In this document: piece after piece, positions 1 to 64,000 of the stretch
Numbering within the stretch: the stretch's first letter is position 1
Layout of the letters: each line of letters opens with the position of its first letter
The notes under the pieces: model-generated
Database searches by the model: none
Told to the model about the DNA's origin: nothing
The model's input: only the letters and a program-made list of their open reading frames with translations
Made by a program: the position numbers and the translations under genes
Virus record (IMG/VR): IMGVR_UViG_3300025150_000005
Direction: 5' to 3' (one strand)
DNA: 64,000 bases
Origin: an uncultured virus (IMG/VR IMGVR_UViG_3300025150_000005)
Taxonomy: Duplodnaviria > Heunggongvirae > Uroviricota > Caudoviricetes

Positions 1-83
1 GACCTGATGGGGATCATGGGGTTCGAGTTCCACGCCGAGGCGCACCCAGCGCTCCCCATCACGAAGACAGGCGTGATCCACCT

Positions 84-941
84 GTGGGCGAGACGCACGT
101 GACCGCCGGTCCCTTCATCAAGTGGGCGGGCGGCAAGGCGAAGCTCGCGGCCCAGATCGCGGCGCTGATGCCCGAGACCAGTGGCGTGTACATCGAACCC
201 CTCCTCGGTGGGGGTGCAGTATTCTGGCATCTCGTCGCCACGCGGCGTTGGTTCATAGGCCACGCCCTCAGCGACGCTGACTGGGAGCTGGTCAACCTGT
301 ACCACTGGGTCTCTGCGGATCCGAACGGCCTCGCGCGGGCGGCCTGTGCGTGGCCTGACGACGCAGACACGTACAGCGAGGTCCGCGCTGCGCGACCCGA
401 CGTCGCGTCACTCGAAGCGGCTGCACAGATGCTCTACCTGAACCACCGCTGTTTCAACGGCCTCTACCGCGTCAACAAAGGCGACGGTTTCAACGTCCCG
501 CGCGGGAAGTACAAGCACACCCGCCTCGACAACGCTGACCGCCTGGAGGCAGACCTCGAAGCCTGCGCAACGGTACTTCAGCGCGATGGTGTGCGGGTCC
601 GCCACTGGGACTACGAGGACGCCATCCACCGAGCTGGGCCCCGGGACGTCGTCTACGCTGACCCGCCCTACGTACCCGTCAACCAGACGTCCAACTTCGT
701 GAGCTACACAGCGGGTGGGTTCGGACTGGACGCCCAGACGACCCTCGCGAACGCACTCGCATCAGCCTGCAACCGCGGCGCCTTCGTCATCGCCGGCAAC
801 GCCGACGTGCCCCTGGCCGTGTCCCTGTATGAGGATCGCGGGTTCGAGATCCACCGCGTCGAGGTTCGCAGGAACATCAACTCCAAGAAGAGCGGGCGGG
901 GTCCAGTCGGCGAGATCCTGGCAGTCGGGTGTCCACGATGA
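84..941 (+). CDS. dam: Dam-family (D12 class) DNA adenine methyltransferase
   Basis: Motifs FIKWAGGK, YIEPLLGGGAVF, YLNHRCFNGLYRVN..FNVP and catalytic DPPY. True start may be GTG at 99. Confidence 0.9.
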   Translation: MGETHVTAGPFIKWAGGKAKLAAQIAALMPETSGVYIEPLLGGGAVFWHLVATRRWFIGHALSDADWELVNLYHWVSADPNGLARAACAWPDDADTYSEVRAARPDVASLEAAAQMLYLNHRCFNGLYRVNKGDGFNVPRGKYKHTRLDNADRLEADLEACATVLQRDGVRVRHWDYEDAIHRAGPRDVVYADPPYVPVNQTSNFVSYTAGGFGLDAQTTLANALASACNRGAFVIAGNADVPLAVSLYEDRGFEIHRVEVRRNINSKKSGRGPVGEILAVGCPR

Positions 942-1194
942 AGAGGGTCCGGCGCAAGGTTCGACGGCGAGGTTCACCAACAGTTAACTGCCCCCCGACG
1001 ATCGGGGCCGCGCGTCGTCGAGACGGGACAACGACACTCCTCCCGCAAGGGTGTGTCTGCATGGGTATCGTACCTCCGTGCAGAGCCTGTCTCACCACCC
1101 ACGCCGAATCCGGGCCGACGACTGCTCAGCCCTCGGTAATGTCCCACGTGCTCGCGTGGCTGCGAGTCCGGTCATGGATGCAGGTCCCCTACCA

Positions 1195-2046
1195 ATGAGC
1201 AACGCGCGAACGTCCCTCGAAGACGGTCTTCTCCTCGTCGCAGACGTGGAGACGACCGGACTGGATCCGACAACTGATCGTGTGGTCTCTGTTGGGCTCG
1301 CGTACTTCCTCGGCGGGGCCTACACCCGACGACGGTACGAGTGCGTCATCAACCCAGGCGAGGCCGCCATCGCAGCGGGTGAGGCCAACGGTGCAGCCGC
1401 TGTGCACCAGCTGAGCGCAGACACGCTCCGCGTGGCTCAGCCGTTCGCAGAGATTGCGCCCGCCATCCGCGACCACATCCTCGGGCTCCACAGCAAAGAC
1501 AACCCGCCGCCCTTCATCGGCGTGCCGCGCGTCCTCGTGGGCTACAACAGCGACTACGACGTCGCGATGCTCAGCGCGGAGTTCGCTCGCGCCGGCTTGT
1601 GCAACCCTCTCCTGGAGATGCCCTTCGTCGATCCCCGCTGGTTCCTCTGGCACCGTGACCCGACGTCGAGCACCAAGCTCGGGACCGTCTGCCAGACCTA
1701 CGGGATCCCCCTGGCCGCGCACAACGCCAGCGACGACGCGCGCGCGACCGGGGTCCTTCTCTGCACGTTGGTGCGCACAGGGATCATCCCAACGAATTTG
1801 CGAGAGGCCCTCGTCCTCCAACAGATCTACAAGGCCCAGCACACGCACTCGCGTGACCTGTTCGCAGGGTGGGCCATCTTCGATGCAGCAGGTGCCCTCC
1901 AGCTCCTGAAGGGGCCCAAGCCCGGCGCGCTCGTCGCAGATCTGGATACGTGGGGGATCCGTGCAGTGCAGGGCGCGCCGGGCATCCCACCCCTGCTGGC
2001 GGAAGTGCTACAAGCTGAGCTGCAACGACGAGGAGACGCCCCGTGA
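1195..2046 (+). CDS. DEDDh 3'-5' exonuclease (DnaQ/epsilon-like)
   Basis: ExoI DVETTG, ExoII GYNSDYD and ExoIII HNASDDA motifs. Start reassigned to ATG 1195. Confidence 0.85.
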   Translation: MSNARTSLEDGLLLVADVETTGLDPTTDRVVSVGLAYFLGGAYTRRRYECVINPGEAAIAAGEANGAAAVHQLSADTLRVAQPFAEIAPAIRDHILGLHSKDNPPPFIGVPRVLVGYNSDYDVAMLSAEFARAGLCNPLLEMPFVDPRWFLWHRDPTSSTKLGTVCQTYGIPLAAHNASDDARATGVLLCTLVRTGIIPTNLREALVLQQIYKAQHTHSRDLFAGWAIFDAAGALQLLKGPKPGALVADLDTWGIRAVQGAPGIPPLLAEVLQAELQRRGDAP

Positions 2047-2456
2047 CGCGCAGGAAGCCGAAGCGTAGTGAAGAGGTCATCATCGAAGCCGAGTTCGTCG
2101 AGGGTGATGACCCAGTCGACGCTGGCGACGACGATGAGACTGCCAGCGTGGACTTCACCATCGAAGCAGACGGGGATCTGGTCGACATCGTCGACCAGAT
2201 CGCCCCCTTCCCTATCGACGTGATCTGCTGGACCCCGATTTGCGCACGCCTCCCGACGACCGACGGCTACGTCATCGTCCTCCCCACACTAGAACCCGGA
2301 ATCTGCGTCGGGGTCGTGCTCGACCTCGACGAGATCGTGCGCGAGATCGCCCCCCAGCTCGGCCAGACTGTCGCAGGGGCGAAGCTGAACCAAGTGGGTG
2401 AGAACGCCGTGCGCGCGATCCTCGCGCGCCTCCTGCCCGGGGTTCACAAGCTGTGA
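2043..2456 (+). CDS. hypothetical acidic protein
   Basis: GTGA overlap with the upstream gene; coding-like codon usage. Confidence 0.6.
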   Translation: MTRRKPKRSEEVIIEAEFVEGDDPVDAGDDDETASVDFTIEADGDLVDIVDQIAPFPIDVICWTPICARLPTTDGYVIVLPTLEPGICVGVVLDLDEIVREIAPQLGQTVAGAKLNQVGENAVRAILARLLPGVHKL

Positions 2457-2791
2457 GCACTTCAAATCAGGTCGTGGTGTTCGTTCTCCTGGGCTACATC
2501 GCGGGCCAGACCTGGGCCACACACCGCCAACTTGACGCGGTACAGGACAAGATCCTGGCGACGGAGACGACCCGCGCCGAGGTCGTCTGGCGTAGCGAAG
2601 CCGCGCTCGGCGCGAGCCGGGAAGCGACCGACACAGCCCTCGCCCTGATGGCCACCATGCGCGCTGGACAACAGGAAGCAGCGATCCGCGACTACGTCAT
2701 GGCTGGGTGGCTGAGCGAGATCAACGCCCAGTGCTGGTTCATGCCCGAATCAGTGCGCGACCTGGGCGTGGTCGCACTTCCCAGACAGTGA
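2453..2791 (+). CDS. hypothetical protein with N-terminal hydrophobic segment
   Basis: GTGA overlap; segment VVVFVLLGYIAG. Confidence 0.55.
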   Translation: MSTSNQVVVFVLLGYIAGQTWATHRQLDAVQDKILATETTRAEVVWRSEAALGASREATDTALALMATMRAGQQEAAIRDYVMAGWLSEINAQCWFMPESVRDLGVVALPRQ

Positions 2792-2797
2792 AAGCGC

Positions 2798-3148
2798 TTG
2801 ACGATCATGCCCACGCGAGTACATAACATCCACCACCACGGCATACCGGCCAACGGTGTCTACATCGGACGCGCAGGGCACGGTCAAGACGGGTACTTCG
2901 GTAACCCGATCACCATCGGACAGGTGTGCCGTGTTTGCGGTCACGTGCATCGTCGGGGCGGCCAGACTTTGCCATGCTTCGAGCGCTACGCCCGCGAACG
3001 CCTCCAGGTCGACCCGATCTACCGTGCGCGTATCGCAGGGCTCGCAGGTCGCGACCTCTACTGCTTCTGCGCCCCCAAGCCCTGTCACGGACACACCCTG
3101 GCCCAGCTCGCGGAGGAGCTGTGCCCAACGTCGAAGGACCCTGCGTGA
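2798..3148 (+). CDS. DUF4326-like phage protein
   Basis: VYIGR...FGNP and LAGRDLYCFCAPKPCHGHTL motifs. Confidence 0.8.
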   Translation: MTIMPTRVHNIHHHGIPANGVYIGRAGHGQDGYFGNPITIGQVCRVCGHVHRRGGQTLPCFERYARERLQVDPIYRARIAGLAGRDLYCFCAPKPCHGHTLAQLAEELCPTSKDPA

Positions 3149-3504
3149 AGACCAACCACCACAGCCCCGCGACCACCGTCCGCGTCCGCTACGCGCGACC
3201 CATCACCCCCGCCGACACGGAGCGCCAACCTGCCCTTGTCCAGGCAGTCCACGGAATCGCGCGACAGCACCTGGAGGACTCCACCGCGATCTTCAGCGAC
3301 ATCGTGGTCTCGGACTGTCTCATCGGCGCGCACCCGATCCTCGGCGGGCTCCTCATCCAGCTGGATCCGCGAGGCCCGAACGGACGCCGCGCCGCCACGG
3401 TCACGTGCGTCTCCATCCGGCAGCTCGAAGATGAGATTCTCCCGGGACTCCAGCACATCCTGGATGCCCTGAAGGTTCGAGCTGAGACCCTCGGGGATGC
3501 CTGA
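3145..3504 (+). CDS. hypothetical protein
   Basis: GTGA overlap at 3145; 3' part of ORF 2926..3504. Confidence 0.5.
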   Translation: MKTNHHSPATTVRVRYARPITPADTERQPALVQAVHGIARQHLEDSTAIFSDIVVSDCLIGAHPILGGLLIQLDPRGPNGRRAATVTCVSIRQLEDEILPGLQHILDALKVRAETLGDA

Positions 3505-3691
3505 GATGATCCGGCTGACAGGCGTGATCCGAACGGGGGCCACCAATGCGCTCCTACTGCGATGCGCATGCGACGTAGCGTGGCGGCATCCAAGCGACCG
3601 ACCCCACATCCGATGCCCGGGCTGCGGGACGGTCACGACAACTGACGACGTGCGGGCACGCTACACAGCGGAGTGGGAGACAGTTTCATGA
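3497..3691 (+). CDS. small Zn-ribbon protein
   Basis: CAC...CPGCG; overlaps both neighbours. Confidence 0.5.
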   Translation: MPEMIRLTGVIRTGATNALLLRCACDVAWRHPSDRPHIRCPGCGTVTTTDDVRARYTAEWETVS

Positions 3692-3993
3692 CGTGGTTCG
3701 ATCCTGACGGCGTCACCGACGTCTACACCGACGCGCCAGCGTCTGATCTCACCGTGACCCTGGACAACCTCGTCGGACGCGAGTCGCGACTACAGGCCGT
3801 CGAAAAGGCACGCAACCTCGCGCGAAACGCGAAGCACCCTGTCGTCCTGTCCCTGAGCTGGTTCGAGTCGGATCCGCGCTTCAGCGGCGAGATCGACGAC
3901 CCCGCTGAGCGCACAGTCTTCGAGATCTTCCGCTACTCGCCTGACGGGGAGCTGCGCACCTACGACCGCGACGAGGGCAGATCACCCCGCTGA
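3688..3993 (+). CDS. hypothetical protein
   Basis: ATGA overlap; last gene of the + strand operon. Confidence 0.55.
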   Translation: MTWFDPDGVTDVYTDAPASDLTVTLDNLVGRESRLQAVEKARNLARNAKHPVVLSLSWFESDPRFSGEIDDPAERTVFEIFRYSPDGELRTYDRDEGRSPR

Positions 3994-4610
3994 AGCTGAT
4001 CGCGCAGTCCGACCACACGCTCGACGTAGTTGAGTCGTGCCCGGGTCCCCTGCGGACGCTGCGGGAGGTGGCGAAGCGGGTTGTGCGCACCCATCTCGTA
4101 GAAGATGTCCTCGAAACGCTGTGCAGCGCGCTCCGCGCCCTCGTAGAGAGCTGCGACTGCATGTGCCTCTGACAACCCGCGCGCCTGCTGCACGGCCTGC
4201 AGCAGGTCCAGCGACGCCTCGTCGACCCGTCGCTGAACCCGCTCGGCGAACGCCCGTCGCTCAGGCACCGTGTAGAGGTGATGGTTCGGGCGGATTCTCC
4301 GTCGGCTCGCCTCAACCGCAATCGCCTCGGCTTCCTCGATGTCCACGCCCGCATCGCTCACCGCGCGGTAGAACTCCCGTTGGCTCTGCGCACCGCTCTT
4401 TCGGGCAGCCCTCACGGCCCGGCCCGAGATGTTGGCAGGCGCCCCACGCTGGGTCATCAGCGCGTAGAGCGCCGACTCCTCGACAGCAGGTCCCGCAGGC
4501 TGACGTCGTCCGAAGAGGTTGGGTCGTGCAGGCTTGAGGGCGCACTGGAGATCTTCTGCCAGCCGCTGCTGCTCGGCGGGTGTGAAGTAGCGCACGCGGT
4601 TGTGACTCAT
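3960..4610 (-). CDS. hypothetical protein
   Basis: AGGAGG-like SD upstream; helical sequence. Confidence 0.6.
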   Translation of the reverse strand: MSHNRVRYFTPAEQQRLAEDLQCALKPARPNLFGRRQPAGPAVEESALYALMTQRGAPANISGRAVRAARKSGAQSQREFYRAVSDAGVDIEEAEAIAVEASRRRIRPNHHLYTVPERRAFAERVQRRVDEASLDLLQAVQQARGLSEAHAVAALYEGAERAAQRFEDIFYEMGAHNPLRHLPQRPQGTRARLNYVERVVGLRDQLQRGDLPSSRS

Positions 4611-4619
4611 GGCCGCCTC

Positions 4620-6545
4620 CTAGCGCTTGCGTGTGGCGACGAGGAGGACCGCGAGGACGGTCCCTGCTCCCAGCGCGGGGAGCACCCAGTTCGGCGATCC
4701 CTGCGTGGCCTGCACCGCCTGTCGCGCGAGCAAGTCAGCGGTCTCGGCGAGGCGTCGCCGAAGATCGTCCATCTGATCCGGGGGGGCCTGCTCGACGAGG
4801 TCAGCGTCGGCCTCCACGGTCGCGGCCTCGACCACGTCTGCGGCGACCTCGGGAGGGAGATCCTTCAGGGCCGCTCCTGCCCCCTGCGCCGCCTGATCGG
4901 CGCTCAGCTGACCCGACGCGACCAGCGCCAGCAGCTCGTCGATCCGCGCCTCCGCAGCGGCAAGGCGCTGTTCCGCGATGGCCGCCTCGGTGCGCGCCGC
5001 GTCGGACTGCGTCGTGTCCTGCGCCATCGACGCGGTCGCGTCCTTCCCGGCACTGACACGTGATCGGAGACCACCGACGAGCACGTTGAAGGCCGACCAT
5101 GCTGCGGTCTGCGCCGACCGTGCTGGGGTCTGCGCCGTCGGGGCTGGGGTCTGCGCCGTCGGGGCTGGGGTCTGCGCCGTCGGGGCTGGGGTCACCGACG
5201 CGGTCTGCCCCATCAGCCTCCCCCAGACATTCCTGCCGCTCGATGAGGCGGTGGCCGCAGGCGTTGACGGGTTCGCCTGGGCCTGACGCGCCGCCGTGGC
5301 CTGCGATGCCGCCCGACGCGCCGCCGTGGCCTGCGATGCCGCCTGGGCCGTCGCCTGATCGCGGGCCAGCTGTGCCGCCTCGGCGCGCTCGAACTCGACC
5401 GCGTCGATCTGCTCCCTCGTCGTCGGCGCGGTGATCCGCGAGGGCTCGTTCGACGTGGTCGGGAGCATGCGCAGCATCTCAGCTGCCTCGTCGGCGCCCT
5501 CTCCACTCAACACCAGCCCACGCCCCAGCTGCGTGTGCAGCGCGGCCAGCGCGTTCTTCTGGTTGTAGGCAGGCGTCCCCACCTGATTGGGGGATCCGGC
5601 TGCGGGCTGACGCAACTGATCCAACCGTGCCAGAACGTCGGAGAGCTTGTTGCTCTGGCGCCCGCCAGCGATGGGGACGTTGAGCGGCGTCGACTGACGA
5701 CGCCCATGGGAGTCGTAGCTGCCCGCGATGCCCACCGTGACGTTGGGGAAGAGCCACCGCGGGAGCACCGCGGGATAGCGCCACTCGACGTCGGCACCGA
5801 CGCGCCACCCTGCGGGAACCGACGGATCGCCGCTCAGCCCGAAGCGAGCCGCGTTGTCAGCGACCCGCCCGCGCAGCGGGACATCGGCGGAGAAGAAGTT
5901 GTGTCGACGCTGATCGGTGAACCGGATCTGAGGCCCGAACTCACGCCCGATGTTGGTGCCTGCGACGACGTGTACGCGCAGGCGCTTCATCGTGGTGGTG
6001 TCGGCGACGCCCGTCCCAGGAAGGTGCAGCGCACGCTGGAAGCGGTAGAGCGCCGCGACGAGACGGGGGTCACCAGGATCCGCGAGCGCGCCACGCGTCC
6101 ACCAGACGTCTCGGATGGCCTGGATCCGATTGCGTCGCGACGCGGCACGCATCGTCGCGGGCCCCATGCCGGGCAGGTCGCCCGTGACCTGGATGCGCGT
6201 CCCCGAGGCGTTGGGGACGGCGTACGCGACCGTCCCGCCGAGCCCCTGCAGCGGCTCCCCGCTGGACGCGTCCTGCATCACCAGCGGAACGATGGGTGCC
6301 GTCTGGATCTGTGTCGGCCGCTGCCAAATGGGCGTCGGTGCGTCGACGCGCGCCTCCGGGACCACAGGTCGCGCGGTGTCGATGACGGGCGGCCACGAAT
6401 CGACGTTCCACTCCGTGTCAACGACCGCGTTGCCCCCCTCACCCGGCATGAAGATCCGAGTCCCCGCCATGAACGCGGGCGCAGGGCCCTCAGCGTCGAT
6501 CTGAGCAGACCGTGCATTCTCGCTGACGTCGAACCTCGTGGCCAT
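4620..6545 (-). CDS. putative virion/membrane protein with a PG-binding-like segment and C-terminal TM anchor
   Basis: ALYRFQRALHLPGTGVADTTT resembles a PG_binding_1 helix pair; Ala/Gln/Thr repeats; ends WVLPALGAGTVLAVLLVATRKR. Confidence 0.65.
   Translation of the reverse strand: MATRFDVSENARSAQIDAEGPAPAFMAGTRIFMPGEGGNAVVDTEWNVDSWPPVIDTARPVVPEARVDAPTPIWQRPTQIQTAPIVPLVMQDASSGEPLQGLGGTVAYAVPNASGTRIQVTGDLPGMGPATMRAASRRNRIQAIRDVWWTRGALADPGDPRLVAALYRFQRALHLPGTGVADTTTMKRLRVHVVAGTNIGREFGPQIRFTDQRRHNFFSADVPLRGRVADNAARFGLSGDPSVPAGWRVGADVEWRYPAVLPRWLFPNVTVGIAGSYDSHGRRQSTPLNVPIAGGRQSNKLSDVLARLDQLRQPAAGSPNQVGTPAYNQKNALAALHTQLGRGLVLSGEGADEAAEMLRMLPTTSNEPSRITAPTTREQIDAVEFERAEAAQLARDQATAQAASQATAARRAASQATAARQAQANPSTPAATASSSGRNVWGRLMGQTASVTPAPTAQTPAPTAQTPAPTAQTPARSAQTAAWSAFNVLVGGLRSRVSAGKDATASMAQDTTQSDAARTEAAIAEQRLAAAEARIDELLALVASGQLSADQAAQGAGAALKDLPPEVAADVVEAATVEADADLVEQAPPDQMDDLRRRLAETADLLARQAVQATQGSPNWVLPALGAGTVLAVLLVATRKR
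5122..5193. repeat. 21-bp tandem repeat (~3.4 copies) encoding APTAQTP
   Basis: Unit gctggggtctgcgccgtcggg. A 30-bp duplication also lies at about 5285-5343. Confidence 0.9.
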
Positions 6546-7191
6546 TGAAAGCGCCTCCTCGTGCGGATACTCTACCGATCACGACTTTCGAGTGCTACAC
6601 CAATCCAGAATGCGACGCAACGGCCTCCGAAATCAGATCCTCGCAGCGGACCCGGGTCTGCGCGTCAGGGACATCCTCCACCCCGAGATCGCCCAGCGGC
6701 TACCGTCCGCGATCGCCGCAGTGTTCATGCCGATGCGGGTCGTGTGGGCCAACAATCGCAGCTGGGGTCTGAGCTTCCGCCTGGGCGATCCGACCGTGAC
6801 CGTCGGACACCGCCGAGGTGACCACGTCGCGGGGCTCCCCGAAGCTCACGGGTACAGCCCACAGGCCGCCGCGGAGTTCCTCCGCAAGGAGGTCGAGGGG
6901 ACGCTGCTTCACGAACTGGGCCACGCCGTAGTCGACGCGGCACCGCGTGACGCGGTCGAGGCCGCAGCATCCGTGACGCGGGGCGTGCAGCCGCCCAGCA
7001 CCTACGAGGGGCATGACGTCGCCGCGATGTCGCCATTCGACCTGTTCCACGAGCGGATGGCCGAGGCGATTCGCTGGTGGCTGCAGTGCCCCTGGCTCAT
7101 CGAGCAGCGGTGGTCCGAGTGGGGGGGAGCTGCTCGGGTGCTGGTCCGCGAGGCGGGAAAAAGGTTGAACGACCGTGCGGTGCGAACGTAG
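6538..7191 (+). CDS. putative zincin metallopeptidase
   Basis: LLHELGHAV (HExxH) plus downstream ERMAE. Start uncertain, probably ATG 6610. Confidence 0.6.
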   Translation: MAIESASSCGYSTDHDFRVLHQSRMRRNGLRNQILAADPGLRVRDILHPEIAQRLPSAIAAVFMPMRVVWANNRSWGLSFRLGDPTVTVGHRRGDHVAGLPEAHGYSPQAAAEFLRKEVEGTLLHELGHAVVDAAPRDAVEAAASVTRGVQPPSTYEGHDVAAMSPFDLFHERMAEAIRWWLQCPWLIEQRWSEWGGAARVLVREAGKRLNDRAVRT

Positions 7192-7203
7192 AATGGCGGC
7201 CTG

Positions 7204-7380
7204 ATGATAGGCCAACGACCACCGATCATGACGGCGCGAGAGAAGCTCCAACGCTGTCTCGGGTGCCCCCAGCTACTGCGCTACGCGATTCCGGGATCTG
7301 AGCGTTGCAACCTGTGTGGGTGCTTCGTGCGCGCGAAGGTGATCACGCCGGGGCAGTCGTGCCCTCAAGGACTCTGGTAG
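7204..7380 (+). CDS. small Cys-rich protein (DUF6171-like), absent from the ORF track
   Basis: Own translation: MIGQRPPIMTAREKLQRCLGCPQ...RCNLCGCFVRAKVITPGQSCPQGLW*. Confidence 0.65.
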   Translation: MIGQRPPIMTAREKLQRCLGCPQLLRYAIPGSERCNLCGCFVRAKVITPGQSCPQGLW

Positions 7381-7997
7381 GCGCGCAGATCACAGGCGTA
7401 CTCGTAAAGGGCACACTCGTCGGGATGGGCCGCGATGTACGACTCTCGCAGATCGCGGAGACCGTCGTAGCTGGCCTGTCGACGAAAGGCGCGGGTATCC
7501 AGGAGCCGAGGAATCGAGGTCGTACGTGGCAGGCCAATCCAACGTGCTAGGCGCCGCGCGTCGTGCGTGAAATACGGCATTAGACTGACAAATGCGAACT
7601 GCCGCAGCGCCTCCGGGTAATCAGATCGACATCCGGGCAAGAAAGCGAACCAGTCCAGCAGGTTCGCCTGAAGGAACGCTGCGAGTGTCTCTGGGCGCGT
7701 ATGCGTCTGACCGTGAATCGTAAGGTCGACTCCAGTAGCAGACTGCCAATACGCGTAGAAACTCAATGCCTGCTCAAACGGGTCACGGAGAAATACCACC
7801 ATCTGAACATCGGGTAGTGTGCAACCCGTAAAGCTCTCGACAGTGAATCCGAGCGTACTGTCGAAGTGTTCACTGTAGCATTGCCCATCCTCGTTCAGAC
7901 GAGGCCACCGCGCGCGCAAGATCGATCGGACAGTCGTCCCGCCTGTTTTGGGGATGTGGATGTGAACGACTGGTCGAGTCGGATCTAAGCTCCGCAA
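7365..7997 (-). CDS. sulfotransferase family 2 protein
   Basis: PAPS-binding HIHIPKTGGTT and FLRDPFEQALSFY motifs. Confidence 0.8.
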   Translation of the reverse strand: MRSLDPTRPVVHIHIPKTGGTTVRSILRARWPRLNEDGQCYSEHFDSTLGFTVESFTGCTLPDVQMVVFLRDPFEQALSFYAYWQSATGVDLTIHGQTHTRPETLAAFLQANLLDWFAFLPGCRSDYPEALRQFAFVSLMPYFTHDARRLARWIGLPRTTSIPRLLDTRAFRRQASYDGLRDLRESYIAAHPDECALYEYACDLRAYQSP

Positions 7998-8000
7998 CGA

Positions 8001-9116
8001 CTACTCCATCGAGCGGACAAGCTGCGACAGGGTCGCGCCGACAGTCGACCAGGAGAGGCGCGACCGGATCGCGTCCGTCGAGCCCTGTGTGCGCGTCGGA
8101 CGTAGTGCAGCGGCCCTGCGCATCTGCGCGATCAGCGACTCCTCACGCGGTGCAGCCCACATCAGCTGCTCACGGAAGCTCTGGAAGTAGGGCACGTTCC
8201 CGCCCAGCGTCCCGACAGGCGCGAGGTCGAAAGCAACTGGCAGATCTCCCACGTCACCGCCCAGCATCTCAGTCGGCGCTGACCACTGCGTGTAGATCAC
8301 CGGGCGGCCCAGCGCGGCGGCTTGATGCAGCCCGTACCCCCACCCCTCACCGCGGTGCGCCGAGACGTAGCAGTGCCCCACTTCGGCGTGGAACCAGCGG
8401 ACTTGCTCGTCACTCCACGTGTCCGTGTAGATCCACACGTCGCCGTGCTTGGGGTCCAGTCGACCCGTGTCCCCGCAGATGTCCGTGACAAGCGCTTCAA
8501 TCAAGCTCCGCGCACCGTAGTTCGTCGTCAGCTTGAGCGCTAGCGCCGTCCGCCCGTCGTTCACGAAACCTCGAAGGTACGCTGCGAGGACACCCATGGG
8601 GTTCTTGCGCTCGTTCCAGGTCCCGACGTAGTAGAAGACGTAGGGGCCGTCGTCGGGCTTGCTGACTGGGACATTGTCCCACCAGTAGTCACCAAGAGGG
8701 TGCGGTACCACGTGAACAGGCACCTTCAACCCCATCGTACGATAGATGTCGGCCTGCCACGTCGTCGGACAGATGATCCCGTCAAGCGTGTTGAGCTGCG
8801 CCATCAGCCACGACGGAACCGGATCGGTCTCCGTGACTGTGAGACCGAGGTTGATCTTTTCGCCTGTGCGCATCAGCGGCGCTGTCAAGTTGTCCGGTGT
8901 GTGGTGTGCCACATTGACGTGACGCAGCGTCGGGGACGCGTCTGCGACGCGCTGTAGGCGGCGCGCCCAGGTCGGCATCTTCGGCCACCACAGCATGCTC
9001 TGTACGGGCCGCAGATCGACGTCGTGGTGCCCCACCGTGTGCAAGGCGCACAGGTACTGTAGTGCGGCCTGCGTGTAGCCCATCCACGGATCAGAGAAGT
9101 CAGTGGTGTAGATCAC
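8001..9116 (-). CDS. glycosyltransferase, GT-B fold (GT4-like)
   Basis: FYYVGTWNERKN and HRGEGWGYGLHQAAALGRPVI. Confidence 0.85.
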   Translation of the reverse strand: MIYTTDFSDPWMGYTQAALQYLCALHTVGHHDVDLRPVQSMLWWPKMPTWARRLQRVADASPTLRHVNVAHHTPDNLTAPLMRTGEKINLGLTVTETDPVPSWLMAQLNTLDGIICPTTWQADIYRTMGLKVPVHVVPHPLGDYWWDNVPVSKPDDGPYVFYYVGTWNERKNPMGVLAAYLRGFVNDGRTALALKLTTNYGARSLIEALVTDICGDTGRLDPKHGDVWIYTDTWSDEQVRWFHAEVGHCYVSAHRGEGWGYGLHQAAALGRPVIYTQWSAPTEMLGGDVGDLPVAFDLAPVGTLGGNVPYFQSFREQLMWAAPREESLIAQMRRAAALRPTRTQGSTDAIRSRLSWSTVGATLSQLVRSME

Positions 9117-9173
9117 GACGACAGGTCTCCACAGGTCGAGGAAGTGCGAATGTAGGTGCTGCGCACGCCTTTG

Positions 9174-10295
9174 TCAACGTCGCCCGGAGACAGGCAGGAC
9201 GCTACGAGCAACCCGGAAACCGACACTCACGCCTGAGATGGAGGGCGCGAGAGCCCTGCGATCTGCGAAACGTGGTCGCGGCGTCCCCCAACCCCCGCCC
9301 CGGACGACGCGCAGGTCACTTGGCGCGTGTACCACAGGGTCCTGCAAGTGGCCCCCCGGGTACCGATCCTGGTACCCATCGAAGGTCCACTCCGCCACAC
9401 TGCCTAGCATGTCGAAGAGACCCCACACATTGGGATCTAGGGTACCGACGGGCTGCGGCCCACATCCCGCAAAGAGGTTGTGTCCGATCACAGCGCAATC
9501 GTACGCACCGTCGTACGTCGCCTCCGCATTCGCGCTGTGCCAACTCGTCGAGTTGAGCTGATCTACGGGCACTTCACCGTTGTTACCTGCGCGAGCGGCG
9601 TATTCCCACTCGGCCTCTGTGAGCAATCGGTACCCGTCTGCCGACACGTCCCACTGCACATCCTGATCACGAATCTGATACGCCTCTGTCAGACCCTCAG
9701 CTACAGACAGCGCGTTACAGTAGGCCACAGCATCGTACCACGACACGCGCTCCACGGGACACGTCGCACCGCAGCCCACGAAATGCGCAGGCTGGTTGCC
9801 GACAACACCGATCCACATACGCTGTGTCGTCTCGGTCTCGGCGACCCACAGGGCCGAGATCTCAACCCAGGTCAGATCTCCCGACGGCGACAGCTCGTCA
9901 GGCTCGCCCTCCCCAGTCGCGTCGCCCATCCAGTACCCACCTGCGGGCACAAGCCGCAGTGCCGCACGGAGTGGCGTCGCCGAGGCTACGACATCCCCAG
10001 GGTGCACGTGCAGTTGGCCCGCGTCGACTGTTGCGTCGAATGCCACCAACTCGCCATCAACTGCATCCGGCGTGTACACGTCCGCTGTGCTATCGGCGGT
10101 ACCAGTGTCACTGTACACGTCTGCAAAACCCACCGTACCAATGTCCACGACACCCGGCGCCGCGGTCGCGTCAAGTGCCCCCTCGACACGAATCCCAGCG
10201 TCTGCAGCGCCAGCGCGCCCAGTGGATTCGATTGGATCTGGGAAAGGGGTGAGGCACCCCAGGAGAAGCACACCCGCCAGTGCTACGGACCGCAT
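9174..10295 (-). CDS. lipoprotein with FGE-sulfatase (SUMF1/C-type lectin fold) domain
   Basis: Lipobox-like LLLGC; PVERVSWYDA, RLLTEAEWEYAARAG, NVWGLFDMLGSVAEW, RVVRGG, GFRVAR. Confidence 0.85.
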   Translation of the reverse strand: MRSVALAGVLLLGCLTPFPDPIESTGRAGAADAGIRVEGALDATAAPGVVDIGTVGFADVYSDTGTADSTADVYTPDAVDGELVAFDATVDAGQLHVHPGDVVASATPLRAALRLVPAGGYWMGDATGEGEPDELSPSGDLTWVEISALWVAETETTQRMWIGVVGNQPAHFVGCGATCPVERVSWYDAVAYCNALSVAEGLTEAYQIRDQDVQWDVSADGYRLLTEAEWEYAARAGNNGEVPVDQLNSTSWHSANAEATYDGAYDCAVIGHNLFAGCGPQPVGTLDPNVWGLFDMLGSVAEWTFDGYQDRYPGGHLQDPVVHAPSDLRVVRGGGWGTPRPRFADRRALAPSISGVSVGFRVARSVLPVSGRR

Positions 10296-10480
10296 ATTGC
10301 CCCCTCGCTTCGACAAGTCCAAGTAGAGGAGACCACAATGAACCGGGCTAGTGCAAACGTACATCGAAACGGAAAGACAGAGTCAACGCTACGTCGATCC
10401 CTACCGACCCCACATTTGGTTCTCGCCAGGGCGATACACGAGACGCCAACCACGCTGCGTGAACCACTGGCCTTGTTGTC

Positions 10481-11686
10481 CTACTTGTGTGTGCGGTACT
10501 CGTAGAGGTAGAGAGGCGCCTCGACGAAAACCTCTGTCGAGAGGTGCGGGCGGAGTCGGTGTGAGTATGCGCTGTCCTCACCGTGCGACAGATCAGGGAA
10601 ACCTGCCCGAAGGGCCAGATCGCGCCGTACAGGGTTCAAGTGATTCGGGCAGCGATAGTGGACGCCATCCGCGGTGTACCACTCGGCGTGACGCAGCGAA
10701 TGCTCGAACGTCGCGGGGCATGCGCCATCAGTCGTGATGATCCCCCGAAGGCCCACGCAGTCAGGCCCCGTGCTCAACGCGCTCAGCACGCGCTTGATGT
10801 AGTCATCAGCGACAAGGTCATCATCGTCGATATAGGCGATGTAGACGCCACGTGCGCGGTCCAACAGCGACTGCCGCTTTGCTCCAATCGAGCGCTCGCC
10901 CCGGTCCGTGTCGACCAAGACCTCAACCCAAGGCTGAGCAGCGGAGACCTGTGGGCAGAGGTTGTCCAGCAGACGGTTGTACCACTCTCGACGTGACTCC
11001 AATGTACAGATCAGAATGCTCAGGCGAACGGGGCTCAACGGCCCAGACCCATCCCACTCCACTGCGCGACGTTGCGCGCACAACGCGCCGTCTGCTGCCC
11101 AGTAGCGCTGATTGCCCATTTGGTACGATTCGATCGGAGGGCCACCCTCGCGCGAGTAGTGTGCGTGATGCTGAACAAGATCTGGTCGTTGCCAAAGGCA
11201 ACCGTGTAACTTGGCGACATGATGTAGTTCTTCGTCCCCGAAGAACGCGATGTAGTTCGGGTGGAGTGGGCCTGCACCACCATATGCACGCGTGAGCCAA
11301 CCGCGCCCAAGCCAAGGACTCCCGCAGATTCGATCTGTCCCCGGAAGTGGATCCCCTATCGGCTGCATCACGCCAAAACCATCGGGGAAGCGCGCGTAGA
11401 ACTCGCGCCCGATCTCGACTGCAGTGTGTCTCTCATCGGGGAAGATGTCGTCGCCACCCGTCACCAGGATGTCAGCCTGCTCCCCAATCTCGTGCGCGAG
11501 TAGGTTCACAGCTGCGAAGTAACCTGGATATTCTGCAGATACGACAAGGTCTGCGTCGACGCCACCGACGCCAGCGTCAAGGAAGACTGCAGTCTTGTAG
11601 CCGCGTGCGCGCCACTTCGCGAGGCACGACTGTGCCCGTGCGGGGTTCGCTGACGGAATCGCGTACCAGACGCGAGGAGTCCACAT
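10481..11686 (-). CDS. two-domain glycosyltransferase (GT-A/GT2)
   Basis: GGDDIFP in the N-terminal domain; LSILICT, IGAKRQ, YIAYIDDDD and GED in the C-terminal domain. Confidence 0.8.
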   Translation of the reverse strand: MWTPRVWYAIPSANPARAQSCLAKWRARGYKTAVFLDAGVGGVDADLVVSAEYPGYFAAVNLLAHEIGEQADILVTGGDDIFPDERHTAVEIGREFYARFPDGFGVMQPIGDPLPGTDRICGSPWLGRGWLTRAYGGAGPLHPNYIAFFGDEELHHVAKLHGCLWQRPDLVQHHAHYSREGGPPIESYQMGNQRYWAADGALCAQRRAVEWDGSGPLSPVRLSILICTLESRREWYNRLLDNLCPQVSAAQPWVEVLVDTDRGERSIGAKRQSLLDRARGVYIAYIDDDDLVADDYIKRVLSALSTGPDCVGLRGIITTDGACPATFEHSLRHAEWYTADGVHYRCPNHLNPVRRDLALRAGFPDLSHGEDSAYSHRLRPHLSTEVFVEAPLYLYEYRTHK

Positions 11687-11707
11687 CGATCACCTCACGA
11701 AGACCAG

Positions 11708-12469
11708 CTAATCAGCAGTTCGTCGAAAAGGGCACGCTTCCCACAACATCGACAGATCAGGTGGAGACATCGACCGCGCCCGACCTACCAGCTCCACGGC
11801 GGGTACAGCAGGACCGCTGCGCAGGTCGAGCGGCGTGTGCACTGAAACACCGCAAGACAGAAACAGGTCCATGAACTTGGTCCCATCCCCCAAGACAGAG
11901 TCGCTGAACTCAGCCCAGCAGACAGGCTTCCCATACGCGATGCCAGCAACTAGCCCGTGCAACGAACTAGACACGATGACATCACAGGCGCAGATCTGAT
12001 CGATCACATGCTCTGGCTCACCCAAGATGCTAATGACCCTGACGTCCGGATCCTCGGCGTAAAGTCCAACGGCGCGGTCATGGTCGACGTAGTGCGGGAC
12101 GATCCCAACCTGGGCTCGCTCGGACGCAATCTTCGGCTGGTAGAACTTCGGGAGGAGAAACCCAGGATCGCCGTAGACTTCAGGACACGCGACACCCGCC
12201 TTGTAGACGCGCCACCTGGAGAGAGGGCCACGCACTGCAAGGATCGTTGTCGGTGGCACACGTTCGGACAGGCTACCGATCCCAGCACCCCAAACAGTCA
12301 TAGTCGCGTTTGCGTGCGCCAGGATAGATCCGCAGACCATGTACTTGGATACTGGGTCCGCACCGCCAACCAGTATTGGCTCCACGCCCGTAATTGCTCG
12401 AACGAGATACACGTTCAGTGCATCGCCGAAGTTGTTGGAGAGGAACCAGAAACAACGCACTGGCGTCAT
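11708..12469 (-). CDS. polysaccharide pyruvyl transferase (ExoV-like)
   Basis: NFGD, AVRGPLS, GDPG, GIVPHY, SSSLHG motifs. Confidence 0.85.
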   Translation of the reverse strand: MTPVRCFWFLSNNFGDALNVYLVRAITGVEPILVGGADPVSKYMVCGSILAHANATMTVWGAGIGSLSERVPPTTILAVRGPLSRWRVYKAGVACPEVYGDPGFLLPKFYQPKIASERAQVGIVPHYVDHDRAVGLYAEDPDVRVISILGEPEHVIDQICACDVIVSSSLHGLVAGIAYGKPVCWAEFSDSVLGDGTKFMDLFLSCGVSVHTPLDLRSGPAVPAVELVGRARSMSPPDLSMLWEACPFRRTAD

Positions 12470-13119
12470 CGCTGCGCACCGCCATCAGCGACGCGCTGAA
12501 AGACGAGATCTGCCTGCAAGTGATCTGCGTCGACGTCCCAGGACGACGTTGGCCCCTGCACCTGGACCCAGCCGCTTGCACGCTGGAAGATCGACAGGAC
12601 ACGACTGATGCTGTTGTCGGGCCCCTTCAAGTAGTGGGGGAGCGTGTCAGGATCCACCTCACACTGGACACGCTGAATGGTCCCGTCCGACAACATCGGC
12701 AGGAGCGTCTCCAGGACTGTCGCGTCGTAGCCCTGCACGTCAGTCACCAGGAGATCGACATGCGTGATCCTCTCCCGGCAAAGCCAGTCGTACAGGTTGA
12801 CTGTCAGGACTTCATACGTCCCCTTGAGGTCGAAGTGGTCTGCGGCCCAGAAGTCACGCACCACTGCGACGGCGTCAGGGTTGATCTCGGCCAGTGAGCC
12901 CGAGCCTGCATCGTTGCCGTAGACCTGGAAGGACTGCAGGCCGTCCTGCGCGGCGAGCGCCGCTTGGTGCACACGCACGTGCCGCCAAGGAGCAAAGCGC
13001 GTGCGGAGCGCAGCAGCAAGCCCGGGGTGCGCCTCGAAGGCCTCGATTCGATCGAAAGCGTCCACGAGGCCAGCCAGACTCCCACCTGTGTGCGCTCCGC
13101 AGTAAATCAGCGTTGCCAC
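12466..13119 (-). CDS. FkbM-family methyltransferase
   Basis: [26 protein letters not shown] start with AGGAG SD. Confidence 0.8.
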
Positions 13120-14156
13120 GCTGCTCTCCTCAGGTCGTGCTCGACCATCTCGCTGACCATCTGATCCAAAGTCGTCTCCGGGCACCAGTCGAGGATCCTA
13201 CGCGCCAGCGTGGCGTCCCCCTGAAGGTGGTGGACGTCCACCGGGCGGAAGTAGTGCGAGTCAACGCAAACACGGCACGCACCCGTGCGGTTGTCGATGC
13301 CCTGCTCATCTGCGCCGACCCCACACCAGTTCAGTTGAACATCAACACACGCGAAGGCGAGATCCACGAACTCGCGGACGGTGTGGGATTTCCCGGTCGC
13401 CAGGACGAAGTCGCCTGGACTGTCCTGTTGGACCATGAGCCACATCCCCTGGACGTAGTCCCGAGCATGCCCCCAATCCCGACGCGCATCCAGGTTCCCA
13501 AGACGAAGTGGCGACACGTCGCCGTGCTGCTGCGCCGCAACGGCCCGCGTGATCTTCCGCGTGACGAAAGTCTCGCCTCGCAACGGGCTTTCGTGGTTGA
13601 AAAGGATACCATTCGACGCGTGAATCCCGTATGCTTCTCGGTAGTTCACGGTGATCCAGTACGCATACAGCTTCGCTGCTGCGTAGGGGCTGGACGGCCA
13701 GAACGGCGTTGACTCGGATTGTGGCGCGGGTGCATTCCCAAACAGCTCCGACGTCGATGCCTGATAGAACCGCGTCTGCTTCAAACCCAGGATCCGAATC
13801 GCCTCCAGCAGGCGTAGGGTTCCCAGACCGTCCGCATTCGCCGTGTACTCTGGCGTCTCGAAGCTGACCTGCACGTGGCTCTGCGCGGCGAGGTTGTAGA
13901 TCTCGTCGGGTCGGACGTCCTGCACGACGCGAATCAGGTTCGTCGCGTCCGTCATGTCCCCGTAGTGTAGGTGGAATGGCAAGTCGCCGCCACAACCCAC
14001 AGACTGGTTGAACAGGTCGTCGACCCGCTCCGTGTTGAGCGACGACGCCCGGCGCTTCAGGCCGTGCACCTCGTAGCCCTTCTCCAGCAAGAGCTGCGCG
14101 AGGTAGGCCCCGTCCTGCCCGGTGCAGCCTGTGATGAGAGCCCGACGACGCCCCAT
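13107..14156 (-). CDS. gmd: GDP-mannose 4,6-dehydratase
   Basis: [63 protein letters not shown]. Confidence 0.95.
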
Positions 14157-15037
14157 CACCAAACCTCCAGGACACGCTCGGGGAGCCTCGGCTCCGCCAG
14201 CGCTGCGACTACGCCAGGAAACAGGTCCAGGTGCATATCGCCCGCACCGTACTGCTCGAAGATGCGTGTGTTGTCGTGCGCCCCGACGCGTCCGATGTAG
14301 ACGCCGTGGTTCACAGTCGGCTGGACGGCCCACACCCCAGCGGCGTAGCAGGCCGCACCCAACACCCCGTCGTAGCTCGTCGCCCAATCCATCAGCGGCG
14401 GCAACGCGGGCCACCCAAGGATCTCAGCGATGAGTCCACGCACCGCAGGTCGTGGTACGTCGCGGCTGTCGACTCGGGCCAGCGTCGCCAAGTACGCATC
14501 AACCGGCGCACGCGTGGCCTCGAACACAGGTCGGGTCAGGAGTGTGCACAGGTAGCTCGGCACATTCGCGGGCGTCATCTGCACGTCGTGCAGACGTGAC
14601 CTCTTCCACTCGCGACCCTCAGCACACCATGCGTGCAGTGTCGGCATGATCAGATCAGTCTTTGCCGCCACCACAGCGCCGTCGTGCAATGCCTGCAACG
14701 CCTGCAGCGCGTAGGGTGCGACGATCAGATCATCCTCGACCTGCAGAACGGCGTCGTACCCTTGATCAAAGAGCGCGCGGTGCATCCGCGGGAGCGCGAT
14801 GTCGGGTCCCAGATGCTCCCCCCAGACGTGCAACTGCACACCGGGAAGGATCTGTCGCAGGAGGCCGCGCATGGTCGCCTGTGCCTGCACATCAGCGTCC
14901 GATGTGGGCCCATCCACGAAGACCCATGTGTCCTGCACGCCGGTCCAGTCAGCACCCGCCAACGCCGTGATGGTCGCTAGGAAATAGGCTGCGCGGTTGT
15001 AGGTGGGCACTGCCAAGGCGGTGCGATACTCGTGCAC
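14156..15037 (-). CDS. glycosyltransferase (GT-A fold)
   Basis: PTYNR, FVDG and VEDD (DxD-like) motifs. Confidence 0.7.
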
Positions 15038-15046
15038 GTGCCCGAC

Positions 15047-15562
15047 TCAGCGCGTCGCGCGGTGGATCTGAATCGGATCGTCGTAGAGGCGCCCCAATTC
15101 CAAGCTCCCCCTCCACCCACACGTCCCGGCTTGAATCTGTGCGTGCTTGGGCGCGACGATCCCATTCGTCTCCGAATCGAGGTAGTCGCAGGAGAACGCG
15201 CCCACCACCGTCACCAGCGGACGCACGACCCCAGGCTCAGACTGCGCCTGGGTCATCCTGTCCCAGTGGATGATGATCTGGCGCCCACCATCCAGGTGGG
15301 GCCCGCGGATATGCAGGGGGCCCCAACAACGCGGGCAGAGGAGCTGGAGACCCAGAATCCGCGCCTTCTCGTCGATGGTCTGGCCCACACGCATCATCTC
15401 GATGTCGCAGGAGCACTCCCGCAGCTGATCGCCGTGGCCGTAGACGTAGAAGCCCTCGGGAGCGCCCATTGCATTCAGGCCGAGGGTCGGGCGCACGGCG
15501 ATCCGCGGCTGGTGCTGCTGAAACTGCGCGTCCATCGACCCCCAGGTAGGGTTCAGCGCCAC
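15047..15562 (-). CDS. Cys-rich hypothetical protein (paralogue 1)
   Basis: CPRC...C...CGWRG pattern shared with the next gene. Confidence 0.6.
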   Translation of the reverse strand: MALNPTWGSMDAQFQQHQPRIAVRPTLGLNAMGAPEGFYVYGHGDQLRECSCDIEMMRVGQTIDEKARILGLQLLCPRCWGPLHIRGPHLDGGRQIIIHWDRMTQAQSEPGVVRPLVTVVGAFSCDYLDSETNGIVAPKHAQIQAGTCGWRGSLELGRLYDDPIQIHRATR

Positions 15563-15566
15563 GCCG

Positions 15567-16100
15567 TCACCGCCCCGTCAGGACGACCTGCTCGGCCTCC
15601 CGCTCCGCCGGAGAGATGATGCCGCCGCAGGTGCACGCGTGGTAGTTGTCCCCGCCCGGCGTCGCGAAGTTCGCCAGGGGACAGCGCGGGTGATGCGCCG
15701 AGCCCTCACGGATGACGCCCACCCAGCCGCAGCGCTGGTGGTGTCCCCTGCTGTGACCGCTGGCGTTCATCCCGACCCAGTGCCCAGGACACTGCATCGC
15801 GCGCTTGACGGTGATGAGCCCTTCTTCGTCGTACCCGACGACCCCCGCCTCGTGCGGGATCCGGAAGGGGTAGGTGCACTTGGGACAGCAGGCGTCGATG
15901 GCGACCAGGATCGGAGGGCCGCCAGGGGGCGTCCACACCACGGGGTCGCAGGTGACGAGCCGTCGCGCTTGGGGCGCCACGTTGCGGTTGCAGGTATCGT
16001 ACCGTTCACCGCCGCGGAAGATGAACTTCAGATCTGGGAGCGCGTAGTTGCGAGCTGCCGCTTGGGCCGCTTGCGCGAAGTCCCCACCGAAACCCGACAT
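15567..16100 (-). CDS. Cys-rich hypothetical protein (paralogue 2)
   Basis: CPKC...C...CGWVG pattern. Confidence 0.6.
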   Translation of the reverse strand: MSGFGGDFAQAAQAAARNYALPDLKFIFRGGERYDTCNRNVAPQARRLVTCDPVVWTPPGGPPILVAIDACCPKCTYPFRIPHEAGVVGYDEEGLITVKRAMQCPGHWVGMNASGHSRGHHQRCGWVGVIREGSAHHPRCPLANFATPGGDNYHACTCGGIISPAEREAEQVVLTGR

Positions 16101-16117
16101 CGCTCACCCCTACGAAT

Positions 16118-19100
16118 CTACTTACGTTCGGATGTAGGTTTACCCGAGCGTCGACGCGGCGGCAAGGCTTTTTCCGAAGGTTCGTCGAGGGGTCCACCCG
16201 ACGCTTCGCGTGGGGGGCTCCCTGAGTCCTGAGCGTCGGAGTCCTTGGACCGGCCCTTACGCACGCGCGGTGCAGTCGACGCACGCGCTTGAGAGAGGCC
16301 CAGGCTAGGTCCAGGGCTGCTCGGGCGCGGGGGTGGAGGGGACGGCTTGGGCGTGCCCATCTCCTTGAGACCCTCAGCTTCGAGGGCAGCGCCTCGCTCC
16401 TGCGCGGCACGGCCCTCCTTCACCTTGCGCTCGGCCGCCATCGCCCGCGTGATGACGCCACGCGGGTTCATGAGGCTGTCAGAGACACTCGGGGCCTGCC
16501 CCACAGCACGCGGGTAGGGTCGAGTGCCCTGCGGACCCGCAGCGCGCTGGACGCCAGTCGTCCTGCGTCGGGGCGGCGTGAACTCGCCACGTCCAGCCTG
16601 GAAGTAGGTCTCGATCGCGTCGTCGGGCGGGATGACGCCACCACGATCCAAGGTCAGGGCCTGGGTCAAGGCGCGCTGCGCGCGCTCACGCGTCTCACGG
16701 GACGCTGTCTCGAAACGCTCGACCGAGATTCGCTCCGCCTGATCCGGATAGAGGTGCACTCGCGGACGCGTGGCGTACTCACGCAGCAACTCACGCTCTC
16801 GACGAACAGCATCCTGACGCGTCGGGTACACCAGATCAGTTCGGCTGTCAGTGAGGACACGCCCATCTGCGAGCCGCGTAGCCTGGACCTTGAACGCACC
16901 GGGACCCCGCTGCACGATCTCGGTCCGAATCGTCGGGACACGCGGCCGGTAGAGCCCACGATCCGAGGAGAGCGGGAAGCCTGACGGGTTCTCACGGGGA
17001 CCGTGCTGCGCTTCCCACATGGCCGCCTCACGGGCACGGGTCTCCGCGACCGATTGCAGCACGGCCTGCTGATCCGCGATGCGGCGCTGGAGGGCTTCCT
17101 CAGCGACTGCGACCCGAGCGACGTCAGCCTGAGCCTGCGCGAGAGCGCGCTGAGCTTGACTGCCTGCCTTGACGATGCCCGACGACGTCTCGGCGCGCTG
17201 GAGCAGTCGGTGGGCTGCTGCAACGTCACGCGGGGACACGTCAGAAGGGAGTTGACCTGCTTCGTCCAATCGGACAATCTCATGGGCAGCACGAACCCGA
17301 TCATCGAACGCCGCTTGCCGCTGCGCAGCTGCGTGCACTTCCGCATCGATCCGTGCTGCGATCTCACGTACTCGGTTCTCGGCCGCCTGTCGGGCTTCAC
17401 GCAGCTGTGCTCGCTCCGTATCTTCGCGGGGCAGCGTCACGGTCGGCTGGCCCACTGCGTCGGCTTCGACGATCTCAGCTGCACTGCTCTGCGCGATGAG
17501 AGCGCTCGCCGGTGCCAGGAAGCCCTGGTAGCGCACGTCGAGCTGTCCAGCCTGAGCAGCCCGCACCACCTGCAACGCCGCCCTCAGATCGTGCATGCGC
17601 ACAGCCTGTGCACGCCACATCTCGGCGGGTGTCGGCTCACGTGGCCCGATGGGCGCGTCCAATGCTACAACTGGGTCGGGTGCACGCGGGGTGGGCCGGT
17701 GCTGCTCCACCAGCGCCTGGGCTGCAGCCAGTGTCCCTGGAGGGACGTCATCGGCCTGTCCAGTCTCGACCATCCGAACGATCTGCCGCGCGGCCCGGAG
17801 GCGCTTCACTTCGAGGTCAGCAGCAGCCTTAGCCGTGGCCTCTGCAGCTCGGTGGCGAGCGCGCTGCTCAGCGAGCGCGAGCTTGCGGTCCTGCCTGCGC
17901 TCCTGATCCCCCTCGGCCTCCTCATCCTCAAGATCCCACTCGTCCTCGTCCTTCTCACGACGCGCCTGTTCTTCAGGGGACATCGCGTCCCACTCTGCCC
18001 GCGCTGCAGCACGACGCGCATCAGTCTCAACCTGACGCGCCTCATCCTCTCGTGCCGTGCGGCGAACCCGTGCGGTCACAGCCTTCTTCTGTGCTTCACC
18101 TCGTGCCTCAGTCACGTGCGCCAGAATCGCGGCGCTCGCCTTCCGTGCATCACCATCGAACACGTCGAGCAGCGACGCTGGTGACCCCTGCCCCACGAGT
18201 GCGGTCAGCAGGGCTCCGGGATCTCCCTGAACATCCTCCCGGAACGTGGTCAAGTCGTCGCTGCCGTAGATCTCGAACAGGTCGCTGGCGCCGTCCTCCA
18301 GCGGAAAGACGTGGAACAGCGCCTTCATCAGCGGCCCAGCCTGTCCGCCGTAGTAGAGCCGTTGGAGCGTGCGTGCCAACGCGCTCCGCTCTGCGATCTC
18401 GTGCGCAGACTCCTGGACAGCAATCGCACCCGGGCTGTCCCCGCGGCTACCGCGCGACAAGTAGGCCACCACGTTGGCCGGGGTGTGCCCTTCAAACACC
18501 GGGCGCACGCCGCCCAGGCGGTCACCCTCTGAGCCCCCACGCACACCCACGACGACAGGCCAACGCGTGCCGCGCACGACCTGCTCAACGGCGTCCCGGT
18601 CCCGCAGTGGTGCGACCGACCCCATGACCTCGTCGAGGTCAAAAGGGAGGTCGACATCGAACTCAGCTTCGGCGATACTGCCCTCGTCGGGGACGACCGT
18701 GTAGTAAGGCAGATCCTGTCGCGCAAGCCAAGGGTCGAGCCGTGACACAATCCAACGCGTAGTCCATGTCGTGCGCGTATCGGCTGCACCCCAAGTTATC
18801 GCAGCGCCTCGACCCGGCACACCCACACGCGTCAGTCGCCCTGAGTCGTCGCCAACCATCTCTCGGCCCACAGCCGGGTACCAGACCAGCTCGTCACGCA
18901 AGAAGAGCGCGCGCTGATCGAACGCGAAGACAGGGGCAGCGTACGCGATCAGCTCGTCGCGCTTCTCGTTAGCGAAGTCCTGCGCATCTTCACGCACACT
19001 GAAGTCTGCGTGCACCCGCCGACGCCTGCTCGGATCCTGCCAGCGCACACGATGCACACCGTTCGGCCCAACGACGATCTCGATGGTGGGGGCACGGTAC

Positions 19101-19795
19101 GACGGATCCTTCAGCGCCAGCGCCGCGCTCACCGCCTGTCGAAGCCCACGCCACGTCGTCGCCACGGCGATCGGCACACCTCGACGCACGATCAACCACG
19201 ACCGCTGCCCACCACCCAACTCACGGTGCCCGACAGCGCCGTCCCGTGTCCCCACGCGGTCCCAGAAGCGCACCTGCCGCGGTCCCGGTGGGGGCCTCGG
19301 CGTCGCAGGGAGGGGTCGGTCGCCAATCCAGCGCCGCCGCGACGGATCAGGGATCAGCGCACCCAGGGGCGAGCCCGGGGGGCGCGGCGCGCCAGGGAGT
19401 GCCGAGCGAACGATGTCCAGGTCACGACCGAGCTGCTTGCGGTTCAGGCCTGTTGCTGTCCGGCTCGTCTCGAAGTACGTCGACCACATCGGCGCAAACG
19501 GGGTCAGCGCAGCGAAGCCCTCGGGCTCCGACCACCACAGCTCGTGAAACGAATCGAAGACCGGCAGCACACCGAGCTTGAGCGTGACCGTCTGCGGAGG
19601 CGGCGGGGGGACGTTCGCGGGGTCTCGGTAGCTGAAGTACGTCGCCCACGCGAGGCCTGCTGGATCCTTCAGGAAACGCACCCGGTGCTGGACGTACTCG
19701 TCGCGCAACGCGCGCACGCCTTCACGCGCAGCCGTCGTGCGAGGCAGGTGATCGAGCGGAGGTGCAGCAGGGAGCGGGTAACGGACAGGATCCAC
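16118..19795 (-). CDS. large (1225 aa) hypothetical protein with coiled-coil regions
   Basis: Long ORF within the structural-like operon; no recognisable enzyme motif. Confidence 0.65.
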   Translation of the reverse strand: MDPVRYPLPAAPPLDHLPRTTAAREGVRALRDEYVQHRVRFLKDPAGLAWATYFSYRDPANVPPPPPQTVTLKLGVLPVFDSFHELWWSEPEGFAALTPFAPMWSTYFETSRTATGLNRKQLGRDLDIVRSALPGAPRPPGSPLGALIPDPSRRRWIGDRPLPATPRPPPGPRQVRFWDRVGTRDGAVGHRELGGGQRSWLIVRRGVPIAVATTWRGLRQAVSAALALKDPSYRAPTIEIVVGPNGVHRVRWQDPSRRRRVHADFSVREDAQDFANEKRDELIAYAAPVFAFDQRALFLRDELVWYPAVGREMVGDDSGRLTRVGVPGRGAAITWGAADTRTTWTTRWIVSRLDPWLARQDLPYYTVVPDEGSIAEAEFDVDLPFDLDEVMGSVAPLRDRDAVEQVVRGTRWPVVVGVRGGSEGDRLGGVRPVFEGHTPANVVAYLSRGSRGDSPGAIAVQESAHEIAERSALARTLQRLYYGGQAGPLMKALFHVFPLEDGASDLFEIYGSDDLTTFREDVQGDPGALLTALVGQGSPASLLDVFDGDARKASAAILAHVTEARGEAQKKAVTARVRRTAREDEARQVETDARRAAARAEWDAMSPEEQARREKDEDEWDLEDEEAEGDQERRQDRKLALAEQRARHRAAEATAKAAADLEVKRLRAARQIVRMVETGQADDVPPGTLAAAQALVEQHRPTPRAPDPVVALDAPIGPREPTPAEMWRAQAVRMHDLRAALQVVRAAQAGQLDVRYQGFLAPASALIAQSSAAEIVEADAVGQPTVTLPREDTERAQLREARQAAENRVREIAARIDAEVHAAAQRQAAFDDRVRAAHEIVRLDEAGQLPSDVSPRDVAAAHRLLQRAETSSGIVKAGSQAQRALAQAQADVARVAVAEEALQRRIADQQAVLQSVAETRAREAAMWEAQHGPRENPSGFPLSSDRGLYRPRVPTIRTEIVQRGPGAFKVQATRLADGRVLTDSRTDLVYPTRQDAVRRERELLREYATRPRVHLYPDQAERISVERFETASRETRERAQRALTQALTLDRGGVIPPDDAIETYFQAGRGEFTPPRRRTTGVQRAAGPQGTRPYPRAVGQAPSVSDSLMNPRGVITRAMAAERKVKEGRAAQERGAALEAEGLKEMGTPKPSPPPPRPSSPGPSLGLSQARASTAPRVRKGRSKDSDAQDSGSPPREASGGPLDEPSEKALPPRRRSGKPTSERK

Positions 19796-19808
19796 GGGTC
19801 GTCCCTTC

Positions 19809-20678
19809 TCAGACGTAGACGCGACCCTGGAACAGTACCTCGAAGAGGGCCTTCTGCGGGAGGATGTAGCCGGTCAGATCCACCGACACTGCCGTCGGGA
19901 TCAGGCCGGGGGCAACTGCGCCCGTGGTCCACACGCCGTCGATGCGCGCGCCGTCGACCGCGTAGAGCGCGGTCGGGTGTGAGCCCAGGTTGAGCAGGTT
20001 CTGGTTCAGGAGCGTGTAGCCGAAGACCGTGCGAGTCACACCCACACCGCTGTTTGGGTCGAAGAGCGACTCGCGCAGATCACCAATGGAACCGCCGCCG
20101 ATTGCGAGGTAGTGCGCGACGCGACCGTAGGCGTCGAACTGATCCGACAGGGCGGTCAGCGCGTTGAGATCCACTGCCTGCTGGCCCGAGACCAGCCACG
20201 ACGGGGTCCAGGTCATGATGATCACGCCGAGCCCGCGAGGCACCGTGTACAGCGTCTGCCGTACGACAGTACCGGCGATGATGGTCGCCGTACCCTGCGT
20301 CGAGATTCGTCGATGCCAGGGTCGCAGGATCTGCGGAGGCAACCTGTCCAGGAAGCGCCCCGTCGTGTTGGTCGCGCCCGACGGACCACGGATGAGCCCG
20401 CCTGCGCCGTGCGTCGTCGGGTAGGGGATGACCGCACCGAGCCCAGGCACGTTCATCCCGCCGAGCGCAGCGGCCCGCGGCATCGGGTAGTTCCAGTCGG
20501 TGGTCGGGATCAGCTCGGGCGTCGGGCCCACGAAGGGCTCTGCCGTCATGCCCTCTGACGGCTGCGCGTGCGCGATGAAGCCCGTGGGGCCATCGAAGCG
20601 CGCCCCTCCCACCATCGCGGGGAGGAAGGGCTTGTGGAACGCGGGCTCCAGGGGCCCCGGGTTGATGAAGGTCACCAC
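19809..20678 (-). CDS. putative minor capsid-like beta-rich protein
   Basis: Gly/Pro-rich N-terminus, then beta-rich domain ending VSVDLTGYIL, like its neighbours. Confidence 0.45.
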   Translation of the reverse strand: MVTFINPGPLEPAFHKPFLPAMVGGARFDGPTGFIAHAQPSEGMTAEPFVGPTPELIPTTDWNYPMPRAAALGGMNVPGLGAVIPYPTTHGAGGLIRGPSGATNTTGRFLDRLPPQILRPWHRRISTQGTATIIAGTVVRQTLYTVPRGLGVIIMTWTPSWLVSGQQAVDLNALTALSDQFDAYGRVAHYLAIGGGSIGDLRESLFDPNSGVGVTRTVFGYTLLNQNLLNLGSHPTALYAVDGARIDGVWTTGAVAPGLIPTAVSVDLTGYILPQKALFEVLFQGRVYV

Positions 20679-20691
20679 GGGGGGCCTCCGC

Positions 20692-21321
20692 TCACACTGC
20701 GTAGTTCAGGATCTGGGCGAGGCGCAGACCGGGGTTCAGGATCCGATAGCCCGTGAGGCTCATCACCAGCTCGCCTGCGCGCGGCATCGCGAGCTTGGGC
20801 GTCGCGTCGAGGACGAAGCGGTCCGAGGGATCGATCCACCCCTGGATGGCGAAGTAGTTCGGCACGTTCCAGGTGTCCGCGAAGGGGCCGGGCATCCCCT
20901 GCTGGCCAGTCCAGAACACGCCCGAGCCCGCGAGCTGGTACTTGAAGTCGAACTCCGGGACGATCGCGGCCAGGGGCAAGAGACCGTTGGTCAGCTCCAC
21001 CCCCATGGCCGACCCGAAGAGCGTGACCGGGAGGTACCGATTCACGAGGCTCCCGGCGTCCGTCACCAGGAAGGCTGTCCGGATCTGCGTGACCACGAAC
21101 GGGCCGTCCTGGTCGACCTCCACGGTGCCCTGCAGGTTCGACGTCGAGCCCACCTCGAAGGCGATCCGCAGCGTGAGCGTCTGCGGACGCCGAATGCCGG
21201 GGACGTCCTCGATTCGCTTCGGGCGCACCGTGGCACCACGTTCACCGACGATGAGCCCACGCAGCTCGGCCAGCTGCGCCTGGGTGGCCTGAATCTGGCG
21301 GTTGAGATCAGTGACGTCCAC
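20692..21321 (-). CDS. putative single jelly-roll capsid protein
   Basis: 209 aa; alternating beta strands (VEVDQDGPFVVTQI; LVMSLTGYRI) after an N-terminal coiled coil. Confidence 0.5.
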   Translation of the reverse strand: MDVTDLNRQIQATQAQLAELRGLIVGERGATVRPKRIEDVPGIRRPQTLTLRIAFEVGSTSNLQGTVEVDQDGPFVVTQIRTAFLVTDAGSLVNRYLPVTLFGSAMGVELTNGLLPLAAIVPEFDFKYQLAGSGVFWTGQQGMPGPFADTWNVPNYFAIQGWIDPSDRFVLDATPKLAMPRAGELVMSLTGYRILNPGLRLAQILNYAV

Positions 21322-21344
21322 GGGCGGGATCCTCCCCTAGAAGC

Positions 21345-21380
21345 GGGAAAGCCCCCGCGCCGCGGGGCGAGGGGGCCTCC
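21345..21380 (-). terminator. possible terminator after the putative major capsid gene
   Basis: Minus strand GGCCCCC...GGGGGCT hairpin followed by a short TTTCCC tract. Confidence 0.35.
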
Positions 21381-21436
21381 TCATGTGTCGGACACTCACG
21401 ACGAGCGCGCTGCGCTCCCGCCATGAGGGCGCTGTC

Positions 21437-22063
21437 CTACTGGACGTCGCGGGTGTTGAAGCCGTCGAGGTAGCAGCGGAACAGCTTCGCGCCGGTGTAG
21501 TTGTTGATCGCGTCGAGGAAGTTGTAGCCGGTCGTGATCGACGAGGGCTTCTTCTCCGTGACGCGGATCTGCTGGCGCTTGGCGATCGCGATGGGCAGCG
21601 GCAGGACGTAGATGGCCTTGGTCTGCGGCTCGCCGTTGGTGATGAGCACCTGGGCGGAGTCGGAGATGAAGCCCCACGGGCCACCACCGGCCGGGGTCAT
21701 GCTGACGGGGCCCTCGAACTCCGGCTTGTCGCCGACGACGAACTGGAAGGTCGAGAAGTTGATCGTGGTGATCGCGACCGTCGCCGTCGTCAGGGGCAGC
21801 ACGCTCGCGCCCGCTGAGGTGGTCACGCCACCCCAGAAGTTGATCTCGTGCCGCACCGCGAAGGTGAGGAACGTCTGATCGCCCGCGAGGAAGCCGGGGG
21901 TCGGCATGTTGGTGCGGATCGAGTTGCCGGGCTGCGCGTTGGCGAACAACTGCTTCTCGCTCGCCGCGAGATCGTTGCCCGACGTGACGGCGCCCACCAC
22001 GGCGAAGTCGGTGTCGTAGAAGAACTGCACGCGCTGCTGGCGCACGCCGAGGACTGCGGCCAT
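21437..22063 (-). CDS. putative major capsid protein (single jelly-roll type)
   Basis: 208 aa from ATG 22063 with AAGGAG SD; strongly biased codons; FYDT..LF..TNM..G.L and RCYLDG..R.VQ beta-rich pattern. Fold is inferred. Confidence 0.55.
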   Translation of the reverse strand: MAAVLGVRQQRVQFFYDTDFAVVGAVTSGNDLAASEKQLFANAQPGNSIRTNMPTPGFLAGDQTFLTFAVRHEINFWGGVTTSAGASVLPLTTATVAITTINFSTFQFVVGDKPEFEGPVSMTPAGGGPWGFISDSAQVLITNGEPQTKAIYVLPLPIAIAKRQQIRVTEKKPSSITTGYNFLDAINNYTGAKLFRCYLDGFNTRDVQ

Positions 22064-22224
22064 GATAGACACTCCTTCAGGTCTGGGGCACAGCCCCGTG
22101 CGGGGACCCGAGCAAAGCTCGGCGTCCGTTTCTGTTGTCGGGCTACGCCCTGCATCGAACCCCAGCGGTCACCCGCCGAGATCCGTTGCAGGACGGGGCG
22201 CCTTTGCGCCCCGCCCCAGTCGAC

Positions 22225-24894
22225 TCAGCTCGCCGTCGCCATGCCCGGGAGCGCCGAGGCGTCCCCGAACACGCTCTCGCCGAAGATCCCGGCGTAGCGC
22301 AGCACGTCCACGTCCGAGGGGCCGCTCGCGGTGTTGCGCGAGGGGGCCATCGGGACCGGGCTGTGCGACGCGATCGCCTTGGGCGACCCGCTCATCAGTG
22401 CCTTGCGGTTGACCGCCATGCAGACGGCGCCCGGCTGGTTGGGGCAGTTGCACCCACCCATCGTGATCCCCGACGCGGTGATCTTCCGCGCCAGGGTAGG
22501 AGTCACCTTGACGACCTTGGCGACCGACCGATTGGGCCCGCAGAAGCCGGCCATGCCGTTCGCGGCCAGCTCGGCGTCCGACATCTCGGCCGCCTCCGCC
22601 ATTGCCTCCACGTCGTCGCCGTCGAGCCCGGCGGGCGCGGCCCACACGGGATCACCGCCCTGCGGCCCACCGAAGCCGGCGGGCGCGGCCCACACGGGAT
22701 CACCGCCCTGCGGCCCACCGAAGCCGGCGGGCGCGGCCCACACAGGATCACCGCCCTGCGGCTGACCGTTGAAGCCCGCGGGCGCCGAGTAGGCGTCGGC
22801 CCCGCCGAGCCCGCTGTCGTCCTGCAGGTAGCGGCCGAGCCCGCTGTCGTCCTGCAGGTAGCGGCCGAGCCCGCTGTCGTCCTGCAGGTAGCGGCCGAGC
22901 CCGCTGTCGTCCTGCAGGTAGCGGCCGAAGGCAGCGTCGTAGACGTTGCCGAAGCCAGCCGCGCCGGGGAGCGCTGCGGGGGCCGTGCCCATGCGCAGCA
23001 GGCCACCGATCAGCGGCAGGTTGCCAAGCGCGTTGAGCAGGAGGCCCCGCGCGAGAACCGACGCGGCCATGCCGCCCGCGAGGCCCCAGCGCCAGTTCTG
23101 CGGGATCTGGCGCACCGGGCTGGGGGCCCAGAGCAGCAGACCGATGCCGGCCATGGGGAGCAGCTTGTCGCCCATGGGCAGCGGGATGTGCGTGCCTGCG
23201 GCTCCGGCGAAGTTGCCGAGGACGAAGCCACCGAGACCGCCGAGGCCGTAGGCCAGGAGATCACTGCCGCCGCGGTTCTCGCGGTAGGCGTCCATGTTGG
23301 CACGGGCCGCCTGCTCATCGACGATCGTCGACCCACCACGCTTGACGACGGCCCACGCGTCCTTGAGGTAGTTCTTGGGGCTCCCGCCCAGCCGCGCTGC
23401 CGTCGCGCGCGCCAGCTTCATCGCCTTCGCCGCGTTGCTGTTGCTCTTGCCGTACTTCGGCGGCGCGATGCCGGCCTGCTTCAGCAGGCGCCGCGTGCCC
23501 GTACCGTACTTCAGCGCGTTCTCAATGGTGGCGAGGCGCCGCTCGATGCGGTCCCGGGTCTGACGTCCGGCACGGACCTTCGTCGTCGACACCGTCGCTT
23601 CGCGCCCCTTGATGGCCCGTTCGAGCTGCGCCTTGGTGGCGTAGCCGAGCTTGACCATGCGCTTCAGCTCGGCGACGTCCTCGGCCGAGGCGGGCGCCCT
23701 GCCACCGGACTTGTGCGTGACGGTGCGAACCTTGGCCAACTGCTGCCGAAGATCGGCCTTGAGCTTCTCGACCGCGGCGCGATCCTTGTCGCTGTACGCG
23801 ATCGGCGCGCTGGCCCCGGTCAGCGACATCGGCTGCGGCACGATGACGATGTTGGGCTTGCCCTCGACCGCCGCCTTCAGGGTGGCGATGCGCTGAGCCG
23901 AGACGCGCTTGCCCTCCACCTGGAGCTTCTCCAGGTGCGCCAGACGCTTCTGGTACTGCGCGAGCTGCGACTTGGGCAGCGCGGCGGCGGGGTAGCCGCC
24001 CATCTGCTCCACGAAGCGCGCGGTGACGTTGGCGCGAGCCTTGCGCTTGCCACCCTTCCGGGAGCCATTCGCGCGGGGCGAGTCGCCGTTCGCGTGGCCA
24101 CCCTTGACCTGCGCCCAGGCGTTCTTCAGGTGATCGCGCGGGGCACCCCCGTGCGACGCCGCCATCGACTGGGCCAAACGCATCGCCTTCGCGGCGTTGG
24201 CCTGTGCGGGGGTACGTGCCATCCGACTGATCTCCTCGATGTCCGGGGGAAACGAATCAGGTCCCGCCGGGTTGGGTAGGGCAAGGGCCAACGCCCCCAC
24301 CCCAGGATTCGTGCGTGCCTCGGCGCCCTTGCGCTTGCGCACGCCACCGATCTGTGTCTTCTTGGACTTGGTGAGCCGGTCCAGCACGGACTGCGGCAGG
24401 ATCCCACGCTCGACGAGACGCCTCAGCGTGGCGAGGTCATCGACCTCGACCTTCTGGGTCTGCCGCACAACGACCTCGACCGGTGGCAATTCAGCTGCCC
24501 GATCCCAGATCGCCTCCACCCCGCCCCACTGTTCGAGCACTCGATCCGCAGCCTTCTCGGCTCGCTCCAACGCATCCTGCTGACGCAGGAACTCCGTGAT
24601 CGTCCCAACTTCCTGGACGCGATCCTGCCACGCCTTCTGAGCGTCCGCGTCGGACAGACCCTGCTCGATGGGAGGCCAGACTGCCTGCGCGTCCAGACCG
24701 ATCCGCTCGTACGAGGCCAGACCCCGCTCCTCCAGCGTGTCCATCAGCTTGCGCAGTCGACGCGCATCACCCGACGTGACGTTGTCACGCAGGACCCCAC
24801 GTGACACGCCGTTCGAGCGCATCTGACGCTCGTACATCGCCTGAGCGAGGTGTGAGTGGGTCGCGGGACTGTGAGTGGTGCGGCGAGGGGCCAC
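22225..24894 (-). CDS. basic, repeat-containing membrane/core protein
   Basis: Lys/Arg-rich; duplicated NAAKAMxLA...LKxAWxxVK module; hydrophobic TM segments; Gly-rich repeats. Confidence 0.7.
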   Translation of the reverse strand: MAPRRTTHSPATHSHLAQAMYERQMRSNGVSRGVLRDNVTSGDARRLRKLMDTLEERGLASYERIGLDAQAVWPPIEQGLSDADAQKAWQDRVQEVGTITEFLRQQDALERAEKAADRVLEQWGGVEAIWDRAAELPPVEVVVRQTQKVEVDDLATLRRLVERGILPQSVLDRLTKSKKTQIGGVRKRKGAEARTNPGVGALALALPNPAGPDSFPPDIEEISRMARTPAQANAAKAMRLAQSMAASHGGAPRDHLKNAWAQVKGGHANGDSPRANGSRKGGKRKARANVTARFVEQMGGYPAAALPKSQLAQYQKRLAHLEKLQVEGKRVSAQRIATLKAAVEGKPNIVIVPQPMSLTGASAPIAYSDKDRAAVEKLKADLRQQLAKVRTVTHKSGGRAPASAEDVAELKRMVKLGYATKAQLERAIKGREATVSTTKVRAGRQTRDRIERRLATIENALKYGTGTRRLLKQAGIAPPKYGKSNSNAAKAMKLARATAARLGGSPKNYLKDAWAVVKRGGSTIVDEQAARANMDAYRENRGGSDLLAYGLGGLGGFVLGNFAGAAGTHIPLPMGDKLLPMAGIGLLLWAPSPVRQIPQNWRWGLAGGMAASVLARGLLLNALGNLPLIGGLLRMGTAPAALPGAAGFGNVYDAAFGRYLQDDSGLGRYLQDDSGLGRYLQDDSGLGRYLQDDSGLGGADAYSAPAGFNGQPQGGDPVWAAPAGFGGPQGGDPVWAAPAGFGGPQGGDPVWAAPAGLDGDDVEAMAEAAEMSDAELAANGMAGFCGPNRSVAKVVKVTPTLARKITASGITMGGCNCPNQPGAVCMAVNRKALMSGSPKAIASHSPVPMAPSRNTASGPSDVDVLRYAGIFGESVFGDASALPGMATAS
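22628..22785. repeat. 48-bp tandem repeat x3 (APAGFGGPQGGDPVWA)
   Basis: Seen directly in the sequence. Confidence 0.9.
22804..22928. repeat. 30-bp perfect tandem repeat x4 (GLGRYLQDDS)
   Basis: Unit gccgagcccgctgtcgtcctgcaggtagcg. Confidence 0.95.
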
Positions 24895-25010
24895 GGGCGA
24901 AACTCCAGGCGAAACGTGATTCGTTGCGCTGGAGGCTCGCGGCCTCTCGAAAGGAACGTGGGCTCTAGGCCCGAGGGGGGTTCGACATAAGTTCTACATC
25001 GACAGCGTGG

Positions 25011-25040
25011 ACACTAGAGGAACACGAAATAGACCGTCAA
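25011..25040 (-). promoter_or_regulatory. sigma70-like promoter for the capsid-like operon
   Basis: Minus strand TTGACG-N18-TAGTGT in an AT-richer intergenic gap. Confidence 0.5.
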
Positions 25041-25070
25041 GAGGAAAAGATCAGGAAAAGCGCACGTGAC

Positions 25071-25316
25071 TCAAACAGGCACTGAGACGTAGGGCGCGAT
25101 CATGGGGACGTGACCGATCAGGAGCGTGTGGCACTTACCGCACACGATGGTGATCGTGCTCCCCGGCGACGCCTGACAGAGCAGCGTGTTGCACGTCACA
25201 GCGCCGTCGCGGACCACACGACGCCCGTTGCAGCGGATCTCGACGAGCCCGATCTGCTGGACCGTCCGCATCCGCTCCGCTGGTGCCGCTGTACCGATCA
25301 CGGTCTGCGTGCTCAT
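25071..25316 (-). CDS. Com-like Zn-ribbon regulator
   Basis: EIRC...CNTLL...ITIVCGKCHT resembles the phage Mu Com pattern. Confidence 0.55.
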   Translation of the reverse strand: MSTQTVIGTAAPAERMRTVQQIGLVEIRCNGRRVVRDGAVTCNTLLCQASPGSTITIVCGKCHTLLIGHVPMIAPYVSVPV

Positions 25317-25993
25317 CCGCCAATTCCCCGCCAACCCACATGGAGCGAGCCGCCCCGGATCACGATCACGTCCTGCAGGGGACGCCCGTGAAGGATCGTA
25401 TCAGCGAGCGCTTCGCCGGAACAGGCGAAGAGGGTCGTGCCGCCAGGGAGGGCCCACAGGTCCCAGCCCTTCGGTCGCAGCTCCAAGGTCCCTCGACCAA
25501 AGCCGACGTCGATCTTCGAGCCCAGGTACACGCCGAGCCACTGCGTCGCTTGCGGCCAGACCATCGCCACGCTGCGCCCGCCGTTGCCGTAGCGCGTGGC
25601 GACACTGCCTGATCCGTACACTGTCGGCAAGACGAAGCCGTCGTGCTTGTGGATGAAGTCCTTGACGACACCGACGACCCCATCTGGGTCCCCTGCGCGC
25701 TTGCCGGGGGCCCGGGTATGCGGGTCGTCCTTGTCGTTCTGGTACTTGACGTGGATGCCGGCGCCGATGGGCACCACGACCTGAGGCAGTAGCGTGTGCA
25801 GCTCATCGGGGAGCCGAACCACCTCTCGCAGCGGACGCGAGTGGAAGAGCATCAACTCCCGTTCGGCAGCACGGAGATCGGCGCGCAGGTTGGGCTCACG
25901 CTGTACAAACGCGACAAGGCGTGCGTCGGCGGGCTCGTCGAGGAGATCACCGCGAGCATCGACCAGGAAATTGGGGCGTGCCCTTCTGCGCAC
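25313..25993 (-). CDS. hypothetical protein
   Basis: ATGA coupling with the downstream gene; GAGG SD. Confidence 0.6.
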   Translation of the reverse strand: MRRRARPNFLVDARGDLLDEPADARLVAFVQREPNLRADLRAAERELMLFHSRPLREVVRLPDELHTLLPQVVVPIGAGIHVKYQNDKDDPHTRAPGKRAGDPDGVVGVVKDFIHKHDGFVLPTVYGSGSVATRYGNGGRSVAMVWPQATQWLGVYLGSKIDVGFGRGTLELRPKGWDLWALPGGTTLFACSGEALADTILHGRPLQDVIVIRGGSLHVGWRGIGG

Positions 25994-25997
25994 AGAT

Positions 25998-26519
25998 CTA
26001 CCTCGCCTCTTTGCCCGCGCCGAACCCGGTCACGAGAGTCGCGATCGCAGCGGTCCCGAGCAGCACCCACTTCGCCTTGGGGAGCAGGTAGCCCACCGCC
26101 ATCCCGAGCACGAATGCGCCGGCCGTGTGCAGGCCGACCCGATCCTTCAGCGTGCGCAACTCGGAGGAGTCCAGGACGGCCTTCGCCTCGGGCGGGAGGA
26201 ACTGCTGGACCGAGAGCGCACCGAACCCCGCAGGCTGGCGACTCTCGTACTGCGGGCGCCGAGAGGGCTGGACGATCCGACCCACCGCCTGGACGCCGGA
26301 ACCGATCCGCACCGCGCCTGCTGGTAGGACTGGAAGCACCGATTCGATGTCGACGCCGACGCCTTCACTGCTCCCGACGCCTGTGATCCCAAGCCCCCCG
26401 AGCTTGCCCCAACCCCCAAGACTCACCGTCCCGGGCAAGCGGAAGTAGTCGTAGCGGAGCTTGTCCCAGTCCCACTGCGACGCGATCACGGGCGGGAGCC
26501 CTGAAGCCATCATCTGCAC
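25998..26519 (-). CDS. membrane protein (2 C-terminal TM segments)
   Basis: AFVLGMAVGYLL and WVLLGTAAIATLV. Confidence 0.65.
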   Translation of the reverse strand: MQMMASGLPPVIASQWDWDKLRYDYFRLPGTVSLGGWGKLGGLGITGVGSSEGVGVDIESVLPVLPAGAVRIGSGVQAVGRIVQPSRRPQYESRQPAGFGALSVQQFLPPEAKAVLDSSELRTLKDRVGLHTAGAFVLGMAVGYLLPKAKWVLLGTAAIATLVTGFGAGKEAR

Positions 26520-26528
26520 GTGGGACCC

Positions 26529-27413
26529 CTACTTCGAGCGAATGCGAATCGGGCCGAGCCCGACATCTGCCGAGACTGCCGTGTGCTTGAAGAGCAGGTA
26601 AACACCGCCCACGAGGCCTGCGACGGCAAAGAGCGAGACGGTCTTTGCTGCCGTAGTGAGCCCACGCCACTCGTCACGCACGAGGTTCATGAAGCTGTAC
26701 TTCTCGGCGATCCGCGTATCGGCGCCGCGCTGATCTGCCAGAGACGCCTGCTGCGACTGTTCGATCGACGCCCTCTGTGCGGCGGCCTGCGCAGGCGTGA
26801 CACCCGACAGTGCCAGGAGACCCGGATCGTCCGGCCGGACGAGACCCGTCTGAATCAGCGCCGGTGCAGGAATCGCGACCTTGGACACGCCGTCCAGGTA
26901 CAGCCCGAAAATGCCCACAGTGCCCGCAACGCCGGGCTCGCGCGCCCACCCGTCAAGACGGAGCGACGCGCGCCGCTGCACCACAGCGTCGATGATCTGC
27001 TGCGCTGTGAGGATCCGATAGCCACGGATTCCGCACCCGGCCGGGCGAGGGATCTGCACGCACGGGTCGGTGACGTACAGGCTGGTCGCCGCGGTGAGTG
27101 ACTGCTGAAACCCGATCGCCTCGGCACCGAGCCCCGAGAAAGCCGGAGCACCCAGGGTGTTGTAGCCGTTGCTGTACGGATCGATTGCGTTTCGCGGTTC
27201 CGGGTAGGCGACGTTGAACGTGCGCGGATCCCAGAGGCCCAGGCCACCACGTCGAGGCGCTAGCTGACGTGCAGGCTGTGCTGTGGCCGACCCCCCACAA
27301 CCACAGCCGCCCAGCGACGGACGCAGGTGCTGAGGGAAGGGACGCCACGACGGCTCCCACAGGTGCCCTGGTCGCGGGAAGGCCCGAGCTGATCTGATAG
27401 CGCGCGTCGACAT
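26529..27413 (-). CDS. C-terminally anchored putative virion protein
   Basis: Start reassigned to ATG 27413 (GGAG SD); LGGCGCGG and GLG motifs; TM VSLFAVAGLVGGVYLLF. Confidence 0.6.
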   Translation of the reverse strand: MSTRAIRSARAFPRPGHLWEPSWRPFPQHLRPSLGGCGCGGSATAQPARQLAPRRGGLGLWDPRTFNVAYPEPRNAIDPYSNGYNTLGAPAFSGLGAEAIGFQQSLTAATSLYVTDPCVQIPRPAGCGIRGYRILTAQQIIDAVVQRRASLRLDGWAREPGVAGTVGIFGLYLDGVSKVAIPAPALIQTGLVRPDDPGLLALSGVTPAQAAAQRASIEQSQQASLADQRGADTRIAEKYSFMNLVRDEWRGLTTAAKTVSLFAVAGLVGGVYLLFKHTAVSADVGLGPIRIRSK

Positions 27414-27432
27414 CGTCCGTTCTCCGGGAGCT

Positions 27433-28200
27433 TCAGATCTGGGGCGACGGCGCGGGCTTCGCGGCGGGCTTGCGAGTCCCCCACCAGAGCAGACCACCCA
27501 CCGCGGCGAGGCCCAGTCCCCAACCCCACGCGGGGACACCCAGGATCGGCGTCGAGAGCAAACCGGGCTGCGCGCCGTAGGTGTCCATCCCGTAACTTGC
27601 GGGGGGGTTGTAGCCCGGTGTCCGCACGCGCGACCCCCGCGTCCGCTGCTGACCGCCCCTGAGGAGCACGTTGATGTTGGGCTGCAACGGCAGCGTGAAG
27701 TTGATGTTGCCTGCACCACCACCTGCACCACCACCTGCACCACCACCTGCACCACCACCTGCACCACCACCTGCACCACCACCGCTCTGCTGCGCCGGAT
27801 CCGCCGTGACGTTCGGCTTCGCCAGCTTCATGCACACGTAGGGCTTCTGGTAGCCCGAGTCCGTGCCCTTTTCCGAGAAGCTGTACACACCGAGCCGCTC
27901 TTTGGGCGACGCGTGGAAGATCGTCGTGCGATCGATCGTGTACCCAGGCGGGCAACGGAGGCCCCGGTGACAGGCTCCGGGCAACCCATGCCCACCAAGC
28001 TGGTTGTTGTTACCGCTGCAGCCGAAGTCCAACACGGGCTTCACGAGGTTGAAACAGGAGTACCTGTTCCCACCCGAGACGGCCGAGTTGAGCCCCACGT
28101 TGGCGCGTGAGTAGAAGTTGTCCTTCTGCTTGTTGCCGCCACCGCCCAGAATCGACGTCTTCTCGACGCGCCCCCCGCCAACCGGGCATGAAATCGCCAT
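27433..28200 (-). CDS. Cys-rich domain + Gly linker + C-terminal TM anchor
   Basis: Domain is paralogous to the C-terminus of the upstream gene; (GGGA)n linker. Confidence 0.7.
   Translation of the reverse strand: MAISCPVGGGRVEKTSILGGGGNKQKDNFYSRANVGLNSAVSGGNRYSCFNLVKPVLDFGCSGNNNQLGGHGLPGACHRGLRCPPGYTIDRTTIFHASPKERLGVYSFSEKGTDSGYQKPYVCMKLAKPNVTADPAQQSGGGAGGGAGGGAGGGAGGGAGGGAGNINFTLPLQPNINVLLRGGQQRTRGSRVRTPGYNPPASYGMDTYGAQPGLLSTPILGVPAWGWGLGLAAVGGLLWWGTRKPAAKPAPSPQI
27710..27784. repeat. 12-bp tandem repeat (~6 copies) encoding GGGA
   Basis: Unit acctgcaccacc. Confidence 0.9.
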
Positions 28201-30293
28201 CAGGTCTTCCTCCGAACGAGCGTGTAGGCGCTAACAGCAGCAACTGCACTACCGAGCGCAAGCCAGCCCCATGATGCCCGAGGTGTCGTGTTCAGTCTAG
28301 GGTTTGTCGAGATCGGTCTAGGGTTTGTCGAGATCGGTCTAGGGTTTGTCGAGATCGGTCTAGGGTTTGTCGAGATCGGTTGCGTCGTGAGCCGGCGAGT
28401 CGATGTCGTAGTGGGCTGTACAGCTCGCGCCTGCATCGCCTGAGTCGCGCTGGCGCCGAGGACCGGCCGACTCAACTGAGCGCAGAAATAGGGCTTCTGG
28501 TAGCCGCCGTCGGTCCCCTTCACCGAGTAGTCCTGCACGATCCGCAACCGCTCTTTGGGGCTTGCGTGGAAGATGTTGGTGCGCTCGATGACGAACCCGG
28601 GCGGGCACCGGAGCCCGCGGTGACACGCACCTGGACCTGCGGACGAGCGACCGGAGCAGCCGAAGTCCAACACGGGCCGCGCGAACTTCCAGCAAGACCG
28701 GCCACTGACACCGTCGCTGACGAACGCGTTGCCAGTGCGCTGGAGGAAGTCACGCTTCTGCGCGTTACCGTTGCCACCCAAGATCGACGTGGACTCCAGA
28801 CGCCCCGACCCGGGCGGGCACGCTGTTGGTGTACGAGTCGGACCCGATCCACTTGAGCAGCCCGGAATGACTCCAGTTACAGCGCAGACCGCCTGCTGAC
28901 CGACTGCGCCAGCTGCACCGCCCGCAGCTGCACCACCTGCGGTCCCCAGCACAGGCACAACGGACCCGGCTGTACCCGCGACCACACCGCTGATTGTTGC
29001 AGCAGCAGCCCCGCCAACATCAGAGCAGATGATCCCCGTGACGGTGTCGCTGGCGAAGTCCACGGCGGAGCACGCCCCCGCCTGAATCCCGCCCCAGATG
29101 TCATCGATGAACCCAGTGAGCCCTGCAGGCCCAGCCTGGATCTGCTGGCCAACGTGCGTCATCACAGTGAACGCAGTCGCAGCAGCTTCACGTGCGATCG
29201 CGTCCACGAGCGTGTCGTAAGGTGGATCGCCCGCAGCGAGGGCTGCTGCGTACCGTGCGCGGATGCGCTCTTCAGCCCCCGTGCGCAGCGCCCCGAACGC
29301 ACGGACGGCCTCGTCGAGCCAGTGCTCCGAAGCCACACCCGCTTCAGCAATCCAATCCAGGAACGCGACAGCGCGCTGTCGCGCGACCTGAAGTACCTGA
29401 TCGATGTGCACCTCGACGTCCTGGGGAACGCCCCCCAGACCAGACGTTGCGCTACGTACGTTGTCACGACCGCGCCTGGATCGTGCATTCAGGCGAAGCC
29501 GCTCCTGACGTGCAGCCTCGGCAGCGCACACCTGTCGACTGTGCTCAGCGTACGCAGCCTGAGCGCTCTCACTGTCGAGAGCACCAGACAGAGCGCTGGG
29601 GCCAGTGTCGGCCCGTTTCGCCAAGCGCGCCGTGCCGACCTGACCGATTCGCGTTGCAGCACCCGCCGGCACGCTCATCGCGACACCCGCCGCGCGCGTC
29701 ACCGACGGTGCATGCACCTGCACGGTGTCGGAGACCTCAATCTCACGAAGCGCCCGGTGAGCAGCCTGGGCCACGTGCTTCGGGACGGCGTCCACGAGAT
29801 CATCGAAGACTCCGTGCAGTCCAGACGGGACCACAGTGACGAGGCCCTCGTCAGTCGGAATGCGCCACGGATCCGCTGCGGTCTGTCCCGCGCGCGTGAT
29901 CCGAGTCAGCACAGTCGCGGCCAGCTCACGGGCCACCGCCTCGCGGAGCGCATTGATCGGTGTCACGCCTCGTCGGAGCAGGCGCCGAACGCCGTCCCGG
30001 ATGCGCACTGCAGCACCCTCGCGCAGATCTCCGAGTGCAGCCCCAACTGCGTTCACCCACTGATCCCGCGGGACCCAACTCAGCGCGCCGACGAACCGAG
30101 CCGTCGCCTGCCGTGCAACACCGAGGATTGCGACCTCCCCCATCTTCGACGAGGGCTGAATATCGTAGTCGGGTCGTGAGATCGCCATCGACGGGTGCGG
30201 AAGGATTGCACCCGCAGTCGATCCAGTGATCGGCTTGGGCCCATAAACGGGCAGTCCAGGGAGAATCGCAGGCAAGGTGGCCCAGAAACGCAT
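28200..30293 (-). CDS. multidomain C-terminally anchored protein
   Basis: Start ATG 30293 (GAGG SD); internal helical duplication; Cys-rich domain; TM followed by RRKT. Confidence 0.7.
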   Translation of the reverse strand: MRFWATLPAILPGLPVYGPKPITGSTAGAILPHPSMAISRPDYDIQPSSKMGEVAILGVARQATARFVGALSWVPRDQWVNAVGAALGDLREGAAVRIRDGVRRLLRRGVTPINALREAVARELAATVLTRITRAGQTAADPWRIPTDEGLVTVVPSGLHGVFDDLVDAVPKHVAQAAHRALREIEVSDTVQVHAPSVTRAAGVAMSVPAGAATRIGQVGTARLAKRADTGPSALSGALDSESAQAAYAEHSRQVCAAEAARQERLRLNARSRRGRDNVRSATSGLGGVPQDVEVHIDQVLQVARQRAVAFLDWIAEAGVASEHWLDEAVRAFGALRTGAEERIRARYAAALAAGDPPYDTLVDAIAREAAATAFTVMTHVGQQIQAGPAGLTGFIDDIWGGIQAGACSAVDFASDTVTGIICSDVGGAAAATISGVVAGTAGSVVPVLGTAGGAAAGGAAGAVGQQAVCAVTGVIPGCSSGSGPTRTPTACPPGSGRLESTSILGGNGNAQKRDFLQRTGNAFVSDGVSGRSCWKFARPVLDFGCSGRSSAGPGACHRGLRCPPGFVIERTNIFHASPKERLRIVQDYSVKGTDGGYQKPYFCAQLSRPVLGASATQAMQARAVQPTTTSTRRLTTQPISTNPRPISTNPRPISTNPRPISTNPRLNTTPRASWGWLALGSAVAAVSAYTLVRRKT
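28295..28379. repeat. 21-bp tandem repeat x4 encoding PISTNPR
   Basis: Unit gtctagggtttgtcgagatcg. Confidence 0.95.
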
Positions 30294-30303
30294 CGGCGTG
30301 ACC

Positions 30304-30945
30304 TCAGACCGGAAAAGCGCGGAAGTGTCGAACACGGCCAAGCATCTTGGGCGTGTCGGGCCCCGCGACCGGATCGAGCACGAGCCAACGACGACCGCGC
30401 TCATCGTACGCTCGGGCGAACACGTGCGTGTAGCGCTGCGACTCCGGCGCGTGCTGCTTGAACCCGACGATCGCGAACTCGACGGGGTTCCCGACTGACG
30501 CGGCCGCAGTCGCGGCACGAATCAGGACCGCCATGTCGTCGCAGTCCCCAGCGCGGCGCTCAATGACCAGCGCCGGGTGGTGGATCAGCTCTGTATTGGC
30601 CGGGTCGCGTGTGTACCGCATCTCACGACAGACCGCGTAGTAGATCGCAGCCAGCTCGGAGAGGTAGTCCTTCGGGAGGATGCGTCGGATCCGCTCTTCA
30701 GCCCACCGACGCACGACCGGATCGGACTGACCCGCAAACACCATCTTGCGCATCCCGTTGATGGAGTCGTCGACACCCCGATAGTTCCACTGGCGAAGCG
30801 CAGTGTACGGCGTGTTGGGAGCGGCCACATCGAGGGCCGACCCCAGCGCGGACGAACTCGGGATGTGGGTGCGGGGTTGTGAGTAGAGGTACAAACCGAT
30901 CCTCCAGACACGGAGGATAATAGAGAGCGGCGAACCACTACGCAA
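30304..30945 (-). CDS. transglutaminase-like cysteine protease
   Basis: Cys-His-Asp triad pattern GDCDD...HVF...LDP; RYTRDP motif. Start uncertain. Confidence 0.8.
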   Translation of the reverse strand: MRSGSPLSIILRVWRIGLYLYSQPRTHIPSSSALGSALDVAAPNTPYTALRQWNYRGVDDSINGMRKMVFAGQSDPVVRRWAEERIRRILPKDYLSELAAIYYAVCREMRYTRDPANTELIHHPALVIERRAGDCDDMAVLIRAATAAASVGNPVEFAIVGFKQHAPESQRYTHVFARAYDERGRRWLVLDPVAGPDTPKMLGRVRHFRAFPV

Positions 30946-30968
30946 CCAGCACGAGATCAGTCAGATCC

Positions 30969-33611
30969 TCAGGCGAGGAAACTGTAGAGGTCTCGGAGGA
31001 AGGTCTCGGAGCCGGGCGTGGTAAGATCAGACAGGCCATAGACCGTTGCTGCGCCCATGTACCCGTCCACGACCTCGTCGACTGGCGTCCGCCGGATCTC
31101 GTCGAGCATCGCCTGCGGCACCTGACCGACCGAGACGCCCATCCGCAGCTCGGCTGCGACGTCCTGCGCCGACCGGCCATTGTTGATGGCCGCCTGGAGA
31201 TAGGTGAGGATCTCTGGGATCCCCTCGGCGCCAGTCGGAGCCTGTGCTGCACTCGCGTCCGGCGCAGCCGGCGCGGGCGCCTGCACAGTGACCACCGGCT
31301 CGTCCATGCCTGGCCCCGAAGCCACGGGCCGCGTGGGGATCGGCCCGCGTGTCGGCTGCGGCACGATCTGGGGCTCGCCCATATCCACGTAGGCGTGGGT
31401 CTCACTGCGCGTGGTGATCGGCGCCTGCGGTCGTGTCGTCCCGATGATCGGTGCGGGGACCGTCGCGATCGGCGGCGCTGCAACGGGACGCACCTGGGCA
31501 GGCCGTCGTGCGGTCTGTGCGCGATGCTGCGCGAGCTGCGCTTGGATCTGCGCCCGGCGTGCCGACTCCTGTCGCGCGACGTCCGTCACGTCCGCGACCG
31601 TCCCGAGCACGGGCTTCAGGATGCTGTCGGCGATGGTCGGCCCGTAGTGCGCGAGCTTGCCCCAGAAGCTGTCATCCGCAGGCCCGGCTGGCGCAGCCGC
31701 AGCGCCGCCACCGAACAGGTCGCGGATCTGCGCCATGTTCTTCGCCTGCTCCTGGAGCTGCACCATCGGGTTGCGGCGATCGATCCCGTCCTCGCGCAGC
31801 GCCAGTGCCTCCGTCCGCGCGCTCTGCGCCTCAGACTTCGCAGCCATCAACTCCGACGTCAGACGCTGGACCTCAGTGCGCAGCTGCTCGACGACCGGCT
31901 CGTAGCGCGCCGTGAGCGTCTCCTTGGTGGAGTCGAGCCGCGCACCTGCGTTCTCACCCACTTCGCGCCGCGCCTTCTCCTCACGTCGATCAGCGTCTGC
32001 GCGCAGCTCGGCGATGTCGGCCTTGTGCGCGGCGACCAGCTTCTCGATCTGCGACTTGTAGTCGGACTCGATCCGCGTGAGCTTGGCCTCGGCCTCGGCA
32101 CGGGCGTCGCGGACCTCGGATCGCAGCTCCTGCTCGCGCGCCGTCGCCTGCTGCCGCACGTCGGCCAGTGCACGCTCGGCGCCTTCGGCCCGAGACACGA
32201 TCTGCGTCTGCGCCACGCTGTGAATGGTCGTCAGATCACCCCGGACGCGCTCGACGTTGCGATCCGCCTCGGCGCGGATCGCTTCGATCTTCTCCACGCC
32301 CTCGCGCCGCGTGCGCTCGACCTCGTCACGGAGCCGTTGGCTCTCCAGGAGGGCCGCGTCCTTGGTCGCCCGCTCCGTGCGATCCCGATCACTGTGCACG
32401 GACTCCATCTGCTGCGCGTGCATGGCCTGCAGCTCACGGATCCGCACTTCCTGCTCGGCACGGATCTGCACGATGCGATCCAAGTTGTCGGCGCGGAGAC
32501 GATCCATTTCTTTGGAGTGCGCAGCGCGCTCGTCCTCCAGCTGCCGCGCACGCGACTCGGAGGCGGCTCGCAGCGGAGCCAGTGCCTGCTCAACCGCGCC
32601 CGCCTGCATCGCCTGCAGCTGATCGACTGCACGCTGGCGGTCTGCGCTCGCCTGCGCAGCCTGCTGCTGCATGAACTCGGTTGCCTTCTGCGCAGTCGGC
32701 TCGGCCTTGAGCTTCTCGGCGAGGGCGATCACGTCGCCCATGCTCCCCGCGCCACCCATGCCTGCCAGACCCCCGTAGGGCTGAGGTCCGAAGCCGTCGA
32801 ACATTCCCCCGGACATCTGTCCCCCATTCGGGTCGCGACCGCCTCGCAGCCGCGCTGCGAGAGAGCTATCCATGTCGAAGTTGTCGTAGAGATCCTGTCG
32901 GCGCGATCGGGCTCTGCGTCCCACGGGACGTCGGGCCTCCAACTCGTCTTCCGTAGGTGAGGGGAACAGCGTCAGCTCACCATGCCCGTCGAGGTAGGCG
33001 TGCGGCTCGCCCGGAATGGAGAACACCCCAAACTCCGACCGCTTGGGGTCGCCGTCGCCCTTCGCCACCATATACGAGATCTGGTAGTCGCCCCCGCCCC
33101 AGGTCTCGCGCACGTAGGTCTGATCGATGGGCTCGCAAACCGTCTCCAGCAGGCCAGCCGCCTTGATCCCACCGAAGTGCTTGGGCGCGAGTCGTGTCAG
33201 CACGAGGTAGCGCCGATCCGGGATCATCTCCCGCGACCCTGTCCAGGCGCCGAGATCCTCGATCGTGGCCGGATCGTCTTCGGTGAGTGGAGTGTCGGCT
33301 GCGGCAGGCGCTCGTGACACCTTGGGGCTCCTGGGCTTTGACTGCTGTTTTGCGGGGACGGGATCAACTGTCGGGGTCGCGATCGGTTCGGGTTCGGGTT
33401 CGGGCAGGGTCGCACGGTATAGCGCCGACAAGCTGCCGTCGTCGTCCGGCGCACCACGCACAGGCGCGGACAGCGCGATCGAAACCCGTGGGGCCGGCGC
33501 CAGTAGCTCGGGATCGCGGTCTCCGGCGTACCGCCCATCAGATCCGACCACGATGATCTCGGTGATCGGTTCGACAGGGGGAGCTGGGCGACGCGCAGCG
33601 TTCGGGTTCAA
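30969..33611 (-). CDS. 880-aa coiled-coil protein
   Basis: Long Glu/Arg/Ala heptad region flanked by Pro-rich segments. Confidence 0.7.
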   Translation of the reverse strand: MNPNAARRPAPPVEPITEIIVVGSDGRYAGDRDPELLAPAPRVSIALSAPVRGAPDDDGSLSALYRATLPEPEPEPIATPTVDPVPAKQQSKPRSPKVSRAPAAADTPLTEDDPATIEDLGAWTGSREMIPDRRYLVLTRLAPKHFGGIKAAGLLETVCEPIDQTYVRETWGGGDYQISYMVAKGDGDPKRSEFGVFSIPGEPHAYLDGHGELTLFPSPTEDELEARRPVGRRARSRRQDLYDNFDMDSSLAARLRGGRDPNGGQMSGGMFDGFGPQPYGGLAGMGGAGSMGDVIALAEKLKAEPTAQKATEFMQQQAAQASADRQRAVDQLQAMQAGAVEQALAPLRAASESRARQLEDERAAHSKEMDRLRADNLDRIVQIRAEQEVRIRELQAMHAQQMESVHSDRDRTERATKDAALLESQRLRDEVERTRREGVEKIEAIRAEADRNVERVRGDLTTIHSVAQTQIVSRAEGAERALADVRQQATAREQELRSEVRDARAEAEAKLTRIESDYKSQIEKLVAAHKADIAELRADADRREEKARREVGENAGARLDSTKETLTARYEPVVEQLRTEVQRLTSELMAAKSEAQSARTEALALREDGIDRRNPMVQLQEQAKNMAQIRDLFGGGAAAAPAGPADDSFWGKLAHYGPTIADSILKPVLGTVADVTDVARQESARRAQIQAQLAQHRAQTARRPAQVRPVAAPPIATVPAPIIGTTRPQAPITTRSETHAYVDMGEPQIVPQPTRGPIPTRPVASGPGMDEPVVTVQAPAPAAPDASAAQAPTGAEGIPEILTYLQAAINNGRSAQDVAAELRMGVSVGQVPQAMLDEIRRTPVDEVVDGYMGAATVYGLSDLTTPGSETFLRDLYSFLA

Positions 33612-33746
33612 CCTACGTTTGTCCTTGCGTTTCGATCTGCGTTGAGAGATAGTCCCGCTTGCTCACGCAGTCAAGTCCCCAAAATTCGGGCGGCGGGCTG
33701 CAACCGCCTATAGAATAAGCTCGACATAATCCGCGGAGAAACGGTC

Positions 33747-34139
33747 GTGGCGACCACCCGTGCTCGGAAAACCAAGAGCCCGACCACTACACCCAAGTTT
33801 AGTCTAATCGAGGGTCCCGACGGGATCCCGTCGGTCGAGCGCACGCCCGGGGCCAACGACGCCGTGACGGGCAACCAAGGGCACATTGCATGCCCGCTCT
33901 GCCACGCGTCCAGCGCCTCGCTAGGTGTTGACATCCGCGGCCGATACTGGATCTACTGTGGGCAGTGCGGTATCCGGATCTTCTCGTACTCGGCTGTGAG
34001 CGCCGACCTGATCCGTGCCTGGGCGCGGGTTACACGCCGCGTCCCTGAAGCCCTTCATCCTGTGACGGCCGCCATGGCGATCGCGCGCACACAGATCCAG
34101 GAAGAAGACGCTGAGAGGGCAAAGAAGACGAGGACTTAG
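33747..34139 (+). CDS. Zn-finger protein
   Basis: CPLC...CGQC; GGAG SD. Confidence 0.6.
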   Translation: MATTRARKTKSPTTTPKFSLIEGPDGIPSVERTPGANDAVTGNQGHIACPLCHASSASLGVDIRGRYWIYCGQCGIRIFSYSAVSADLIRAWARVTRRVPEALHPVTAAMAIARTQIQEEDAERAKKTRT

Positions 34140-34226
34140 CTAGAGTCGGTTGGCGCATGTCCGAATATACTTGCGACGACTGATCTGTTAAGCTAAAAGT
34201 ACCTCGAAACGGAGATCGAAACGCAC

Positions 34227-34541
34227 ATGCCGGAGCAGCGCGACCTCAAGGGGCTGGGCCACAACCAGCGCACGATCGCCCAGGCGGACTTCTCGACGCA
34301 GCCTTGGTGGACTGCGCAGGAGATCGCGACCAAGCTGGATCTGATTGCACATCAGGTCACGATGGCGATGCGCCGTCTGGTCCGCATGGGGCTCTTCGAG
34401 CGCGAGCAAGAAGGCCCAGGGGACAAGTCCCCCTACCGCTACCGGCCCGCCGTAAGGGCATGGTCAGCGTCATCGCCTTGGGTGAGGCGACCGCAGACGC
34501 CGAGCCCCAGACAGGCCGACGTGACACCGACCGACGCGTAG
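34227..34541 (+). CDS. winged-helix DNA-binding protein
   Basis: TAQEIATKLDL...VTMAMRRLVRMGLFER...YRY. Confidence 0.65.
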   Translation: MPEQRDLKGLGHNQRTIAQADFSTQPWWTAQEIATKLDLIAHQVTMAMRRLVRMGLFEREQEGPGDKSPYRYRPAVRAWSASSPWVRRPQTPSPRQADVTPTDA

Positions 34542-34640
34542 CGCCGGTTCGATTCAACTTGCGAGCACGCGTTGGGTAGGCCAGCGCGTGAGAGAGACCA
34601 GTTGCAGGCAAGTGTGCCTGCGTTACAGGAGACGTGCACC

Positions 34641-35816
34641 ATGAGCAGCAAGACGGCCGGCGAAATCGAAGAGCCCAGTGACGAGACCGATGCGCCCGAG
34701 CCGGATACCGAGCAGGCTGGCGACGAGACCGATGCGCCCGCGGAGCGCCCCAAGCTGGTCGTGAAGGGCCTCTCGCGTCGGGATGTCTACCACGCCAACC
34801 CGCTCGACATGATCATCATCGGCCTCGACACCGACGACGGGTGGGAGCACCCACAGTACGATCCGCGCATCGAGCTGCCCATCAACGAGAAGCTGATCGC
34901 CGACATCCGCACTGAAGGTGTCCTGGTCCCGGTCATCGCGGCCCGCGACGGCGACGGGCGCTACATCGTGGTCGACGGTCGCCAGCGCATCCGTGCGGCG
35001 CGTGCACTCAACGAGCGGGACGGCCTGACCGACACCAGCGACGACTTCTGCCGCGTCCCATTCATGATCCGCGGCGGTGTCGAGAAGAACCTGCTGCGCG
35101 TGACGAACGCGACGAACGAGCTGCGCACCGGCGATGATCCCCTGACCCGCGCGAACAAGATGCAGCGCATGGTGGACTTCGGTCACCCCATGTCCGCCGT
35201 CGCCGTGACCTTCGGCTTCCGCAACCCGACCGAGGCTCAGGCCGCTTTGCGCATCCTGGATCTGGCGGCCGACGCTCAGGACGCGCTCCGCGACGGCAAG
35301 ATCAGCTTCGCGGCGTCGCTGGAGCTGGCTAAGGCCAGCCGGAAGGAACAGAAGGCCGCCCTGGCGACGCTCCTGGGCGGCGGGGTCCGCCCGACGCGGG
35401 CCCAGGTCAAGCGCACGGTGAAGAAGAAGGACGCGGGGGCCCGCGGCGTGGACCGTCGCCGGCTCGCCCGCATGATTGAGGACACGAGCTTCGCCGAGAC
35501 CATCAGCGACGACGCCCGCGCGATCCTCAGCTGGGTCACCTCGGGCGACTTCGAGCTGCTCCCCGAGACCATCCGCGGTGCGGTGCAGTCGAGCTTCGAC
35601 CGCGCGGGCGAGATCCGGAAGCCCGGGAAGCCCGCGAAGGCCAAGGCGGAGAAGACCAAGGCGGAGAAGTCGAAGAAGGGCGGGCGGCAGAAGCCCACCG
35701 ACGCAAACCGGGCGGTCGCCAAAGCCGCCCTCGAAGCCTTCAACCGCGGCGAGCGTGTCGAGCCTGCCATCGAGGGCGCCCTCGACGCGGCGAGCGAGGC
35801 CGCCCCTGCGACCTGA
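34641..35816 (+). CDS. ParB/Srx N-terminal domain protein with HTH
   Basis: GVLVPVI...YIVVDGRQRIRAA; NELR; LRDGKISF. Start ATG 34641 with AGGAG SD. Confidence 0.8.
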   Translation: MSSKTAGEIEEPSDETDAPEPDTEQAGDETDAPAERPKLVVKGLSRRDVYHANPLDMIIIGLDTDDGWEHPQYDPRIELPINEKLIADIRTEGVLVPVIAARDGDGRYIVVDGRQRIRAARALNERDGLTDTSDDFCRVPFMIRGGVEKNLLRVTNATNELRTGDDPLTRANKMQRMVDFGHPMSAVAVTFGFRNPTEAQAALRILDLAADAQDALRDGKISFAASLELAKASRKEQKAALATLLGGGVRPTRAQVKRTVKKKDAGARGVDRRRLARMIEDTSFAETISDDARAILSWVTSGDFELLPETIRGAVQSSFDRAGEIRKPGKPAKAKAEKTKAEKSKKGGRQKPTDANRAVAKAALEAFNRGERVEPAIEGALDAASEAAPAT

Positions 35817-35821
35817 CGGTT

Positions 35822-35858
35822 GAGTCACCCCCTGCGCTACGCGCGAGGGGGCTGACTC
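35822..35858 (+). terminator. hairpin after the ParB-like gene
   Basis: GAGTCACCCCCT...AGGGGGCTGACTC imperfect inverted repeat. Confidence 0.5.
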
Positions 35859-36219
35859 CTGTTCGAGGCTCGCGCTGATCCAGACCGCTACCCACCATCG
35901 AAGTGCTCGCCGACTACAGGCGACGCCGTCGACCTACGTCGACAGTCGAGTACAAACGTAGAAGCAACGGGCCGTCAGGTACTTGCAGATCGGGGCTGTC
36001 AAACCCACGTCGTACCGTGTAGTCGAAATTATTAGTGGACGATCAGGGCGCCCCCGAGTAAATCCTTGGGGTCTGCCCCCGCAATTCGGCGGGGCACACG
36101 CGACGGGCTCGACGAGGAGCAAGCCAGATGACGTCGTCCTCAGTGACGAGCCGCGCGTGCAATCAGCTAGGCCAGCAGCCCGTGATCGGGCCGCAGCCAA
36201 TCTCCGAGTCCAGAAAGAC

Positions 36220-36251
36220 GAAAGCCCCCAGCTGGTCGGCTGGGGGCTTTC
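36220..36251. terminator. bidirectional terminator-like hairpin
   Basis: GAAAGCCCCCAGC-tggtcg-GCTGGGGGCTTTC, perfect 13-bp stem. Confidence 0.65.
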
Positions 36252-36348
36252 TGGACCTCGTGGAGAGGCAAGGGAACTAGCACTGGCGATGTTCGGGAAA
36301 CAGGGTCGCCACCCACCCGAAGCACCTTAGCACCTACGAGATGCACCT

Positions 36349-39036
36349 ATGATGATAGATGCCCGCCATACGGCAATCAAGTCTTTTTTCCGGGCCGAGC
36401 ACTTTGTCGCCCCCAACAGCGCAGCCCTCCTCAACGCGGCTGCAACCACGGCGCTCGCAGGCGCTGGACCAAGCAACGCAGCGTCGGTCGCTCAGTCCCT
36501 GTACCGCACGGGTGCCGTGGGTTCACTGGGTGAAGCGTGGCGCGTCGTAAAGGACGCGCTCCTCCTCGACCCGACGGCCAAACTTGCTCAGACCCAGACT
36601 GATCCCGAAGCGGAAACCAAGGCACCCCCACGCGTCGCCATCGTCGCCCCAGGCCCGCCAGGGATCGGCAAGAGCCGCGCGGCCCTTCAGTTCATCGCGC
36701 GCCAACCTGCTCGACTCCTTGAACCGTCACACGATCAAGCTGCCGAGCGCTTGCGCGAGGGCGCGAAGATCCAGCAGCTACGTCACCAGCACCTCATCTC
36801 GGCGGGCCCCCACTTCCCCCTCCACATGCTCCAGGGCCTCGGCCCATCGACCCAGCACATCCAGGGCCTCGGTCGTCAGTGCCTGTACCTCCCGCAAGGC
36901 GACACCTGGGCCAGTCGCGGGTGGAGCTTCGGGGACGTGGCCTGCGACGAGTGTCCAAAGAAGAAGGAATGCCCGAGCTACCAGCAGTTCTGGGACGAAG
37001 CGGACGCGACCTTCTCGGTTCACGCCATCCAGAATTGGCGTCGGCCAGGTGTCCTGATCCTCGACGAGCTGCCCTACCCGGTCACGACCTCGGAGTACGA
37101 TCTTGACTGCCTCGCCCGGACCATCTTCGGGCCGATGCACAAACTGATCGTGGACTGGCGGACACCCATCTACGACCAGCTCCGCCGCGTGTACGACACC
37201 ATCGTCAACCAGATCTACGACAACGACGCGTTTTGGCCGGAGTTCGGTGAGACGCTCGACTTGGCTCGGATCTTCGACCTGAGTACGGAGTCACGACAGG
37301 CCCTCGACTACGTCGCCAACTACCTGGAGGTCACGCCAATCCCGAAGGCGCCACCACCAGACGTACGCGCGGGGCGGATCACGAGCGGCAACTGGCCCGC
37401 CAACTACGTCGGCGCGATCCTCGACGGGCTCGTGCGGGAGTCACAGCAGACGCCCATGACCGAGCGGCGGACTGCGGGGAGCCCGCGGCTCGCGATCCGC
37501 GTCTACGGCGACAAGCAGGGGCGCTACTGGAAGGCTGAGTACGAGCTGCGCCGCATCTGGCACCCGCCTGCCGAGCCCCACATCATCCTCGACTCGACCG
37601 CGGGCACTCGGGCCAAGCTCTACGAAGCGCTCTATCCCAATGCAGACGTCAAGAAGTTCATCCACGACGTCGCGGTCCCAGGCGAGCACATCCAGGCGCT
37701 GCACTACGACACGCTGGGCTTCGCGAAGCGGCGCTGCCTGGACGGCAACGCACTGACCGACGCAGGCGTGAACACGGTCGTCCGTGCACTCCGCGAGCTG
37801 ACCTACCACGCGCGCTTGATTGGCCCCCCACCGACCGCGACGAAGCCTCGCGTAGGCGTGATCGGACACCGGACGATCCTCCTCGCCATGGGCTTCGACT
37901 TCCGCAAGGGCAACCGCGTACTCCGCGATGGGAAGGCAGCCCGGATTCACAGCGCGATGCAGCCCATGATCGAGACGGCGCTGCGCGATCTCGAAGCCGT
38001 CGCTGATCTCGTCGTGGGCTACCACGGCGGCGTGATCGGCTCGAACCTCTTCGAGGACGTCCGCGTTCTGGCTGTGCTCGGGGACCCGACAGCGCACATC
38101 GGGAAGCTGACCGAGGAAGCCAGGGTCATTGGCCTCGACCCGCAGGGCTACATCGACAGCACGCGCGAAGCGGCTGCGATCCAGGAGGTGTTCCGCGCGC
38201 GGCTCCTCGATGCAGGCCCTAACCAGCTGAAGACGGTGCTCTTCTTCGGCGGCCACCCCCCAGTGGTGACCGGCATGGGCTGGGTCAAAGCGCCATGGGC
38301 CCAGGGAGGCCGACTCCCTGCTCTGGCGCAGACGCGGCTGGAGGCAGCACTCGCGGCTGCGACCGGACTCGGGGGGGCCCCCTTCTACGGAACCTACTCC
38401 ACCCAGCTTCTTTGCCGGTTGCACGCTACGCCTAACAGGAGCCCCTTATTGGCGTTGCGTGCAGCCGGCATAGACACTGAAGCCCCCACCCGAGCGGAGT
38501 GGGAGATGTACCGGAGGGCCGCCACAACGGTCGCCCGACGCGAGGGCCTATCCCCTCACGAGATGTCCAACCCGCTGGGCGACAGGCGCGCAATCGTGGT
38601 CTGGGCAAAGACCCGCAACGAGGCGGACGTCTACTTGGCCGAGGCTGAGTCGATGATGCGGCTGATCCCGGAGGATCGACTAGGGGCGATCGTAGCGGGC
38701 GCAGCAGAGCGCGATGAGGAACGCGAGATTCAGGAAGCCCTGGCGGGCGAGATCGAGGAAGTCCGCGTTGAGGTCAGCCAGCTCACGCTGGAGATGAACG
38801 CGGCGCTCTCGACGATGAAGCCAGAGGTACAGGCGCCTGTCAAGGCCAAGTACCGCGCTCGCATCCGCGAGGCGCTCGTGCGGTGGCGTGAGCTTCGGGC
38901 AAGCTGGAAGGGCGCTCCACGCAGAGCGATCGACGTCGAGATGGAGTACCGCGGGCTCCTGCCGTCGGATCAGACCGTCAGGCCCAGTGCACCGAGACCG
39001 CCTCTGCGATCAGGACCGTGGTCTGGGCAAGCGTAG
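36349..39036 (+). CDS. helicase-like P-loop protein, candidate replication protein
   Basis: Walker A GPPGIGKS, EPSH, Cys cluster (C..CDEC....CP..Y), Walker B LILDE, ILDSTA, G.NLF, Q...RAR: an SF2-like motif order. Confidence 0.6.
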   Translation: MMIDARHTAIKSFFRAEHFVAPNSAALLNAAATTALAGAGPSNAASVAQSLYRTGAVGSLGEAWRVVKDALLLDPTAKLAQTQTDPEAETKAPPRVAIVAPGPPGIGKSRAALQFIARQPARLLEPSHDQAAERLREGAKIQQLRHQHLISAGPHFPLHMLQGLGPSTQHIQGLGRQCLYLPQGDTWASRGWSFGDVACDECPKKKECPSYQQFWDEADATFSVHAIQNWRRPGVLILDELPYPVTTSEYDLDCLARTIFGPMHKLIVDWRTPIYDQLRRVYDTIVNQIYDNDAFWPEFGETLDLARIFDLSTESRQALDYVANYLEVTPIPKAPPPDVRAGRITSGNWPANYVGAILDGLVRESQQTPMTERRTAGSPRLAIRVYGDKQGRYWKAEYELRRIWHPPAEPHIILDSTAGTRAKLYEALYPNADVKKFIHDVAVPGEHIQALHYDTLGFAKRRCLDGNALTDAGVNTVVRALRELTYHARLIGPPPTATKPRVGVIGHRTILLAMGFDFRKGNRVLRDGKAARIHSAMQPMIETALRDLEAVADLVVGYHGGVIGSNLFEDVRVLAVLGDPTAHIGKLTEEARVIGLDPQGYIDSTREAAAIQEVFRARLLDAGPNQLKTVLFFGGHPPVVTGMGWVKAPWAQGGRLPALAQTRLEAALAAATGLGGAPFYGTYSTQLLCRLHATPNRSPLLALRAAGIDTEAPTRAEWEMYRRAATTVARREGLSPHEMSNPLGDRRAIVVWAKTRNEADVYLAEAESMMRLIPEDRLGAIVAGAAERDEEREIQEALAGEIEEVRVEVSQLTLEMNAALSTMKPEVQAPVKAKYRARIREALVRWRELRASWKGAPRRAIDVEMEYRGLLPSDQTVRPSAPRPPLRSGPWSGQA

Positions 39037-39049
39037 GAGGTTGGGCGTC

Positions 39050-39460
39050 GTGGCTGACGGAGCAGGGTTCCTGATTCATCATCAGGTCTGGGATCAGTGG
39101 TTGATCCTGAAGCGGTCACCATGGACGGGGAATCCAAAGCGATGGTCGATTCCAGGTGGCCGCGTAGATCGCGCTGACCGGGACTTGTACCATACGGCGG
39201 TGCGTGAGGCCATCGAGGAAATGGGCAGCCTGCCTGGATCCATCATGCCGATCGCCGAGGTCGAACTAGCTCGCCCACGCAGCCGAGGCCGTTACTTGGC
39301 AATCCTGATTGCGACTGCTGACTTGACTTGGACGCCCGCGCTCAACTGGGAGCACACGAAGTGGCGCTGGGCAACATTGGAGAAGATCGTACAGCTCAAG
39401 CGCACGAGTCTCCTCGACGCAGTGCTTTTGAACCTCTCGAATCGGTCTGGACAGACGTAG
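39050..39460 (+). CDS. NUDIX hydrolase
   Basis: Nudix box GG...AVREAIEEMG; LNWEH..W.W; AGGAGG SD before GTG 39050. Confidence 0.85.
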   Translation: MADGAGFLIHHQVWDQWLILKRSPWTGNPKRWSIPGGRVDRADRDLYHTAVREAIEEMGSLPGSIMPIAEVELARPRSRGRYLAILIATADLTWTPALNWEHTKWRWATLEKIVQLKRTSLLDAVLLNLSNRSGQT

Positions 39461-39495
39461 GTCTGGCGCGCTTCGCGTCGGACCTACGAATCGAC

Positions 39496-39524
39496 TTGTC
39501 CTCCTACGCTTGTAGGTGTATCAA
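39496..39524 (+). promoter_or_regulatory. sigma70-like promoter with a palindrome in the spacer
   Basis: TTGTCC-N17-TATCAA; spacer contains CCTACGCTTGTAGG. Confidence 0.4.
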
Positions 39525-39561
39525 CAAGGGCACTTCCCGCTGTCCGTTGTAAGGAGGCCTC

Positions 39562-40020
39562 GTGGCCAAGCCCACTCCACCGTCTGTGCACCCGCCAATG
39601 CCGGACTCGCATCTCCCGTCGCCGCAGGGTGGTGGGGGAGGTGCTTCAACGCCCCTACCCGATCCGCACTCGCCTGGCTTCGCGTTCCCGGCGCCGATGC
39701 CGCCTGATCCGGGGGGCTGGGGTCTGGGCGGTGACGCCCTGAATTACCCGCTTGGCGACTCGCTCACCGGCCTCGACAATCCCGAGGTGCTCTGCACGCG
39801 CTGTGTGCACGGCCACGTGATCCGAGCCCGTGCAGCGACGCAGAACCGGAGGCCCGACGGCTCACCCTTCACCGAGATGAAGGGCTGGTGCAACTTCCCG
39901 ACACCGCCCATCGATCTCGGCTACACGCTGCGCGTCACGGAGTGCAACCGCTTCGAGGACGATCCCAAGTCGCGGGCGCGCCTGAACATCATCGAGATCG
40001 AGGAGCCAGCACGTGGCTGA
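39562..40020 (+). CDS. hypothetical Pro-rich/Cys protein
   Basis: AAGGAGG SD; CTRC..C..C. Confidence 0.6.
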   Translation: MAKPTPPSVHPPMPDSHLPSPQGGGGGASTPLPDPHSPGFAFPAPMPPDPGGWGLGGDALNYPLGDSLTGLDNPEVLCTRCVHGHVIRARAATQNRRPDGSPFTEMKGWCNFPTPPIDLGYTLRVTECNRFEDDPKSRARLNIIEIEEPARG

Positions 40021-40720
40021 GCAGCGAGACCGTGATCCCGCCGATGTGCTGCGGCGCCTGTTGGCGCAGCGGGACAAGATCCCGACGACCGTGCAGGATC
40101 CGCGAACCTTCGCGCAGCAGTGGCTGCGACCTATGCTCGTCGACCTGATCTACATCGTGCACCACATCGCGCACGCGCAGGGCGCGCAGGGTGAAGTAGT
40201 CGCTCAGGCGCTGCACTTGTCGCAGCGGGCGATCATGGGGGATCTCGTGCCGGCGCTCTTCGAGCCCATCACGCGCCTCGTGGGTTCACTCGCGGCGCGG
40301 CTCGCGCCCGAGGATGAGGCCTGGGTTATCCTGTCGGAGATTGGAGGCCTGCTCACCGACGCAGGGCTCCCGTCGATCTTCGGCGAGGACGACGGTGACG
40401 AGGGTGAGGACGAGGCGCTCCCCGAGGCAGCTGCGACGCCTCCGGGAGCGCTGGTGATCACCGGCGTGGAGGGGGCGTCGCAGGTACTCGCCCCGAACGC
40501 GTTCCCCAGTTCGGGGACCCACGCTGGAGCGGGTCCAGCCCAACCGGACGCGGCAGCGCAGTCGTCGGTGATCCAACGCTACCAAGCTACGGCGACTGCG
40601 CTGCCGCAGGCAGTGCCTGCGCAGCCCCCAGCCGACATCGACGCCGAGTTCGTCGAGGAGGCGCGCGTGACCGTGCCGGTGATGCCCACCGACAGCACGT
40701 CGCCCCTCTCCGAGGGCTGA
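40013..40720 (+). CDS. hypothetical protein
   Basis: Overlaps the upstream gene; GAGGAG SD. Confidence 0.6.
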   Translation: MAEQRDRDPADVLRRLLAQRDKIPTTVQDPRTFAQQWLRPMLVDLIYIVHHIAHAQGAQGEVVAQALHLSQRAIMGDLVPALFEPITRLVGSLAARLAPEDEAWVILSEIGGLLTDAGLPSIFGEDDGDEGEDEALPEAAATPPGALVITGVEGASQVLAPNAFPSSGTHAGAGPAQPDAAAQSSVIQRYQATATALPQAVPAQPPADIDAEFVEEARVTVPVMPTDSTSPLSEG

Positions 40721-40724
40721 CCTC

Positions 40725-41306
40725 GTGGCTTCACCGATCTCGCCCTGGACCACACCACAGCTCCTCAACCTGCTCCGTCCTCGCAGGCTCCCCGATGAGG
40801 TGCGCTACGGGATGCTGGAGGGCATCGTCAAGGATCACGGGTTCACGATCGTGTCCTTCCTGGACGAGCGCGTCTACGGTGGGCAGGTCGTCCCGTGGGG
40901 CGTCGTCAAGCTGTACGAGCACCCGGCGTTGCCGCTTCGGTTCCGTACGACGCGGCTCTTGCACGAGGCTGTCCACATCCTGCGCATGACGACGCTCTAC
41001 CCGAGACTCAAGCGGCTCGGGCCTTGGTGGTGGGGGCTCTGCTACCTGCTGAATCCATGGTACCGGCGTCGTGAGGAGAAGCTGGCCGAGGCACACGAGA
41101 CGGCGCTTCGTGGGGCTCAGGCAGGCGCAAGCAACACCGCGACAGCCCTTGCGCACCACGTCTCGGCCCGCCTGGGCGGCTGGTTCCGCTCGCCCTACTT
41201 CGCAGGTGGTGACGAGAAGCAGATCCGCCAACAGATCGCGGAGATGGCGGTCCAGTTGCGGCGATGGGCCGGCGGAATCCTCTTGATGGACGACCCGGAT
41301 CAGTAG
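40725..41306 (+). CDS. HExxH protein (putative metallopeptidase)
   Basis: LLHEAVH...E..A. Confidence 0.6.
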   Translation: MASPISPWTTPQLLNLLRPRRLPDEVRYGMLEGIVKDHGFTIVSFLDERVYGGQVVPWGVVKLYEHPALPLRFRTTRLLHEAVHILRMTTLYPRLKRLGPWWWGLCYLLNPWYRRREEKLAEAHETALRGAQAGASNTATALAHHVSARLGGWFRSPYFAGGDEKQIRQQIAEMAVQLRRWAGGILLMDDPDQ

Positions 41307-41369
41307 ATCGGTTGCAGTCGGGCGCGGATCTGGTTAATTTCGGCCTCGTACTGGGGAGGCCACCCGCCT

Positions 41370-42278
41370 GTGAGCGACGACTACGAGATCTCGACGAAAG
41401 GCGCCGAACAGTTCAACGACGGATCGTCGCGGACTCTCGGGTGGGCCTGGGCCTTTGAGATCCTCACGCGGCGAAGCTGTCCCGCATCACTAAATCTCAT
41501 GGTCGAAGCGTACGGCACGCACGGCGCAGGCTCCACCGCCTTCGCTGCGGCAGTCGCGCGTTACCAACAGGCAACCAAGCTCGCGTACGACGGCAAGTTG
41601 GGCGCTGCGACTTGGCGTCAAATCATCCGTGCGACGAGCCCCGCTCAGGGTGTCCTCGTCGGAGGTTACCGTTTCCCGCTCTGCGATAAGTCTCTGTACG
41701 TGGACACCGAATCGCACCAGCTGCTCGACTTCTCGAAGAGTCGGGCACGCCTGGATCTGCTGGTGCTCCACTGGGGTGGGTTCGACGCGGACAGCTGTGT
41801 TGCAGCTCTCGCAAACCGCGACTTTTCAACGCATTTCGTCACGGACGGGTTCCTGAACAGGACTCGCGACTTCCGGGTGTACCAGACCGTGGACATCGCA
41901 CGGAGCGCCTACCACGTCGGGACGTACAATCAGCGATCAGTCGGAATCGACATCGGGCGGTCTCCGCTACTCACCTTTGCAGACCGTTACCCCGACACGA
42001 CAGCCGTCTCCAATCCGACATGTCGTGGTGAGCGCTGGGTGATGCCTTTGCCCCCAGCCTATGCCGAGGCTGTCTGGCGATTCGCCGAGCAGATCGCGAT
42101 CCTCTTGGACATCCCGGTTGGACCCTACCTGGGCGACAAGGTGGTGACTCAGGCGGACTTGCAAGATCATCGCGGGATCGTGGGGCATCACCACCTGTCG
42201 CCCACGAAGTGGGATGTCGCGCCTTGGAGTCGAGATCTGTGGCCTGAATTTCGTACAGTAGGTGGAGGGCCGCGCTGA
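41370..42278 (+). CDS. endolysin: PG-binding domain + N-acetylmuramoyl-L-alanine amidase (Amidase_2)
   Basis: YQ....LAYDGKLGAATW; LVLHW, STHF, AYHVG..N..SVGID, GIVGH...KWD. Confidence 0.85.
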   Translation: MSDDYEISTKGAEQFNDGSSRTLGWAWAFEILTRRSCPASLNLMVEAYGTHGAGSTAFAAAVARYQQATKLAYDGKLGAATWRQIIRATSPAQGVLVGGYRFPLCDKSLYVDTESHQLLDFSKSRARLDLLVLHWGGFDADSCVAALANRDFSTHFVTDGFLNRTRDFRVYQTVDIARSAYHVGTYNQRSVGIDIGRSPLLTFADRYPDTTAVSNPTCRGERWVMPLPPAYAEAVWRFAEQIAILLDIPVGPYLGDKVVTQADLQDHRGIVGHHHLSPTKWDVAPWSRDLWPEFRTVGGGPR

Positions 42279-42820
42279 TGCTCCCTGGAGATCGCGAACT
42301 TCTGAATCGGGTCAACGAGCGTTTACAGGAAGTGCTCGAAAAACTCCCACGTATGGAGGAGCGCGCGGTCTCGCACGACCGGACGCTCGATCGTCTCGAA
42401 CGGATGGTCGAGGCGAATGGCGGGCAGACATCACGCTTGATCGAGGCAATGTCGCAGGTCGTCGAGCGCATTGATGGGCACGATCGTGAGATCGATGCGC
42501 TTCGGAGGTTAGCGAGTCCCCCAGAGGAGATCCTCGCCCTTCCGCGGATCGTCACGAACCTCGCGCATGAGGATGCTGTCCTTGCCGCGGGTGTGGGTCG
42601 AGTCGAGGCGGTACAGCAGGATCAGGGAAAGCGCCTTCAGAAGCTCGACACCCGTGTCACTTACTGGGGAGGTGGCCTCGCCGTAATCATCGCCGTCACG
42701 ATGATCGTCATCAGCGCGGCCCGGTTCAGGATCGTGGGCGAAGTGCCGCCTGCGACGACCATTATCCTGAAGACCGACACCGCGGTGTCCGCGGAGCCTG
42801 TGGAGGACGTGAAGCCGTGA
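42278..42820 (+). CDS. coiled-coil + TM protein (holin/XhlA-like position)
   Basis: Coupled to the amidase stop codon; single TM near the C-terminus. Confidence 0.5.
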   Translation: MLPGDRELLNRVNERLQEVLEKLPRMEERAVSHDRTLDRLERMVEANGGQTSRLIEAMSQVVERIDGHDREIDALRRLASPPEEILALPRIVTNLAHEDAVLAAGVGRVEAVQQDQGKRLQKLDTRVTYWGGGLAVIIAVTMIVISAARFRIVGEVPPATTIILKTDTAVSAEPVEDVKP

Positions 42821-43737
42821 ACCTGTCCCAGGTCAACATGAAGCACGTCCTCGGCGCCGGTGTTGCGCTGTTCGGTCTCGGGCTCTTCGCGCTGCGGCAG
42901 ATGGGTGGCGCCAGTGGTGCGCCTGGGCCTCTGGATCTCACCAACTTCCCGCTCACGCCCGGCAAGAGCCCGTCGAAGCCCAGTTGGTGGGGCTTCCGCT
43001 GGAAAGAGCAAATCCCGCCGGGGTATCCCCGCACGGCACGAACGTCGGGTGATCTGGGCTCGGCACGCGTCGCAGTCGACGTGTACTCGCACACGCAGAA
43101 CCTGGGACCTGCCTTCGTCAAGACCATGCACAACTTGGCGCACGGCGAGAGCGGTGAGACGGTGGGTCTCCCGGCTCACATCTTCGATGCGCGTTGCGAG
43201 ACTGCGGGTCATGGTGTGGACGTGCGCAAGCGGTGCGTGTTCGAGACACCGGGGCGTCCCCCAGGCAAGTCGCTCATCACAGCGACAGGGACCTTCGGCT
43301 GGAACTCGCCCGCATGGCAGCTCCTCCAGCCCGGCAAGTTCACCTGGGAGGCGACACCCGCGGAAGAGGTCGGGTTGCCCATCCGGTACTACGCGAACCT
43401 CTGGCGACAGCTCAAGGGTGCAGGCGCTACCGATCGCGACGCCGCACGCGGGATCCGCCTGTGGCACAACGGTGTCGGATACTACCAGCCCTACTGGATC
43501 CAGGGTCAGCGAATTGGCTTCCCGCAGGCCTGGGCAACGGTCGTCGACCCGGTGCGGCAGTCGCGGATTGACACCCACCTGCGCAAGGACGGGTTGGCGG
43601 GCCTCGCAGGGCTCGTCGGGGTCCGTACGCTGGGGCTCGGGTACTTCCCAGCCGGTGGCGTGCCACCTGTCTCGGTCCAGGGCCTCGCGGCGAAGCGTGC
43701 TCGGCGGGCCGCGTCGATGATGCGGGCGGCTGCCTGA
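42817..43737 (+). CDS. membrane-anchored putative lytic transglycosylase-like protein
   Basis: N-terminal TM; helix-ES(G) then ATGTFGW...W, resembling lysozyme-like motifs. Confidence 0.45.
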   Translation: MNLSQVNMKHVLGAGVALFGLGLFALRQMGGASGAPGPLDLTNFPLTPGKSPSKPSWWGFRWKEQIPPGYPRTARTSGDLGSARVAVDVYSHTQNLGPAFVKTMHNLAHGESGETVGLPAHIFDARCETAGHGVDVRKRCVFETPGRPPGKSLITATGTFGWNSPAWQLLQPGKFTWEATPAEEVGLPIRYYANLWRQLKGAGATDRDAARGIRLWHNGVGYYQPYWIQGQRIGFPQAWATVVDPVRQSRIDTHLRKDGLAGLAGLVGVRTLGLGYFPAGGVPPVSVQGLAAKRARRAASMMRAAA

Positions 43738-44039
43738 TGGACCTCCGCAACTACCCGATGCCCCTCGACGCGGGGCCACCGTCAGGGTCCAGCGCTTGGG
43801 GGGTCGTGACGGGCCAGTCGGGGGCGCTACCCAAGGCCGCAGTCCACACGTTCAGTCGGGCGCTTCTGATCTACCTCGGCGCACGGTTGGCGCAGGTTCC
43901 GCACGGTCCTGCGTTTCGGTCGAGCTTGGGCGGCGCCATCGCCATTGAAGTCTTGCTCTTTGGCTGGGCCGAGGCCGCGCGGCGACGTGTTGTACGGGAT
44001 CTCGCGCAAGCGCCGCTGCCGCCGTCGCCACCGAGCTGA
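43737..44039 (+). CDS. small membrane protein
   Basis: Stop/start coupling; hydrophobic segments. Confidence 0.5.
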   Translation: MDLRNYPMPLDAGPPSGSSAWGVVTGQSGALPKAAVHTFSRALLIYLGARLAQVPHGPAFRSSLGGAIAIEVLLFGWAEAARRRVVRDLAQAPLPPSPPS

Positions 44040-44042
44040 GCT

Positions 44043-44705
44043 GTGGTCCCTGGCCTCCACGCAGTCGTTCCCGCCTACAACGAAGCACCGACTGTTGCAG
44101 GTGTGGTCCGCACGCTTCGCGACGCAGGGGTCTTCGCGACGATCACGGTTGTTGACGACGGTTCGCGCGATCAGACGAGCCACGTTGCGCGAGCCGCTGG
44201 GGCTCGTGTCCTCCGCAAGCCGAATGGCGGGAAAGGCGCCGCCATGCGAGATGGCGTTCGGTCTCTGCCGTGGGACTGGCGCGCCGTCGCGTTCTTCGAT
44301 TCGGACCTGACCACCCTTCGGCGCGATCACGTGCGTTCGATGGTTCAAGGCTCGCTCGACGGCTTTGACATGGTCTGCGGGATGCAGGACTACGGGCCCG
44401 GCTTGACTGCGGCGACGCTGACCCTCCCGTTGATCACAGGCCAACGCGTCCTCCGTCGACACGTCGTCGAGGGTGTCCACCCGACGTGTTGGTGCGGGTA
44501 CGCGATCGAGATGGCGCTCAACTATACTGTGCAGCGGCAGGGGGGTCGCACTCTCCTCCTCGTGCTCGACGGGCTCGACTACCGGAAGAAGCATGAGAAG
44601 GACGGTTGGTTGGCGGGCCTCGCAGGCTACGCTACCATGACCGCCGAGATCGCGCGAGCGACGCAACCACTTTGGACTGAGGGGAGGTGCGTGTGTACCC
44701 GCTAG
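44043..44705 (+). CDS. glycosyltransferase family 2
   Basis: VPAYNE, VVDDGSRDQT, NGGKGAA, FFDSD. Confidence 0.9.
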   Translation: MVPGLHAVVPAYNEAPTVAGVVRTLRDAGVFATITVVDDGSRDQTSHVARAAGARVLRKPNGGKGAAMRDGVRSLPWDWRAVAFFDSDLTTLRRDHVRSMVQGSLDGFDMVCGMQDYGPGLTAATLTLPLITGQRVLRRHVVEGVHPTCWCGYAIEMALNYTVQRQGGRTLLLVLDGLDYRKKHEKDGWLAGLAGYATMTAEIARATQPLWTEGRCVCTR

Positions 44706-44910
44706 CGACACGTCCAGTTTCAATGGCGGTTGCACACGCTGCGCCAGTGCAGGTCCCGCATGTGCGGTCGTTGCCGTTAGGGGCCGTCGTCCTGAGCACG
44801 ACCGGACCGCAGCGGACGGATCTCGTGGGCAGTGTTCTCCTGGGCAGTCTCACGGTCTTCTTCCTGGGCTACTGCGTTGGGCGCGCCGAGCGTACACGGG
44901 CGCAATCACG

Positions 44911-45189
44911 ATGAGCCACCACGCGCTGATCCAGGACGCCGAGGTCGAGTTTGGCCGTGCAGACGAATGGGCGCACGTGCTCGACGACGCGGCCTACTTC
45001 GATGACGACGTGCCCGAGTACGAGGGCTTCTGCGTGACGTGCGGGGACTCGGCGCCGTTGGGTGAGGGTGGATCTGACGTCAGCGACGGGTATTGTACGT
45101 GTTTGCAGTGTCACGCCGCGGATTCTGACGACGCCCAGGCGTGTGCTGTTGAGCGGCTGCGTCTCCTTGCAGGGGTGGTCGGCGCATGA
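44911..45189 (+). CDS. small acidic Cys protein
   Basis: CVTC...CLQC; overlap coupling. Confidence 0.45.
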   Translation: MSHHALIQDAEVEFGRADEWAHVLDDAAYFDDDVPEYEGFCVTCGDSAPLGEGGSDVSDGYCTCLQCHAADSDDAQACAVERLRLLAGVVGA

Positions 45190-45545
45190 TGTCAGCGCTA
45201 CGTCGCGGCCTCGATTGGGTTCGACGCCAGCCGTGGATCCTGTGGGTCTCGCTGGTCCCGGTCGTGTTGGTTCTGATCTACGGGACGAATCGCCTACTCG
45301 CGGTTGTGGGGATCGTGTTCGGCGGACTCTTTGGATACGCTCGCCGCCAGCGTCGGATCACCCCAACCAAGTCTGCAGTTCACGATCACGTCGCGGATGC
45401 GACCATCCCTTTCGAGCCAGATGCTGCACTCCACGACGCGGTGCAGGCTGGGGATCAAGCTGGCGCGGCCGCCGAGCAGCGTGCTCGCGATGATGTCGAC
45501 AAACCGAGTCGCTACCGACTGCGTGCTCCTTTGGACGAGGACTGA
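45186..45545 (+). CDS. membrane protein (2 TM)
   Basis: Two hydrophobic helices. Confidence 0.6.
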   Translation: MMSALRRGLDWVRRQPWILWVSLVPVVLVLIYGTNRLLAVVGIVFGGLFGYARRQRRITPTKSAVHDHVADATIPFEPDAALHDAVQAGDQAGAAAEQRARDDVDKPSRYRLRAPLDED

Positions 45546-45550
45546 CTGCT

Positions 45551-45991
45551 GTGCATCACCTCGTCATTCTCGTCGCGCTCTGGGGTCCCCCGGTGGGCTT
45601 CTGGCCCAACCCCAACGGGGTGTTGGCTGAGCTGCGTTGCCCCACATCGGGTGAGTACGACCGCGTCACCAAGGTGCCCTCGGGGTGTGTCGTCGAGCGA
45701 CCCTGTGCCTGCTACGACGTCGAGGAGCACGTCCGCACGGTCAGCGGCGTAGCGTCGCTGCGGGCCGAGCGCGATCAGTTGCGACTGGTCGTGCGAGACT
45801 GCGCCGCGAAGTCGCTGGATCAAGCTGGGAAAGTCGCGCTCGCAGACGCGGAAGCGACACGTCTCCAGGACCAGCTCGATCGCTTGGCCAATGTCCCGGA
45901 TCCGCCCAGTCGGCTGGTGTGGACTGCAGTCGGCGCTGGTGGTGCGTCGATCGTGATCGGTGCACTTCTTTTGGCGGTCGCGCTACAGTAG
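45551..45991 (+). CDS. signal peptide + coiled coil + C-terminal TM (spanin-like architecture)
   Basis: Architecture only. Confidence 0.5.
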   Translation: MHHLVILVALWGPPVGFWPNPNGVLAELRCPTSGEYDRVTKVPSGCVVERPCACYDVEEHVRTVSGVASLRAERDQLRLVVRDCAAKSLDQAGKVALADAEATRLQDQLDRLANVPDPPSRLVWTAVGAGGASIVIGALLLAVALQ

Positions 45992-46015
45992 ACTGGTTCG
46001 GATTGGAGGCTGCGC

Positions 46016-46630
46016 ATGTTCTTCTTGATGGGGCTCGACGGCATCTCCGACGTGATCGGGGATGTCCGTCAGCAGGTGGTCGCGGCCCAGGCGAAACCCG
46101 TCCCCGCTGGACTGAACCTCACGCGGGCGCAGAGCGGCAACACGACGTTGGCGGCGCGGCATGGTTGGCGTGCCAACACTGCGGCCTACCCAGCGGGCCC
46201 GTCGGACCGCAACCTCGCCATCGACGCCTACAACCTCCAGGCAGCACTCCGCGGGCAGCCGTGGGGGCCGACGAGCGTGGATGGGATGATCGGCCCGGAC
46301 ATGATGCGCGTGATCAACGAGATCAGGCGCCGTGGGGTGCATGTCCCCAACAACTCACTGGCCTACGACATCGTCGTCCCGACCTCGCAGTTCGCAGCAC
46401 TCTACTCGACACAAGGGCCCTCGGCGCACGTCGTCAACCCACAGCCTATCCTCGGATCGGCGAGGCAGACCCCCAGTGTCAACTCGACCCCTGTGATCCA
46501 GGCCGCGTCGGAGAAGACGACCTCGTCGTCGAAGGTGCTGCCCTACCTTGTGGTCGGTGGTGGGGTGATCCTGGCGGGGTTCGCCGCCTACATGCTCAGT
46601 CAGCAGAAGTCACAACAGATCGTAGCGTGA
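46016..46630 (+). CDS. C-terminally anchored protein with PG-binding-like domain (paralogue A)
   Basis: LQAAL...VDGMIGP; GGAGG SD. Confidence 0.65.
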   Translation: MFFLMGLDGISDVIGDVRQQVVAAQAKPVPAGLNLTRAQSGNTTLAARHGWRANTAAYPAGPSDRNLAIDAYNLQAALRGQPWGPTSVDGMIGPDMMRVINEIRRRGVHVPNNSLAYDIVVPTSQFAALYSTQGPSAHVVNPQPILGSARQTPSVNSTPVIQAASEKTTSSSKVLPYLVVGGGVILAGFAAYMLSQQKSQQIVA

Positions 46631-46664
46631 TCGGGTAAGCACGCCCGAGAGTTTGGAGAACCTC

Positions 46665-46997
46665 ATGCGGAACTATCACCTGCCCATCATGCAGAGCGTG
46701 CCCATGCAGAACTACGGTGGGAGCCCGTACGGCCCGCGACCCGTCCTGACGAATCGTGTGCCGGCGTACCCCCAGGCGGCGCCCGCTGGGGTGGGCTCGC
46801 CCAGCTGGGTGGCGAACTCGCTGGCGCGGCTCAAGCAGATTCCCGCCGTCCAGGCACAGCTGCAGCAGCCCAAGCCCTTCCCGTGGGCGCTGGCCGGGGG
46901 TGGGATCCTCCTGGTCGGTGTCGGGTTCTACGCGTTCTTCTCGCGGCAGCGTGCGCAGCAGCAGACACGCGCCGCGCAGGCGTCGCGCGCAGCCTGA
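46665..46997 (+). CDS. small TM protein
   Basis: GGAG SD; TM WALAGGGILLVGVGFYAFF. Confidence 0.6.
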   Translation: MRNYHLPIMQSVPMQNYGGSPYGPRPVLTNRVPAYPQAAPAGVGSPSWVANSLARLKQIPAVQAQLQQPKPFPWALAGGGILLVGVGFYAFFSRQRAQQQTRAAQASRAA

Positions 46998-47011
46998 TCG
47001 GAGCCTTGACT

Positions 47012-47887
47012 ATGTACGTTTACTCCAGCTTCGGCGCAGTTGCTGCACAGGGCTTCGTCGGGCTCAACCCGTGTTTCCCTGGCGACATCGAGCGCGTCCT
47101 GCAGTTCAGGCGCTTCGTGCGCGATCCGGGTAGCGGCGAGACCTTCGGTGTCGTCGAGGTGGAGTGCGCCGGTGGGACTCGCCGCGAGGCGCGCGTGACG
47201 CAGGACTGGCTCGCTGCTCACCCGAGCGTCCCAGGTGCACCAGATCCCCCCGCGCTGAGCCTCGTGGGGCAGCGTGACGCGACGTTGACCTCGGCGAACC
47301 TGAGCGCTGAGCAGGCAGCAGGTCGTGCAGGGTTGCCAGCGACGGTGACCAACCCCGCAGTGGGGTTCGATCTCGCGCGGGCGCAGGGTGCGAACGTCAC
47401 GACCGCCATGCGCTACGGTTGGACGCCAAACCCGCACAAGTACCCAGGCGGCCCATCGAATCGGCAGCTGGCAATCGACGCCTACAACTTCCAGCGTGCG
47501 TCGAAGGCGTACGGCTGGGGTGCACAGTCCGTCGATGGGATCATCGGCCCCGACACGATCCGCGTGATCAGCGAGGCGCGGGCGCGCAACGCGGCTCTGT
47601 CGCCTCCGGTGCACCTCAACATCGGGTTGGCGGTCGCATCTCAGCCTGCGCGGCCGAGCGCAACGCCAGCTCCGATTCGTGTGATGCCGTCACCCGTGCG
47701 GACGGGCGTGCCTGTGCGGACGGGCGTGCCTGCGCGGACGGGCGTGCCTGTGCGGACGGGCGTGCCTGCGCGGACGGGCGTGCCTGCGCCGGTCGCGAAG
47801 ACGACGATCACGGCGCCAGTGGTCCTCGGTGGCATCGCTGTCCTCGGGACACTGGCCTGGGCGATCCGGCAACGCCTCTTCGCTTGA
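47012..47887 (+). CDS. C-terminally anchored protein with PG-binding-like domain (paralogue B)
   Basis: FQRA...VDGIIGPDT; start ATG 47012. Confidence 0.65.
   Translation: MYVYSSFGAVAAQGFVGLNPCFPGDIERVLQFRRFVRDPGSGETFGVVEVECAGGTRREARVTQDWLAAHPSVPGAPDPPALSLVGQRDATLTSANLSAEQAAGRAGLPATVTNPAVGFDLARAQGANVTTAMRYGWTPNPHKYPGGPSNRQLAIDAYNFQRASKAYGWGAQSVDGIIGPDTIRVISEARARNAALSPPVHLNIGLAVASQPARPSATPAPIRVMPSPVRTGVPVRTGVPARTGVPVRTGVPARTGVPAPVAKTTITAPVVLGGIAVLGTLAWAIRQRLFA
47693..47790. repeat. 18-bp tandem repeat x5 encoding P(V/A)RTGV
   Basis: Unit cctgYgcggacgggcgtg. Confidence 0.9.
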
Positions 47888-47912
47888 TCTACGTTTGTAG
47901 GTGGGCTATCGT
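47884..47912 (+). promoter_or_regulatory. sigma70-like promoter overlapping the CTACGTTTGTAG palindrome
   Basis: TTGATC-N17-TATCGT. Confidence 0.45.
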
Positions 47913-47957
47913 CTGGTGACCAGTAGGGTTCCAGGCGAGAGGCACCTTGACCGAACA

Positions 47958-48315
47958 GATCACGTCAACCTTCGCGAAACACTCAGCTGATTCAGGCGAC
48001 GGGTCCCAGGATCCAGCGCCTCGCGCAACTTTTACAGGGTCCCCAGGATCCACTGCTCCCGCAAGTGCCCGAGTTTACAGGGGGGATCCGGGTCCCGGGA
48101 TCCACCCTGCACGAGATGTCCGGGGGAGGATGGTACCTGGGATCCGCCCGGGGCGGTACTTGGGATCCGTTCTGGGGCGCAAGTCCCTGAGATCCTCGGA
48201 TCCCGCCCCGGTACCTGGGATCCAGGCACGCACCTTGCCCCTATACCCCCCGAGAGATCGGGGTCTGCCCAAATTCAGGGATCGCCATTTCTGGCGCCCC
48301 GGCACGATCCGATCC
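47958..48315. other. GATC/GGATCC-dense non-coding tract (origin- or terminus-like)
   Basis: 14 GATC in about 357 bp, 8 of them GGATCC; recurring GGTACCTGGGATCC, CCCAGGATCCA and TTTACAGGG. Confidence 0.7.
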
Positions 48316-48501
48316 ATGCGTGCGCCCCCAAGGCTACCGCGCTTTTTCCCACTAGAAGTTCAGTCGTTTGCGAGGCGGGGCCGCGTTGCGTGGTCCGGTC
48401 GTGCCTTTGTACCGCGTCAGCGTAGACGCGTTCGGGCTGAGGCTTGGGCGCGTGTACGGTCGCACGGTGCGACCACATACCCGAGTTGATAGGAGTTCAA
48501 G

Positions 48502-48840
48502 ATGACGCGCGTGGAACTGGTGGAGCTGGCCTAGGTGATCGTGTTCGGTTGGGCCCCTGGGGCGCAGCGGGTGACGGTACAGCCGCTGCGCATGGAGAGC
48601 CACCACAAGGAGCCGATGTTCTACATCACCCTCAGCGACGACGGGGTTGAGGTGTAGAGCGCGGTCGTCGCGCAGGGTGCATGGTGGGCCGCACTGCAGG
48701 AGGCGCTGGGTGCCGCGGAGCGCGGAGCAGACCGCGACGCGACGCAGGATCGTCTCGATGAGGCGCGCGTGGAGGAAGCGCGCGCTGCAGCGCTGCAGGC
48801 GGAGGCTCTGCTGGAGATGTACGAGGCCGACCGCACCTGA
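48502..48840 (+). pseudogene. reading frame interrupted by two in-frame TAG codons
   Basis: ATG 48502 (AGGAG SD), TAG 48532, in-frame ATG 48616 (AAGGAG SD), TAG 48655, TGA ending 48840. Confidence 0.45.
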
Positions 48841-48939
48841 CAGCGTACCTCACGAGCACAGAACCACCGAGCCCTCCGCGGGGTTCGGTGGTTCGATGGT
48901 CGTACGGTGCGACTACATCTGACAGAGGAGGCACAGCGG

Positions 48940-49491
48940 ATGAACCCGACTGTGATCAAGACGATCGTCGCCGCGCAACAGCGCGGCGAGATCGCGTGCG
49001 TCATGGACGCGCGCGGGGACTTCAACCTCGACCACGCCCGCACTGCTGGTGTCGACATGTCTCGGCTGCTCTTCAGCCGGCCCGACCACGTCGAGCAGGC
49101 AAACGAGATCATCACGTCGCTGGTTCGCAGCGGCGCGATCGACATTATCGTCACCGACGGTTTCATTGTCGAGGACGATGTGACGCGGCGCACGGCTGCG
49201 TGCAACGGCACGCGGCTCCTCGGCCTGCCGCTCACGCGGCCGACCTTCAACCTGTACTCCCAGGCGCCCGGTCGCAACGCGGCGCTGTACGTGCTGGCAA
49301 AGAACGCCAGTGCGCACAACTGTGTCGAGTGGATCACGGCGCACGCCCGGTACGGCGAGGGCCTGCGGCTCTTCCGTGCCTTCCAGTGGTCACCGTCCGG
49401 CGAGCGGTTCGTGTGCGCCTGGATCGTCGAGGGTGGCGCGGGTCGCGTGACGACGTGGCTCGACGTGAGCATCCCGCGGGAGTTCGCGTGA
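48940..49491 (+). CDS. RecA-fragment fusion protein
   Basis: AAQQRGEIACVMDA...ARTAGVDMSRLLFSRPDHVEQANEIITSLVRSGAIDIIVTD matches the RecA core between the Walker motifs; no P-loop. Confidence 0.75.
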   Translation: MNPTVIKTIVAAQQRGEIACVMDARGDFNLDHARTAGVDMSRLLFSRPDHVEQANEIITSLVRSGAIDIIVTDGFIVEDDVTRRTAACNGTRLLGLPLTRPTFNLYSQAPGRNAALYVLAKNASAHNCVEWITAHARYGEGLRLFRAFQWSPSGERFVCAWIVEGGAGRVTTWLDVSIPREFA

Positions 49492-49712
49492 TGGCCGCCA
49501 GCATTGCGGAGATCGTGGCCTATCGCAGCCCAGTCGAGCACTGGCACGTTGCCCTGCGCGACCACCAGGGCCGCGCAAGTGCCATTCCCGGCCGCTTCGA
49601 CTCGGCTGAGGGCGCCTTCGTGGCGCGTGCCGCGGCACAGCAGAACGCCAACGCGCTGGGCCTGAAGCGGGCCTACTGCGTGGTGTCCTGCACTGGCACC
49701 CACACCCTGTGA
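49491..49712 (+). CDS. hypothetical protein
   Basis: TGATG coupling; stop codon supplied by the repeat. Confidence 0.55.
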   Translation: MAASIAEIVAYRSPVEHWHVALRDHQGRASAIPGRFDSAEGAFVARAAAQQNANALGLKRAYCVVSCTGTHTL

Positions 49713-49790
49713 GCACAGCAGGGCCGACGCGCGGAGCGTCGGCCCTGCGATGGTCGCATGGTGCGATCCAATGAGAGACAGCGGAGGCAG

Positions 49791-50147
49791 ATGAGGATGG
49801 TCCAGTACACCACCCCAGCCGTGGCGCGCGCGATCCGCGCGTACTTCGCGCGATTCAATGGTGATCCGGTGCTCGTGAATGCGATGATCGACGCGGGCCC
49901 GAAGGAGGTCACCGCCGGTGGGACGCTCTTCTTCCCTCTGCCGCAGGCGCTTCGGCGCCCGTTCTCCGACGCCGATCCGGCGACGGGGCTGGGCCCGTGC
50001 GCGTGCCGCTACTGCTCGCCGGTGGCGCACGTGTCGCAGCCCAACGGATGCTGGGATACATGCGCAGCGTCGTCGGATGGCGAGTCCGTCTGGCAGCCCC
50101 ACCACCCGGCCTTGAACGGGGCTCTCCCGAAGCGAGCGAAGGACTGA
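49791..50147 (+). CDS. hypothetical Cys-containing protein
   Basis: GGAGG SD just after the repeat; CACRYC. Confidence 0.6.
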   Translation: MRMVQYTTPAVARAIRAYFARFNGDPVLVNAMIDAGPKEVTAGGTLFFPLPQALRRPFSDADPATGLGPCACRYCSPVAHVSQPNGCWDTCAASSDGESVWQPHHPALNGALPKRAKD

Positions 50148-50241
50148 TCCCTACCCTGTGAGCACAGCAGGGCCGACGCTCCGCGTGTCGGCCCTGCGAT
50201 GGTCGCATGGTGCGGCTGATGGCAGACACGACGGAGGAAGC

Positions 50242-50778
50242 ATGAACGCGGCGACGAAGCCGGAGAAGACGCCCCTGGACATCATCACGGACCGCATGTA
50301 CAGCCACGTGCACGTGGCGCCCGAGCGTTGGCACGGGCGCCTGCACTTCAACGAGTGGGGCGCCTCGCGCCTCGTGGCCACCTACGGGTGGATCGCGGGC
50401 GTCGCGACGACGAACCCCGACTTCGCGGAGCGCCTCGCGGATGACCTGTTCGCACGCCTGGACTTCCTGGCCAACTACGCTGGGACGTGTGAGCGGGACG
50501 GCGTGACGTTGCCGCGTTGCCGCGTCGTCCTGGGCGACGACGGCACCCTCGGCGGGTTCACGGTGGCGTGGCACCGTCTCGTGGCTCCCGAGGAGGCGGT
50601 TGAGACGCGCGCTGACCTGACCGTCGAGCGCTGCGTGCACGACGGCGGGCACACCCGACTCGTGCAGGGGAAGTACAGGTTCTCGGTGAACGGCGCGATG
50701 CTCTACCGCGGCCCCGGTGCGGGGGAGACGTTCAGCGTCTCGACCTCGCGGGATTGTCTCTGGGACATCAACTCCTGA
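50242..50778 (+). CDS. hypothetical phage-type protein
   Basis: GGAGG SD after the repeat; C-terminal NGAMLYRGP...TFSVS...W.INS. Confidence 0.65.
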   Translation: MNAATKPEKTPLDIITDRMYSHVHVAPERWHGRLHFNEWGASRLVATYGWIAGVATTNPDFAERLADDLFARLDFLANYAGTCERDGVTLPRCRVVLGDDGTLGGFTVAWHRLVAPEEAVETRADLTVERCVHDGGHTRLVQGKYRFSVNGAMLYRGPGAGETFSVSTSRDCLWDINS

Positions 50779-50785
50779 GAAGCTC

Positions 50786-50867
50786 GGGGGCGTCCGCGCA
50801 GCAGCGCGGGCGCCCCTCAAGCTCCCCGAGTCGTCTACTCGGGGTGCTTGAGGGGCGGTGGTCGCCC
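50786..50867 (+). promoter_or_regulatory. double overlapping-hairpin element (variant 1)
   Basis: 13-bp stem overlapping a 20-bp stem, followed by GGTGGTCGC. Confidence 0.7.
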
Positions 50868-50893
50868 TGACACTCAACGGACAGGAGACAAGC

Positions 50894-52291
50894 ATGGCAT
50901 TGGTCAAGTCCGCGGGTATCCGCGGCATCGACCCGGTGCCCGTCGAGGTCACCGCGACGCTCCGTAAGGGGCTGCCGCGGTTCGACATCGTCGGGCTTCG
51001 GGGGGATCGGGCGGTCAGCGAGACGCGCGTGCGCGTCAAGTCGGCCCTGGAGGCTGCGGGCTGGTGGCCCAATGGCAACCTGCAGGTGCAGGTCGAACCA
51101 CAGTGTGACCCCGACCCGGCCTTCGACCTGCCGATCGCGCTGGCGGTCGCGCAGGCCGCGGGCTTCCTGCCCGACGACGGCGGCTTCGCCTTCGGTGAGC
51201 TGGCCCTCGACGGGCGGGTGCGCGGCGCTCGGGGCGCTATCGTGCGCGCCCAGGGTGTCGAGCAGTTCGAGGTCGTGCCCGACGTGGGCTACGTCTCCCA
51301 GGACAACGCGTTCGAGGTCGCGCGTGTGCGTAGTGGCGTCACGCTGCTGGACCATCTCGCAGAGGCGGCGCCGGCTGAGGTGCGGTGGCGTACCGAGCAC
51401 GTCCACTCCCGTACCCCCGCACCCCAGCTCGACCTCGGGGAGTGCAACCTCCTGCCCGAAACGCTCCGCGCATTGGAGGTTGCCCTGACCCTCCAGCGTC
51501 CCTTCCTGCTCGTTGGGCCGCCCGGCGCGGGGAAGACGATGATCGCGCGCCGCATCCCGGGTGTGCTTTGCTCGCTGAGCGAGGCCGAGGGCCGCGAGGT
51601 GCTCGCCATCGCCAGCGTGGCTGGGCTCTTGCTCTTGCGGGATGATGCTCCGATGGTCGCGGCGCGGCCCTTCCGAGCGCCGCACCACAGCTGCTCCGAG
51701 GTCGCGCTCGTGGGCGGTGGGCCGATGCGCCGCCCCGGTGAGCTGTCGCTGGCGCACCGCGGCGTTCTGTTCCTTGATGAGCTGCCGGAGTTCCGGCGGC
51801 TGAGCACCCAGGCGGTCGGGTCCGTTCTGGATCAGGGGGCGGTCACGCTGGGCTTCGGCATCGGGGAGACGGCGACTCTTCCGGCGGCTCCGGCGTTCGT
51901 GGTCGCCAGTACGAACCCGTGCCCGTGCGGCTACTACGGGCACTTCGCGCAGTGCTGCAAGTGTCACCCCACGGCGGTTCAGGCGTACACCGATCGGCTG
52001 CGCTGGGCAGCACGTGCCATCCACGCACGGATGGCCGTCCCGACCCCGACCCTCCGGGGACCGGGGGTCAACGAACGGCGGGCGTCGGTGTCGATGTCGA
52101 GCGAGGAGATGCGCGGGCGGGTTGCCCGTGCGCAGAACCTCCTCGACGATGTCGACGACGTTCGCGCGCCGGGACGGAGCGAGCTGACGCGACAGGTCGC
52201 GCGGTGCTGTGCAGCTGTCGACGGATCGCGGGAGGTGCAGGCGGAGCACTGGCGCGAGGCCGAGGGCTACACGGCGCTCCTGGTGGGGTGA
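50894..52291 (+). CDS. ComM/YifB-family Mg-chelatase-like AAA+ ATPase
   Basis: N-terminal GLPRFDIVGL...ETRVRVKSAL; GPPGAGKTM, RPFRAPHH, GELSLAHRGVLFLDELPEF, NPCPCG. Confidence 0.9.
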   Translation: MALVKSAGIRGIDPVPVEVTATLRKGLPRFDIVGLRGDRAVSETRVRVKSALEAAGWWPNGNLQVQVEPQCDPDPAFDLPIALAVAQAAGFLPDDGGFAFGELALDGRVRGARGAIVRAQGVEQFEVVPDVGYVSQDNAFEVARVRSGVTLLDHLAEAAPAEVRWRTEHVHSRTPAPQLDLGECNLLPETLRALEVALTLQRPFLLVGPPGAGKTMIARRIPGVLCSLSEAEGREVLAIASVAGLLLLRDDAPMVAARPFRAPHHSCSEVALVGGGPMRRPGELSLAHRGVLFLDELPEFRRLSTQAVGSVLDQGAVTLGFGIGETATLPAAPAFVVASTNPCPCGYYGHFAQCCKCHPTAVQAYTDRLRWAARAIHARMAVPTPTLRGPGVNERRASVSMSSEEMRGRVARAQNLLDDVDDVRAPGRSELTRQVARCCAAVDGSREVQAEHWREAEGYTALLVG

Positions 52292-52299
52292 GGTGCTGA

Positions 52300-52372
52300 G
52301 GAGCGGGGCGCGCGGGCGCCCCGCTCCCTAGAGCCTCCGAGGTGGACTCGGGGGTTCCAGGGAGCGATGGAG
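52300..52372 (+). promoter_or_regulatory. double overlapping-hairpin element (variant 2)
   Basis: 12-bp stem overlapping a 19-bp stem, followed by GATGG. Confidence 0.7.
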
Positions 52373-52400
52373 CTTCAACAGATTAGGGGAAATACGGAAC

Positions 52401-52652
52401 GTGGAATGCCATCAGTGCGGTGCGTGCTGCACGCACATTTCGATCTCGTCGGCTCTCCCGGGGCTGCCCAATGGCAAGCCCGCGGGGGTGAGGTGCCCAC
52501 ACCTCGACGCGCGGAACCTCTGTGGGCTCTTCGGGAAGCCTGAGAGGCCACGCGTCTGCTCGTCGTTCCAGGCGGATCGTGAGATCTGCGGGACGAACGG
52601 GGCTGAGGCGGTCGAGCTGATTCAGTTGTGGGAGCGCTTGACGGCGCCCTGA
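52401..52652 (+). CDS. YkgJ-family CxxCxxCC cysteine-cluster protein
   Basis: CHQCGACC..ISISS..PG.P.GKPAGVRC..L....C.LFG.PERP.VC. Confidence 0.85.
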   Translation: MECHQCGACCTHISISSALPGLPNGKPAGVRCPHLDARNLCGLFGKPERPRVCSSFQADREICGTNGAEAVELIQLWERLTAP

Positions 52653-52742
52653 TCGCAACCGCCTGAGCACAGGCGCGCCGACCCCGGTCGGCGCGCTGAT
52701 GGTCGTGCGGTACGACCTGACAGACACAAAGGAAGAACGCCA

Positions 52743-53372
52743 ATGGGTAGCAGCCTCATCACGCAACAGGCCGGCGCGCCGGCCGACTGGCAGACGCACG
52801 ACTACGAGCCCGAGATCGACGCCCTCACCCTTGAGGAATTCCGAGAGGCCCTCGACTACGGGATTCTGAACGAGGAGGCCCTGCGCGGCGAGATCGCGGA
52901 CGACAAGGACATCAACGATGCTGGTGACGTCTCCGAGGACGATCTGCTGGTCGTGCTGAAGGAGAAGGTGCGGCAGGCGCTGGCCTTCGTGCGGGAGCGC
53001 GCCGGCGGGCGCAGCCTCAATCAGTGGGTGCTCGCGGACGGTGGGGCCGGGTTGGAGACCGGGGGCGAGTCCTGGGGCGACGACCCGACCGAGGAGTACG
53101 GGCCGCTTCGGCTGTGTGTGGAAGTCGGGATCTTCGATTCGCTGCGGGCGGCGCGCGTCGTCCGGTGCTCGAAGGTGGCCGACGCGCTGATCGCAGAGGT
53201 CGGCAACAAGGATGTTGGCTACCTGCTCGACGACCGCGTGCATGACGCCAAGGGGAGCGAAGCGGCGGACATCAACAACGGCGGCGTCGCCGCCCAGATC
53301 AGATACCTCATGGACGAGTGCGGGATGAAGCCCGCCGAGATCCGTGAGGCACTCGCCGCCGACGACGACTGA
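52743..53372 (+). CDS. acidic hypothetical protein
   Basis: Fills the cassette exactly; AAGGA SD. Confidence 0.65.
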   Translation: MGSSLITQQAGAPADWQTHDYEPEIDALTLEEFREALDYGILNEEALRGEIADDKDINDAGDVSEDDLLVVLKEKVRQALAFVRERAGGRSLNQWVLADGGAGLETGGESWGDDPTEEYGPLRLCVEVGIFDSLRAARVVRCSKVADALIAEVGNKDVGYLLDDRVHDAKGSEAADINNGGVAAQIRYLMDECGMKPAEIREALAADDD

Positions 53373-53465
53373 TCGCAACCGCCTGAGCACAGAGCCCACG
53401 ACCCGCGTAGCGCGGTCGTGGGCTCGATGGTCGTGCGGTACGACCCAGTGATGACAGGAGTGTTA

Positions 53466-54032
53466 ATGACACGCCAAGAAGTCCACGAAGCGTTGCAGCG
53501 GCTGATCGAAGCCGCCAACGCTGCCGACGGGCCGGGGAGTGATCTCCCGCCCGAGTGGGCCGGGCAGAACCACCTGTACGGGGACGTCCAGGCGGCCCTG
53601 GAGCGAATCGCGCCGGGGGCCTGCGACGTCTGGTCGCGGGATGGGGAGTGGCCGAAGTGGGGTGAGTTCGTCCCGCCCCTCCGGGTGGAGGAGCATCCGG
53701 CGCTGGACGAGATTCGCCATCGCGCACGGGGCAACGCGTTCATCCTCGCGTTCCGGCTGGCCGAGCGGGCGTGGCCGAGTGTCACACTCGCCCTGGGTGT
53801 GCGATTCGGGCGTGACGCGCCCATCGCCACCTTCCTCGGGCGGATGCTGGGCAAAGGGGTCGGCCCGTGGTGGGTCGTGAGCACGCGCCCTGGCGGCGTC
53901 CCCAGCGATGAGGAACGCAGCGCGGCCATCCGGCTGCTCGAAGCGTCGGCGCTCGTTGGCGCCGGCGTCGAGCGTGTCGTGATCATGGGAAATGGGGGCA
54001 ACTACACCATCCTCCCCAGCACTACCGCGTGA
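53466..54032 (+). CDS. protein with a degenerate RadC/JAB-like C-terminus
   Basis: PGGVPSDEE..A.RLLEA..LVG...VVIMG...Y follows RadC spacing but lacks the His/Asp metal ligands. Confidence 0.5.
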   Translation: MTRQEVHEALQRLIEAANAADGPGSDLPPEWAGQNHLYGDVQAALERIAPGACDVWSRDGEWPKWGEFVPPLRVEEHPALDEIRHRARGNAFILAFRLAERAWPSVTLALGVRFGRDAPIATFLGRMLGKGVGPWWVVSTRPGGVPSDEERSAAIRLLEASALVGAGVERVVIMGNGGNYTILPSTTA

Positions 54033-54109
54033 GCGCAGAACGGCCGACGCCTCGTCAGCGTCGGCCGTTCGACGGTCGCACGGTGCGGCTAACGACGGAC
54101 AACGGAGGA

Positions 54110-55234
54110 ATGATGCGAAGCGAGTTCAAGGCTCTCCAGCGCGAGCTGAAGATGCGTGTCCTCGGGCGCGAGGACGAAGTGGAGGGGTTGCTCGTCGCGG
54201 CCCTCGCGGGCCAGCACCTGCTGTTGTTGGGTCCGCCCGGCACCGGCAAGAGCATGCTGGCCAACCTGTTCGCGCAGGCGGCCAACACGAAGCACTTCGG
54301 CCTGTTGCTGACGCAGTTCACCACCCCCGAGGAGGTGTTCGGGCCGGTCAAGTTGTCGGCTCTGAAGCAGGACCGCTACGAGCGCGTCCTGGACAACCAT
54401 CTTGCGAACGCAGAGTCCGCGTTCCTCGATGAGTGTTACAAGGCCAACTCCGCGATTCTCAATGCACTTCTGACTATTCTCAACGAACGCATCTTCGACA
54501 ACGGCGGGACGCGCGTCAAGTGCCCGCTGAAGTTCGTCGTCGGCGCGTCGAACGAGCTGCCCGAAGACAAGTCGCTCGGCGCCCTCGACGATCGCTTCGC
54601 CGTCCGCATGTGGATCGAGCCGCTGCAGAGCGACGACGACCGCGCGTGTATCCTGGGCGGACAGCTCAACCACGACCCCATGCCGACGCTGACGAACGGT
54701 GCGCTCGACGCGGCGCGCGCCGAGGTCCAGCGGGTCGACATCGCGCCCATCCTCCCGGAGGCCCTGGCGCTCATCCGAGAGATTCAGACCGACCTCTCGG
54801 TCTACGTCTCCGACCGCAAGCTGGCCCTGCTCGGCAGGCTCCTCCAGGCGGCCGCGTGGCTCGACGGTCGCACGACGGTCGGCAAGCAGCACCTCGCCAT
54901 CTTCCGCCACGCGCTCTGGTCGCACCCGGACCAGCGGGCTGCGGTCGCGAACAAGGTGCTCGCGGTCGCTGACCCCGAAGCTGCGGAAGCGGAGAAGATG
55001 CTCCGCACCATCGTGGGCGCGGCTCAGGCCGCCGACGCGACGCTCGGTCGGGCCGGGGCCAACCCGGCGAGCGCGGTGAACGAGCTGGCGGGGCTCAACC
55101 GGCAGACCCAGGAGGAGCTGCGCAAGCTGCGGGACCTCGCGCAGCGGTCGCCCTCGGCGGCGCGGACGCTGACGCGTGCAGAGGACGCCGCCAAGCGGGT
55201 GCACGCGGCGATCTCCCGCGCGGCGGGGATCTGA
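54110..55234 (+). CDS. MoxR/RavA-like AAA+ ATPase
   Basis: GPPGTGKS, FTTPEEVFGP, FLDECYKANSAILNALL, GASNELP, DRF, SDRK. Confidence 0.9.
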   Translation: MMRSEFKALQRELKMRVLGREDEVEGLLVAALAGQHLLLLGPPGTGKSMLANLFAQAANTKHFGLLLTQFTTPEEVFGPVKLSALKQDRYERVLDNHLANAESAFLDECYKANSAILNALLTILNERIFDNGGTRVKCPLKFVVGASNELPEDKSLGALDDRFAVRMWIEPLQSDDDRACILGGQLNHDPMPTLTNGALDAARAEVQRVDIAPILPEALALIREIQTDLSVYVSDRKLALLGRLLQAAAWLDGRTTVGKQHLAIFRHALWSHPDQRAAVANKVLAVADPEAAEAEKMLRTIVGAAQAADATLGRAGANPASAVNELAGLNRQTQEELRKLRDLAQRSPSAARTLTRAEDAAKRVHAAISRAAGI

Positions 55235-55333
55235 GCGATACCCTGTGAGCACAGCAGGGCCGACGCTTCGCGCGTCGGCCCTGCGATGGTCGCATGGTGC
55301 GATCCACACGACGACAGACGGAGAACGACAGCG

Positions 55334-55735
55334 ATGGCACCCCCATTCTACCGCACCGAAGTGCGGGCAGCCCACGACGCGTTGATCGCACAGTGGCTTG
55401 CCCAACCCGGCAACGAAGACGCATTCCGACGGGCGCTCGACGGCGCCCAGGGTGAGCGGATCGGGCTCCTCAAGGAGCAGCACTGCGCGCACGTGTGGCG
55501 GGTCAACGACTTGGCCCACGACGTGCGGCTCGACCTTTCGGCGGACGACCCACGAGGGACCTTCGCACGGGTGTGGGTCACGAAGGGGTTCGAGCGCGTA
55601 CGGCTGACACGGGAGACGGCAGAATGGGTGCAGGCCCAGAACGACGGCGTGCTGTTCACCATCGCACGCGACGCGATGATCGCAGCGGCGAGCAAGCTCG
55701 GGCGAGCGCTTGATCGCAAGCTCACTGTCTACTGA
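55334..55735 (+). CDS. hypothetical protein
   Basis: Fills the cassette; GGAG SD. Confidence 0.6.
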   Translation: MAPPFYRTEVRAAHDALIAQWLAQPGNEDAFRRALDGAQGERIGLLKEQHCAHVWRVNDLAHDVRLDLSADDPRGTFARVWVTKGFERVRLTRETAEWVQAQNDGVLFTIARDAMIAAASKLGRALDRKLTVY

Positions 55736-55848
55736 TCACGTACCGCTAATCACGTACCACCCGAGCGCAGGGCACAGGGGCGCGCAGCGCGTCCCTGTGC
55801 CTGACGGTCGCATGGTGCGGCTAACACGGACCAGAGGAGCCCCCACAA

Positions 55849-56778
55849 ATGGGCGAAGAGCAGCAGGATTTCCTCCAGAAGACGCATCGGCAGGTCATCA
55901 CGGCCCCCGACAACGCCTTTGGCGTCGTCGTGGCGATGACGTCGCGCGGACTGAAGATCAGCACCGATCGCTTCGAGGCCGCCGTTGCGGCCGTCGATCC
56001 CGACCTGCGCGCCCTGTGGCGCGACCCCATCGACGACGTGGAGGCGGCCCGCCGGGTCGTCCTCCACAACGCCGGGGTGAACGGTAAGACCCACAAGTGG
56101 GTGAAGCTGCCCGACGCCGTCACCGGCAACCTGCGGTCTTCGACGCGCTGGGGGCTCCTCGCCACCACCCCGGAGGGCGACGAGGCCAAGGGCGAGCACG
56201 TCGGTCGCCTGTCGCTCGACACCAGCGGCCCGGCCGCGGTGTTCGACGCGTCGGACCTCCCGACCGACGCCATGAAGGCGGAGGTCACGCGCGCCTTCGC
56301 CATGTACCGTACCAACTTCCTGACGCCTGACGTCACGGAAGGGTTCGCCAAGGCGTGCGCCAAGGCGAACGCGGTGCAGTGGGGTGGGCACGGGCACCTG
56401 TACTTCGTGCCGCCCGAGTCGCTCCCGCTGGTACAGAAGGCCGTCGACATCGTGCGCGACGCCTGCGGCCGGAGCGGTGTGGCGTGGTGGTTCCCGTGCC
56501 TCCGCGACGACGAGAGCCACGTGGAGGTCGCGCGTGAGGCCATCCAGGACGACCTGGAGGCGACCATCACGCAGGTCGAGCAGTGGGTGCGTGCCCGCGA
56601 CGACGCCGAGCGCGGCCCGAGCGCGCGCGGCCTGACGGCGCGGCTGGATGAGGTCGTGGCGGCCCGGGACAAGCTCGACCTGTACCAGGGGCTGCTCACG
56701 TTCAAGGCCGACGCGCTCCAGCAACGGATCGCGGATCTGAACGTGCTCCTCCCGATCCTGATTCGGTGCGCGGGTTGA
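55849..56778 (+). CDS. hypothetical protein (DUF3150/DUF6744-like)
   Basis: G.LYFVP motif followed by a coiled coil; lies near the AAA and VWA genes. Confidence 0.55.
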   Translation: MGEEQQDFLQKTHRQVITAPDNAFGVVVAMTSRGLKISTDRFEAAVAAVDPDLRALWRDPIDDVEAARRVVLHNAGVNGKTHKWVKLPDAVTGNLRSSTRWGLLATTPEGDEAKGEHVGRLSLDTSGPAAVFDASDLPTDAMKAEVTRAFAMYRTNFLTPDVTEGFAKACAKANAVQWGGHGHLYFVPPESLPLVQKAVDIVRDACGRSGVAWWFPCLRDDESHVEVAREAIQDDLEATITQVEQWVRARDDAERGPSARGLTARLDEVVAARDKLDLYQGLLTFKADALQQRIADLNVLLPILIRCAG

Positions 56779-56883
56779 TTTCTACCCTGTGAGCACAGCG
56801 GGGCCGACGTCGCGAAGCGCGAAGCGTCGGCCCCGCGATGGTCGCATGGTGCGATCCGATGGGTGTGGTGGAGGCAGCGAGAC

Positions 56884-57453
56884 ATGGAAGAAGGTAGCTG
56901 GACCCCGTGGGGTCGGGCAGACAGTGTGAGGACCCTCGCGGAGGGGGTGTGGGCGGTGGGGACCCCGGGACACGGAGGGGTCAAGCTGGATCGGCGCCGC
57001 AACGCCGAGATCCCTGCGCCCATGCGCCGCAAGGGGGGCTGGTACGAGGAGGACTGCGAGGCGCACATCGTCTTCGTGTTCCTGCCGGTGGCGCGGGATG
57101 AGAGCCAACGCGAGGAGGCCCGGCGGGGCTGTCGCAACTACTTCCCGGATGAGTGGATGGCTGCGACGGGTGAGGTGCTGACGCCGGACCAGTCTCACGT
57201 CTTGGAGGAGCGCGCATTTCGAGTGAAGCACGCGGAGGACTACGTTTCGGTCGCCGCAGTCGGAAGCTGGCACGCGGCGGTCCCGGAGGGGATGGTGGGG
57301 TGCACCGCGGTCCCGGGGAAGATGTCGCACCTGGGATACGCGCGTGAGCACGCGCGGTGCTTCCTCGTGCCTGCTGACGAGTACAGTGGGCGTGGGCTCA
57401 AGTTCGTGATCGATCTCCAGCGACACCAGGAAGTGCCCGCGCGCACCTTCTGA
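56884..57453 (+). CDS. DUF7007-like mobile-element protein
   Basis: TPWG, V.TPGHGG, WYEEDCE, RNYFPD motifs. Confidence 0.7.
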   Translation: MEEGSWTPWGRADSVRTLAEGVWAVGTPGHGGVKLDRRRNAEIPAPMRRKGGWYEEDCEAHIVFVFLPVARDESQREEARRGCRNYFPDEWMAATGEVLTPDQSHVLEERAFRVKHAEDYVSVAAVGSWHAAVPEGMVGCTAVPGKMSHLGYAREHARCFLVPADEYSGRGLKFVIDLQRHQEVPARTF

Positions 57454-57544
57454 TCACGTACCACCCGAGCGCAGAGGGGGTGAGCCGTAGGGCTCGCCCC
57501 CTCGACGGTCGCATGGTGCGATCCGACGGATAGGAGACAGGACA

Positions 57545-58195
57545 GTGTACAACGCAACTTTCGTCCGACTCAAGGACCGGCTGGGGTGGACTGGGGACGA
57601 CGCACCCCTCCAACTGGCACTGACGCATCGGTCGCGCAGCGTCGACGCCAACAACGAGCGCCTGGAATTTCTAGGCGACTCCGTGCTGGACCTCGTCATC
57701 GGTGGGGCGCTGCTGATGCGGCACCCCACCCGTGATGAGGGCTGGCTTTCGCAGCGCCGGGCGCAGATCGTCTGCACCCCGGCCCTCGCGCGCCTCGCGC
57801 GAGACTGGCAGCTCGGGCACCTGTTGGAGATCGACAGCGGTGCCGAGCGCGATGGCGCCCGCGACAACGACCGAATCCTGGCGTCCACCGTCGAGGCGGT
57901 GATTGGGGCGTTCTACCAGCGCTTCGGCTTTGCTGAGACGGTAGGCGCGCTGTGTCGCGTGTTCGGCACGAATCTGAATGACGGGGGGGACATCGTGGTG
58001 GAGGAGAACCCCAAGACGGTCCTCCAGAACAGGCTCGCGCGTGCTGGGAGGGCGCCGCGGTATGTCGTGGGCGTCATCGACGGCGAGACGGTCGCCTACG
58101 TGTATATACAGGAGGCGCTGATCGGGCGTGGCGTGGGCCCGAATAAAAAGGCCGCTGAGCGGGCGGCCGCGGAGCACGCGCTTCGTTCCCTGTGA
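57545..58195 (+). CDS. rnc: ribonuclease III
   Basis: ALTHRS, NERLEFLGDSVL signature, VEAVIGA and C-terminal dsRBD (NPKTVLQ...G.G.NKKAAE.AAA). One acidic site reads ASTVE instead of ADxxE. Confidence 0.9.
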   Translation: MYNATFVRLKDRLGWTGDDAPLQLALTHRSRSVDANNERLEFLGDSVLDLVIGGALLMRHPTRDEGWLSQRRAQIVCTPALARLARDWQLGHLLEIDSGAERDGARDNDRILASTVEAVIGAFYQRFGFAETVGALCRVFGTNLNDGGDIVVEENPKTVLQNRLARAGRAPRYVVGVIDGETVAYVYIQEALIGRGVGPNKKAAERAAAEHALRSL

Positions 58196-58267
58196 GCACA
58201 GCAGGGCCGACGCTCCGCGCGTCGACCCTGCGATGGTTGCATGGCGCGGCAGAGAGAGGGAGAGACG

Positions 58268-58864
58268 ATGGACCGAGAGACGTTCAACCACTTCGTAGCA
58301 ATCCTGACCTTCCTGGAAACGGCGGGGATCCCGCACGCGGTCGGTGGGGCGGTCGCCATGGCCGCCTACGGATACAACCGCGCCACGTCGGACATCGACA
58401 TCTTCATCGACCCGAACCAGCTGGATCCGGTGCTCGGTGCGATGCGTGCGCTCGGGTACAATGTGCGTCTGGTGTTCGATGAGACGCACTACGAGGTGTC
58501 CAGTCCAGAGCTGGACCGTCGCCGTGGGGACCGTGAGGCGCATGCAGATCTGCTGTTCGCATCAGCGGATCCGGACTGGTCGGCGTTGATGGCCCCGGAT
58601 CTGGCGCGAATCTACGACCGTGAGATCAGTGTGTTCCCCGCAGTGTTGCTCGCAGCGGCCAAGTTCTACGCCGGGCGGGTGAAGGATGAGCTGGATCTCG
58701 TGGAGATGCTGAGCCGTGGCATCTACAACCCCGTCGAGGTCCAGGCGATGCTTCGTGCGATGCAGGATGAGGAGGCAGCGCTCGCATTCGAGGCGATGGT
58801 GGCGCGGTGGCGTGCACCGCGGCCCCGCCGGAACCGCCCCCCCAAAGGCACCCTGAGGCGCTAG
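58268..58864 (+). CDS. nucleotidyltransferase-fold protein
   Basis: GGAVA...RATSDIDIF; K....R.KD..D. Confidence 0.8.
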   Translation: MDRETFNHFVAILTFLETAGIPHAVGGAVAMAAYGYNRATSDIDIFIDPNQLDPVLGAMRALGYNVRLVFDETHYEVSSPELDRRRGDREAHADLLFASADPDWSALMAPDLARIYDREISVFPAVLLAAAKFYAGRVKDELDLVEMLSRGIYNPVEVQAMLRAMQDEEAALAFEAMVARWRAPRPRRNRPPKGTLRR

Positions 58865-58981
58865 TAAACCGACCTACGTTTGTAGTAGCGTACCACCCGA
58901 GCGCAGGGCACAGGGGCGCGCAGCGCGTCCCTGTGTCTGACGGTCGCATGGTGTGGCTAACAGAGCGGAAACGAGGTGCCA

Positions 58982-60289
58982 ATGGCACGCGAAGCCCAGG
59001 CCCCCGGTGCCTTCGATCTCACCCCGATTCAGGGGTGGTTCGTCGACCGGGCCGAACAGAACACCCCCCTCCTCCGCGCGGCCCGCGAGGGTCCGTGGGG
59101 GGAAGATGACCCGAGCTGGCGACAGTTCGGCCGTGAGCTGGCCGCGCGGCTCTACACGCGCGACAAGCTCGCGCCCCTCGACAACCCTGACCCCCGCCTG
59201 GGCGCACTTCACGCCCAGCTTTCCGAGCTGAGTGAGTGGCAGGCGCTGCAAGGTGCCCTGCAGCAGCGCGATGACCCGACCGAGGTCGGGAACGCAGCGG
59301 CGGACCTGCTGAAGGGCATCACTGCCCTGGCCGAGCAGGACAACCTGCGCCGCGTCAACCTCAGTGGATTCGAGGGCGAGCGCATCGGTGCCGCGATGGT
59401 CGATGCGTGCCGGAATGCTGCGCAGCGCTCCCTCGACGAAGGCGAGCGCATGGCGGGGATGGGCTGGGGCAACGACGCCACGCAGCCGGGCCGCAACGCG
59501 GACCAGCGCCGCGCGCTGCTCAAGCGCATGGACCGGAGCCCGCGACTGAAGGCGATCCTCGCCCTGGCGGGGCGCATGCGCTTCGCGGCCCGCGCTGCGG
59601 CGTCCAGGCGCGTCCAGTCGGGCGTCGGGATGACCTTTGGCATTGAGCAGGGGGCCGACGTCTCGCGGCTCCTGCCCATCGAACAGGGCTACCTGACGTC
59701 GGACGATCCCGACCTGGAGATCCTGGGCCTTGCGCATCTCGCGCAGCGCCAAGCGCTCCAGTATCGCATGGTGGTGCGGCCCCCGGTGCAGGGCGGGCCG
59801 ATCGTCGTGCTGCTCGACGTCTCGGGTTCGATGCAGGGCGAGTCAGAGGTTTGGGCGAAGGCGGTCTTCATCGGACTGTTGGAGCTGGCGCAGGAGAAGA
59901 AGCGCCCCGTGCACCTCGTCGCGTTCAACGGCGGCGTCGTAGGCCAGTGGCGCTTCGCACCCGGGGAGCGTGACTTCGACAAGCTCATCGACACGATGGG
60001 CGTGGCCTGCAAGGGCGGTACGAACTTCCACGAGCCGATGGCGCGCGGGATCAAGTGCATCGAAGGCGAGCAGACGATGCGTGACGCGGACGTGGTGATG
60101 ATCACGGACGGGGCCGCAGATGTCAATGGCATCGTCGAGATGCTCGACGGGTGCTCGGTTGGGGTGCGGTGCTTCGGCATCGTGATCGGCGCGAGCACGG
60201 AACGGCTCGACGTCTTCTGCTCGAAGACGTGGGGCCTGGAGGATCTGACGGTGGAGGCGGCGAGCAGGTTGTTCGACGCGGTCGTGTAG
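58982..60289 (+). CDS. VWA-domain protein (ViaA/CoxE-like partner of the MoxR ATPase)
   Basis: MIDAS DVSGSM, GGTNF, ITDG; RLLP.E. Confidence 0.9.
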   Translation: MAREAQAPGAFDLTPIQGWFVDRAEQNTPLLRAAREGPWGEDDPSWRQFGRELAARLYTRDKLAPLDNPDPRLGALHAQLSELSEWQALQGALQQRDDPTEVGNAAADLLKGITALAEQDNLRRVNLSGFEGERIGAAMVDACRNAAQRSLDEGERMAGMGWGNDATQPGRNADQRRALLKRMDRSPRLKAILALAGRMRFAARAAASRRVQSGVGMTFGIEQGADVSRLLPIEQGYLTSDDPDLEILGLAHLAQRQALQYRMVVRPPVQGGPIVVLLDVSGSMQGESEVWAKAVFIGLLELAQEKKRPVHLVAFNGGVVGQWRFAPGERDFDKLIDTMGVACKGGTNFHEPMARGIKCIEGEQTMRDADVVMITDGAADVNGIVEMLDGCSVGVRCFGIVIGASTERLDVFCSKTWGLEDLTVEAASRLFDAVV

Positions 60290-60367
60290 CCACAGGGGAG
60301 GGGGGCGCCTACGGCGGCCCCCTCCCTGATGGCTGCATGGTGCGGCCTACCAGCACGGAGATTTGAG

Positions 60368-60787
60368 ATGGAACACGGTTTCAAGAAGGCCCTGCGGGAC
60401 GCGTTGGGGGCGCAGCGGCTCGTAGAGGCTCATGATGCTCTTCTGAGCCACATCGACTCTTTCGAGCCTGTCTGTCCGGCCCTCCCCTACCTCTACGTGG
60501 CGATCGCGCGGGGCACCATCATCGATCTGGACGTGACGGGCGTGGACAGCGACGAGGCCCAGCTCGTGGCGCTGCTGCGGAGCTGCTATCCAGACGCCGA
60601 CCACTGGATCTGGGAGCACGTCCGCGTGGAAGCGGGTGTGGAGGGGTGCGTGGCGACTGCACCCGATGTCTGCATCGAGTGCGGGCGTGCGGACCTGACG
60701 GTGATGTGTGTCTCCGTAGACGGGGACGATGGCCGCCGTGCGTGGGTGTGCGACGACTGTGGCCACGCGCACCTGATCAACGACTGA
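60368..60787 (+). CDS. hypothetical Zn-ribbon protein
   Basis: CIEC...CDDC; GGAG SD. Confidence 0.6.
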   Translation: MEHGFKKALRDALGAQRLVEAHDALLSHIDSFEPVCPALPYLYVAIARGTIIDLDVTGVDSDEAQLVALLRSCYPDADHWIWEHVRVEAGVEGCVATAPDVCIECGRADLTVMCVSVDGDDGRRAWVCDDCGHAHLIND

Positions 60788-60879
60788 TCACGTACCACCC
60801 GAGCGCAGGACACAGGGGCGCGCAGCGCGTCCCTGTGTCTGACGGTCGGGTGGTGCAGCTGACGACGGAGGAGTTGAGG

Positions 60880-61335
60880 ATGGCATCGCCCAAGGAGTTT
60901 GCCGCGACGTTGCGCGTCGTGCGCGAGATCACAGACATGGAGCGGCGCGACGACACGGGGTCTGGGGTGTACACCCAGCTCCTTCAGCAGCTGCGCGGGG
61001 ACCTGCTCGTCCACGGTGCAGGGTACAAGCTCCCCCGTGGCGGACACGCGTCGACCTTTGGAGACGCGCTCGTGGCGTGGCAGGCGGAGGCCCGCAAGAT
61101 CGATGTGGACGACCCCGACGTCTGGTGGCGTCGAGTCCACAAGGCGCAGGCCCTCGACGAGCGCATCGCGCGGGGTGACGCTGCGACCCCGGACTTCGAC
61201 GCCGCCGTCGAGTCGCTCGCCAGTGACATTCGGACCGAGACGGGGCTCTACGCGCTGCCCGACGAGAACCTCACCGCGGACCGCGAACGCGCTCTGCAGC
61301 AGTGGCGGTACTACTCGCGCACGCCTCGCGACTGA
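60880..61335 (+). CDS. hypothetical protein
   Basis: GGAGG SD; fills the cassette. Confidence 0.6.
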   Translation: MASPKEFAATLRVVREITDMERRDDTGSGVYTQLLQQLRGDLLVHGAGYKLPRGGHASTFGDALVAWQAEARKIDVDDPDVWWRRVHKAQALDERIARGDAATPDFDAAVESLASDIRTETGLYALPDENLTADRERALQQWRYYSRTPRD

Positions 61336-61424
61336 GCAGCCACAGGGGGTGGGGACGCGTGCGGCGCGCGCCCCCACCCCTGATGGTCGCACGGTGCGGC
61401 TGGAACGGATCAAGGAGGCGACGC

Positions 61425-61796
61425 ATGAATGCGTGCAAGGTGCAGTGGATCGGGGTGGACGGCAGCCCCTGTGAGGCGTGGGTGGCCAAGCCCCGCAGTG
61501 AGGCCGGCTTCGTGTTGCCCATGATGGGCGCCTACCCGACCTACAAGGCCGCGATGCACGCGGCGTGGCAGGTCGAGGAGGGACACACTCCCGAGATCAA
61601 GGTGTTCGATCAGGACACCATCTTCGAGTGGGAGGGCACCTTCATGGAGTTCGCGCTCGCCAACGCGAGCACGCCTGACGTCGTCGAGCGGGTGCGTCGC
61701 GCCCAGCTGGGGTCGGTCGAGGTGTTCGGGGGCGGTGGAGCGAGCGTCTGCAAGGTGCTCAAGCTCGGTGGTCCCGTGCCGGGCGGTGCATCGTGA
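61425..61796 (+). CDS. hypothetical protein
   Basis: AAGGAGG SD. Confidence 0.6.
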   Translation: MNACKVQWIGVDGSPCEAWVAKPRSEAGFVLPMMGAYPTYKAAMHAAWQVEEGHTPEIKVFDQDTIFEWEGTFMEFALANASTPDVVERVRRAQLGSVEVFGGGGASVCKVLKLGGPVPGGAS

Positions 61797-62077
61797 GTGA
61801 CAAGGCGCTCTTCCCGCTGGGCCAGACCGTGATGACGGCTGGCTTCGAGGATCTGTTCGGTGAGTATGCACGAGAGGTCGCGACGATCGCGCTGACACGG
61901 CACGTCCACGGTGATTGGGGCGACCTCGACAACCACGACCGCGCGGTCAACGCACGGGCGCTCCGGGATGGCGGACGCCTGATGAGCGTCTACAAGTTCG
62001 ACGACGGCCTCACGCACTGGGTGATCACGGAGGCGGATCGATCCGTGACGACGGTGCTGCTACCGCATGACTACTGA
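61793..62077 (+). CDS. conserved plasmid/phage small protein
   Basis: F.LG..V.T.G...RH..GDWGDL...D...N..AL..G.RL.S.Y...WVITEADRSVTTVLLP.DY, a pattern I recognise from mobile elements. Confidence 0.8.
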   Translation: MSDKALFPLGQTVMTAGFEDLFGEYAREVATIALTRHVHGDWGDLDNHDRAVNARALRDGGRLMSVYKFDDGLTHWVITEADRSVTTVLLPHDY

Positions 62078-62174
62078 ACCCCGTGAGCACAAGGGAGGGG
62101 TGCGCCCTGCGCGCACCCCTCCCTGATGGTCACGTGGTGTGACCGATCGACCTTCACAGAAGGAAGGCTTCACG

Positions 62175-62552
62175 ATGATGCAGATGAATCGAATCGAGCG
62201 GGCCGTGCGAGAGCACGTCCAGGGGGGCTGGGACGATCGGGCGAAAGCCCTGATTCGTCGGGCAACTCACGACCTCTACGCCGGGCCATCGGTCTTGGGC
62301 TCCGAGGGCGGGGAGGGGATCGAGTGGCCTGGCTTCGCCGAGGCCATGGTCGAGCTTGGCGCCCTTGACCTTCCGGGGACGCTCTGGTGGGACACCACCG
62401 CAGAGATGCTCCTGGAGTGTGGGCCTCAGGGCTACACCGACGAGGATACGGGCGAGTACGTGGAGCCGTTCTACGAGGATTACGTGGAGCTGGATCTCCG
62501 CGAGATCCGTCGCATGGTCTTCGGGCGCGAACTCGCGCCCTACGTGCGCTGA
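62175..62552 (+). CDS. hypothetical protein
   Basis: AAGGA SD after the repeat. Confidence 0.6.
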   Translation: MMQMNRIERAVREHVQGGWDDRAKALIRRATHDLYAGPSVLGSEGGEGIEWPGFAEAMVELGALDLPGTLWWDTTAEMLLECGPQGYTDEDTGEYVEPFYEDYVELDLREIRRMVFGRELAPYVR

Positions 62553-62977
62553 TGGACACGCAGACGGACACCCCGCGCGAGGTCCCGAGCTACCCCGGCC
62601 TCCCCGTCGTCAAGGCCCTGGTGAAGAAGATGGGGCGGCTCCGATTGCGCGACGCTGTCGCCCGTGTCTGCGTGTCGGACTTCGGGATCGTGCGCTGTGA
62701 CAACAAGCCGCAACTGACCCTGAGCTTCGTCAACTCGCGCGGTAAGCGTGTGGACTGGTCCGTGAGCCTGGACCGGACGCCTGCGACGGAGGTCTACGAC
62801 CAGCTGCGTCAACTGGAGGGTCAGCTGATCTTCCTGCTCGCGAGTGGGCGGCTGTACACCGTGCTGACCTACAGCGCGATGAACCGCGGTGAGTCCGTGC
62901 GGCGTCGTGTCACGGGGACATCGCGGACGCGGTTCCGGGGGCAGTTCGTGATCGACGTCGAAGCCTTCCCCGAGTAG
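62552..62977 (+). CDS. hypothetical protein
   Basis: TGATG coupling; stop codon supplied by the repeat. Confidence 0.55.
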   Translation: MDTQTDTPREVPSYPGLPVVKALVKKMGRLRLRDAVARVCVSDFGIVRCDNKPQLTLSFVNSRGKRVDWSVSLDRTPATEVYDQLRQLEGQLIFLLASGRLYTVLTYSAMNRGESVRRRVTGTSRTRFRGQFVIDVEAFPE

Positions 62978-63056
62978 CCACAGGGGAGGGGGTCGCCTTC
63001 GGCGACCCCCTCCCTGATGGTCACGCGGTGTGATCAACAGGGACCTGGAGGAAGCG

Positions 63057-63257
63057 ATGTCCGAACGGACGCATACGTGCGTGGACGGCAAGCAGTCTGT
63101 CGCCCCGACCTACTGGCTCTACGACGGGCGAGGCATCCCGCCCTGTCGGGCGTGCCCGCAGTGTGAGGCCGAGAAGTACGGGCGCTATCGCCCCGACATT
63201 GTCGAGCGGGCCTACAGCGCGGCGGATGTCGACGAACCGATCGAGGAGGACGAGTGA
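63057..63257 (+). CDS. small hypothetical protein
   Basis: GGAGG SD; YDGRGIP.C..C..C...YRPD. Confidence 0.6.
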   Translation: MSERTHTCVDGKQSVAPTYWLYDGRGIPPCRACPQCEAEKYGRYRPDIVERAYSAADVDEPIEEDE

Positions 63258-63641
63258 TGGCGATCAAGCGTGGGTTACGGCCCCCGGCCATGTACGCCGT
63301 CGTCGCGACAACACTGCGGGGAGTCAGGGCAGCTGATCCCGAGACTGCTGAAGACGAGGCTGTGCGGTATCACGTCAAGCCGGGCGCATCACGTCAAGCC
63401 GGGCGCGCGTGCCATCATCGCGAAGTGTGTCGACCGCGCCGAGGCTGATCGGTGGCTCGCCGAGTTCAAGGCGGAGATTGAGGCCGACATCGCTGACGCT
63501 GAAGTTGATATGGCCAGCAAGGGTGCCCGGTTCGACTGGGACCGGGGCGGGATCGACATGGGCGATGGCGTTTTCATCCCGACGCTCCGCGTGGCGATCG
63601 TGCCCATCACGGATCTCGAAGACGACGCTGATCCCGAGTAG
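63257..63641 (+). pseudogene. gene frameshifted by a 19-bp tandem duplication
   Basis: ATCACGTCAAGCCGGGCGC x2 at 63369-63406; removing one copy joins ORF 63254.. to ORF ..63641. Confidence 0.75.
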
Positions 63642-63726
63642 CCACAGCGACAGGGGTGCGCATCGCGCCCCTGTCGTGATGGTCACGCGGTGTGACCGGA
63701 TCGACAACCCCGGACGGGAGAACGCA

Positions 63727-64000
63727 ATGAATCCTCGACAGAGTGTGCACGAAGACATGCGGCGGGATGCGGAGGAGGCATACCGCGATCACCAGATCGC
63801 GGGGGCCGGTGACCAGCACTGGTTCATCCGACGCACCCGAGACAGCGCCTACTGGGGGGAGATCGCGGTCCTGCGCGGGGCCCACATCGTGATCGTGGGT
63901 GACGGTCCGAAACTGATCGTGCGTGGCGGCGAGGACTTCGCGCATGACCCGATGGCGCACCTCCAGTGGTTCGCCGAGGGCGGTGCAGAGTACATCGCGG
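63727..64000 (+). CDS. hypothetical protein, truncated by the window edge
   Basis: GGGAG SD after the repeat; frame is open to the end. Confidence 0.6.
   Translation, partial: MNPRQSVHEDMRRDAEEAYRDHQIAGAGDQHWFIRRTRDSAYWGEIAVLRGAHIVIVGDGPKLIVRGGEDFAHDPMAHLQWFAEGGAEYIA

Follow-up and report, generated by a model that had tools for sequence, protein, structure and literature searches.

Folded Intergenic Elements in Phages and Mobile DNA

The gaps between the early genes of phage T7 hold the RNase III sites R0.3, R0.5, R1, R1.1, and R1.3, for which we know of neither a small alternative capping hairpin nor a termination-coupled switch. According to a review by Nicholson (PMC3867540), the idealised RNase III substrate is a helix of 22 bp, or two helical turns, and cutting of one strand at a loop or mismatch produces 3' hairpins with a stabilising effect on the RNA. 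Arbiol et al. (2010, PMC2839356) described the promoter-early stem-loop (PeSL) cassettes of T4-type phages, in which a short stem-loop accompanies the defining feature, a strong sigma-70-like promoter preceded by an AT-rich stretch; mini-circles have been demonstrated for them. In Cluster K mycobacteriophages, the start-associated sequences (SAS) are spread over the genome in the maps of Pope et al. (2011, PMC3203893). The extended SAS (ESAS) are presented there as imperfect inverted repeats around a spacer that varies, with unknown function; these authors saw little evidence that they form hairpins in mRNA, since changes away from the consensus were not compensatory. In the leading regions of plasmids, the stem of Frpo carries −35, −10, and UP elements, as reported by Samuel et al. 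(2024, PMC11541004).

The element described here, from a 64-kb stretch of DNA of a large uncultured groundwater virus (the window), shares traits with each of these systems. Like PeSL (PMC2839356), it contains a stem-loop with G-T pairs, flanks small genes of accessory or orphan type within a plastic region, and has a proposed role as a homology patch for modular shuffling, but the promoter that defines PeSL was not found here, and the stem-loops of PeSL are short. Like SAS and ESAS, it is repeated in one orientation before many genes of a GC-rich phage (PMC3203893), whereas all of its helices covary, its copies form one array, and it has no sequence likeness to ESAS. With attC and REP sequences it has in common an imperfect palindrome whose outer part is conserved and whose inner part is free, and a position behind co-oriented cassette ORFs whose ends may enter the site. 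In contrast to these, there is no integrase or RAYT gene in the window and no R-box consensus, and single orientation, sense-strand G.U pairs, and an extra covarying downstream hairpin are found instead. As with Frpo and ssi (PMC11541004), the folded elements precede accessory or anti-defence-type genes that share one orientation and occupy the portion of the mobile element likely to be expressed earliest, but here the promoter boxes of Frpo are absent and conjugation genes were not detected in the window.

Copies and Distribution of the Element

The approximately 70-nt element is present 18 times in canonical form, preceded by one divergent copy; all lie on the plus strand between 48.4 and 63.7 kb (Table 1). 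The degenerate core pattern GAYGGYYRNNYGGYRYR, used as a motif query across the window, gave 18 matches, all on the plus strand (48895–63694), against a mean of 0.20 in dinucleotide shuffles, 0/100 of which reached 18. A covariance model was built from an alignment of the canonical copies, a step that the initial annotation had called for. Run over the window, it recovers these 18 members at 52.9–79.1 bits and the divergent nineteenth copy at 33 bits. The latter has TAC in place of GAY and an atypical upper part; its small hairpin is perfect (−9.9 kcal/mol). The remaining matches are weaker reverse-strand echoes at the same sites and one at 8061–8135 (E = 0.2). Since all matches save this last are confined to the array, the originally annotated count of 19 and the absence of the element from the first 48 kb both hold. 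The array, which had been described as running off the window, probably does continue beyond it. One sample's contig of 24,795 bases begins at 60819, and a 61-letter match to 60286–60346, joined to the window's end, indicates a further copy outside.

Table 1. Positions of the element copies and associated features in the window.
Feature	Position	Strand	Model score (bits)	Remarks
Non-coding region ahead of array	47888..48407	+		Two GGATCC-centred repeat sets
Copy 1	48408..48475	+	33	Ahead of first small ORFs
Gene array	48486..64000	+		About 26 co-oriented ORFs, GC3 0.78–0.92
Copy 2	48844..48915	+	74.3	
Copy 3	49701..49769	+	79.1	Leader contains stop codon of 73-aa ORF 49491–49712
Copy 4	50150..50218	+	78.7	
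Gap 5' of ComM-like gene	50779..50893	+		Other GC-rich hairpins; no covariance-model match
Gap 3' of ComM-like gene	52292..52400	+		Other GC-rich hairpins; no covariance-model match
Copy 5	52655..52718	+	64.4	Small-hairpin variant, compensatory changes
Copy 6	53375..53446	+	67.1	Leader and small hairpin as copy 5, upper stem differs
Copy 7	54021..54091	+	78.2	Upstream stop codon within leader
Copy 8	55237..55305	+	79.1	
Copy 9	55753..55823	+	76.8	
Copy 10	56781..56857	+	74.0	Apex extended
Copy 11	57457..57524	+	72.0	Immediately 5' of RNase III gene
Class-1 RNase III gene, 216 aa	57545..58195	+		PF14622 3.6e-28, PF00636 4.3e-20, PF00035 6.4e-8
Copy 12	58184..58252	+	70.0	Leader contains RNase III gene stop codon; small hairpin weakened
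Copy 13	58889..58959	+	72.6	
Copy 14	60280..60348	+	64.1	GTAGCCACAG-type leader, stop codon within
Copy 15	60791..60861	+	75.1	Small hairpin destroyed, long hairpin perfect (−58.1 kcal/mol)
Copy 16	61329..61402	+	52.9	
Copy 17	62075..62145	+	77.9	Small-hairpin variant, A-U replacing G-C
Copy 18	62966..63036	+	67.7	
Copy 19	63630..63698	+	58.7	Last in window

The initial annotation had found no match to a known consensus. Consistently, a search of Rfam, which it had also suggested, yielded no family at gathering scores or at E ≤ 1. The R boxes of attC occur in 0/18 copies and GTAG near the 5' end in 4/18, and there is no sigma-70-like promoter on the plus strand. The element is a previously uncatalogued folded RNA signal for which Rfam has no matching family. 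A single other copy of this region, L069, is collinear and 99.8% identical, and there is a relative at 70% identity. The contigs of four public runs, which break at repeats and drop rare variants, contain no alternative junctions between elements.

Fold and Covariation

The element had been described as two hairpins in a row. These are not independent, because bases of the leader pair with GAY as well as with the small hairpin's 5' arm. Therefore, when intact, the element adopts a single long hairpin of two storeys, in which an upper stem of 13 bp and free sequence is separated by an invariant CA/GA internal loop from a lower stem formed by the conserved leader and the GAYGGTCGCAYGGTG segment. 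The small 7-bp hairpin with its YGG loop is a conserved alternative to the long hairpin, and the two are mutually exclusive. Predicted stabilities of the long hairpin range from −38 to −58 kcal/mol, and it is favoured over the two-hairpin state in all 18 canonical copies by 2.5–28.8 kcal/mol (mean 8.9). Thus, the small hairpin requires that the leader be removed or occluded.

All three helices covary among the 18 copies, in counts that are inflated because the copies come from one genome and are paralogues sharing descent, and possibly gene conversion too: 97.9% of cells are paired in the upper stem and 12 of its 13 pairs vary on both sides; the lower stem is 88.5% paired, compared with 24–53% when the partners are slid, and 5/11 pairs vary on both sides; the small hairpin is 96.8% paired (26–54% when slid), with 3/7 such pairs. 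Within the lower stem, R17-Y61, which joins the R of GAGCRCAG to the Y of GAY, switches cleanly between A-U (13 copies) and G-C (5 copies). G.U pairs make up 29 of the 126 small-hairpin cells and would be C.A mismatches on the opposite strand, and the sense-strand RNA fold beats the antisense fold in 17/18 copies with one tie (mean difference 6.1 kcal/mol; Wilcoxon p = 0.0003). Because G.U pairs and folding energies both favour the sense strand, the fold is assigned to that strand and hence to RNA.

Invariance is seen in the internal loop (C18 A19 / G59 A60), in C16-G62, G63, and G70 G71, and in G28-C50, the sole such pair of the upper stem, which lies in its middle while the rest of that stem is free. 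A constant contact this far from the loop would be the expected imprint of a measuring dsRNA-binding enzyme. Leader, upper-stem, and tail types assort incongruently among the copies, and near-identical 80-nt element copies occur at non-adjacent junctions. Such mosaic sequences hint at recombination among elements.

Gene Context

The 26 co-oriented ORFs are separated by 25 junctions, 18 of which hold an element. The element-free junctions are overlaps or a 12-nt gap in five cases, and the other two, on either side of the ComM-like gene, hold the hairpins of other kinds listed in Table 1. The 3' end of the upstream one of these gaps is vaguely like a decayed small-hairpin region. In each canonical copy (18/18), the stop codon of the preceding gene falls within the leader or at most about 30 nt 5' of it, and an SD-like motif and start codon, already noted in the initial annotation, follow 18–32 nt past the 18-nt core. 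The predicted accessibility of SD and start codon is on average 0.54 in the intact, 0.56 in the leader-masked, and 0.56 in the cleaved state, with no consistent direction across the 18 copies. Neither a sigma-70-like promoter on the plus strand, either arm included, nor a T-tract terminator at any element was found, which fits read-through transcription of the whole array. The non-coding region ahead of it contains a 16-nt repeat (at 48000, 48037, and 48089) and a 22-nt repeat (at 48132, 48155, and 48210), each in three copies built around GGATCC; the window has 23 GGGATCC sites, six of them within 48083–48223. This region is a candidate control or promoter region of the operon.

There are no paralogues among the array ORFs, and 17/26 lack a family assignment. 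The named products are a RecA fragment, a ComM/Mg-chelatase-like ATPase, a CxxCxxCC protein, a bpMoxR ATPase, a DUF6744-like protein, DUF7007, RNase III, a nucleotidyltransferase, and a VWA/CoxE-like protein. The cargo as first listed (RecA fragment, ComM-like, MoxR, VWA, RNase III, and nucleotidyltransferase) is thereby recovered except for a RadC-like gene, which has no Pfam match even at E ≤ 0.5. The RNase III gene sits between copies 11 and 12. Its product is intact, with catalytic and dsRNA-binding domains and the NERLEFLGD stretch, and is about 41% identical to cellular rnc from four genomes. It represents the only RNA-binding family detected in the window. The 80 window ORFs scanned include no tyrosine recombinase, RAYT, or other recombinase, bar the RecA fragment and a ParB-like protein, nor do they encode an RNA polymerase or sigma factor; the genome extends beyond the window.

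Similarity to T7 Sites and Proposed RNase III-Type Processing

The five T7 early gaps were folded from NC_001604, a record without RNase III-site annotation. They form upper stems of 9–13 bp, related in sequence, with an internal loop or bulge, and in the two gaps checked the upstream stop codon lies in the lower stem (0.4/0.5) or directly 5' of it (0.7/1). The sites of both phages are families of related sequences located between the cistrons of a co-oriented early-type operon, downstream of a non-coding control region. Both form a two-storey hairpin in which an internal loop or bulge separates the lower stem from an upper stem of 13 bp here and 9–13 bp in T7, and in both the next SD lies 10–30 nt past the hairpin. 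In contrast to T7, which has five early-region sites and relies on the host enzyme, this virus has at least 19 copies and encodes its own RNase III within the array. Its GC-rich hairpins are much more stable, their processing is predicted from sequence, and the mutually exclusive small hairpin, which could cap the downstream RNA, adds a further difference. No sequence similarity to the T7 sites was detectable by the covariance model or BLAST.

We consider that the elements have about an even chance of being intercistronic sites for RNase III-type processing and RNA stability, with the same build as those of the T7 early region. The transcript that carries them would be one long polycistronic message, probably early or accessory in function. 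Within the intact transcript, each element would fold as the long hairpin with the upstream stop codon in or just 5' of its base. RNase III from the same operon, the host enzyme, or both might bind the helix of roughly 25–30 bp and cut at or near the internal loop, as in the T7 sites. The cut would leave the very stable upper hairpin at the 3' end of the upstream cistron, where it may serve as an exonuclease barrier. With the leader cut away, the freed 3' segment could refold into the small hairpin, which would then form a uniform protective cap at the extreme 5' end of the downstream cistron, about 16–30 nt before the ribosome-binding site. Copy 15, which lacks the small hairpin and keeps a perfect long hairpin, supports such processing.

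Several points counter this reading. RNase III has little sequence specificity, and resemblance to its substrates is for this reason weak evidence. The viral RNase III gene may be accessory cargo with another target, such as host rRNA, dsRNA, or an anti-defence role. The element hairpins are far more stable than the folded T7 sites (−22 to −26 kcal/mol in three short gaps), and the high conservation of small hairpin and leader would be explained at least as well by a protein that binds a specific sequence as by RNase III.

Alternative Functions

It is unlikely, if conceivable, that the elements are structural punctuation without cleavage, acting as 3' exonuclease barriers, maybe as partial attenuators that grade expression, and as insulators of the RBS context, with RNase III as unrelated cargo. 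Such a role would suit the stability of the hairpins and their location directly after stop codons, the equal SD accessibility in all states would suit an insulator, and the stem-loops of PeSL are described as terminators or attenuators between small genes (PMC2839356). However, it does not account for the sequence conservation and covariation of leader, internal loop, and small alternative hairpin. None of the hairpins is followed by a T tract, and 19 efficient terminators in series without promoters between them would silence the distal genes.

The small hairpin or the module of leader and internal loop might instead be the operator of a sequence-specific RNA-binding protein, or the target of a dedicated hairpin endoribonuclease, that co-regulates all cistrons, with Cas6/Csy4-like logic or RegA-like translational control as models. 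We regard this as quite improbable. Small hairpin and leader are indeed conserved in sequence while the upper stem is conserved in structure only, the small hairpin keeps a fairly constant distance of about 16–30 nt to the start codons, and the family-less array ORFs could include such a protein. On the other hand, the proposed operator would be the disfavoured fold on intact RNA in 18/18 copies, copy 15 lacks it and copy 12 has a weakened form of it, and RNase III is the one RNA-binding family detected in the window.

Two further explanations have only a slight probability, equal for both. A ribosome terminating at the embedded stop codon might open the lower stem and let the small hairpin form, thereby reporting upstream translation to the downstream cistron. 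The stop codons located within, or immediately 5' of, the lower stem's 5' arm (18/18) and the conservation of two mutually exclusive folds would agree with such a switch, but SD and start codon are similarly accessible in all three states, every cistron has its own SD, and the folded T7 sites place stop codons likewise without any such switch being known to us. Alternatively, the elements might be mainly gene-cassette recombination sites, either folded single strands of the attC/REP kind with a recombinase encoded outside the window or PeSL-like homology patches. Each element is accompanied by one or two unrelated accessory genes, the ends of upstream ORFs extend into the element, which supplies their stop codon, the conserved mismatches in imperfect palindromes recall attC, and the mosaic copies are expected if elements recombine or are copied. 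Against this stand the lack of a recombinase among the 80 ORFs scanned (bar the RecA fragment and the ParB-like protein), the scarcity of attC motifs (R boxes 0/18, GTAG 4/18), the single orientation tied to transcription, the G.U pairs and covarying alternative hairpin, which indicate RNA, the collinearity of L069, and contigs that show no alternative junctions, although such contigs drop rare variants.

Promoters of N4 virion polymerase have a 7-bp stem and a 3-nt loop. That the conserved 3' part is such a hairpin promoter, a Frpo-like single-strand promoter, or one for a phage RNA polymerase, each cassette being a transcription unit and the big hairpin its terminator, is very improbable: stem and loop size, position before each gene, and strict orientation fit, but the −35/−10 boxes that define folded Frpo stems (PMC11541004) are absent from both arms on the plus strand, the G.U pairs assign the fold to the sense strand and not to the template strand, a duplex promoter would not be expected to show compensatory changes, and no polymerase or sigma factor is among the 80 ORFs scanned from a genome that exceeds the window.

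Of the roles suggested in the initial annotation, a modular expression system is the best supported, by inference from RNA covariation, the anchoring to stop codons and SD motifs, the RNase III gene, and the T7 likeness. With RNase III-type processing, the virus likely chops and protects its own long message, because at least 19 folded signals and its own RNase III share one operon. As each cistron would be capped and ended alike, every gene, whatever its origin, would receive the same mRNA ends and be insulated from its neighbours.

Repeat Copies and Gene Junctions

A degenerate core pattern matches the 64-kb window 18 times, always on the plus strand, against 0.20 matches expected from shuffled sequences. 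In a MAFFT alignment, these canonical copies occupy 79 columns, 11 of them invariant, and a covariance model built from this alignment recovers all 18 at 52.9-79.1 bits and adds a divergent first copy at 33 bits. The 19 copies counted in the initial annotation are thus reproduced. Both pattern and model also agree with the claim that the copies are confined to the last 15.6 kb of the window, and the model places 19/19 copies on one strand, as had been proposed. The only other match of the model in the window has an E-value of 0.2, besides weaker reverse-strand echoes of the same palindromic sites.

Each canonical copy spans the end of one ORF up to the ribosome-binding site of the next. In six copies the upstream stop codon lies within the conserved leader, as the TGA or TAG of GTGAGCRCAG / GTAGCCACAG, and in the remaining canonical copies it precedes the leader by up to about 30 nt. 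After the leader, the upper stem has 13 bp, free in sequence, and an apex of 3-11 nt; the core GAYGGTCGCAYGGTGCGR comes next, and the start codon after a further 18-32 nt. The Shine-Dalgarno (SD) sequence and start codon said to follow the elements were found for all 18 canonical copies, each with an SD-like GGAG, GAGG or AGGA within 20 nt before the start codon. The first cistron behind the divergent copy is uncertain, and the SD sequence and ATG present there open a frame of just 10 codons.

The array comprises 26 ORFs, which have no paralogues among themselves; the RadC-like gene listed earlier among the cargo was not found with Pfam. The element occupies 18 of the 25 junctions, five others are overlaps or a 12-nt gap, and two contain other GC-rich hairpins. 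These two flank the ComM/Mg-chelatase-like gene, the sole array gene with GC-rich hairpins outside the family on both sides, which gives it the look of an insertion that is foreign or came later. The array very likely continues past the end of the window, because in one sequencing run that contains the sequence a 24,795-base contig starts within the array, and a 61-letter match to a nearby stretch is joined to the window's end in the run contigs.

Positions of the repeat copies and of other features in the window
Feature	Position	Strand	Remarks
Block of sugar/glycan-modifying genes	7365-14414	-	G+C 60-62%
Additional covariance-model match	8061-8135
tRNA-Thr(CGU)	44169-44265		97 nt (ARAGORN); anticodon reported at position 37
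First of two neighbouring ORFs	46016-46630
Second of two neighbouring ORFs	46883-47887
Similar segments	46187-46322; 47441-47576		80-87% identical, exactly 1254 bp apart
Tandem 18-bp units	47693-47794		five to six units, 84-100% identical, inside ORF 46883-47887
GGATCC-centred repeat region	47990-48235		six of the window's 23 GGGATCC sites in a 140-nt stretch inside this region
16-nt repeat unit	48000; 48037; 48089
22-nt repeat unit	48132; 48155; 48210
Divergent first copy	48408-48475	+
Core-pattern matches, 18 canonical copies	48895-63694	+
Hairpins on either side of the ComM-like gene	50779-50893; 52292-52400
Gap with weak Rfam matches	50783-50896		outside the family
G28-C50 pair, example	55264/55278		28 and 50 are alignment columns
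ORF with a homologue in a related virus	55849-56778
RNase III gene	57545-58195	+	complete
61-letter match joined to the window's end	60286-60346
Start of 24,795-base run contig	60819

Genomic Context and Relatives

The G+C content of the window is 60-72%, and a megablast search with 48000-64000 gave no match to phage or plasmid records. Its recognizable genes encode a D12 methyltransferase, a DnaQ-like exonuclease, an amidase that carries a peptidoglycan-binding domain, and transglutaminase-like and ParB-like proteins, besides one tRNA. This tRNA may carry an insert or be miscalled, because it is longer than a standard tRNA. A minus-strand block of lower G+C content encodes an FGE-sulfatase-like protein, glycosyltransferases, a polysaccharide pyruvyl transferase, an FkbM methyltransferase and a GDP-mannose 4,6-dehydratase; a further match, to a sulfotransferase-like protein, is weak and misses the Pfam cut-off (E 7.5e-4). 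Most large window proteins had no match, three of them also none in a PDB sequence search, and no capsid or terminase gene was recognized within the window. One of the virus's own proteins is on record on a 130,784-base contig, and a large uncultured virus is a plausible source. The runs that contain the sequence are groundwater or aquifer DNA metagenomes, with no RNA run among those listed.

A Pfam scan that covered 80 ORFs of the window, in sets of 25, 45 and 10, found no integrase, transposase, RNA polymerase or sigma factor. No sigma-70-type promoter was detected on the plus strand of 47000-64000, and no element carries a T-tract terminator. The first copy is preceded by a 520-nt non-coding stretch with two GGATCC-centred repeat families, which are candidate operator, promoter or origin repeats. 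The two neighbouring ORFs upstream share a paralogous segment, as indicated by the identity of the similar segments, and the tandem 18-bp units translate into a repeated hexapeptide in an unassigned protein encoded just upstream of the array control region.

The array contains a phage RNase III gene, whose product combines an RNase III domain with a dsRBD and keeps the NERLEFLGD stretch intact (Pfam and translation); we take this stretch to be the family signature. In the phage collection searched such genes are rare, with 13 of 50,697 records matched. Identity of the enzyme is about 41% to actinobacterial and to Pseudomonas genomes alike, which was uninformative as to host lineage.

In blastn searches against phages, one element gave chance-level matches only (E of at least 1), and tblastn with the RNase III, DUF7007, MoxR and ParB-like proteins gave only distant matches (<60% identity) in unrelated phages. 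According to its annotation table, the region of the DUF7007 homologue in Bradyrhizobium phage BDU-MI-1 consists of tightly packed small genes without such gaps. Pattern scans of IMG/VR returned 31 single matches, none, and 8 single matches; the 31 were taken for chance, and the best of the 8 scored 21.7 bits with the covariance model. IMG/VR protein scans with MoxR, an 889-aa protein and a two-sequence alignment found no relatives, and a scan of one genome per species yielded 17 single matches, all at or below 23.7 bits with the covariance model. Of 22 loci from a metagenome scan, one is real, a second copy of the region from the same virus at 99.8% identity. A related virus does exist, as the 310-aa protein P0003, encoded on a 4,621-base assembly contig, is 70% identical to the product of an array ORF.

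Two Alternative Folds

The initial annotation had described two separate hairpins. The small hairpin stands, as a conserved alternative fold, but the hairpins are not independent: the minimum-energy folds form one long hairpin, because the leader pairs with the GAY motif and with the 5' arm of the small hairpin. On the sense strand these folds contain 21-30 pairs, and the 24 conserved pairs of the covariance model are formed in 93.7% of cells. Pairing in both folds was counted across the copies (see the table below). The lower stem includes a clean switch between the R of GAGCRCAG and the Y of GAY, which are A-U in 13 copies and G-C in 5, and the five pairs of the small hairpin that lie outside the long hairpin are each unpaired in at most one of 18 copies.

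Pairing in the two folds, counted on the structure-blind MAFFT alignment; the changes are among paralogues within one genome and are inflated by shared descent, and hence do not represent independent events
Stem	Pairs	Cells paired	Cells paired with partners slid	Pairs changed on both sides
Upper stem	13	97.9%	not counted separately	12/13
Lower stem	11	88.5%	24-53%	5/11
Small hairpin	7	96.8%	26-54%	3/7

Between the upper and lower stems lies a 2x2 internal loop, C18 A19 / G59 A60 in alignment columns, which is invariant in 18/18 copies. The pair G28-C50, the ninth from the base of the upper stem, is likewise invariant in all 18, and the upper stem around it is otherwise free. The long and the small hairpin are mutually exclusive, and the long form is favoured in 18/18 copies by 2.5-28.8 kcal/mol (mean 8.9). 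In copy 15 the small hairpin is lost and the long hairpin is perfect. Thus, the predicted default state is the long two-storey hairpin, accompanied by a conserved conditional second state that would need the leader to be cut off or covered.

Several features assign the fold to the sense strand. G.U pairs occur in 29 of 126 small-hairpin cells and 17 of 234 upper-stem cells, where the other strand would have C.A mismatches. The sense RNA fold is more stable than the antisense fold in 17 of 18 copies, with one tie (mean difference 6.1 kcal/mol, p = 0.0003), and the reverse strand scores at most 37 bits with the covariance model. Together with the tie to stop and start codons, this makes an mRNA structure the natural reading of the element. 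Alternatively, a fold of plus-strand single-stranded DNA is formally possible.

Proposed Processing by RNase III

The whole window has no match in Rfam 15 at gathering scores, and the element lacks the features that were tested as defining attC, REP, PeSL promoters, Frpo and N4-type promoters, which upholds the earlier statement that it fits no known consensus. At E of 1 or below, 47800-64000 gave two weak matches, to symR (32 bits) and Mu-gpT-DE (23 bits), both in a gap outside the family near the ComM-like gene; they look like chance. Literature searches on phage-encoded RNase III, intercistronic hairpins and start-associated sequences yielded no description of this or a like element.

We give about an even chance to the reading that the array yields a single long message and is punctuated as RNA, with RNase III as the most likely agent. 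This reading draws on the size of the helix, the invariant loop with the lower stem below it, the G28-C50 pair at a fixed distance, and the enzyme encoded in the same operon. The 21-30 pairs compare with about 20 bp or more, roughly two turns, for RNase III substrates, and the review PMC3867540 gives 22 bp for an idealized substrate. The internal loop between two stems has counterparts in five early gaps of phage T7 folded for comparison, which we take to be RNase III sites (the record used, NC_001604, has no such annotation). The overall design is likewise that of these T7 hairpins, which have upper stems of 9-13 bp and, besides them, an internal loop or bulge. The position of the upstream stop codon was checked for two gaps: it falls within the lower stem (0.4/0.5 gap) or directly 5' of it (0.7/1 gap). 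Four of the five hairpins (T7 400-535, 1025-1106, 5450-5599 and 5986-6085) have upper stems with a common AAGG...CCUU frame, extended to AAGGUC...GGCCUU in three of the four. The T7 sites are thus themselves a repeat family and provide a precedent for the array. We rate the element as an RNase III-type intercistronic hairpin, distinguished by the size of its array, a phage-borne RNase III and a conserved refolding hairpin.

The 5'-terminal hairpins of RNAs stabilize them against 5'-end-dependent decay. If RNase III cuts at the CA/GA loop, the upper hairpin would stay on the upstream cistron, and the downstream cistron would begin with the freed 3' segment, refolded as the small hairpin at its very 5' end. 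Such a cut would give the conserved but disfavoured second fold a reason to exist. According to the same review, single-strand cuts at loops leave 3' hairpins that stabilize RNA (PMC3867540).

An element that acts without cleavage, as a stabilizer, attenuator or insulator, is the best of the alternatives but still unlikely, as it leaves the conserved leader, the loop and the second hairpin unexplained. A sequence-specific RNA-binding protein or nuclease that uses the element as its operator or target would fit the sequence conservation; we judge this less likely again, since the small hairpin is disfavoured on intact RNA. The position of the stop codon suggests a switch operated by ribosome termination, but the predicted accessibility of the SD sequence is equal in all three states (0.54, 0.56 and 0.56), which makes such a switch improbable. 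A switch that masks the SD sequence was rejected on the same unchanged accessibility.

A main function as a recombination site has a similarly low probability. Near-identical 80-nt copies (91-93%) occur at non-adjacent junctions between unrelated genes, and leader, upper-stem and tail types cluster incongruently: copies 5 and 6 have leader and small hairpin in common and differ in the upper stem, whereas copies 14 and 18 share the upper stem and differ in leader and tail. These patterns favour some recombination among the elements. Some ORF ends use the element's stop codon, which insertion at such junctions would also bring about; however, part of the tail variation is explicable by transitions that keep wobble pairing. 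The second copy of the region is collinear with the window, which either speaks against shuffling or is silent on it. Contigs of four runs contain no alternative junctions between elements, but they end at repeats, and as contigs drop rare variants this is weak evidence against shuffling. Joints inside the ComM-like gene in the run contigs have short sides (19-26 letters) and were attributed to other organisms.

Integron attC sites are bounded by two inverted core sites, R'' (RYYYAAC) and R' (GTTRRRY), and lie next to an IntI tyrosine recombinase with attI and Pc. Here these motifs occur in 0/18 elements, each taken with 25 nt of flank, and no integrase family was found among the 80 window ORFs (Pfam). 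REP/RAYT systems comprise a Y1 HUH transposase (RAYT) gene, a 5' GTAG tetranucleotide and copies in both orientations (BIME), whereas here no Y1 transposase was matched, GTAG is found in 4/18 copies and 19/19 copies share one orientation. The window has no recombinase and the element's features are those of a sense-strand RNA, which weighs against recombination as its main function; an integron-like dedicated system is not supported. A PeSL-like role, with recombination as a by-product, is possible. As in the PeSLs of T4-type phages, the stop codon of one gene precedes the stem-loop and the SD sequence and start codon of the next follow it, but no counterpart of their sigma-70-like early promoter (-35/-10 with AT-rich upstream sequence) was found on the plus strand of 47000-64000.

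N4-type hairpin promoters have a 5-7-bp stem and a 3-nt loop on the template strand and are used with a virion RNA polymerase gene. The element resembles them in stem and loop size; its fold, however, is on the sense strand, and no RNA polymerase family was found in the window with Pfam. In Frpo/ssi single-strand promoters, as described in PMC11541004, a folded stem presents -35, -10 and UP elements, which neither arm of the element matches. A promoter is very improbable: -35/-10 boxes are missing, an N4-type hairpin would require the fold on the other strand, and the changes are compensatory.

A Possible Operon-Punctuation Kit

RNase III processing may be part of a larger design, which we put forward as possible though doubtful: the virus would carry a self-contained operon-punctuation kit, consisting of its own RNase III and a bistable module that is cut at the invariant loop, refolds, and doubles as a portable junction for accessory genes. 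Whichever gene it contains, each cistron would then be given uniform ends, with one standard hairpin at the 3' end and another at the 5' terminus. The double role would follow from the span of the module, from stop codon to ribosome-binding site, and accessory genes could be recombined in and out without a dedicated recombinase. In functional terms such a kit would stand between T7 RNase III sites and an integron, as a naturally occurring 'standard expression cassette'.

All of this evidence comes from one genome and from its sequence; the small size of both element and enzyme would allow a direct in-vitro test. If the RNase III reading is right, the phage provides the processing enzyme together with at least 19 stereotyped sites cognate to it, and phage-encoded RNase III would gain a testable job. 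The conserved refolding of the long hairpin into a 5' cap hairpin would add something new to what intercistronic processing sites do. Synthetic biologists build uniform operon expression with ribozymes or Csy4 sites; the array would be a natural design that makes the expression of unrelated genes in one operon uniform.

What the first reader, a model, noticed from the sequence alone, without database searches (positions are those of the whole stretch)
48426..63697. Compensatory and G-U substitutions show selection on + strand single-stranded structure
Seen in hairpin 1: GCAGGGCC/GGCCCTGC (49718) becomes GCGGGGCC/GGCCCCGC (about 56798). One pair is G-C at 55749, G-U at 58889 and A-U at 60785. 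The 48426-48453 stem has 12 pairs including 4 G-U. Hairpin 2 variants GGTCGCA/TGCGACC, GGTCGTG/TACGACC, GGTCACG/TGTGACC and GGCTGCA/TGCGGCC all keep pairing (58188 and 60785 are degenerate). Most imperfections are G-T on +, which would be C-A on -. Inference: the functional form is the transcript or the + DNA strand, so a structured RNA motif or ssDNA signal rather than a dsDNA protein site.
Basis: seen in the sequence. Interest (0 to 1): 0.85.

Follow-up and report, generated by a model that had tools for sequence, protein, structure and literature searches.

The report
Repeated intergenic RNA hairpin modules
Nineteen copies of one ~75-base folded signal sit between the genes of a 15-kb gene array in a large uncultured groundwater mobile element, and their base changes show selection for a fold of the coding-sense strand, most likely marking where a long message is cut and capped: a familiar phage-type device in an uncatalogued form.

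Summary
Nineteen copies of one element lie at 48408-63699, all on the + strand, each between a stop codon and the next ribosome-binding site. Hairpin 1 keeps pairing while its sequence changes freely: 13 of 13 pairs change on both sides and 97.6% of cells pair. Non-Watson-Crick positions in hairpins 1 and 2 are G-T on + in 50 cells and A-C in 4. The + strand folds more stably than the - strand in 19 of 19 copies.

A conserved box upstream of hairpin 1 pairs with the 5' arm of hairpin 2. This extends hairpin 1 into a 23-29-position irregular long stem with an almost invariant CA/GA internal loop. Long stem and hairpin 2 exclude each other, and both show compensatory changes. Hairpin 2's covariation alone is weak.

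Best reading (confidence 0.4): an intercistronic RNA module. The long stem is cut RNase III-style in the internal loop. Hairpin 1 then caps the upstream message and hairpin 2 refolds as a 5' cap. The array encodes a divergent RNase III.

No Rfam match, no relatives elsewhere, no RNA data. Rivals are a terminator-promoter cassette and an ssDNA signal. New variant of a known kind.

The parts
48408..48476 (+). Element copy 1, a variant at the head of the array. It has non-coding DNA upstream, a G.G mismatch instead of the CA/GA loop, a hairpin 1 with 4 G-T, and a hairpin 2 with 7 WC pairs.
   Evidence: 54.5 bits
48843..48916 (+). Element copy 2
   Evidence: 71.6 bits
49700..49770 (+). Element copy 3. 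The upstream stop TGA at 49710 lies inside the box.
50149..50219 (+). Element copy 4
52654..52719 (+). Element copy 5 (hairpin 2 variant GGTCGTG/TACGACC)
53374..53447 (+). Element copy 6
54020..54092 (+). Element copy 7
   Evidence: 83.4 bits
55236..55306 (+). Element copy 8
55752..55824 (+). Element copy 9 (box type ACCACCCGAGCGCA; lower stem extends to 7 further pairs)
56780..56858 (+). Element copy 10 (longest hairpin 1, 39 nt)
57456..57525 (+). Element copy 11, directly upstream of the RNase III gene
58183..58253 (+). Element copy 12 (degenerate: C.A mismatch in hairpin 1, hairpin 2 weakened)
58888..58960 (+). Element copy 13
60277..60349 (+). Element copy 14 (GGCTGCA/TGCGGCC; lower long stem 12 of 12 canonical)
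60790..60862 (+). Element copy 15 (hairpin 2 degenerate but lower long stem 11 of 12 canonical; long stem favoured by 21.8 kcal/mol)
61327..61403 (+). Element copy 16
62074..62146 (+). Element copy 17 (GGTCACG/TGTGACC)
62965..63037 (+). Element copy 18
63629..63699 (+). Element copy 19. The array may go on beyond the window end.
   Evidence: a run's contig continues past 64000
57545..58195 (+). Divergent RNase III gene inside the array, with nuclease domain plus dsRBD. Ser replaces the conserved Asp at E. coli position 114.
50770..50865 (+). Gap without the element, before the ComM-like gene. It holds a different module of three hairpins, including a 19-pair stem (z -6.4).
52285..52405 (+). 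Gap without the element, after the ComM-like gene. It holds a different module with an 18-pair stem followed by GATGG (z -4.2).

Best explanation
The element is an intercistronic RNA module of a long + strand transcript that runs through a same-strand gene array.

Anatomy, 5' to 3':
- The stop codon of the upstream gene.
- A conserved box (ACC-N3-YGA-GC-R-CA).
- Hairpin 1: 11-17 G+C-rich pairs of free sequence.
- GAYGG-TCRYR-YGG-YRYGR-YC (hairpin 2).
- 16-35 nt.
- A Shine-Dalgarno site and the start codon.

Proposed mechanism:
1. In the uncut RNA, the box pairs with GAYGGTCRYRYGGT. This extends hairpin 1 into an irregular helix of 23-29 positions, about two turns or more. The helix is interrupted by an almost invariant 2x2 internal loop (5'-CA/5'-GA).
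2. I infer that this long stem is a substrate for an RNase III-type enzyme, either the host's or the divergent one encoded in the array. The enzyme nicks the 3' side at the internal loop, as at the phage T7 early sites.
3. The upstream message then ends in hairpin 1, a barrier to 3' exonucleases.
4. The freed 5' arm refolds with its downstream partner into hairpin 2. That hairpin sits 2-3 nt from the new 5' end and protects the downstream message.
5. A ribosome ending translation at the stop codon, which lies 5-20 nt before hairpin 1 in most copies, would also open the lower stem.

Shown: the copies, their strand bias, and the pairing and covariation of three helices. Inferred: transcription through the element, the cut, the refolding and the stabilising effect.
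For: Placement and copy number:
- 19 copies, all on +, all between a stop codon and an RBS.

Hairpin 1:
- 13 of 13 pairs change on both sides and 97.6% of cells pair. 0 of 500 tool shuffles and 0 of 20000 of my shuffles reach this.

Strand bias:
- G-T:A-C is 50:4 cells and 23:4 events in hairpins 1 and 2, p 3.3e-4.
- The + strand folds at a mean of -46.4 kcal/mol against -40.2 for the - strand, and + is lower in 19 of 19 copies.

Long stem:
- It is the minimum-energy fold in 19 of 19 copies. It is favoured over hairpin 1 plus hairpin 2 by 4.5-21.8 kcal/mol, mean 9.5.
- The pair next to the internal loop is A-U in 13 copies and G-C in 6, never broken. This pair also fits the two-hairpin fold.
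- The 10 pairs specific to the long stem are 77.4% paired, against 27-51% in slid registers. 5 of them change on both sides. 0 of 500 shuffles reach the observed pairing or covariation score.
- After collapsing to 12 distinct types, 75 of 20000 shuffles reach the observed canonical count and 5 of 20000 the observed WC count.
- Copy 60841 loses hairpin 2 pairing but gains two long-stem pairs.

Hairpin 2:
- 97.0% of cells pair. 3 pairs change on both sides, and all 7 pairs show a G-U variant.

Internal loop:
- The CA/GA loop is present in 18 of 19 copies.

RNase III link:
- The array encodes an RNase III with an intact NERLEFLGD motif and a dsRBD.
- For RNase III substrates, about two helical turns, and internal loops that limit the cut to one strand and leave a protective 3' hairpin, are stated in the Introduction passages I read of PMC1540722.

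Supporting context:
- The two gaps without the element hold other 18-19-pair stems.
- There is no T-run after the stems and no sigma-70-like promoter on + in 45-64 kb.
Against: - No RNA data exist for this DNA, so transcription through the element, ends and cuts are all unobserved.
- RNAalifold on the same alignment does not choose the lower long stem. It predicts hairpin 1, the two pairs next to the loop, and a 6-pair hairpin 2.
- The lower stem has 43 non-canonical cells of 228, 9 of them A-C. Its strand bias is small: 81.1% canonical on + against 77.2% on -.
- All copies are paralogues in one genome. Shuffle tests are therefore inflated by relatedness, and the tool itself warns of this.
- The array's RNase III has Ser where 7 of 7 aligned homologues and E. 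coli have the metal-binding Asp114. It may be weak or non-catalytic.
- The predicted accessibility of the translation start region does not change on the hypothetical cut: 0.50 vs 0.51, p 0.93.
- G-T pairs are also tolerated in DNA hairpins, and + is favoured with DNA parameters too.
Confidence: 0.4

Rival explanations
1. Terminator-promoter cassette, like the PeSL elements of T4-type phages. Hairpin 1 or the long stem ends or insulates the upstream transcript. The conserved GAYGGTCRYRYGGTRYGR block is a promoter for an element-specific RNA polymerase or sigma factor. One possibility is a hairpin-form promoter like the early promoters of phage N4, which have a 5-7-pair stem and a 3-nt loop (recalled, not read here).
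For: - The layout stem-loop, conserved block, SD, ATG before nearly every small gene matches the PeSL layout described in PMC4122927 (passages read).
- The conserved block lies at a short, variable distance of 16-35 nt from the start codon, as a promoter-plus-leader would.
- The block is far more conserved in sequence than hairpin 1.
- Hairpin 2 is a 7-pair stem with a 3-nt loop.
Against: - There is no sigma-70-like promoter on + anywhere in 45-64 kb. All 3 promoter-like hits are on -.
- By my reading of the sequence, GG and GC in the block are 9 nt apart, not the 10 of sigma-54 promoters (consensus recalled).
- The wobble bias means the template (-) strand hairpin carries A-C mismatches, with only 76.7% canonical pairing. 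N4-type promoters use the template-strand hairpin (recalled).
- Covariation between the box and the 5' arm across hairpin 1 has no role in a promoter.
- No polymerase gene was recognised among the 73 ORFs scanned against Pfam, though large unknown proteins remain.
Confidence: 0.2
2. RNA hairpins that act without a specific cut. They would be passive barriers to exonucleases and insulators between cistrons, as in selective processing and stabilisation. The lower stem and hairpin 2 would form a switch set by the terminating ribosome. The conserved blocks would also serve as homology for shuffling gene cassettes.
For: - The same structural evidence applies as for the best explanation.
- The stop codon starts 5 nt before hairpin 1 in 6 copies and 19-20 nt before it in 7 copies. 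A terminating ribosome would therefore cover the box.
- The 3' tails of hairpin 2 (GATC, GGCT, GACC, GACT, GGCC) are combined with different box types. That fits either recombination or repeated wobble-neutral change.
Against: - It does not explain the near-invariant CA/GA internal loop.
- It does not explain why a helix of two turns is kept.
- It does not explain the RNase III gene in the array.
- No joints at the elements were seen in the contigs of four runs, though those runs show a single strain without variants.
Confidence: 0.17
3. A signal on + strand single-stranded DNA. It could be an attC-like recombination site of a cassette array. It could also be a priming or second-strand site used when the element enters a cell or replicates as ssDNA.
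For: - The + strand is also favoured with DNA parameters in 18 of 19 copies.
- The shape is a stem, an internal loop and a variable terminal stem, with one element per gene and the stop codon often inside the element. This recalls attC sites.
- The DUF7007 gene of the array has relatives on 408 plasmid records, 261 of them typed conjugative. In pOC167 it lies among ParB- and ArdC-like genes.
- In pLS20 the transferred strand is the non-template strand and carries repeated inverted-repeat regions before establishment genes (PMC8708921, sections 3.3 and 4.1 read).
Against: - 0 of 19 elements carry the attC core boxes RYYYAAC or GTTRRRY.
- No integrase, relaxase or transposase family was found among the 73 ORFs scanned.
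- An ssDNA promoter of the F/ColIb type must form on the template strand, which here is the - strand, the one with A-C mismatches.
- No cassette-sized joints were seen in four runs.
- The fixed place between stop codon and RBS fits an mRNA role more simply.
Confidence: 0.12
4. A double-stranded DNA site for a dimeric regulator (operator) repeated before each gene.
For: Hairpin 2 is a near-palindrome of conserved sequence repeated 19 times.
Against: - A dsDNA site gives no reason for G-T over A-C (50:4 cells).
- It gives no reason for compensatory changes inside one site.
- It gives no reason for hairpin 1 to keep pairing while changing all 13 pairs.
- It gives no reason for all copies to share one orientation.
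Confidence: 0.04

Closest known systems
RNase III processing signals of the phage T7 early polycistronic mRNA (R0.3, R0.5, R1, R1.1, R1.3), and the similar conserved early-RNA sites of Bacillus phage SP82 (SP82 recalled, not read)
   Same: Both are irregular hairpins of about two helical turns between cistrons of one same-strand transcript. An internal loop can limit the cut to one strand and leave a protective 3' hairpin (principle read in PMC1540722). Here the upper stem-loop is 26-39 nt, against a 28-nt upper stem-loop product of the minimal R1.1 substrate.
   Different: - 19 copies of one sequence family, not a handful of unrelated hairpins.
- G+C-rich.
- The 3' strand of the lower stem is also the 5' arm of a second conserved hairpin, so two folds compete.
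- The element carries its own divergent RNase III gene.
- Cleavage is untested.
PeSL (promoter-early stem-loop) cassettes of T4-type phages (PMC4122927, passages read; PMC2839356, listing only)
   Same: Both are composite conserved motifs (stem-loop, conserved block, SD, ATG) in the gaps between small variable genes. Both are possible substrates for modular shuffling.
   Different: PeSLs carry a recognisable sigma-70-like -35/-10, and none is found here. PeSL stems are short, whereas here there is a 23-29-position helix with strand-specific wobble.
Repeated regulatory regions before establishment genes of conjugative plasmids: EGeRS1 of pLS20 (PMC8708921), the >400-bp repeats of pKM101, and the ssDNA promoters of F/ColIb-P9 (both as mentioned in PMC6294495, passages read)
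   Same: Both are G+C-rich, inverted-repeat-rich sequences repeated before same-strand accessory genes of a mobile element. The DUF7007 gene links this array to plasmid regions of that kind.
   Different: Those regions are 300-600 nt with 3-7 copies, each heading an operon. Here there are 19 copies of ~75 nt between single genes, and the structure is favoured on the coding-sense strand.
Integron attC sites
   Same: Both have one structured site per gene, conserved in shape and variable in the terminal stem. Both have internal unpaired bases, and the stop codon often lies inside the site.
   Different: There are no R''/R' core boxes (0 of 19) and no integrase in the window. The favoured strand is the sense strand.
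REP/BIME extragenic palindromes
   Same: Both are repeated intergenic imperfect palindromes after stop codons that can stabilise upstream mRNA.
   Different: Here the copies are confined to one 15-kb array within the 64-kb window, all in one orientation, and in fixed register with the next RBS. No RAYT-like transposase was seen.
Processing-triggered refolding of hok-type mRNAs (recalled)
   Same: Both rest on the idea that an RNA holds two exclusive folds and that trimming shifts it from one to the other.
   Different: The sequence, context and purpose are unrelated. Here the switch is only predicted.

Membership tests
RNase III processing site (T7 early type) | Double helix of about two turns (20 bp or more), possibly by coaxial stacking | tested here: met
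   Predicted only. The first 13 hairpin 1 columns give 12-13 canonical pairs. The lower stem gives 9-12 of 12 canonical positions in every copy. The long stem is the MFE fold in 19 of 19 copies.
RNase III processing site (T7 early type) | Internal loop or bulge at the target site that limits cleavage to one strand | tested here: met
   A 2x2 loop, 5'-CA/5'-GA, lies between the upper and lower stem in 18 of 19 copies. Its role is inferred.
RNase III processing site (T7 early type) | Actual cleavage by RNase III | not testable with these tools
RNase III processing site (T7 early type) | Lies inside a polycistronic transcript between cistrons | tested here: inconclusive
   All genes and elements are on +. 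No sigma-70-like promoter or T-run terminator lies at the elements. The transcript itself is unobserved.
Intrinsic (rho-independent) terminator | G+C-rich hairpin followed by a U-run | tested here: not met
   The hairpin is present, but the tail is GAYGG in 18 of 19 copies. None of the 7 terminator-like sites of the scan is an element.
PeSL cassette | Stem-loop directly upstream of a sigma-70-like early promoter, then SD and start | tested here: not met
   The stem-loop, SD and start are present. There is no -35/-10 match on + in 45000-64000.
Integron attC | R'' RYYYAAC and R' GTTRRRY core sites | tested here: not met
   0 of 19 elements hold either motif.
Integron attC | Adjacent integron integrase | tested here: not met
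   No integrase family was found among the 73 ORFs of the window scanned against Pfam. DNA beyond the window was not seen.
N4-type hairpin promoter | 5-7-pair stem with 3-nt loop formed on the template strand (feature recalled) | tested here: inconclusive
   Hairpin 2 has 7 pairs and a 3-nt loop on +. Read on the template (-) strand only 76.7% of cells are canonical, leaving 4-6 contiguous pairs.
N4-type hairpin promoter | Giant virion RNA polymerase gene in the genome | not testable with these tools
   None was recognised in the window. The rest of the element is not held.
Any Rfam family (riboswitch, ribozyme, leader) | Match at or above the gathering score | tested here: not met
   There are 0 matches at gathering over the whole window. 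Only 7 weak, unrelated matches at E up to 5 occur in 48300-64000.
REP/BIME | Dispersed through the genome in both orientations, with a RAYT transposase | tested here: inconclusive
   Within 64 kb the copies are confined to 48.4-63.7 kb and to one orientation. No whole genome is held.

The most novel reading that the evidence does not exclude
The element is a two-state intercistronic RNA switch of a new family. Each nucleotide of one strand is kept complementary to two partners, an upstream box and a downstream arm. The module therefore reads whether the upstream gene is being translated and whether the helix has been cut. A divergent RNase III-like protein encoded in the array, with Ser at the Asp114 metal site, is its dedicated reader. 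That protein would bind or nick only this helix. This would give a giant mobile element gene-by-gene control of message life in a single long transcript.
Probability: 0.12. Interest if true: 0.7.

Novelty: new variant of a known kind. Interest (0 to 1): 0.45.

Why it matters
Large uncultured phages and plasmids carry long arrays of small accessory genes, and how those arrays are expressed is unknown. This array offers a clean natural test set. It holds nineteen paralogous copies of one structured signal, with three helices whose pairing can be read from the sequence, and a nuclease gene that could act on them.

If the processing-and-refolding model holds, one compact module would insulate, cut and cap both neighbouring messages. 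That would be useful for understanding how expression levels are set gene by gene within operons. It could also serve as a part for synthetic operons in high-G+C hosts.

If the model fails, the element is still a well-supported new RNA or ssDNA motif that is absent from Rfam.

Tried and rejected
Searches for homologues:
- Genome contigs with the hairpin 2 core. None of the 135 loci held after searches has the box or an adjacent hairpin, so these are chance hits.
- Viral contigs with the core, and with CACAG-gap-core. Chance hits only.
- Metagenome contigs with GAGCRCAG-gap-core. Of 12 loci, only L167 is real. It is a 3835-nt contig that shares four copies with identical model scores.
- Megablast of the array against plasmids and phages. 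No match.
- Protein-based loci: DUF7007 gave 15 viral loci at 33-45% identity. They have no core motif, no comparable repeat in the 3 loci checked, and no model hit. Five of their whole records were also searched. The RNase III and an 889-aa protein gave no viral relatives.

RNA evidence:
- No RNA holder is listed for this DNA.
- Contigs of four DNA runs show no variant or joint at the elements.

Function tests and annotation:
- Translation start accessibility before and after the hypothetical cut shows no difference.
- Sigma-70 promoters and T-run terminators are absent at the elements.
- A sigma-54 promoter was rejected on GG-N9-GC spacing, from my reading of the sequence against the recalled consensus.
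- A conserved upstream mini-ORF starting at the ATG of GATGG was rejected, because 6 copies have ACG there.
- PHROGs on 58 ORFs gave no structural phage protein. Phage versus megaplasmid stays open.
- No whole genome is held.
- Earlier-findings look-ups by place and by sequence returned nothing.
- No supplementary files of any paper were consulted.

Full report
**What is there**

The window is about 67% G+C. From 48.4 kb to its right end it carries an array of roughly 26 + strand genes. Most are small and without family matches. Recognisable ones include:
- a RecA-like fragment;
- a ComM/Mg-chelatase-like ATPase;
- a MoxR ATPase and a vWA protein;
- DUF6744 and DUF7007 proteins;
- a nucleotidyltransferase;
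- an RNase III.

A fuzzy search, a degenerate pattern (16 hits, all on +, 0.5 expected) and a covariance model all agree on 19 copies of one element. All copies are on + and all lie between 48408 and 63699. None lies in the other 48 kb.

Each copy sits between the stop codon of one gene and the Shine-Dalgarno site of the next. The conserved 3' block ends 16-35 nt before the start codon. The upstream stop begins 5 nt before hairpin 1 in 6 copies and 19-20 nt before it in 7 copies.

**Check of the observation**

On an alignment of the 19 copies (A1):
- Hairpin 1 is 97.6% paired, and 13 of 13 pairs change on both sides. No shuffle reaches this, in 500 tool shuffles or 20000 of mine on 18 distinct types.
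- Hairpin 2 is 97.0% paired. Only 3 of 7 pairs change on both sides, and the other 4 vary only through G-U.
- After collapsing to 11 distinct types, 1528 of 20000 shuffles reach hairpin 2's pairing. Hairpin 2's covariation alone is therefore weak.

**Strand**

| Helix | WC | G-T | A-C | Other | Canonical on + | Canonical on - |
|---|---|---|---|---|---|---|
| Hairpin 1 | 220 | 21 | 2 | 4 | 97.6% | 89.9% |
| Hairpin 2 | 100 | 29 | 2 | 2 | 97.0% | 76.7% |

(All figures.)

- Counting each wobble once per stem family or column gives 16:2 and 7:2, together 23:4. The binomial p is 3.3e-4 against the 0.52 expected from base composition.
- All 7 hairpin 2 pairs show a G-U variant in some copy. A-C occurs only in the two degenerate copies.
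- The + strand folds better than the - strand in 19 of 19 copies with RNA parameters, mean -46.4 vs -40.2 kcal/mol. With DNA parameters it does so in 18 of 19.
- This supports a single-stranded + strand fold and argues against a duplex protein site. It does not separate RNA from + strand ssDNA.

I anchored the copies on hairpin 1. The 14 nt upstream (a box, ACC-N3-YGA-GC-R-CA) then pair without gaps with the 14 nt downstream (GAYGGTCRYRYGGT).

- Hairpin 1 becomes the upper part of a long irregular stem.
- A 2x2 internal loop, 5'-CA/5'-GA, separates the two parts in 18 of 19 copies.
- This long stem is the minimum-energy fold of every copy.
- It beats hairpin 1 plus hairpin 2 by 4.5-21.8 kcal/mol, mean 9.5.
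- It uses the 5' arm of hairpin 2, so the two folds exclude each other.
- The pair next to the loop is A-U in 13 copies and G-C in 6, never broken. This pair is also compatible with hairpin 2.

The 10 pairs specific to the long stem behave as follows:
- They are 77.4% paired, against 27-51% in slid registers.
- 5 of them change on both sides.
- 0 of 500 shuffles reach the observed pairing or covariation score.
- On 12 distinct types, 75 of 20000 shuffles reach the canonical count and 5 of 20000 reach the WC count.

Changes in the shared arm are compensated sometimes in the box, sometimes in the 3' arm, sometimes in both:
- 48895 compensates T9' with A in the box.
- 52698 compensates T9' with A in the 3' arm and G10' with C in the box.
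- 60328 compensates in both.
- 60841 gives up hairpin 2 and gains two long-stem pairs.

Results against the long stem:
- RNAalifold on the same alignment predicts hairpin 1, the two loop-adjacent pairs and a 6-pair hairpin 2, not the lower stem.
- The lower stem holds 43 non-canonical cells of 228.
- All copies are paralogues of one genome, which inflates shuffle tests.

**Context**

- No whole genome is held.
- The DNA occurs in groundwater and aquifer metagenome runs. These are DNA only, and they show no variants or joints at the elements.
- The RNase III protein is recorded on a 130,784-nt contig, so the element is large.
- The left part of the window has an endolysin-like amidase, sugar-modifying enzymes, Dam, an exonuclease, a ParB-like protein and several 880-1225-aa proteins without matches.
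- No capsid, terminase, conjugation or integrase family was found among the ORFs scanned.
- DUF7007 relatives lie on 408 plasmid records, 261 of them typed conjugative. They also lie on large IMG/VR contigs.
- Phage or megaplasmid stays open.

**Relatives**

None was found. DNA pattern scans of the genome, viral and metagenome collections gave chance hits, plus one short contig sharing four element copies with identical model scores. The covariance model found nothing in 16 related loci or in 5 whole related viral records. Rfam has no match.

**Mechanism**

I commit, at 0.4, to an RNA processing and stabilisation module.

1. The long stem has the architecture stated for RNase III substrates: about two helical turns, with an internal loop that can restrict the cut to one strand and leave a protective 3' hairpin (PMC1540722, Introduction passages).
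2. A nick on the GA side would leave hairpin 1 at the 3' end of the upstream message.
3. The nick would also free GGTCRYR to fold with its 3' partner into hairpin 2, 2-3 nt from the new 5' end.

The double duty of that arm also explains why the block is so conserved in sequence while hairpin 1 drifts freely.

The array's own RNase III keeps the NERLEFLGD motif and a dsRBD. It has Ser where E. coli and 7 of 7 aligned homologues have Asp114, and it is at most 45% identical to anything in the protein collection. It may be weak, or a binder only. The host enzyme could do the cutting.

The two array gaps that lack the element hold other stems of 18-19 pairs. This fits a general need for long helices between these genes.

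The cut, the refolding and any effect on stability are inferred. Predicted start-site accessibility does not change on the cut.

**Rivals**

- A PeSL-like terminator-promoter cassette (0.2). It fits the layout (PMC4122927). It lacks any recognisable promoter and does not explain the box-arm covariation or the sense-strand wobble.
- Passive hairpins, or a ribosome-set switch without a cut (0.17).
- A + strand ssDNA signal (0.12). It is not excluded by the energy tests. It lacks attC boxes (0 of 19), lacks an integrase, and is on the wrong strand for an ssDNA promoter.
- A duplex operator (0.04).

**Comparison and novelty**

The kind is known: repeated structured signals between early or accessory genes of phages and plasmids. 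Examples are the T7 RNase III sites, PeSLs, and EGeRS1 of pLS20.

Earlier notes of this scan describe similar lineage-specific hairpin arrays in other large phages. Those are unchecked AI notes, used only as context.

What differs here is the copy number, the competing helices with three-way compensation, and the nuclease gene in the array. I rate it a new variant of a known kind, interest 0.45.

Noticed in passing
window 47950-48340: A non-coding stretch just upstream of the first element is packed with about a dozen GGATCC/GGGATCC (GATC-containing) repeats. The window also encodes a Dam-type methyltransferase (84-941). It could be the control region or promoter of the array, or an origin.
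   Followed up: no
window 47693-47794: Five to six 18-bp tandem repeats lie inside an ORF (46883-47887). They encode a PVRTGV-type peptide repeat before a C-terminal hydrophobic segment.
   Followed up: no
window 57545-58195: The RNase III homologue has Ser at the position of the metal-binding Asp114 of E. coli RNase III, while 7 of 7 aligned homologues keep Asp. It is at most 45% identical to any of 5.8 billion proteins.
   Followed up: partly
window 50770-50865 and 52285-52405: The two gaps around the ComM-like gene lack the 19-copy element. They hold another, mutually similar module: a short G+C hairpin plus an 18-19-pair stem with CCCCGAG/CUCGGGG-like arms.
   Followed up: partly
window 48940-49491: A 183-aa protein matches only positions 70-138 of the RecA family profile. 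It is a RecA-like fragment or a diverged small protein.
   Followed up: no
window 48502-48922: Gene calls after the first element are unclear. The ATG behind a good RBS opens a frame that stops after 10 codons at a TAG, and the frame stays open beyond it. The best high-GC3 frame (48647-48922) reads through element copy 2.
   Followed up: no
window 54110-55234 and 58976-60289: The MoxR-type ATPase and a vWA protein, usually neighbours, are separated here by six other genes and their elements.
   Followed up: no
window 1-34000 versus 34000-64000: Gene orientation and GC skew switch around 34-40 kb, near a ParB-like gene (34572-35816) and a weak Lar-like match (33747-34136).
   Followed up: no

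What the first reader, a model, noticed from the sequence alone, without database searches (positions are those of the whole stretch)
49704..63697. Elements are mosaic and supply upstream stop codons: footprints of recombination
Seen: four leader types (TACCCTGTGAGCACA, TGATCGCAACCGCCTGAGCACA, TGATCACGTACCACCCGAGCGCA, GYAGCCACAG) are interleaved. One leader carries different stems (52650 vs 53370; 55749 vs 57451), and similar GGGAGGGG stems carry different leaders (62078 vs 62974). About ten genes end on a TGA/TAG inside the leader (49712, 52652, 53372, 54032, 57453, 58195, 60289, 60787, 62977, 63641). Two unrelated genes end with identical CCCGAGTAGCCACAG. The leader start is duplicated at about 55733-55760. 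Inference: genes are captured or exchanged by crossover in the element. No integrase is visible in the window.
Basis: partly seen in the sequence, partly recalled or inferred. Interest (0 to 1): 0.75.

Follow-up and report, generated by a model that had tools for sequence, protein, structure and literature searches.

The report
Two-hairpin spacers between phage operon genes
Almost every gap between genes in this 16-kb gene row of an uncultured phage-like element holds the same folded two-hairpin signal, which most likely acts on the messenger RNA and, being a dispersed repeat, also serves as a place where DNA is swapped and genes are slipped in.

Summary
Between 48.8 and 63.7 kb, 18 co-oriented copies of a ~75-nt element fill the gaps between 1-2-gene units; an H2-only copy lies at 48.46 kb and two divergent spacers flank the ComM gene. 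Anatomy: leader with stop codons at two fixed registers, box A (GAGCRCAG/TAGCCACAG), a variable 11-17-bp hairpin, box B (YGAYGG), a conserved YGG-loop hairpin, then 17-31 nt to the start codon.

New here: box A pairs with box B (R:Y covaries 18/18) across an invariant CA/GA internal loop. 97.9% of 378 pair cells are paired (0/500 shuffles reach this). There are 39 G-U cells against 4 A-C cells, so the sense strand folds, which points to RNA.

No sigma-70 promoter, U-tract terminator, Rfam family, integrase or HUH gene was found. The mosaic is real: modules are only weakly congruent, and 86-93% identical copies sit between unrelated genes.

In 75 of 80 distant viral loci MoxR and VWA are neighbours. 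Here five genes and six elements separate them.

Best reading: RNA punctuation of a long operon, with homologous exchange at the repeats as a by-product, as with PeSLs. Site-specific capture is unsupported. No close relative could be fetched.

The parts
48853..48918 (+). Element e48853 (box A to hairpin 2); leader TGA at 48838-48840
   Evidence: 72.4 bits
49710..49772 (+). Element e49710, stem family a; its TGA in box A ends the upstream gene; its apical loop is inverted relative to e50159 and e58193
   Evidence: (83.6 bits)
50159..50221 (+). Element e50159, stem family a
52650..52721 (+). Element e52650 (leader TGATCGCAACCGCC, box A at 52664)
53370..53449 (+). Element e53370; same leader and hairpin 2 as e52650, different stem
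54030..54094 (+). Element e54030 (GAGCGCAG paired with GACGG)
   Evidence: 85.6 bits
55246..55308 (+). Element e55246, family a, just after MoxR
55735..55826 (+). Element e55762, family b, with the 14-nt-period leader duplication (ATCACGTACC at 55735-55744 and 55749-55758)
56790..56860 (+). Element e56790, family a, with a 7-nt tandem duplication in the apex (56811-56826)
57466..57527 (+). Element e57466; clearest mosaic: family-b leader, unique stem, family-a hairpin 2
58193..58255 (+). Element e58193, family a; its TGA ends the RNase III gene
58898..58962 (+). Element e58898, family b, preceded by CTACGTTTGTAG at 58874-58885
60287..60351 (+). Element e60287 (TAGCCACAG; its TAG ends the VWA gene)
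60800..60864 (+). Element e60800, family b; hairpin 2 degenerate
61337..61405 (+). Element e61337
62084..62148 (+). Element e62084 (box A CACAA paired with T: an A-U replaces the usual G-Y pair)
62975..63039 (+). Element e62975 (TAG ends the upstream gene)
63639..63701 (+). Element e63639 (TAG ends the upstream gene); last copy before the window ends
48458..48474 (+). Hairpin-2-only copy (GGTCGCA CGG TGCGACC) in the leader of the first small ORF of the array
   Evidence: (36.8 bits for 48405-48495)
50779..50893 (+). Divergent spacer before the ComM gene: two GC hairpins with overlapping alternative pairing and a remnant of box B/hairpin 2 (GGTGGTCGCCCTGACA)
   Evidence: 12.6 bits, E 0.076; pairing read by eye
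52292..52400 (+). Divergent spacer after the ComM gene: two hairpins, then GCGATGG, with no hairpin 2
   Evidence: read by eye
54113..55234 (+). MoxR-type AAA ATPase gene (bpMoxR)
   Evidence: (PF20030, E 4e-53)
57545..58195 (+). RNase III homologue inside the array. It keeps the ERLEFLGD signature and the dsRBD, but has Ser where E. coli has Asp114
58982..60289 (+). VWA-domain gene, the usual neighbour of MoxR
47888..48457 (.). About 570-bp non-coding stretch with GGATCC-containing repeats that precedes the array; candidate control or promoter region

Best explanation
The elements are cis-acting structured spacers in the messenger RNA of one long, co-oriented operon. The operon runs from about 48.5 kb to beyond 64 kb in a high-GC, phage-like element from groundwater.

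Each spacer folds on the sense strand into two parts. The first is a long irregular hairpin: box A pairs with box B, then comes an invariant 2x2 CA/GA internal loop, then an 11-17-bp stem of free sequence. The second is an abutting 5-7-bp hairpin with an invariant YGG loop, which lies 17-31 nt before the next start codon.

Inferred function. The long hairpin is an endonuclease site or 3' end barrier. RNase III, host or phage-encoded, is the leading candidate, cutting at or near the internal loop as at phage T7 intercistronic sites. The small hairpin caps and standardises the 5' leader of the next cistron. Each 1-2-gene unit is thus expressed as an insulated module.

Inferred by-product. Eighteen dispersed direct repeats of 60-80 nt are substrates for homologous recombination and gene conversion. 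This scrambles their modules, leaves stop codons and C-terminal codons of genes inside the leaders, and lets units be inserted or lost, as shown experimentally for PeSLs in T4-type phages.

Shown: the fold, its strand, its distribution and the mosaic. Inferred: cleavage, end protection and gene exchange.
For: Fold.
- RNAalifold recovers 21 pairs, 16 of them with compensatory changes.
- 97.9% of 378 cells are paired against 72.3% in shuffles (0 of 500 shuffles reach the observed value). Slid registers give 32-51%.
- Box A R pairs with box B Y in 18 of 18 copies (13 A-U, 5 G-C). C19:G65 is invariant.
- Folded alone, all 18 copies form the box A/B closure and stem 1, and 17 of 18 form hairpin 2.

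Strand.
- 39 G-U cells against 4 A-C or C-A cells.
- The + strand is more stable in 15 of 18 copies (mean -36.7 vs -32.9 kcal/mol, Wilcoxon p=0.003).
- All 18 copies and the extra one are on the + strand. Mirror hits score 45 bits or less against 63-86 bits.

Placement.
- Copies occur only between co-oriented genes. None reaches E<0.01 in 1-48 kb.
- Spacers are 72-117 nt and are filled by the element.
- Hairpin 2 alone precedes the first ORF, where there is no upstream gene.
- Four overlapping stop/start gene pairs carry no element.

Not a promoter or terminator. The scan found no + strand sigma-70-like site. It found 6 terminator-like sites against 4.8 expected, none of them at an element.

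RNase III.
- A full-length homologue with ERLEFLGD and the dsRBD glutamine lies inside the array.
- Internal loops that limit RNase III to one cut are documented (PMC3074117, passages).

Recombination by-product.
- Families a and b are 86-93% identical over 71-80 nt between unrelated genes.
- Modules are incongruent.
- Small duplications and a loop inversion are present.
- The MoxR-VWA pair is split.
- The PeSL precedent is PMC2839356 (passages).
Against: - There are no RNA data. No RNA run holds the stretch, so cleavage, transcript ends and even co-transcription are untested.
- The stems next to the loop are GC-rich. G-C pairs at some proximal-box positions inhibit Aquifex and E. coli RNase III (PMC3074117).
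- The array's own RNase III homologue has Ser at the position of catalytic Asp114, which all 15 aligned cellular homologues keep. It may be weak or altered.
- A CTACGTTTGTAG motif, also found at other gene starts, sits inside the array at 58874. The row may therefore hold more than one transcription unit.
- G-T wobble is also tolerated in single-stranded DNA, so a + strand DNA fold is not strictly excluded.
- Gene exchange at the elements is not directly seen. Contigs of four other runs are letter-identical with the same adjacency.
Confidence: 0.5

Rival explanations
1. Same RNA fold, but it acts without cleavage. The spacers would keep Rho from loading on long untranslated gaps, would make RNA polymerase terminator-resistant (as the HK022 put two-hairpin RNAs do; recalled), or would set translation of the next cistron through a hairpin-binding protein.
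For: - Fold, strand and placement are as in the best explanation.
- The YGG loop and its closing bases are invariant, as expected for a protein-recognised hairpin.
- The distance from hairpin 2 to the start codon is tight, 17-31 nt.
- The phage RNase III homologue lacks one catalytic Asp.
Against: - Processive antitermination needs one or two sites per operon, not 18.
- Hairpin 2 does not sequester the Shine-Dalgarno sequence in the single-sequence folds, which covered box A to hairpin 2 only.
- No candidate RNA-binding regulator was identified among the array proteins.
Confidence: 0.2
2. PeSL-like transcription cassettes. Each element would be a terminator or attenuator hairpin plus a promoter, so that every unit is its own transcription unit, with recombination between cassettes as in T4-type phages.
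For: - The layout matches PeSLs: an upstream stop codon, a stem-loop, then the ribosome site of a small gene of unknown function, in a plastic region (PMC2839356).
- GAYGGT carries A at position 2 and T at position 6 of a -10-like hexamer (seen by eye).
- Mosaic modules are present.
Against: - No sigma-70-like promoter lies on the + strand and no U-tract follows the stems.
- No conserved -35 sits at a fixed distance, because the box A to box B distance varies with stem length.
- Box A/B covariation and the covariation in hairpin 2 indicate pairing, not duplex DNA recognition.
- The host's promoter rules are unknown, so this is not excluded.
Confidence: 0.1
3. Dedicated DNA recombination sites. 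The elements would be folded single-strand substrates of a tyrosine recombinase (integron attC-like) or an HUH nuclease (REP/RAYT- or IS200/IS605-like) encoded outside the window, and would capture gene cassettes.
For: - The row consists of co-oriented 1-2-gene units, each followed by an imperfect palindrome of conserved shape but free sequence, with stop codons inside the site, as in many integron cassettes (recalled).
- Modules are mosaic.
- Five genes are inserted between MoxR and VWA.
- The source contig is at least 130,784 bp, so about half of it is unseen.
Against: - No integrase, resolvase, transposase or Y1/HUH domain was found in the 79 window ORFs scanned.
- There are no RYYYAAC/GTTRRRY core sites, and box A/B pair over only 2 bp plus one closing pair.
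- The sense strand folds better and carries 39 G-U cells, whereas attC recombines through the bottom strand (recalled).
- The elements are co-oriented singles confined to one operon, unlike the genome-wide, often inverted REP pairs (recalled).
- A hairpin-2-only copy sits in a leader.
Confidence: 0.08
4. Duplex-DNA operators. Hairpin 2 would be a palindromic binding site for a phage repressor, repeated in intergenic gaps like L5 stoperators or the phiC31 conserved inverted repeats (both recalled), or like the ESAS repeats of cluster K mycobacteriophages.
For: - The sites have one orientation and lie in intergenic gaps of the non-structural region, close to gene starts, as for SAS/ESAS (PMC3203893).
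- The GCAYGGTGC core occurs 10 times, only in elements.
Against: - Hairpin 2 shows compensatory changes (3 of 6 pairs) and many G-U pairs. ESAS arms, by contrast, do not covary (PMC3203893).
- An operator does not explain stem 1 or the box A/B pairing.
Confidence: 0.05

Closest known systems
PeSL (promoter-early stem-loop) cassettes of T4-type phages (Arbiol 2010, PMC2839356, passages read; Comeau 2014, PMC4122927, abstract read)
   Same: - Repeated composite motifs fill the gaps between small, mostly unknown genes in a plastic region.
- Each starts at the upstream stop codon and contains a GC stem-loop with G-T pairs.
- The motifs act as homologous linkers for insertion, deletion and swapping of gene units without an integrase.
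   Different: - PeSLs are defined by a strong sigma-70-like promoter with an AT-rich upstream region and by a stem-loop that terminates transcription. Here there is no promoter match and no U-tract.
- This element has two hairpins, a covarying closure and an invariant internal loop.
- Exchange was shown experimentally for PeSLs (mini-circles, phi1 vs RB49). Here it is only inferred.
Intercistronic RNase III processing sites of phage T7 early and late mRNAs (recalled; general RNase III points from PMC3074117, passages)
   Same: - Irregular hairpins with an internal loop lie between the cistrons of a long phage transcript.
- Shape is conserved more than sequence.
- A cut would leave a 3' hairpin on the upstream message.
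   Different: - The lower helix is only 2 bp and is followed by a second conserved hairpin.
- There are 18 sites in 16 kb.
- An RNase III homologue is encoded in the array itself, with Asp114 replaced by Ser.
- No cleavage data exist.
SAS/ESAS repeats of cluster K mycobacteriophages (PMC3203893, passages read)
   Same: - One-orientation repeats are confined to the non-structural half of the genome and lie next to start codons.
- Upstream stop codons sometimes lie inside the repeat.
- Function is unknown.
   Different: - SAS overlaps the ribosome-binding site itself.
- The ESAS inverted repeats do not covary and were judged to be protein-binding DNA. Here pairing is strongly supported, and the conserved part ends 17-31 nt before the start codon.
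Integron attC sites and cassette arrays (recalled)
   Same: - Co-oriented short gene units are each followed by an imperfect palindrome of conserved architecture and free sequence.
- Stop codons often lie inside the site.
   Different: - There are no R''/R' core sequences, no IntI in the window, and folding is on the sense strand.
- The element carries a leader hairpin for the next gene.

Membership tests
PeSL cassettes | Strong sigma-70-like promoter (-35, -10, AT-rich upstream region) within the motif | tested here: not met
   One search found 3 promoter-like sites in 47.5-64 kb, all on the - strand and none in an element. The host's promoter consensus is unknown, so the test is limited.
PeSL cassettes | Stem-loop that terminates or attenuates transcription | tested here: inconclusive
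   Stable stems are present in all 18 copies, but no U-tract follows them. Termination itself cannot be assayed here.
PeSL cassettes | Insertions, deletions and replacements between close relatives have breakpoints in the motifs | not testable with these tools
   No close relative could be fetched. Contigs of four other runs are identical to the window.
RNase III processing sites (T7 type) | Double-helical hairpin of roughly two turns, often with an internal loop that limits cleavage to one strand | tested here: met
   2 bp, a 2x2 loop and 11-17 bp, with strong covariation. The lower helix is short.
RNase III processing sites (T7 type) | Cleavage by RNase III at a defined bond | not testable with these tools
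Integron attC | R'' (RYYYAAC) and R' (GTTRRRY) core sites that pair as the R box (recalled definition) | tested here: not met
   Box A is GAGCRCAG or TAGCCACAG and box B is YGAYGG. They pair over C:G and R:Y only.
Integron attC | Adjacent intI tyrosine recombinase and attI | tested here: not met
   No Phage_integrase or other recombinase hit in the 79 window ORFs scanned. The rest of the contig (at least 130 kb) is unseen.
REP/RAYT | Many genome-wide copies, often as inverted pairs, with a Y1/HUH RAYT gene (recalled definition) | tested here: not met
   There are 18 copies plus 1, all on the + strand, all within 48.4-63.7 kb and none in 1-48 kb. No Y1_Tnp hit was found. The whole genome is not held.
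Rfam families | A match at the gathering score | tested here: not met
   0 matches over the whole window. At E<=1 there were only two sub-threshold hits, both in the divergent spacer at 50.8 kb.
SAS/ESAS | 13-bp GGGATAGGAGCCC-type site 3-7 bp before the start codon, and non-covarying 17-bp inverted repeats | tested here: not met
   The conserved part ends 17-31 nt before the start codon, and the arms covary.

The most novel reading that the evidence does not exclude
This would be an integrase-free gene-cassette system in a large phage. The two-hairpin spacer is both the expression signal and the portable homology that lets any bracketed gene be exchanged among related phages. As an expression signal it would be processed by a phage-encoded RNase III variant with an altered active site, making each unit an insulated message. 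The five units wedged between the normally adjacent MoxR and VWA genes would be the footprint of such exchange. The free-sequence stem may be kept diverse to limit deletion between neighbouring copies.
Probability: 0.2. Interest if true: 0.75.

Novelty: new variant of a known kind. Interest (0 to 1): 0.55.

Why it matters
Long phage operons need a way to express many unrelated small genes evenly, and phage genomes need safe places to take up new genes. This array suggests one compact RNA signal could do both. The case is unusually clean: 18 copies give strong covariation, the folded strand is clear, stop codons sit at fixed registers, and a normally adjacent gene pair has been pulled apart. 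The RNase III homologue inside the array makes the processing idea directly testable. The family has no Rfam match and no recognisable copies in the collections searched. It would therefore add a new structured RNA family and a second, promoter-less example of the linker-mediated shuffling known from PeSLs.

Tried and rejected
Searches for the element elsewhere:
- The hairpin-2 17-mer gave 31 viral contigs, each with a single match.
None of the loci held at that point had the hairpin architecture.
- A box A to hairpin 2 pattern gave 9 metagenome loci. Only L158 is real, and its three copies, flanks and spacings are letter-for-letter those of the window.

Searches for relatives by protein:
- The MoxR protein alone found nothing in viral or genome contigs.
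- A MoxR alignment found 80 viral loci at 29-50% identity. Model R1 found no element in them, only one generic 23-bit hairpin.
- Among those loci only L174 is repeat-rich, and its repeats are a different simple CACGGTG array.
- megablast of 49-64 kb against phage records gave no match.

Sequencing runs:
- No RNA holder is listed.
- Contigs of X2-X5 are identical to the window with the same adjacency. The few joints have short sides and lie in conserved parts of the ComM gene (51.1-51.9 kb). Three further joints with inserted letters (table 5c) fall elsewhere in the window. I did not follow any of them up.

Other:
- No whole genome is held for the window.
- The large - strand ORFs gave no Pfam, PHROG or PDB hit, and one of them (26529-27782) gave no Atlas hit. 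'Phage' therefore rests on the methylase, exonuclease, ParB, endolysin-like, MoxR, VWA and RNase III PHROG hits and on the viral neighbours.
- The RecA-like ORF at 48940-49491 was considered as a Sak4-type recombinase and rejected. Only RecA positions 70-138 match and the P-loop region is missing.
- Folded template-strand promoters (N4 virion polymerase, plasmid Frpo; both recalled) were rejected because the sense strand is the one that folds.
- Earlier notes of this scan held nothing for this place or sequence.

Full report
**What is there**

The window is a 66% G+C contig. Sequence identical to it occurs in several groundwater and aquifer metagenome runs. Its MoxR protein is on record on a contig of 130,784 bp.

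From about 48.5 kb to the window end all genes run on the + strand. A script and a covariance model find 18 full copies of one intergenic element between 48853 and 63701, all on the + strand. One further copy at 48458-48474 has only the second hairpin. It sits in front of the first small ORF of the row, after a ~570-bp non-coding stretch.

With filters off, no hit reaches E<0.01 anywhere in 1-48 kb. The two gaps that flank the ComM-like gene (50779-50893 and 52292-52400) hold different double hairpins with remnants of box B (read by eye). Four gene pairs with overlapping stop and start have no element. The elements therefore separate units of one or two genes.

**Anatomy**

From 5' to 3':
- A leader of about 14 nt that usually begins with TGA.
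- Box A, YGAGCRCAG or TAGCCACAG.
- Stem 1, 11-17 bp, GC-rich, near-perfect, of free sequence, with a 3-7-nt loop.
- Box B, YGAYGG.
- Hairpin 2, consensus GTCGCA-YGG-TGCGRY.
- 17-31 nt holding the Shine-Dalgarno sequence, then the start codon (17 ATG, 1 GTG).

The spacers are 72-117 nt long and the element fills them.

It is confirmed in all particulars; see the observation check. One point adds to it. Upstream stops fall at two preferred registers: 1 nt before the first paired base (6 of 18, using the TGA or TAG of box A) and 15-16 nt before it (8 of 18, using the TGA at the leader start). The other four lie at 5, 10, 30 and 37 nt, and the 30-nt case equals 16 nt plus the 14-nt duplication. 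Where the gene ends in box A, its last codons (CTG, or CCCGAG) are element sequence.

**The fold**

RNAalifold on the 18 copies predicts stem 1 and hairpin 2. The C and R of box A pair with the G and Y of box B, across an invariant 2x2 internal loop (CA opposite GA). The R:Y pair is A-U in 13 copies and G-C in 5, with no exception. The last base of box A pairs with the Y before GAYGG (G-C 9, G-U 8, A-U 1).

Over 21 pairs and 378 cells, 97.9% are standard pairs. Column shuffles give 72.3%, and 0 of 500 reach the observed value. Slid registers give 32-51%. Sixteen of the 21 pairs show changes on both sides. The copies are paralogues in one genome, so the shuffle control overstates independence. 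The slid-register control and the several distinct stem families do not depend on that.

**Which strand, and RNA or DNA**

The consensus pairs hold 39 G-T or T-G cells against 4 A-C or C-A cells. The + strand fold is more stable in 15 of 18 copies (mean -36.7 vs -32.9 kcal/mol, Wilcoxon p=0.003). Reverse-strand model hits are far weaker. The sense strand therefore folds, with wobble pairs used freely, which is the signature of an RNA structure in the message. A + strand single-stranded DNA fold is not strictly excluded.

**What it is not**

- Not an Rfam family: none at gathering score, and only two sub-threshold chance-level hits in a divergent spacer.
- No + strand sigma-70-like promoter and no stem followed by a U-tract lies at any element.
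- The distance between box A and box B varies with stem length, which argues against a bipartite duplex-DNA site.
- No integrase, resolvase, transposase or HUH domain was found in the 79 window ORFs scanned. These were 24 ORFs in the array, 38 large ones and 17 further ones. ORFs outside my selection and the unseen half of the contig remain open.

**The mosaic**

Mantel tests on leader, stem 1 and hairpin 2 show only partial congruence: leader vs stem 1 r=0.32 (p=0.0008), leader vs hairpin 2 r=0.21 (p=0.04), stem 1 vs hairpin 2 r=0.10 (not significant). All three also correlate with rank distance along the array (r=0.22-0.35).

Stem family a (49695, 50144, 55231, 58178) is 86-93% identical over 71 nt. 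Family b (55746, 58882, 60784) is 91-93% identical over 80 nt. In both, similarity stops at the element edges and the flanking genes are unrelated. Stem sequence is otherwise free, so this identity points to recent copying or gene conversion rather than sequence constraint.

Small DNA-level events are also visible:
- A 14-nt-period leader duplication at 55735-55758.
- A 7-nt tandem duplication in the apex of e56790.
- The 5-nt loop of e49710 (GCGGA) is the reverse complement of that of e50159 and e58193 (TCCGC).
- The spacer before the ComM gene appears to have a partly deleted hairpin 2 (read by eye).

**Gene gain**

I aligned the window's MoxR with 25 homologues and fetched 80 viral loci that hold relatives at 29-50% identity. 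tblastn of the 24 array proteins against these loci found a VWA relative in 75 of 80. It was always downstream on the same strand. The extrapolated gap has a median of 231 nt and a range of -72 to 1903 nt, and is approximate because N-terminal lengths differ.

The DUF7007, RNase III and nucleotidyltransferase proteins, and the unnamed ORF at 55334, were found in 0 of 80 loci. The DUF6744-like protein was found in 1 of 80. In the window the gap is 3747 nt and holds those five genes and six elements, larger than in all 75 loci. This is the best sign that units have been inserted within the array. It compares distant relatives only.

**Relatives**

The decisive synteny test could not be run. The only MoxR above 50% identity is an 80% partial protein on a 4.6-kb contig that I could not fetch. 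Contigs of four other runs are letter-identical and bridge many elements with the same neighbours. Examples are X2 52191-54331 and 55822-58015, and X3 62739-63931. They represent the same population, not independent evidence.

**Mechanism**

I read the element as RNA punctuation of a long operon. Hairpin 2 travels with the gene start, since it alone precedes the first ORF. The long hairpin travels with the gene end.

The closest working model is the set of phage T7 intercistronic RNase III sites (recalled). Internal loops that restrict RNase III to one cut are documented (PMC3074117, passages). A cut at the CA/GA loop would leave a 3' hairpin on the upstream message and a 5' hairpin on the downstream one.

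An RNase III homologue lies in the array (57545-58195). It keeps ERLEFLGD, Glu117 and the dsRBD glutamine. It has Ser where E. coli has Asp114, a residue kept in all 15 aligned cellular homologues, and its best homologues are only 41-45% identical. Its activity is therefore uncertain, and a host enzyme may do the work.

Alternatives at the RNA level are shielding from Rho, antitermination, or a hairpin-binding translational regulator.

In T4-type phages, recombination between intergenic promoter/stem-loop repeats deletes, inserts and circularises small genes without a dedicated recombinase (PMC2839356, passages; PMC4122927, abstract).

**Earlier notes of this scan**

A word search returned several unverified AI notes on two-hairpin punctuation between early genes of other uncultured phages. 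They agree with this reading and suggest the layout recurs. I did not test them.

**Literature limits**

I searched the held library five times and found no description of this element or of a phage operon punctuated in this exact way. That covers only this library and these terms. Statements on T7 sites, L5 stoperators, phiC31 repeats, HK022 put, N4 and Frpo promoters, attC and REP/RAYT definitions, and the role of Asp114 are recalled, not read here.

Noticed in passing
window 47888-48457: A non-coding stretch of about 570 bp just before the array carries some ten GGATCC-containing repeats, such as GGTACCTGGGATCC x3 and CGGGTCCCAGGATCCA x3, some in inverted orientation. It is a candidate operator, promoter or origin region for the array.
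   Followed up: partly
window 33613, 35950(-), 39504, 47889, 58874: The partly palindromic 12-mer CTACGTTTGTAG occurs 5 times (up to 2 mismatches) against 1.0 expected, with 0 of 100 shuffles reaching 5. All sites are in intergenic places near gene starts, including one inside the array before the VWA gene. It may be a promoter or regulator site.
   Followed up: partly
window 63369-63406: An exact 19-nt tandem duplication (ATCACGTCAAGCCGGGCGC x2) breaks the frame of the gene that starts at the ATG overlapping the stop at 63257. Contigs of other runs that cover the place show no difference, so it is not an error peculiar to this assembly.
   Followed up: partly
window 57545-58195: The RNase III homologue has Ser at the position of catalytic Asp114 (E. 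coli numbering), which all 15 aligned cellular homologues keep, and a shortened dsRBD. No homologue above 45% identity was found.
   Followed up: yes
window 48940-49491: This ORF matches only RecA positions 70-138 and starts just after where the P-loop would be, directly downstream of element e48853. It is a RecA-derived fragment or domain protein, coupled by an ATGA overlap to a 74-aa ORF (49488-49712).
   Followed up: partly
window 50779-50893 and 52292-52400: The two spacers flanking the ComM-like gene carry a different design: a GC hairpin, then a longer hairpin around CCCCGAG/CTCGGGG. In the first spacer the 3' arm of hairpin 1 overlaps the 5' arm of the long hairpin, giving mutually exclusive folds.
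   Followed up: no
window 47698-47789: An 18-nt tandem repeat (5.1 copies, 95% match) lies inside the ORF ending at 47887 and would encode a repeated hexapeptide.
   Followed up: no
L174:1200-3750: The viral contig whose MoxR match has the lowest E-value of the 80 loci (46% identity) carries about 2.3 kb of degenerate CACGGTG-type short repeats upstream. They share the GCACGGTGCG core with hairpin 2 of this window's element. This may be coincidence or a shared binding motif.
   Followed up: no
window 44169-44265: ARAGORN calls a 97-nt tRNA-Thr(CGT) inside the glycosyltransferase-like ORF 44043-44705. It is probably a false call.
   Followed up: no
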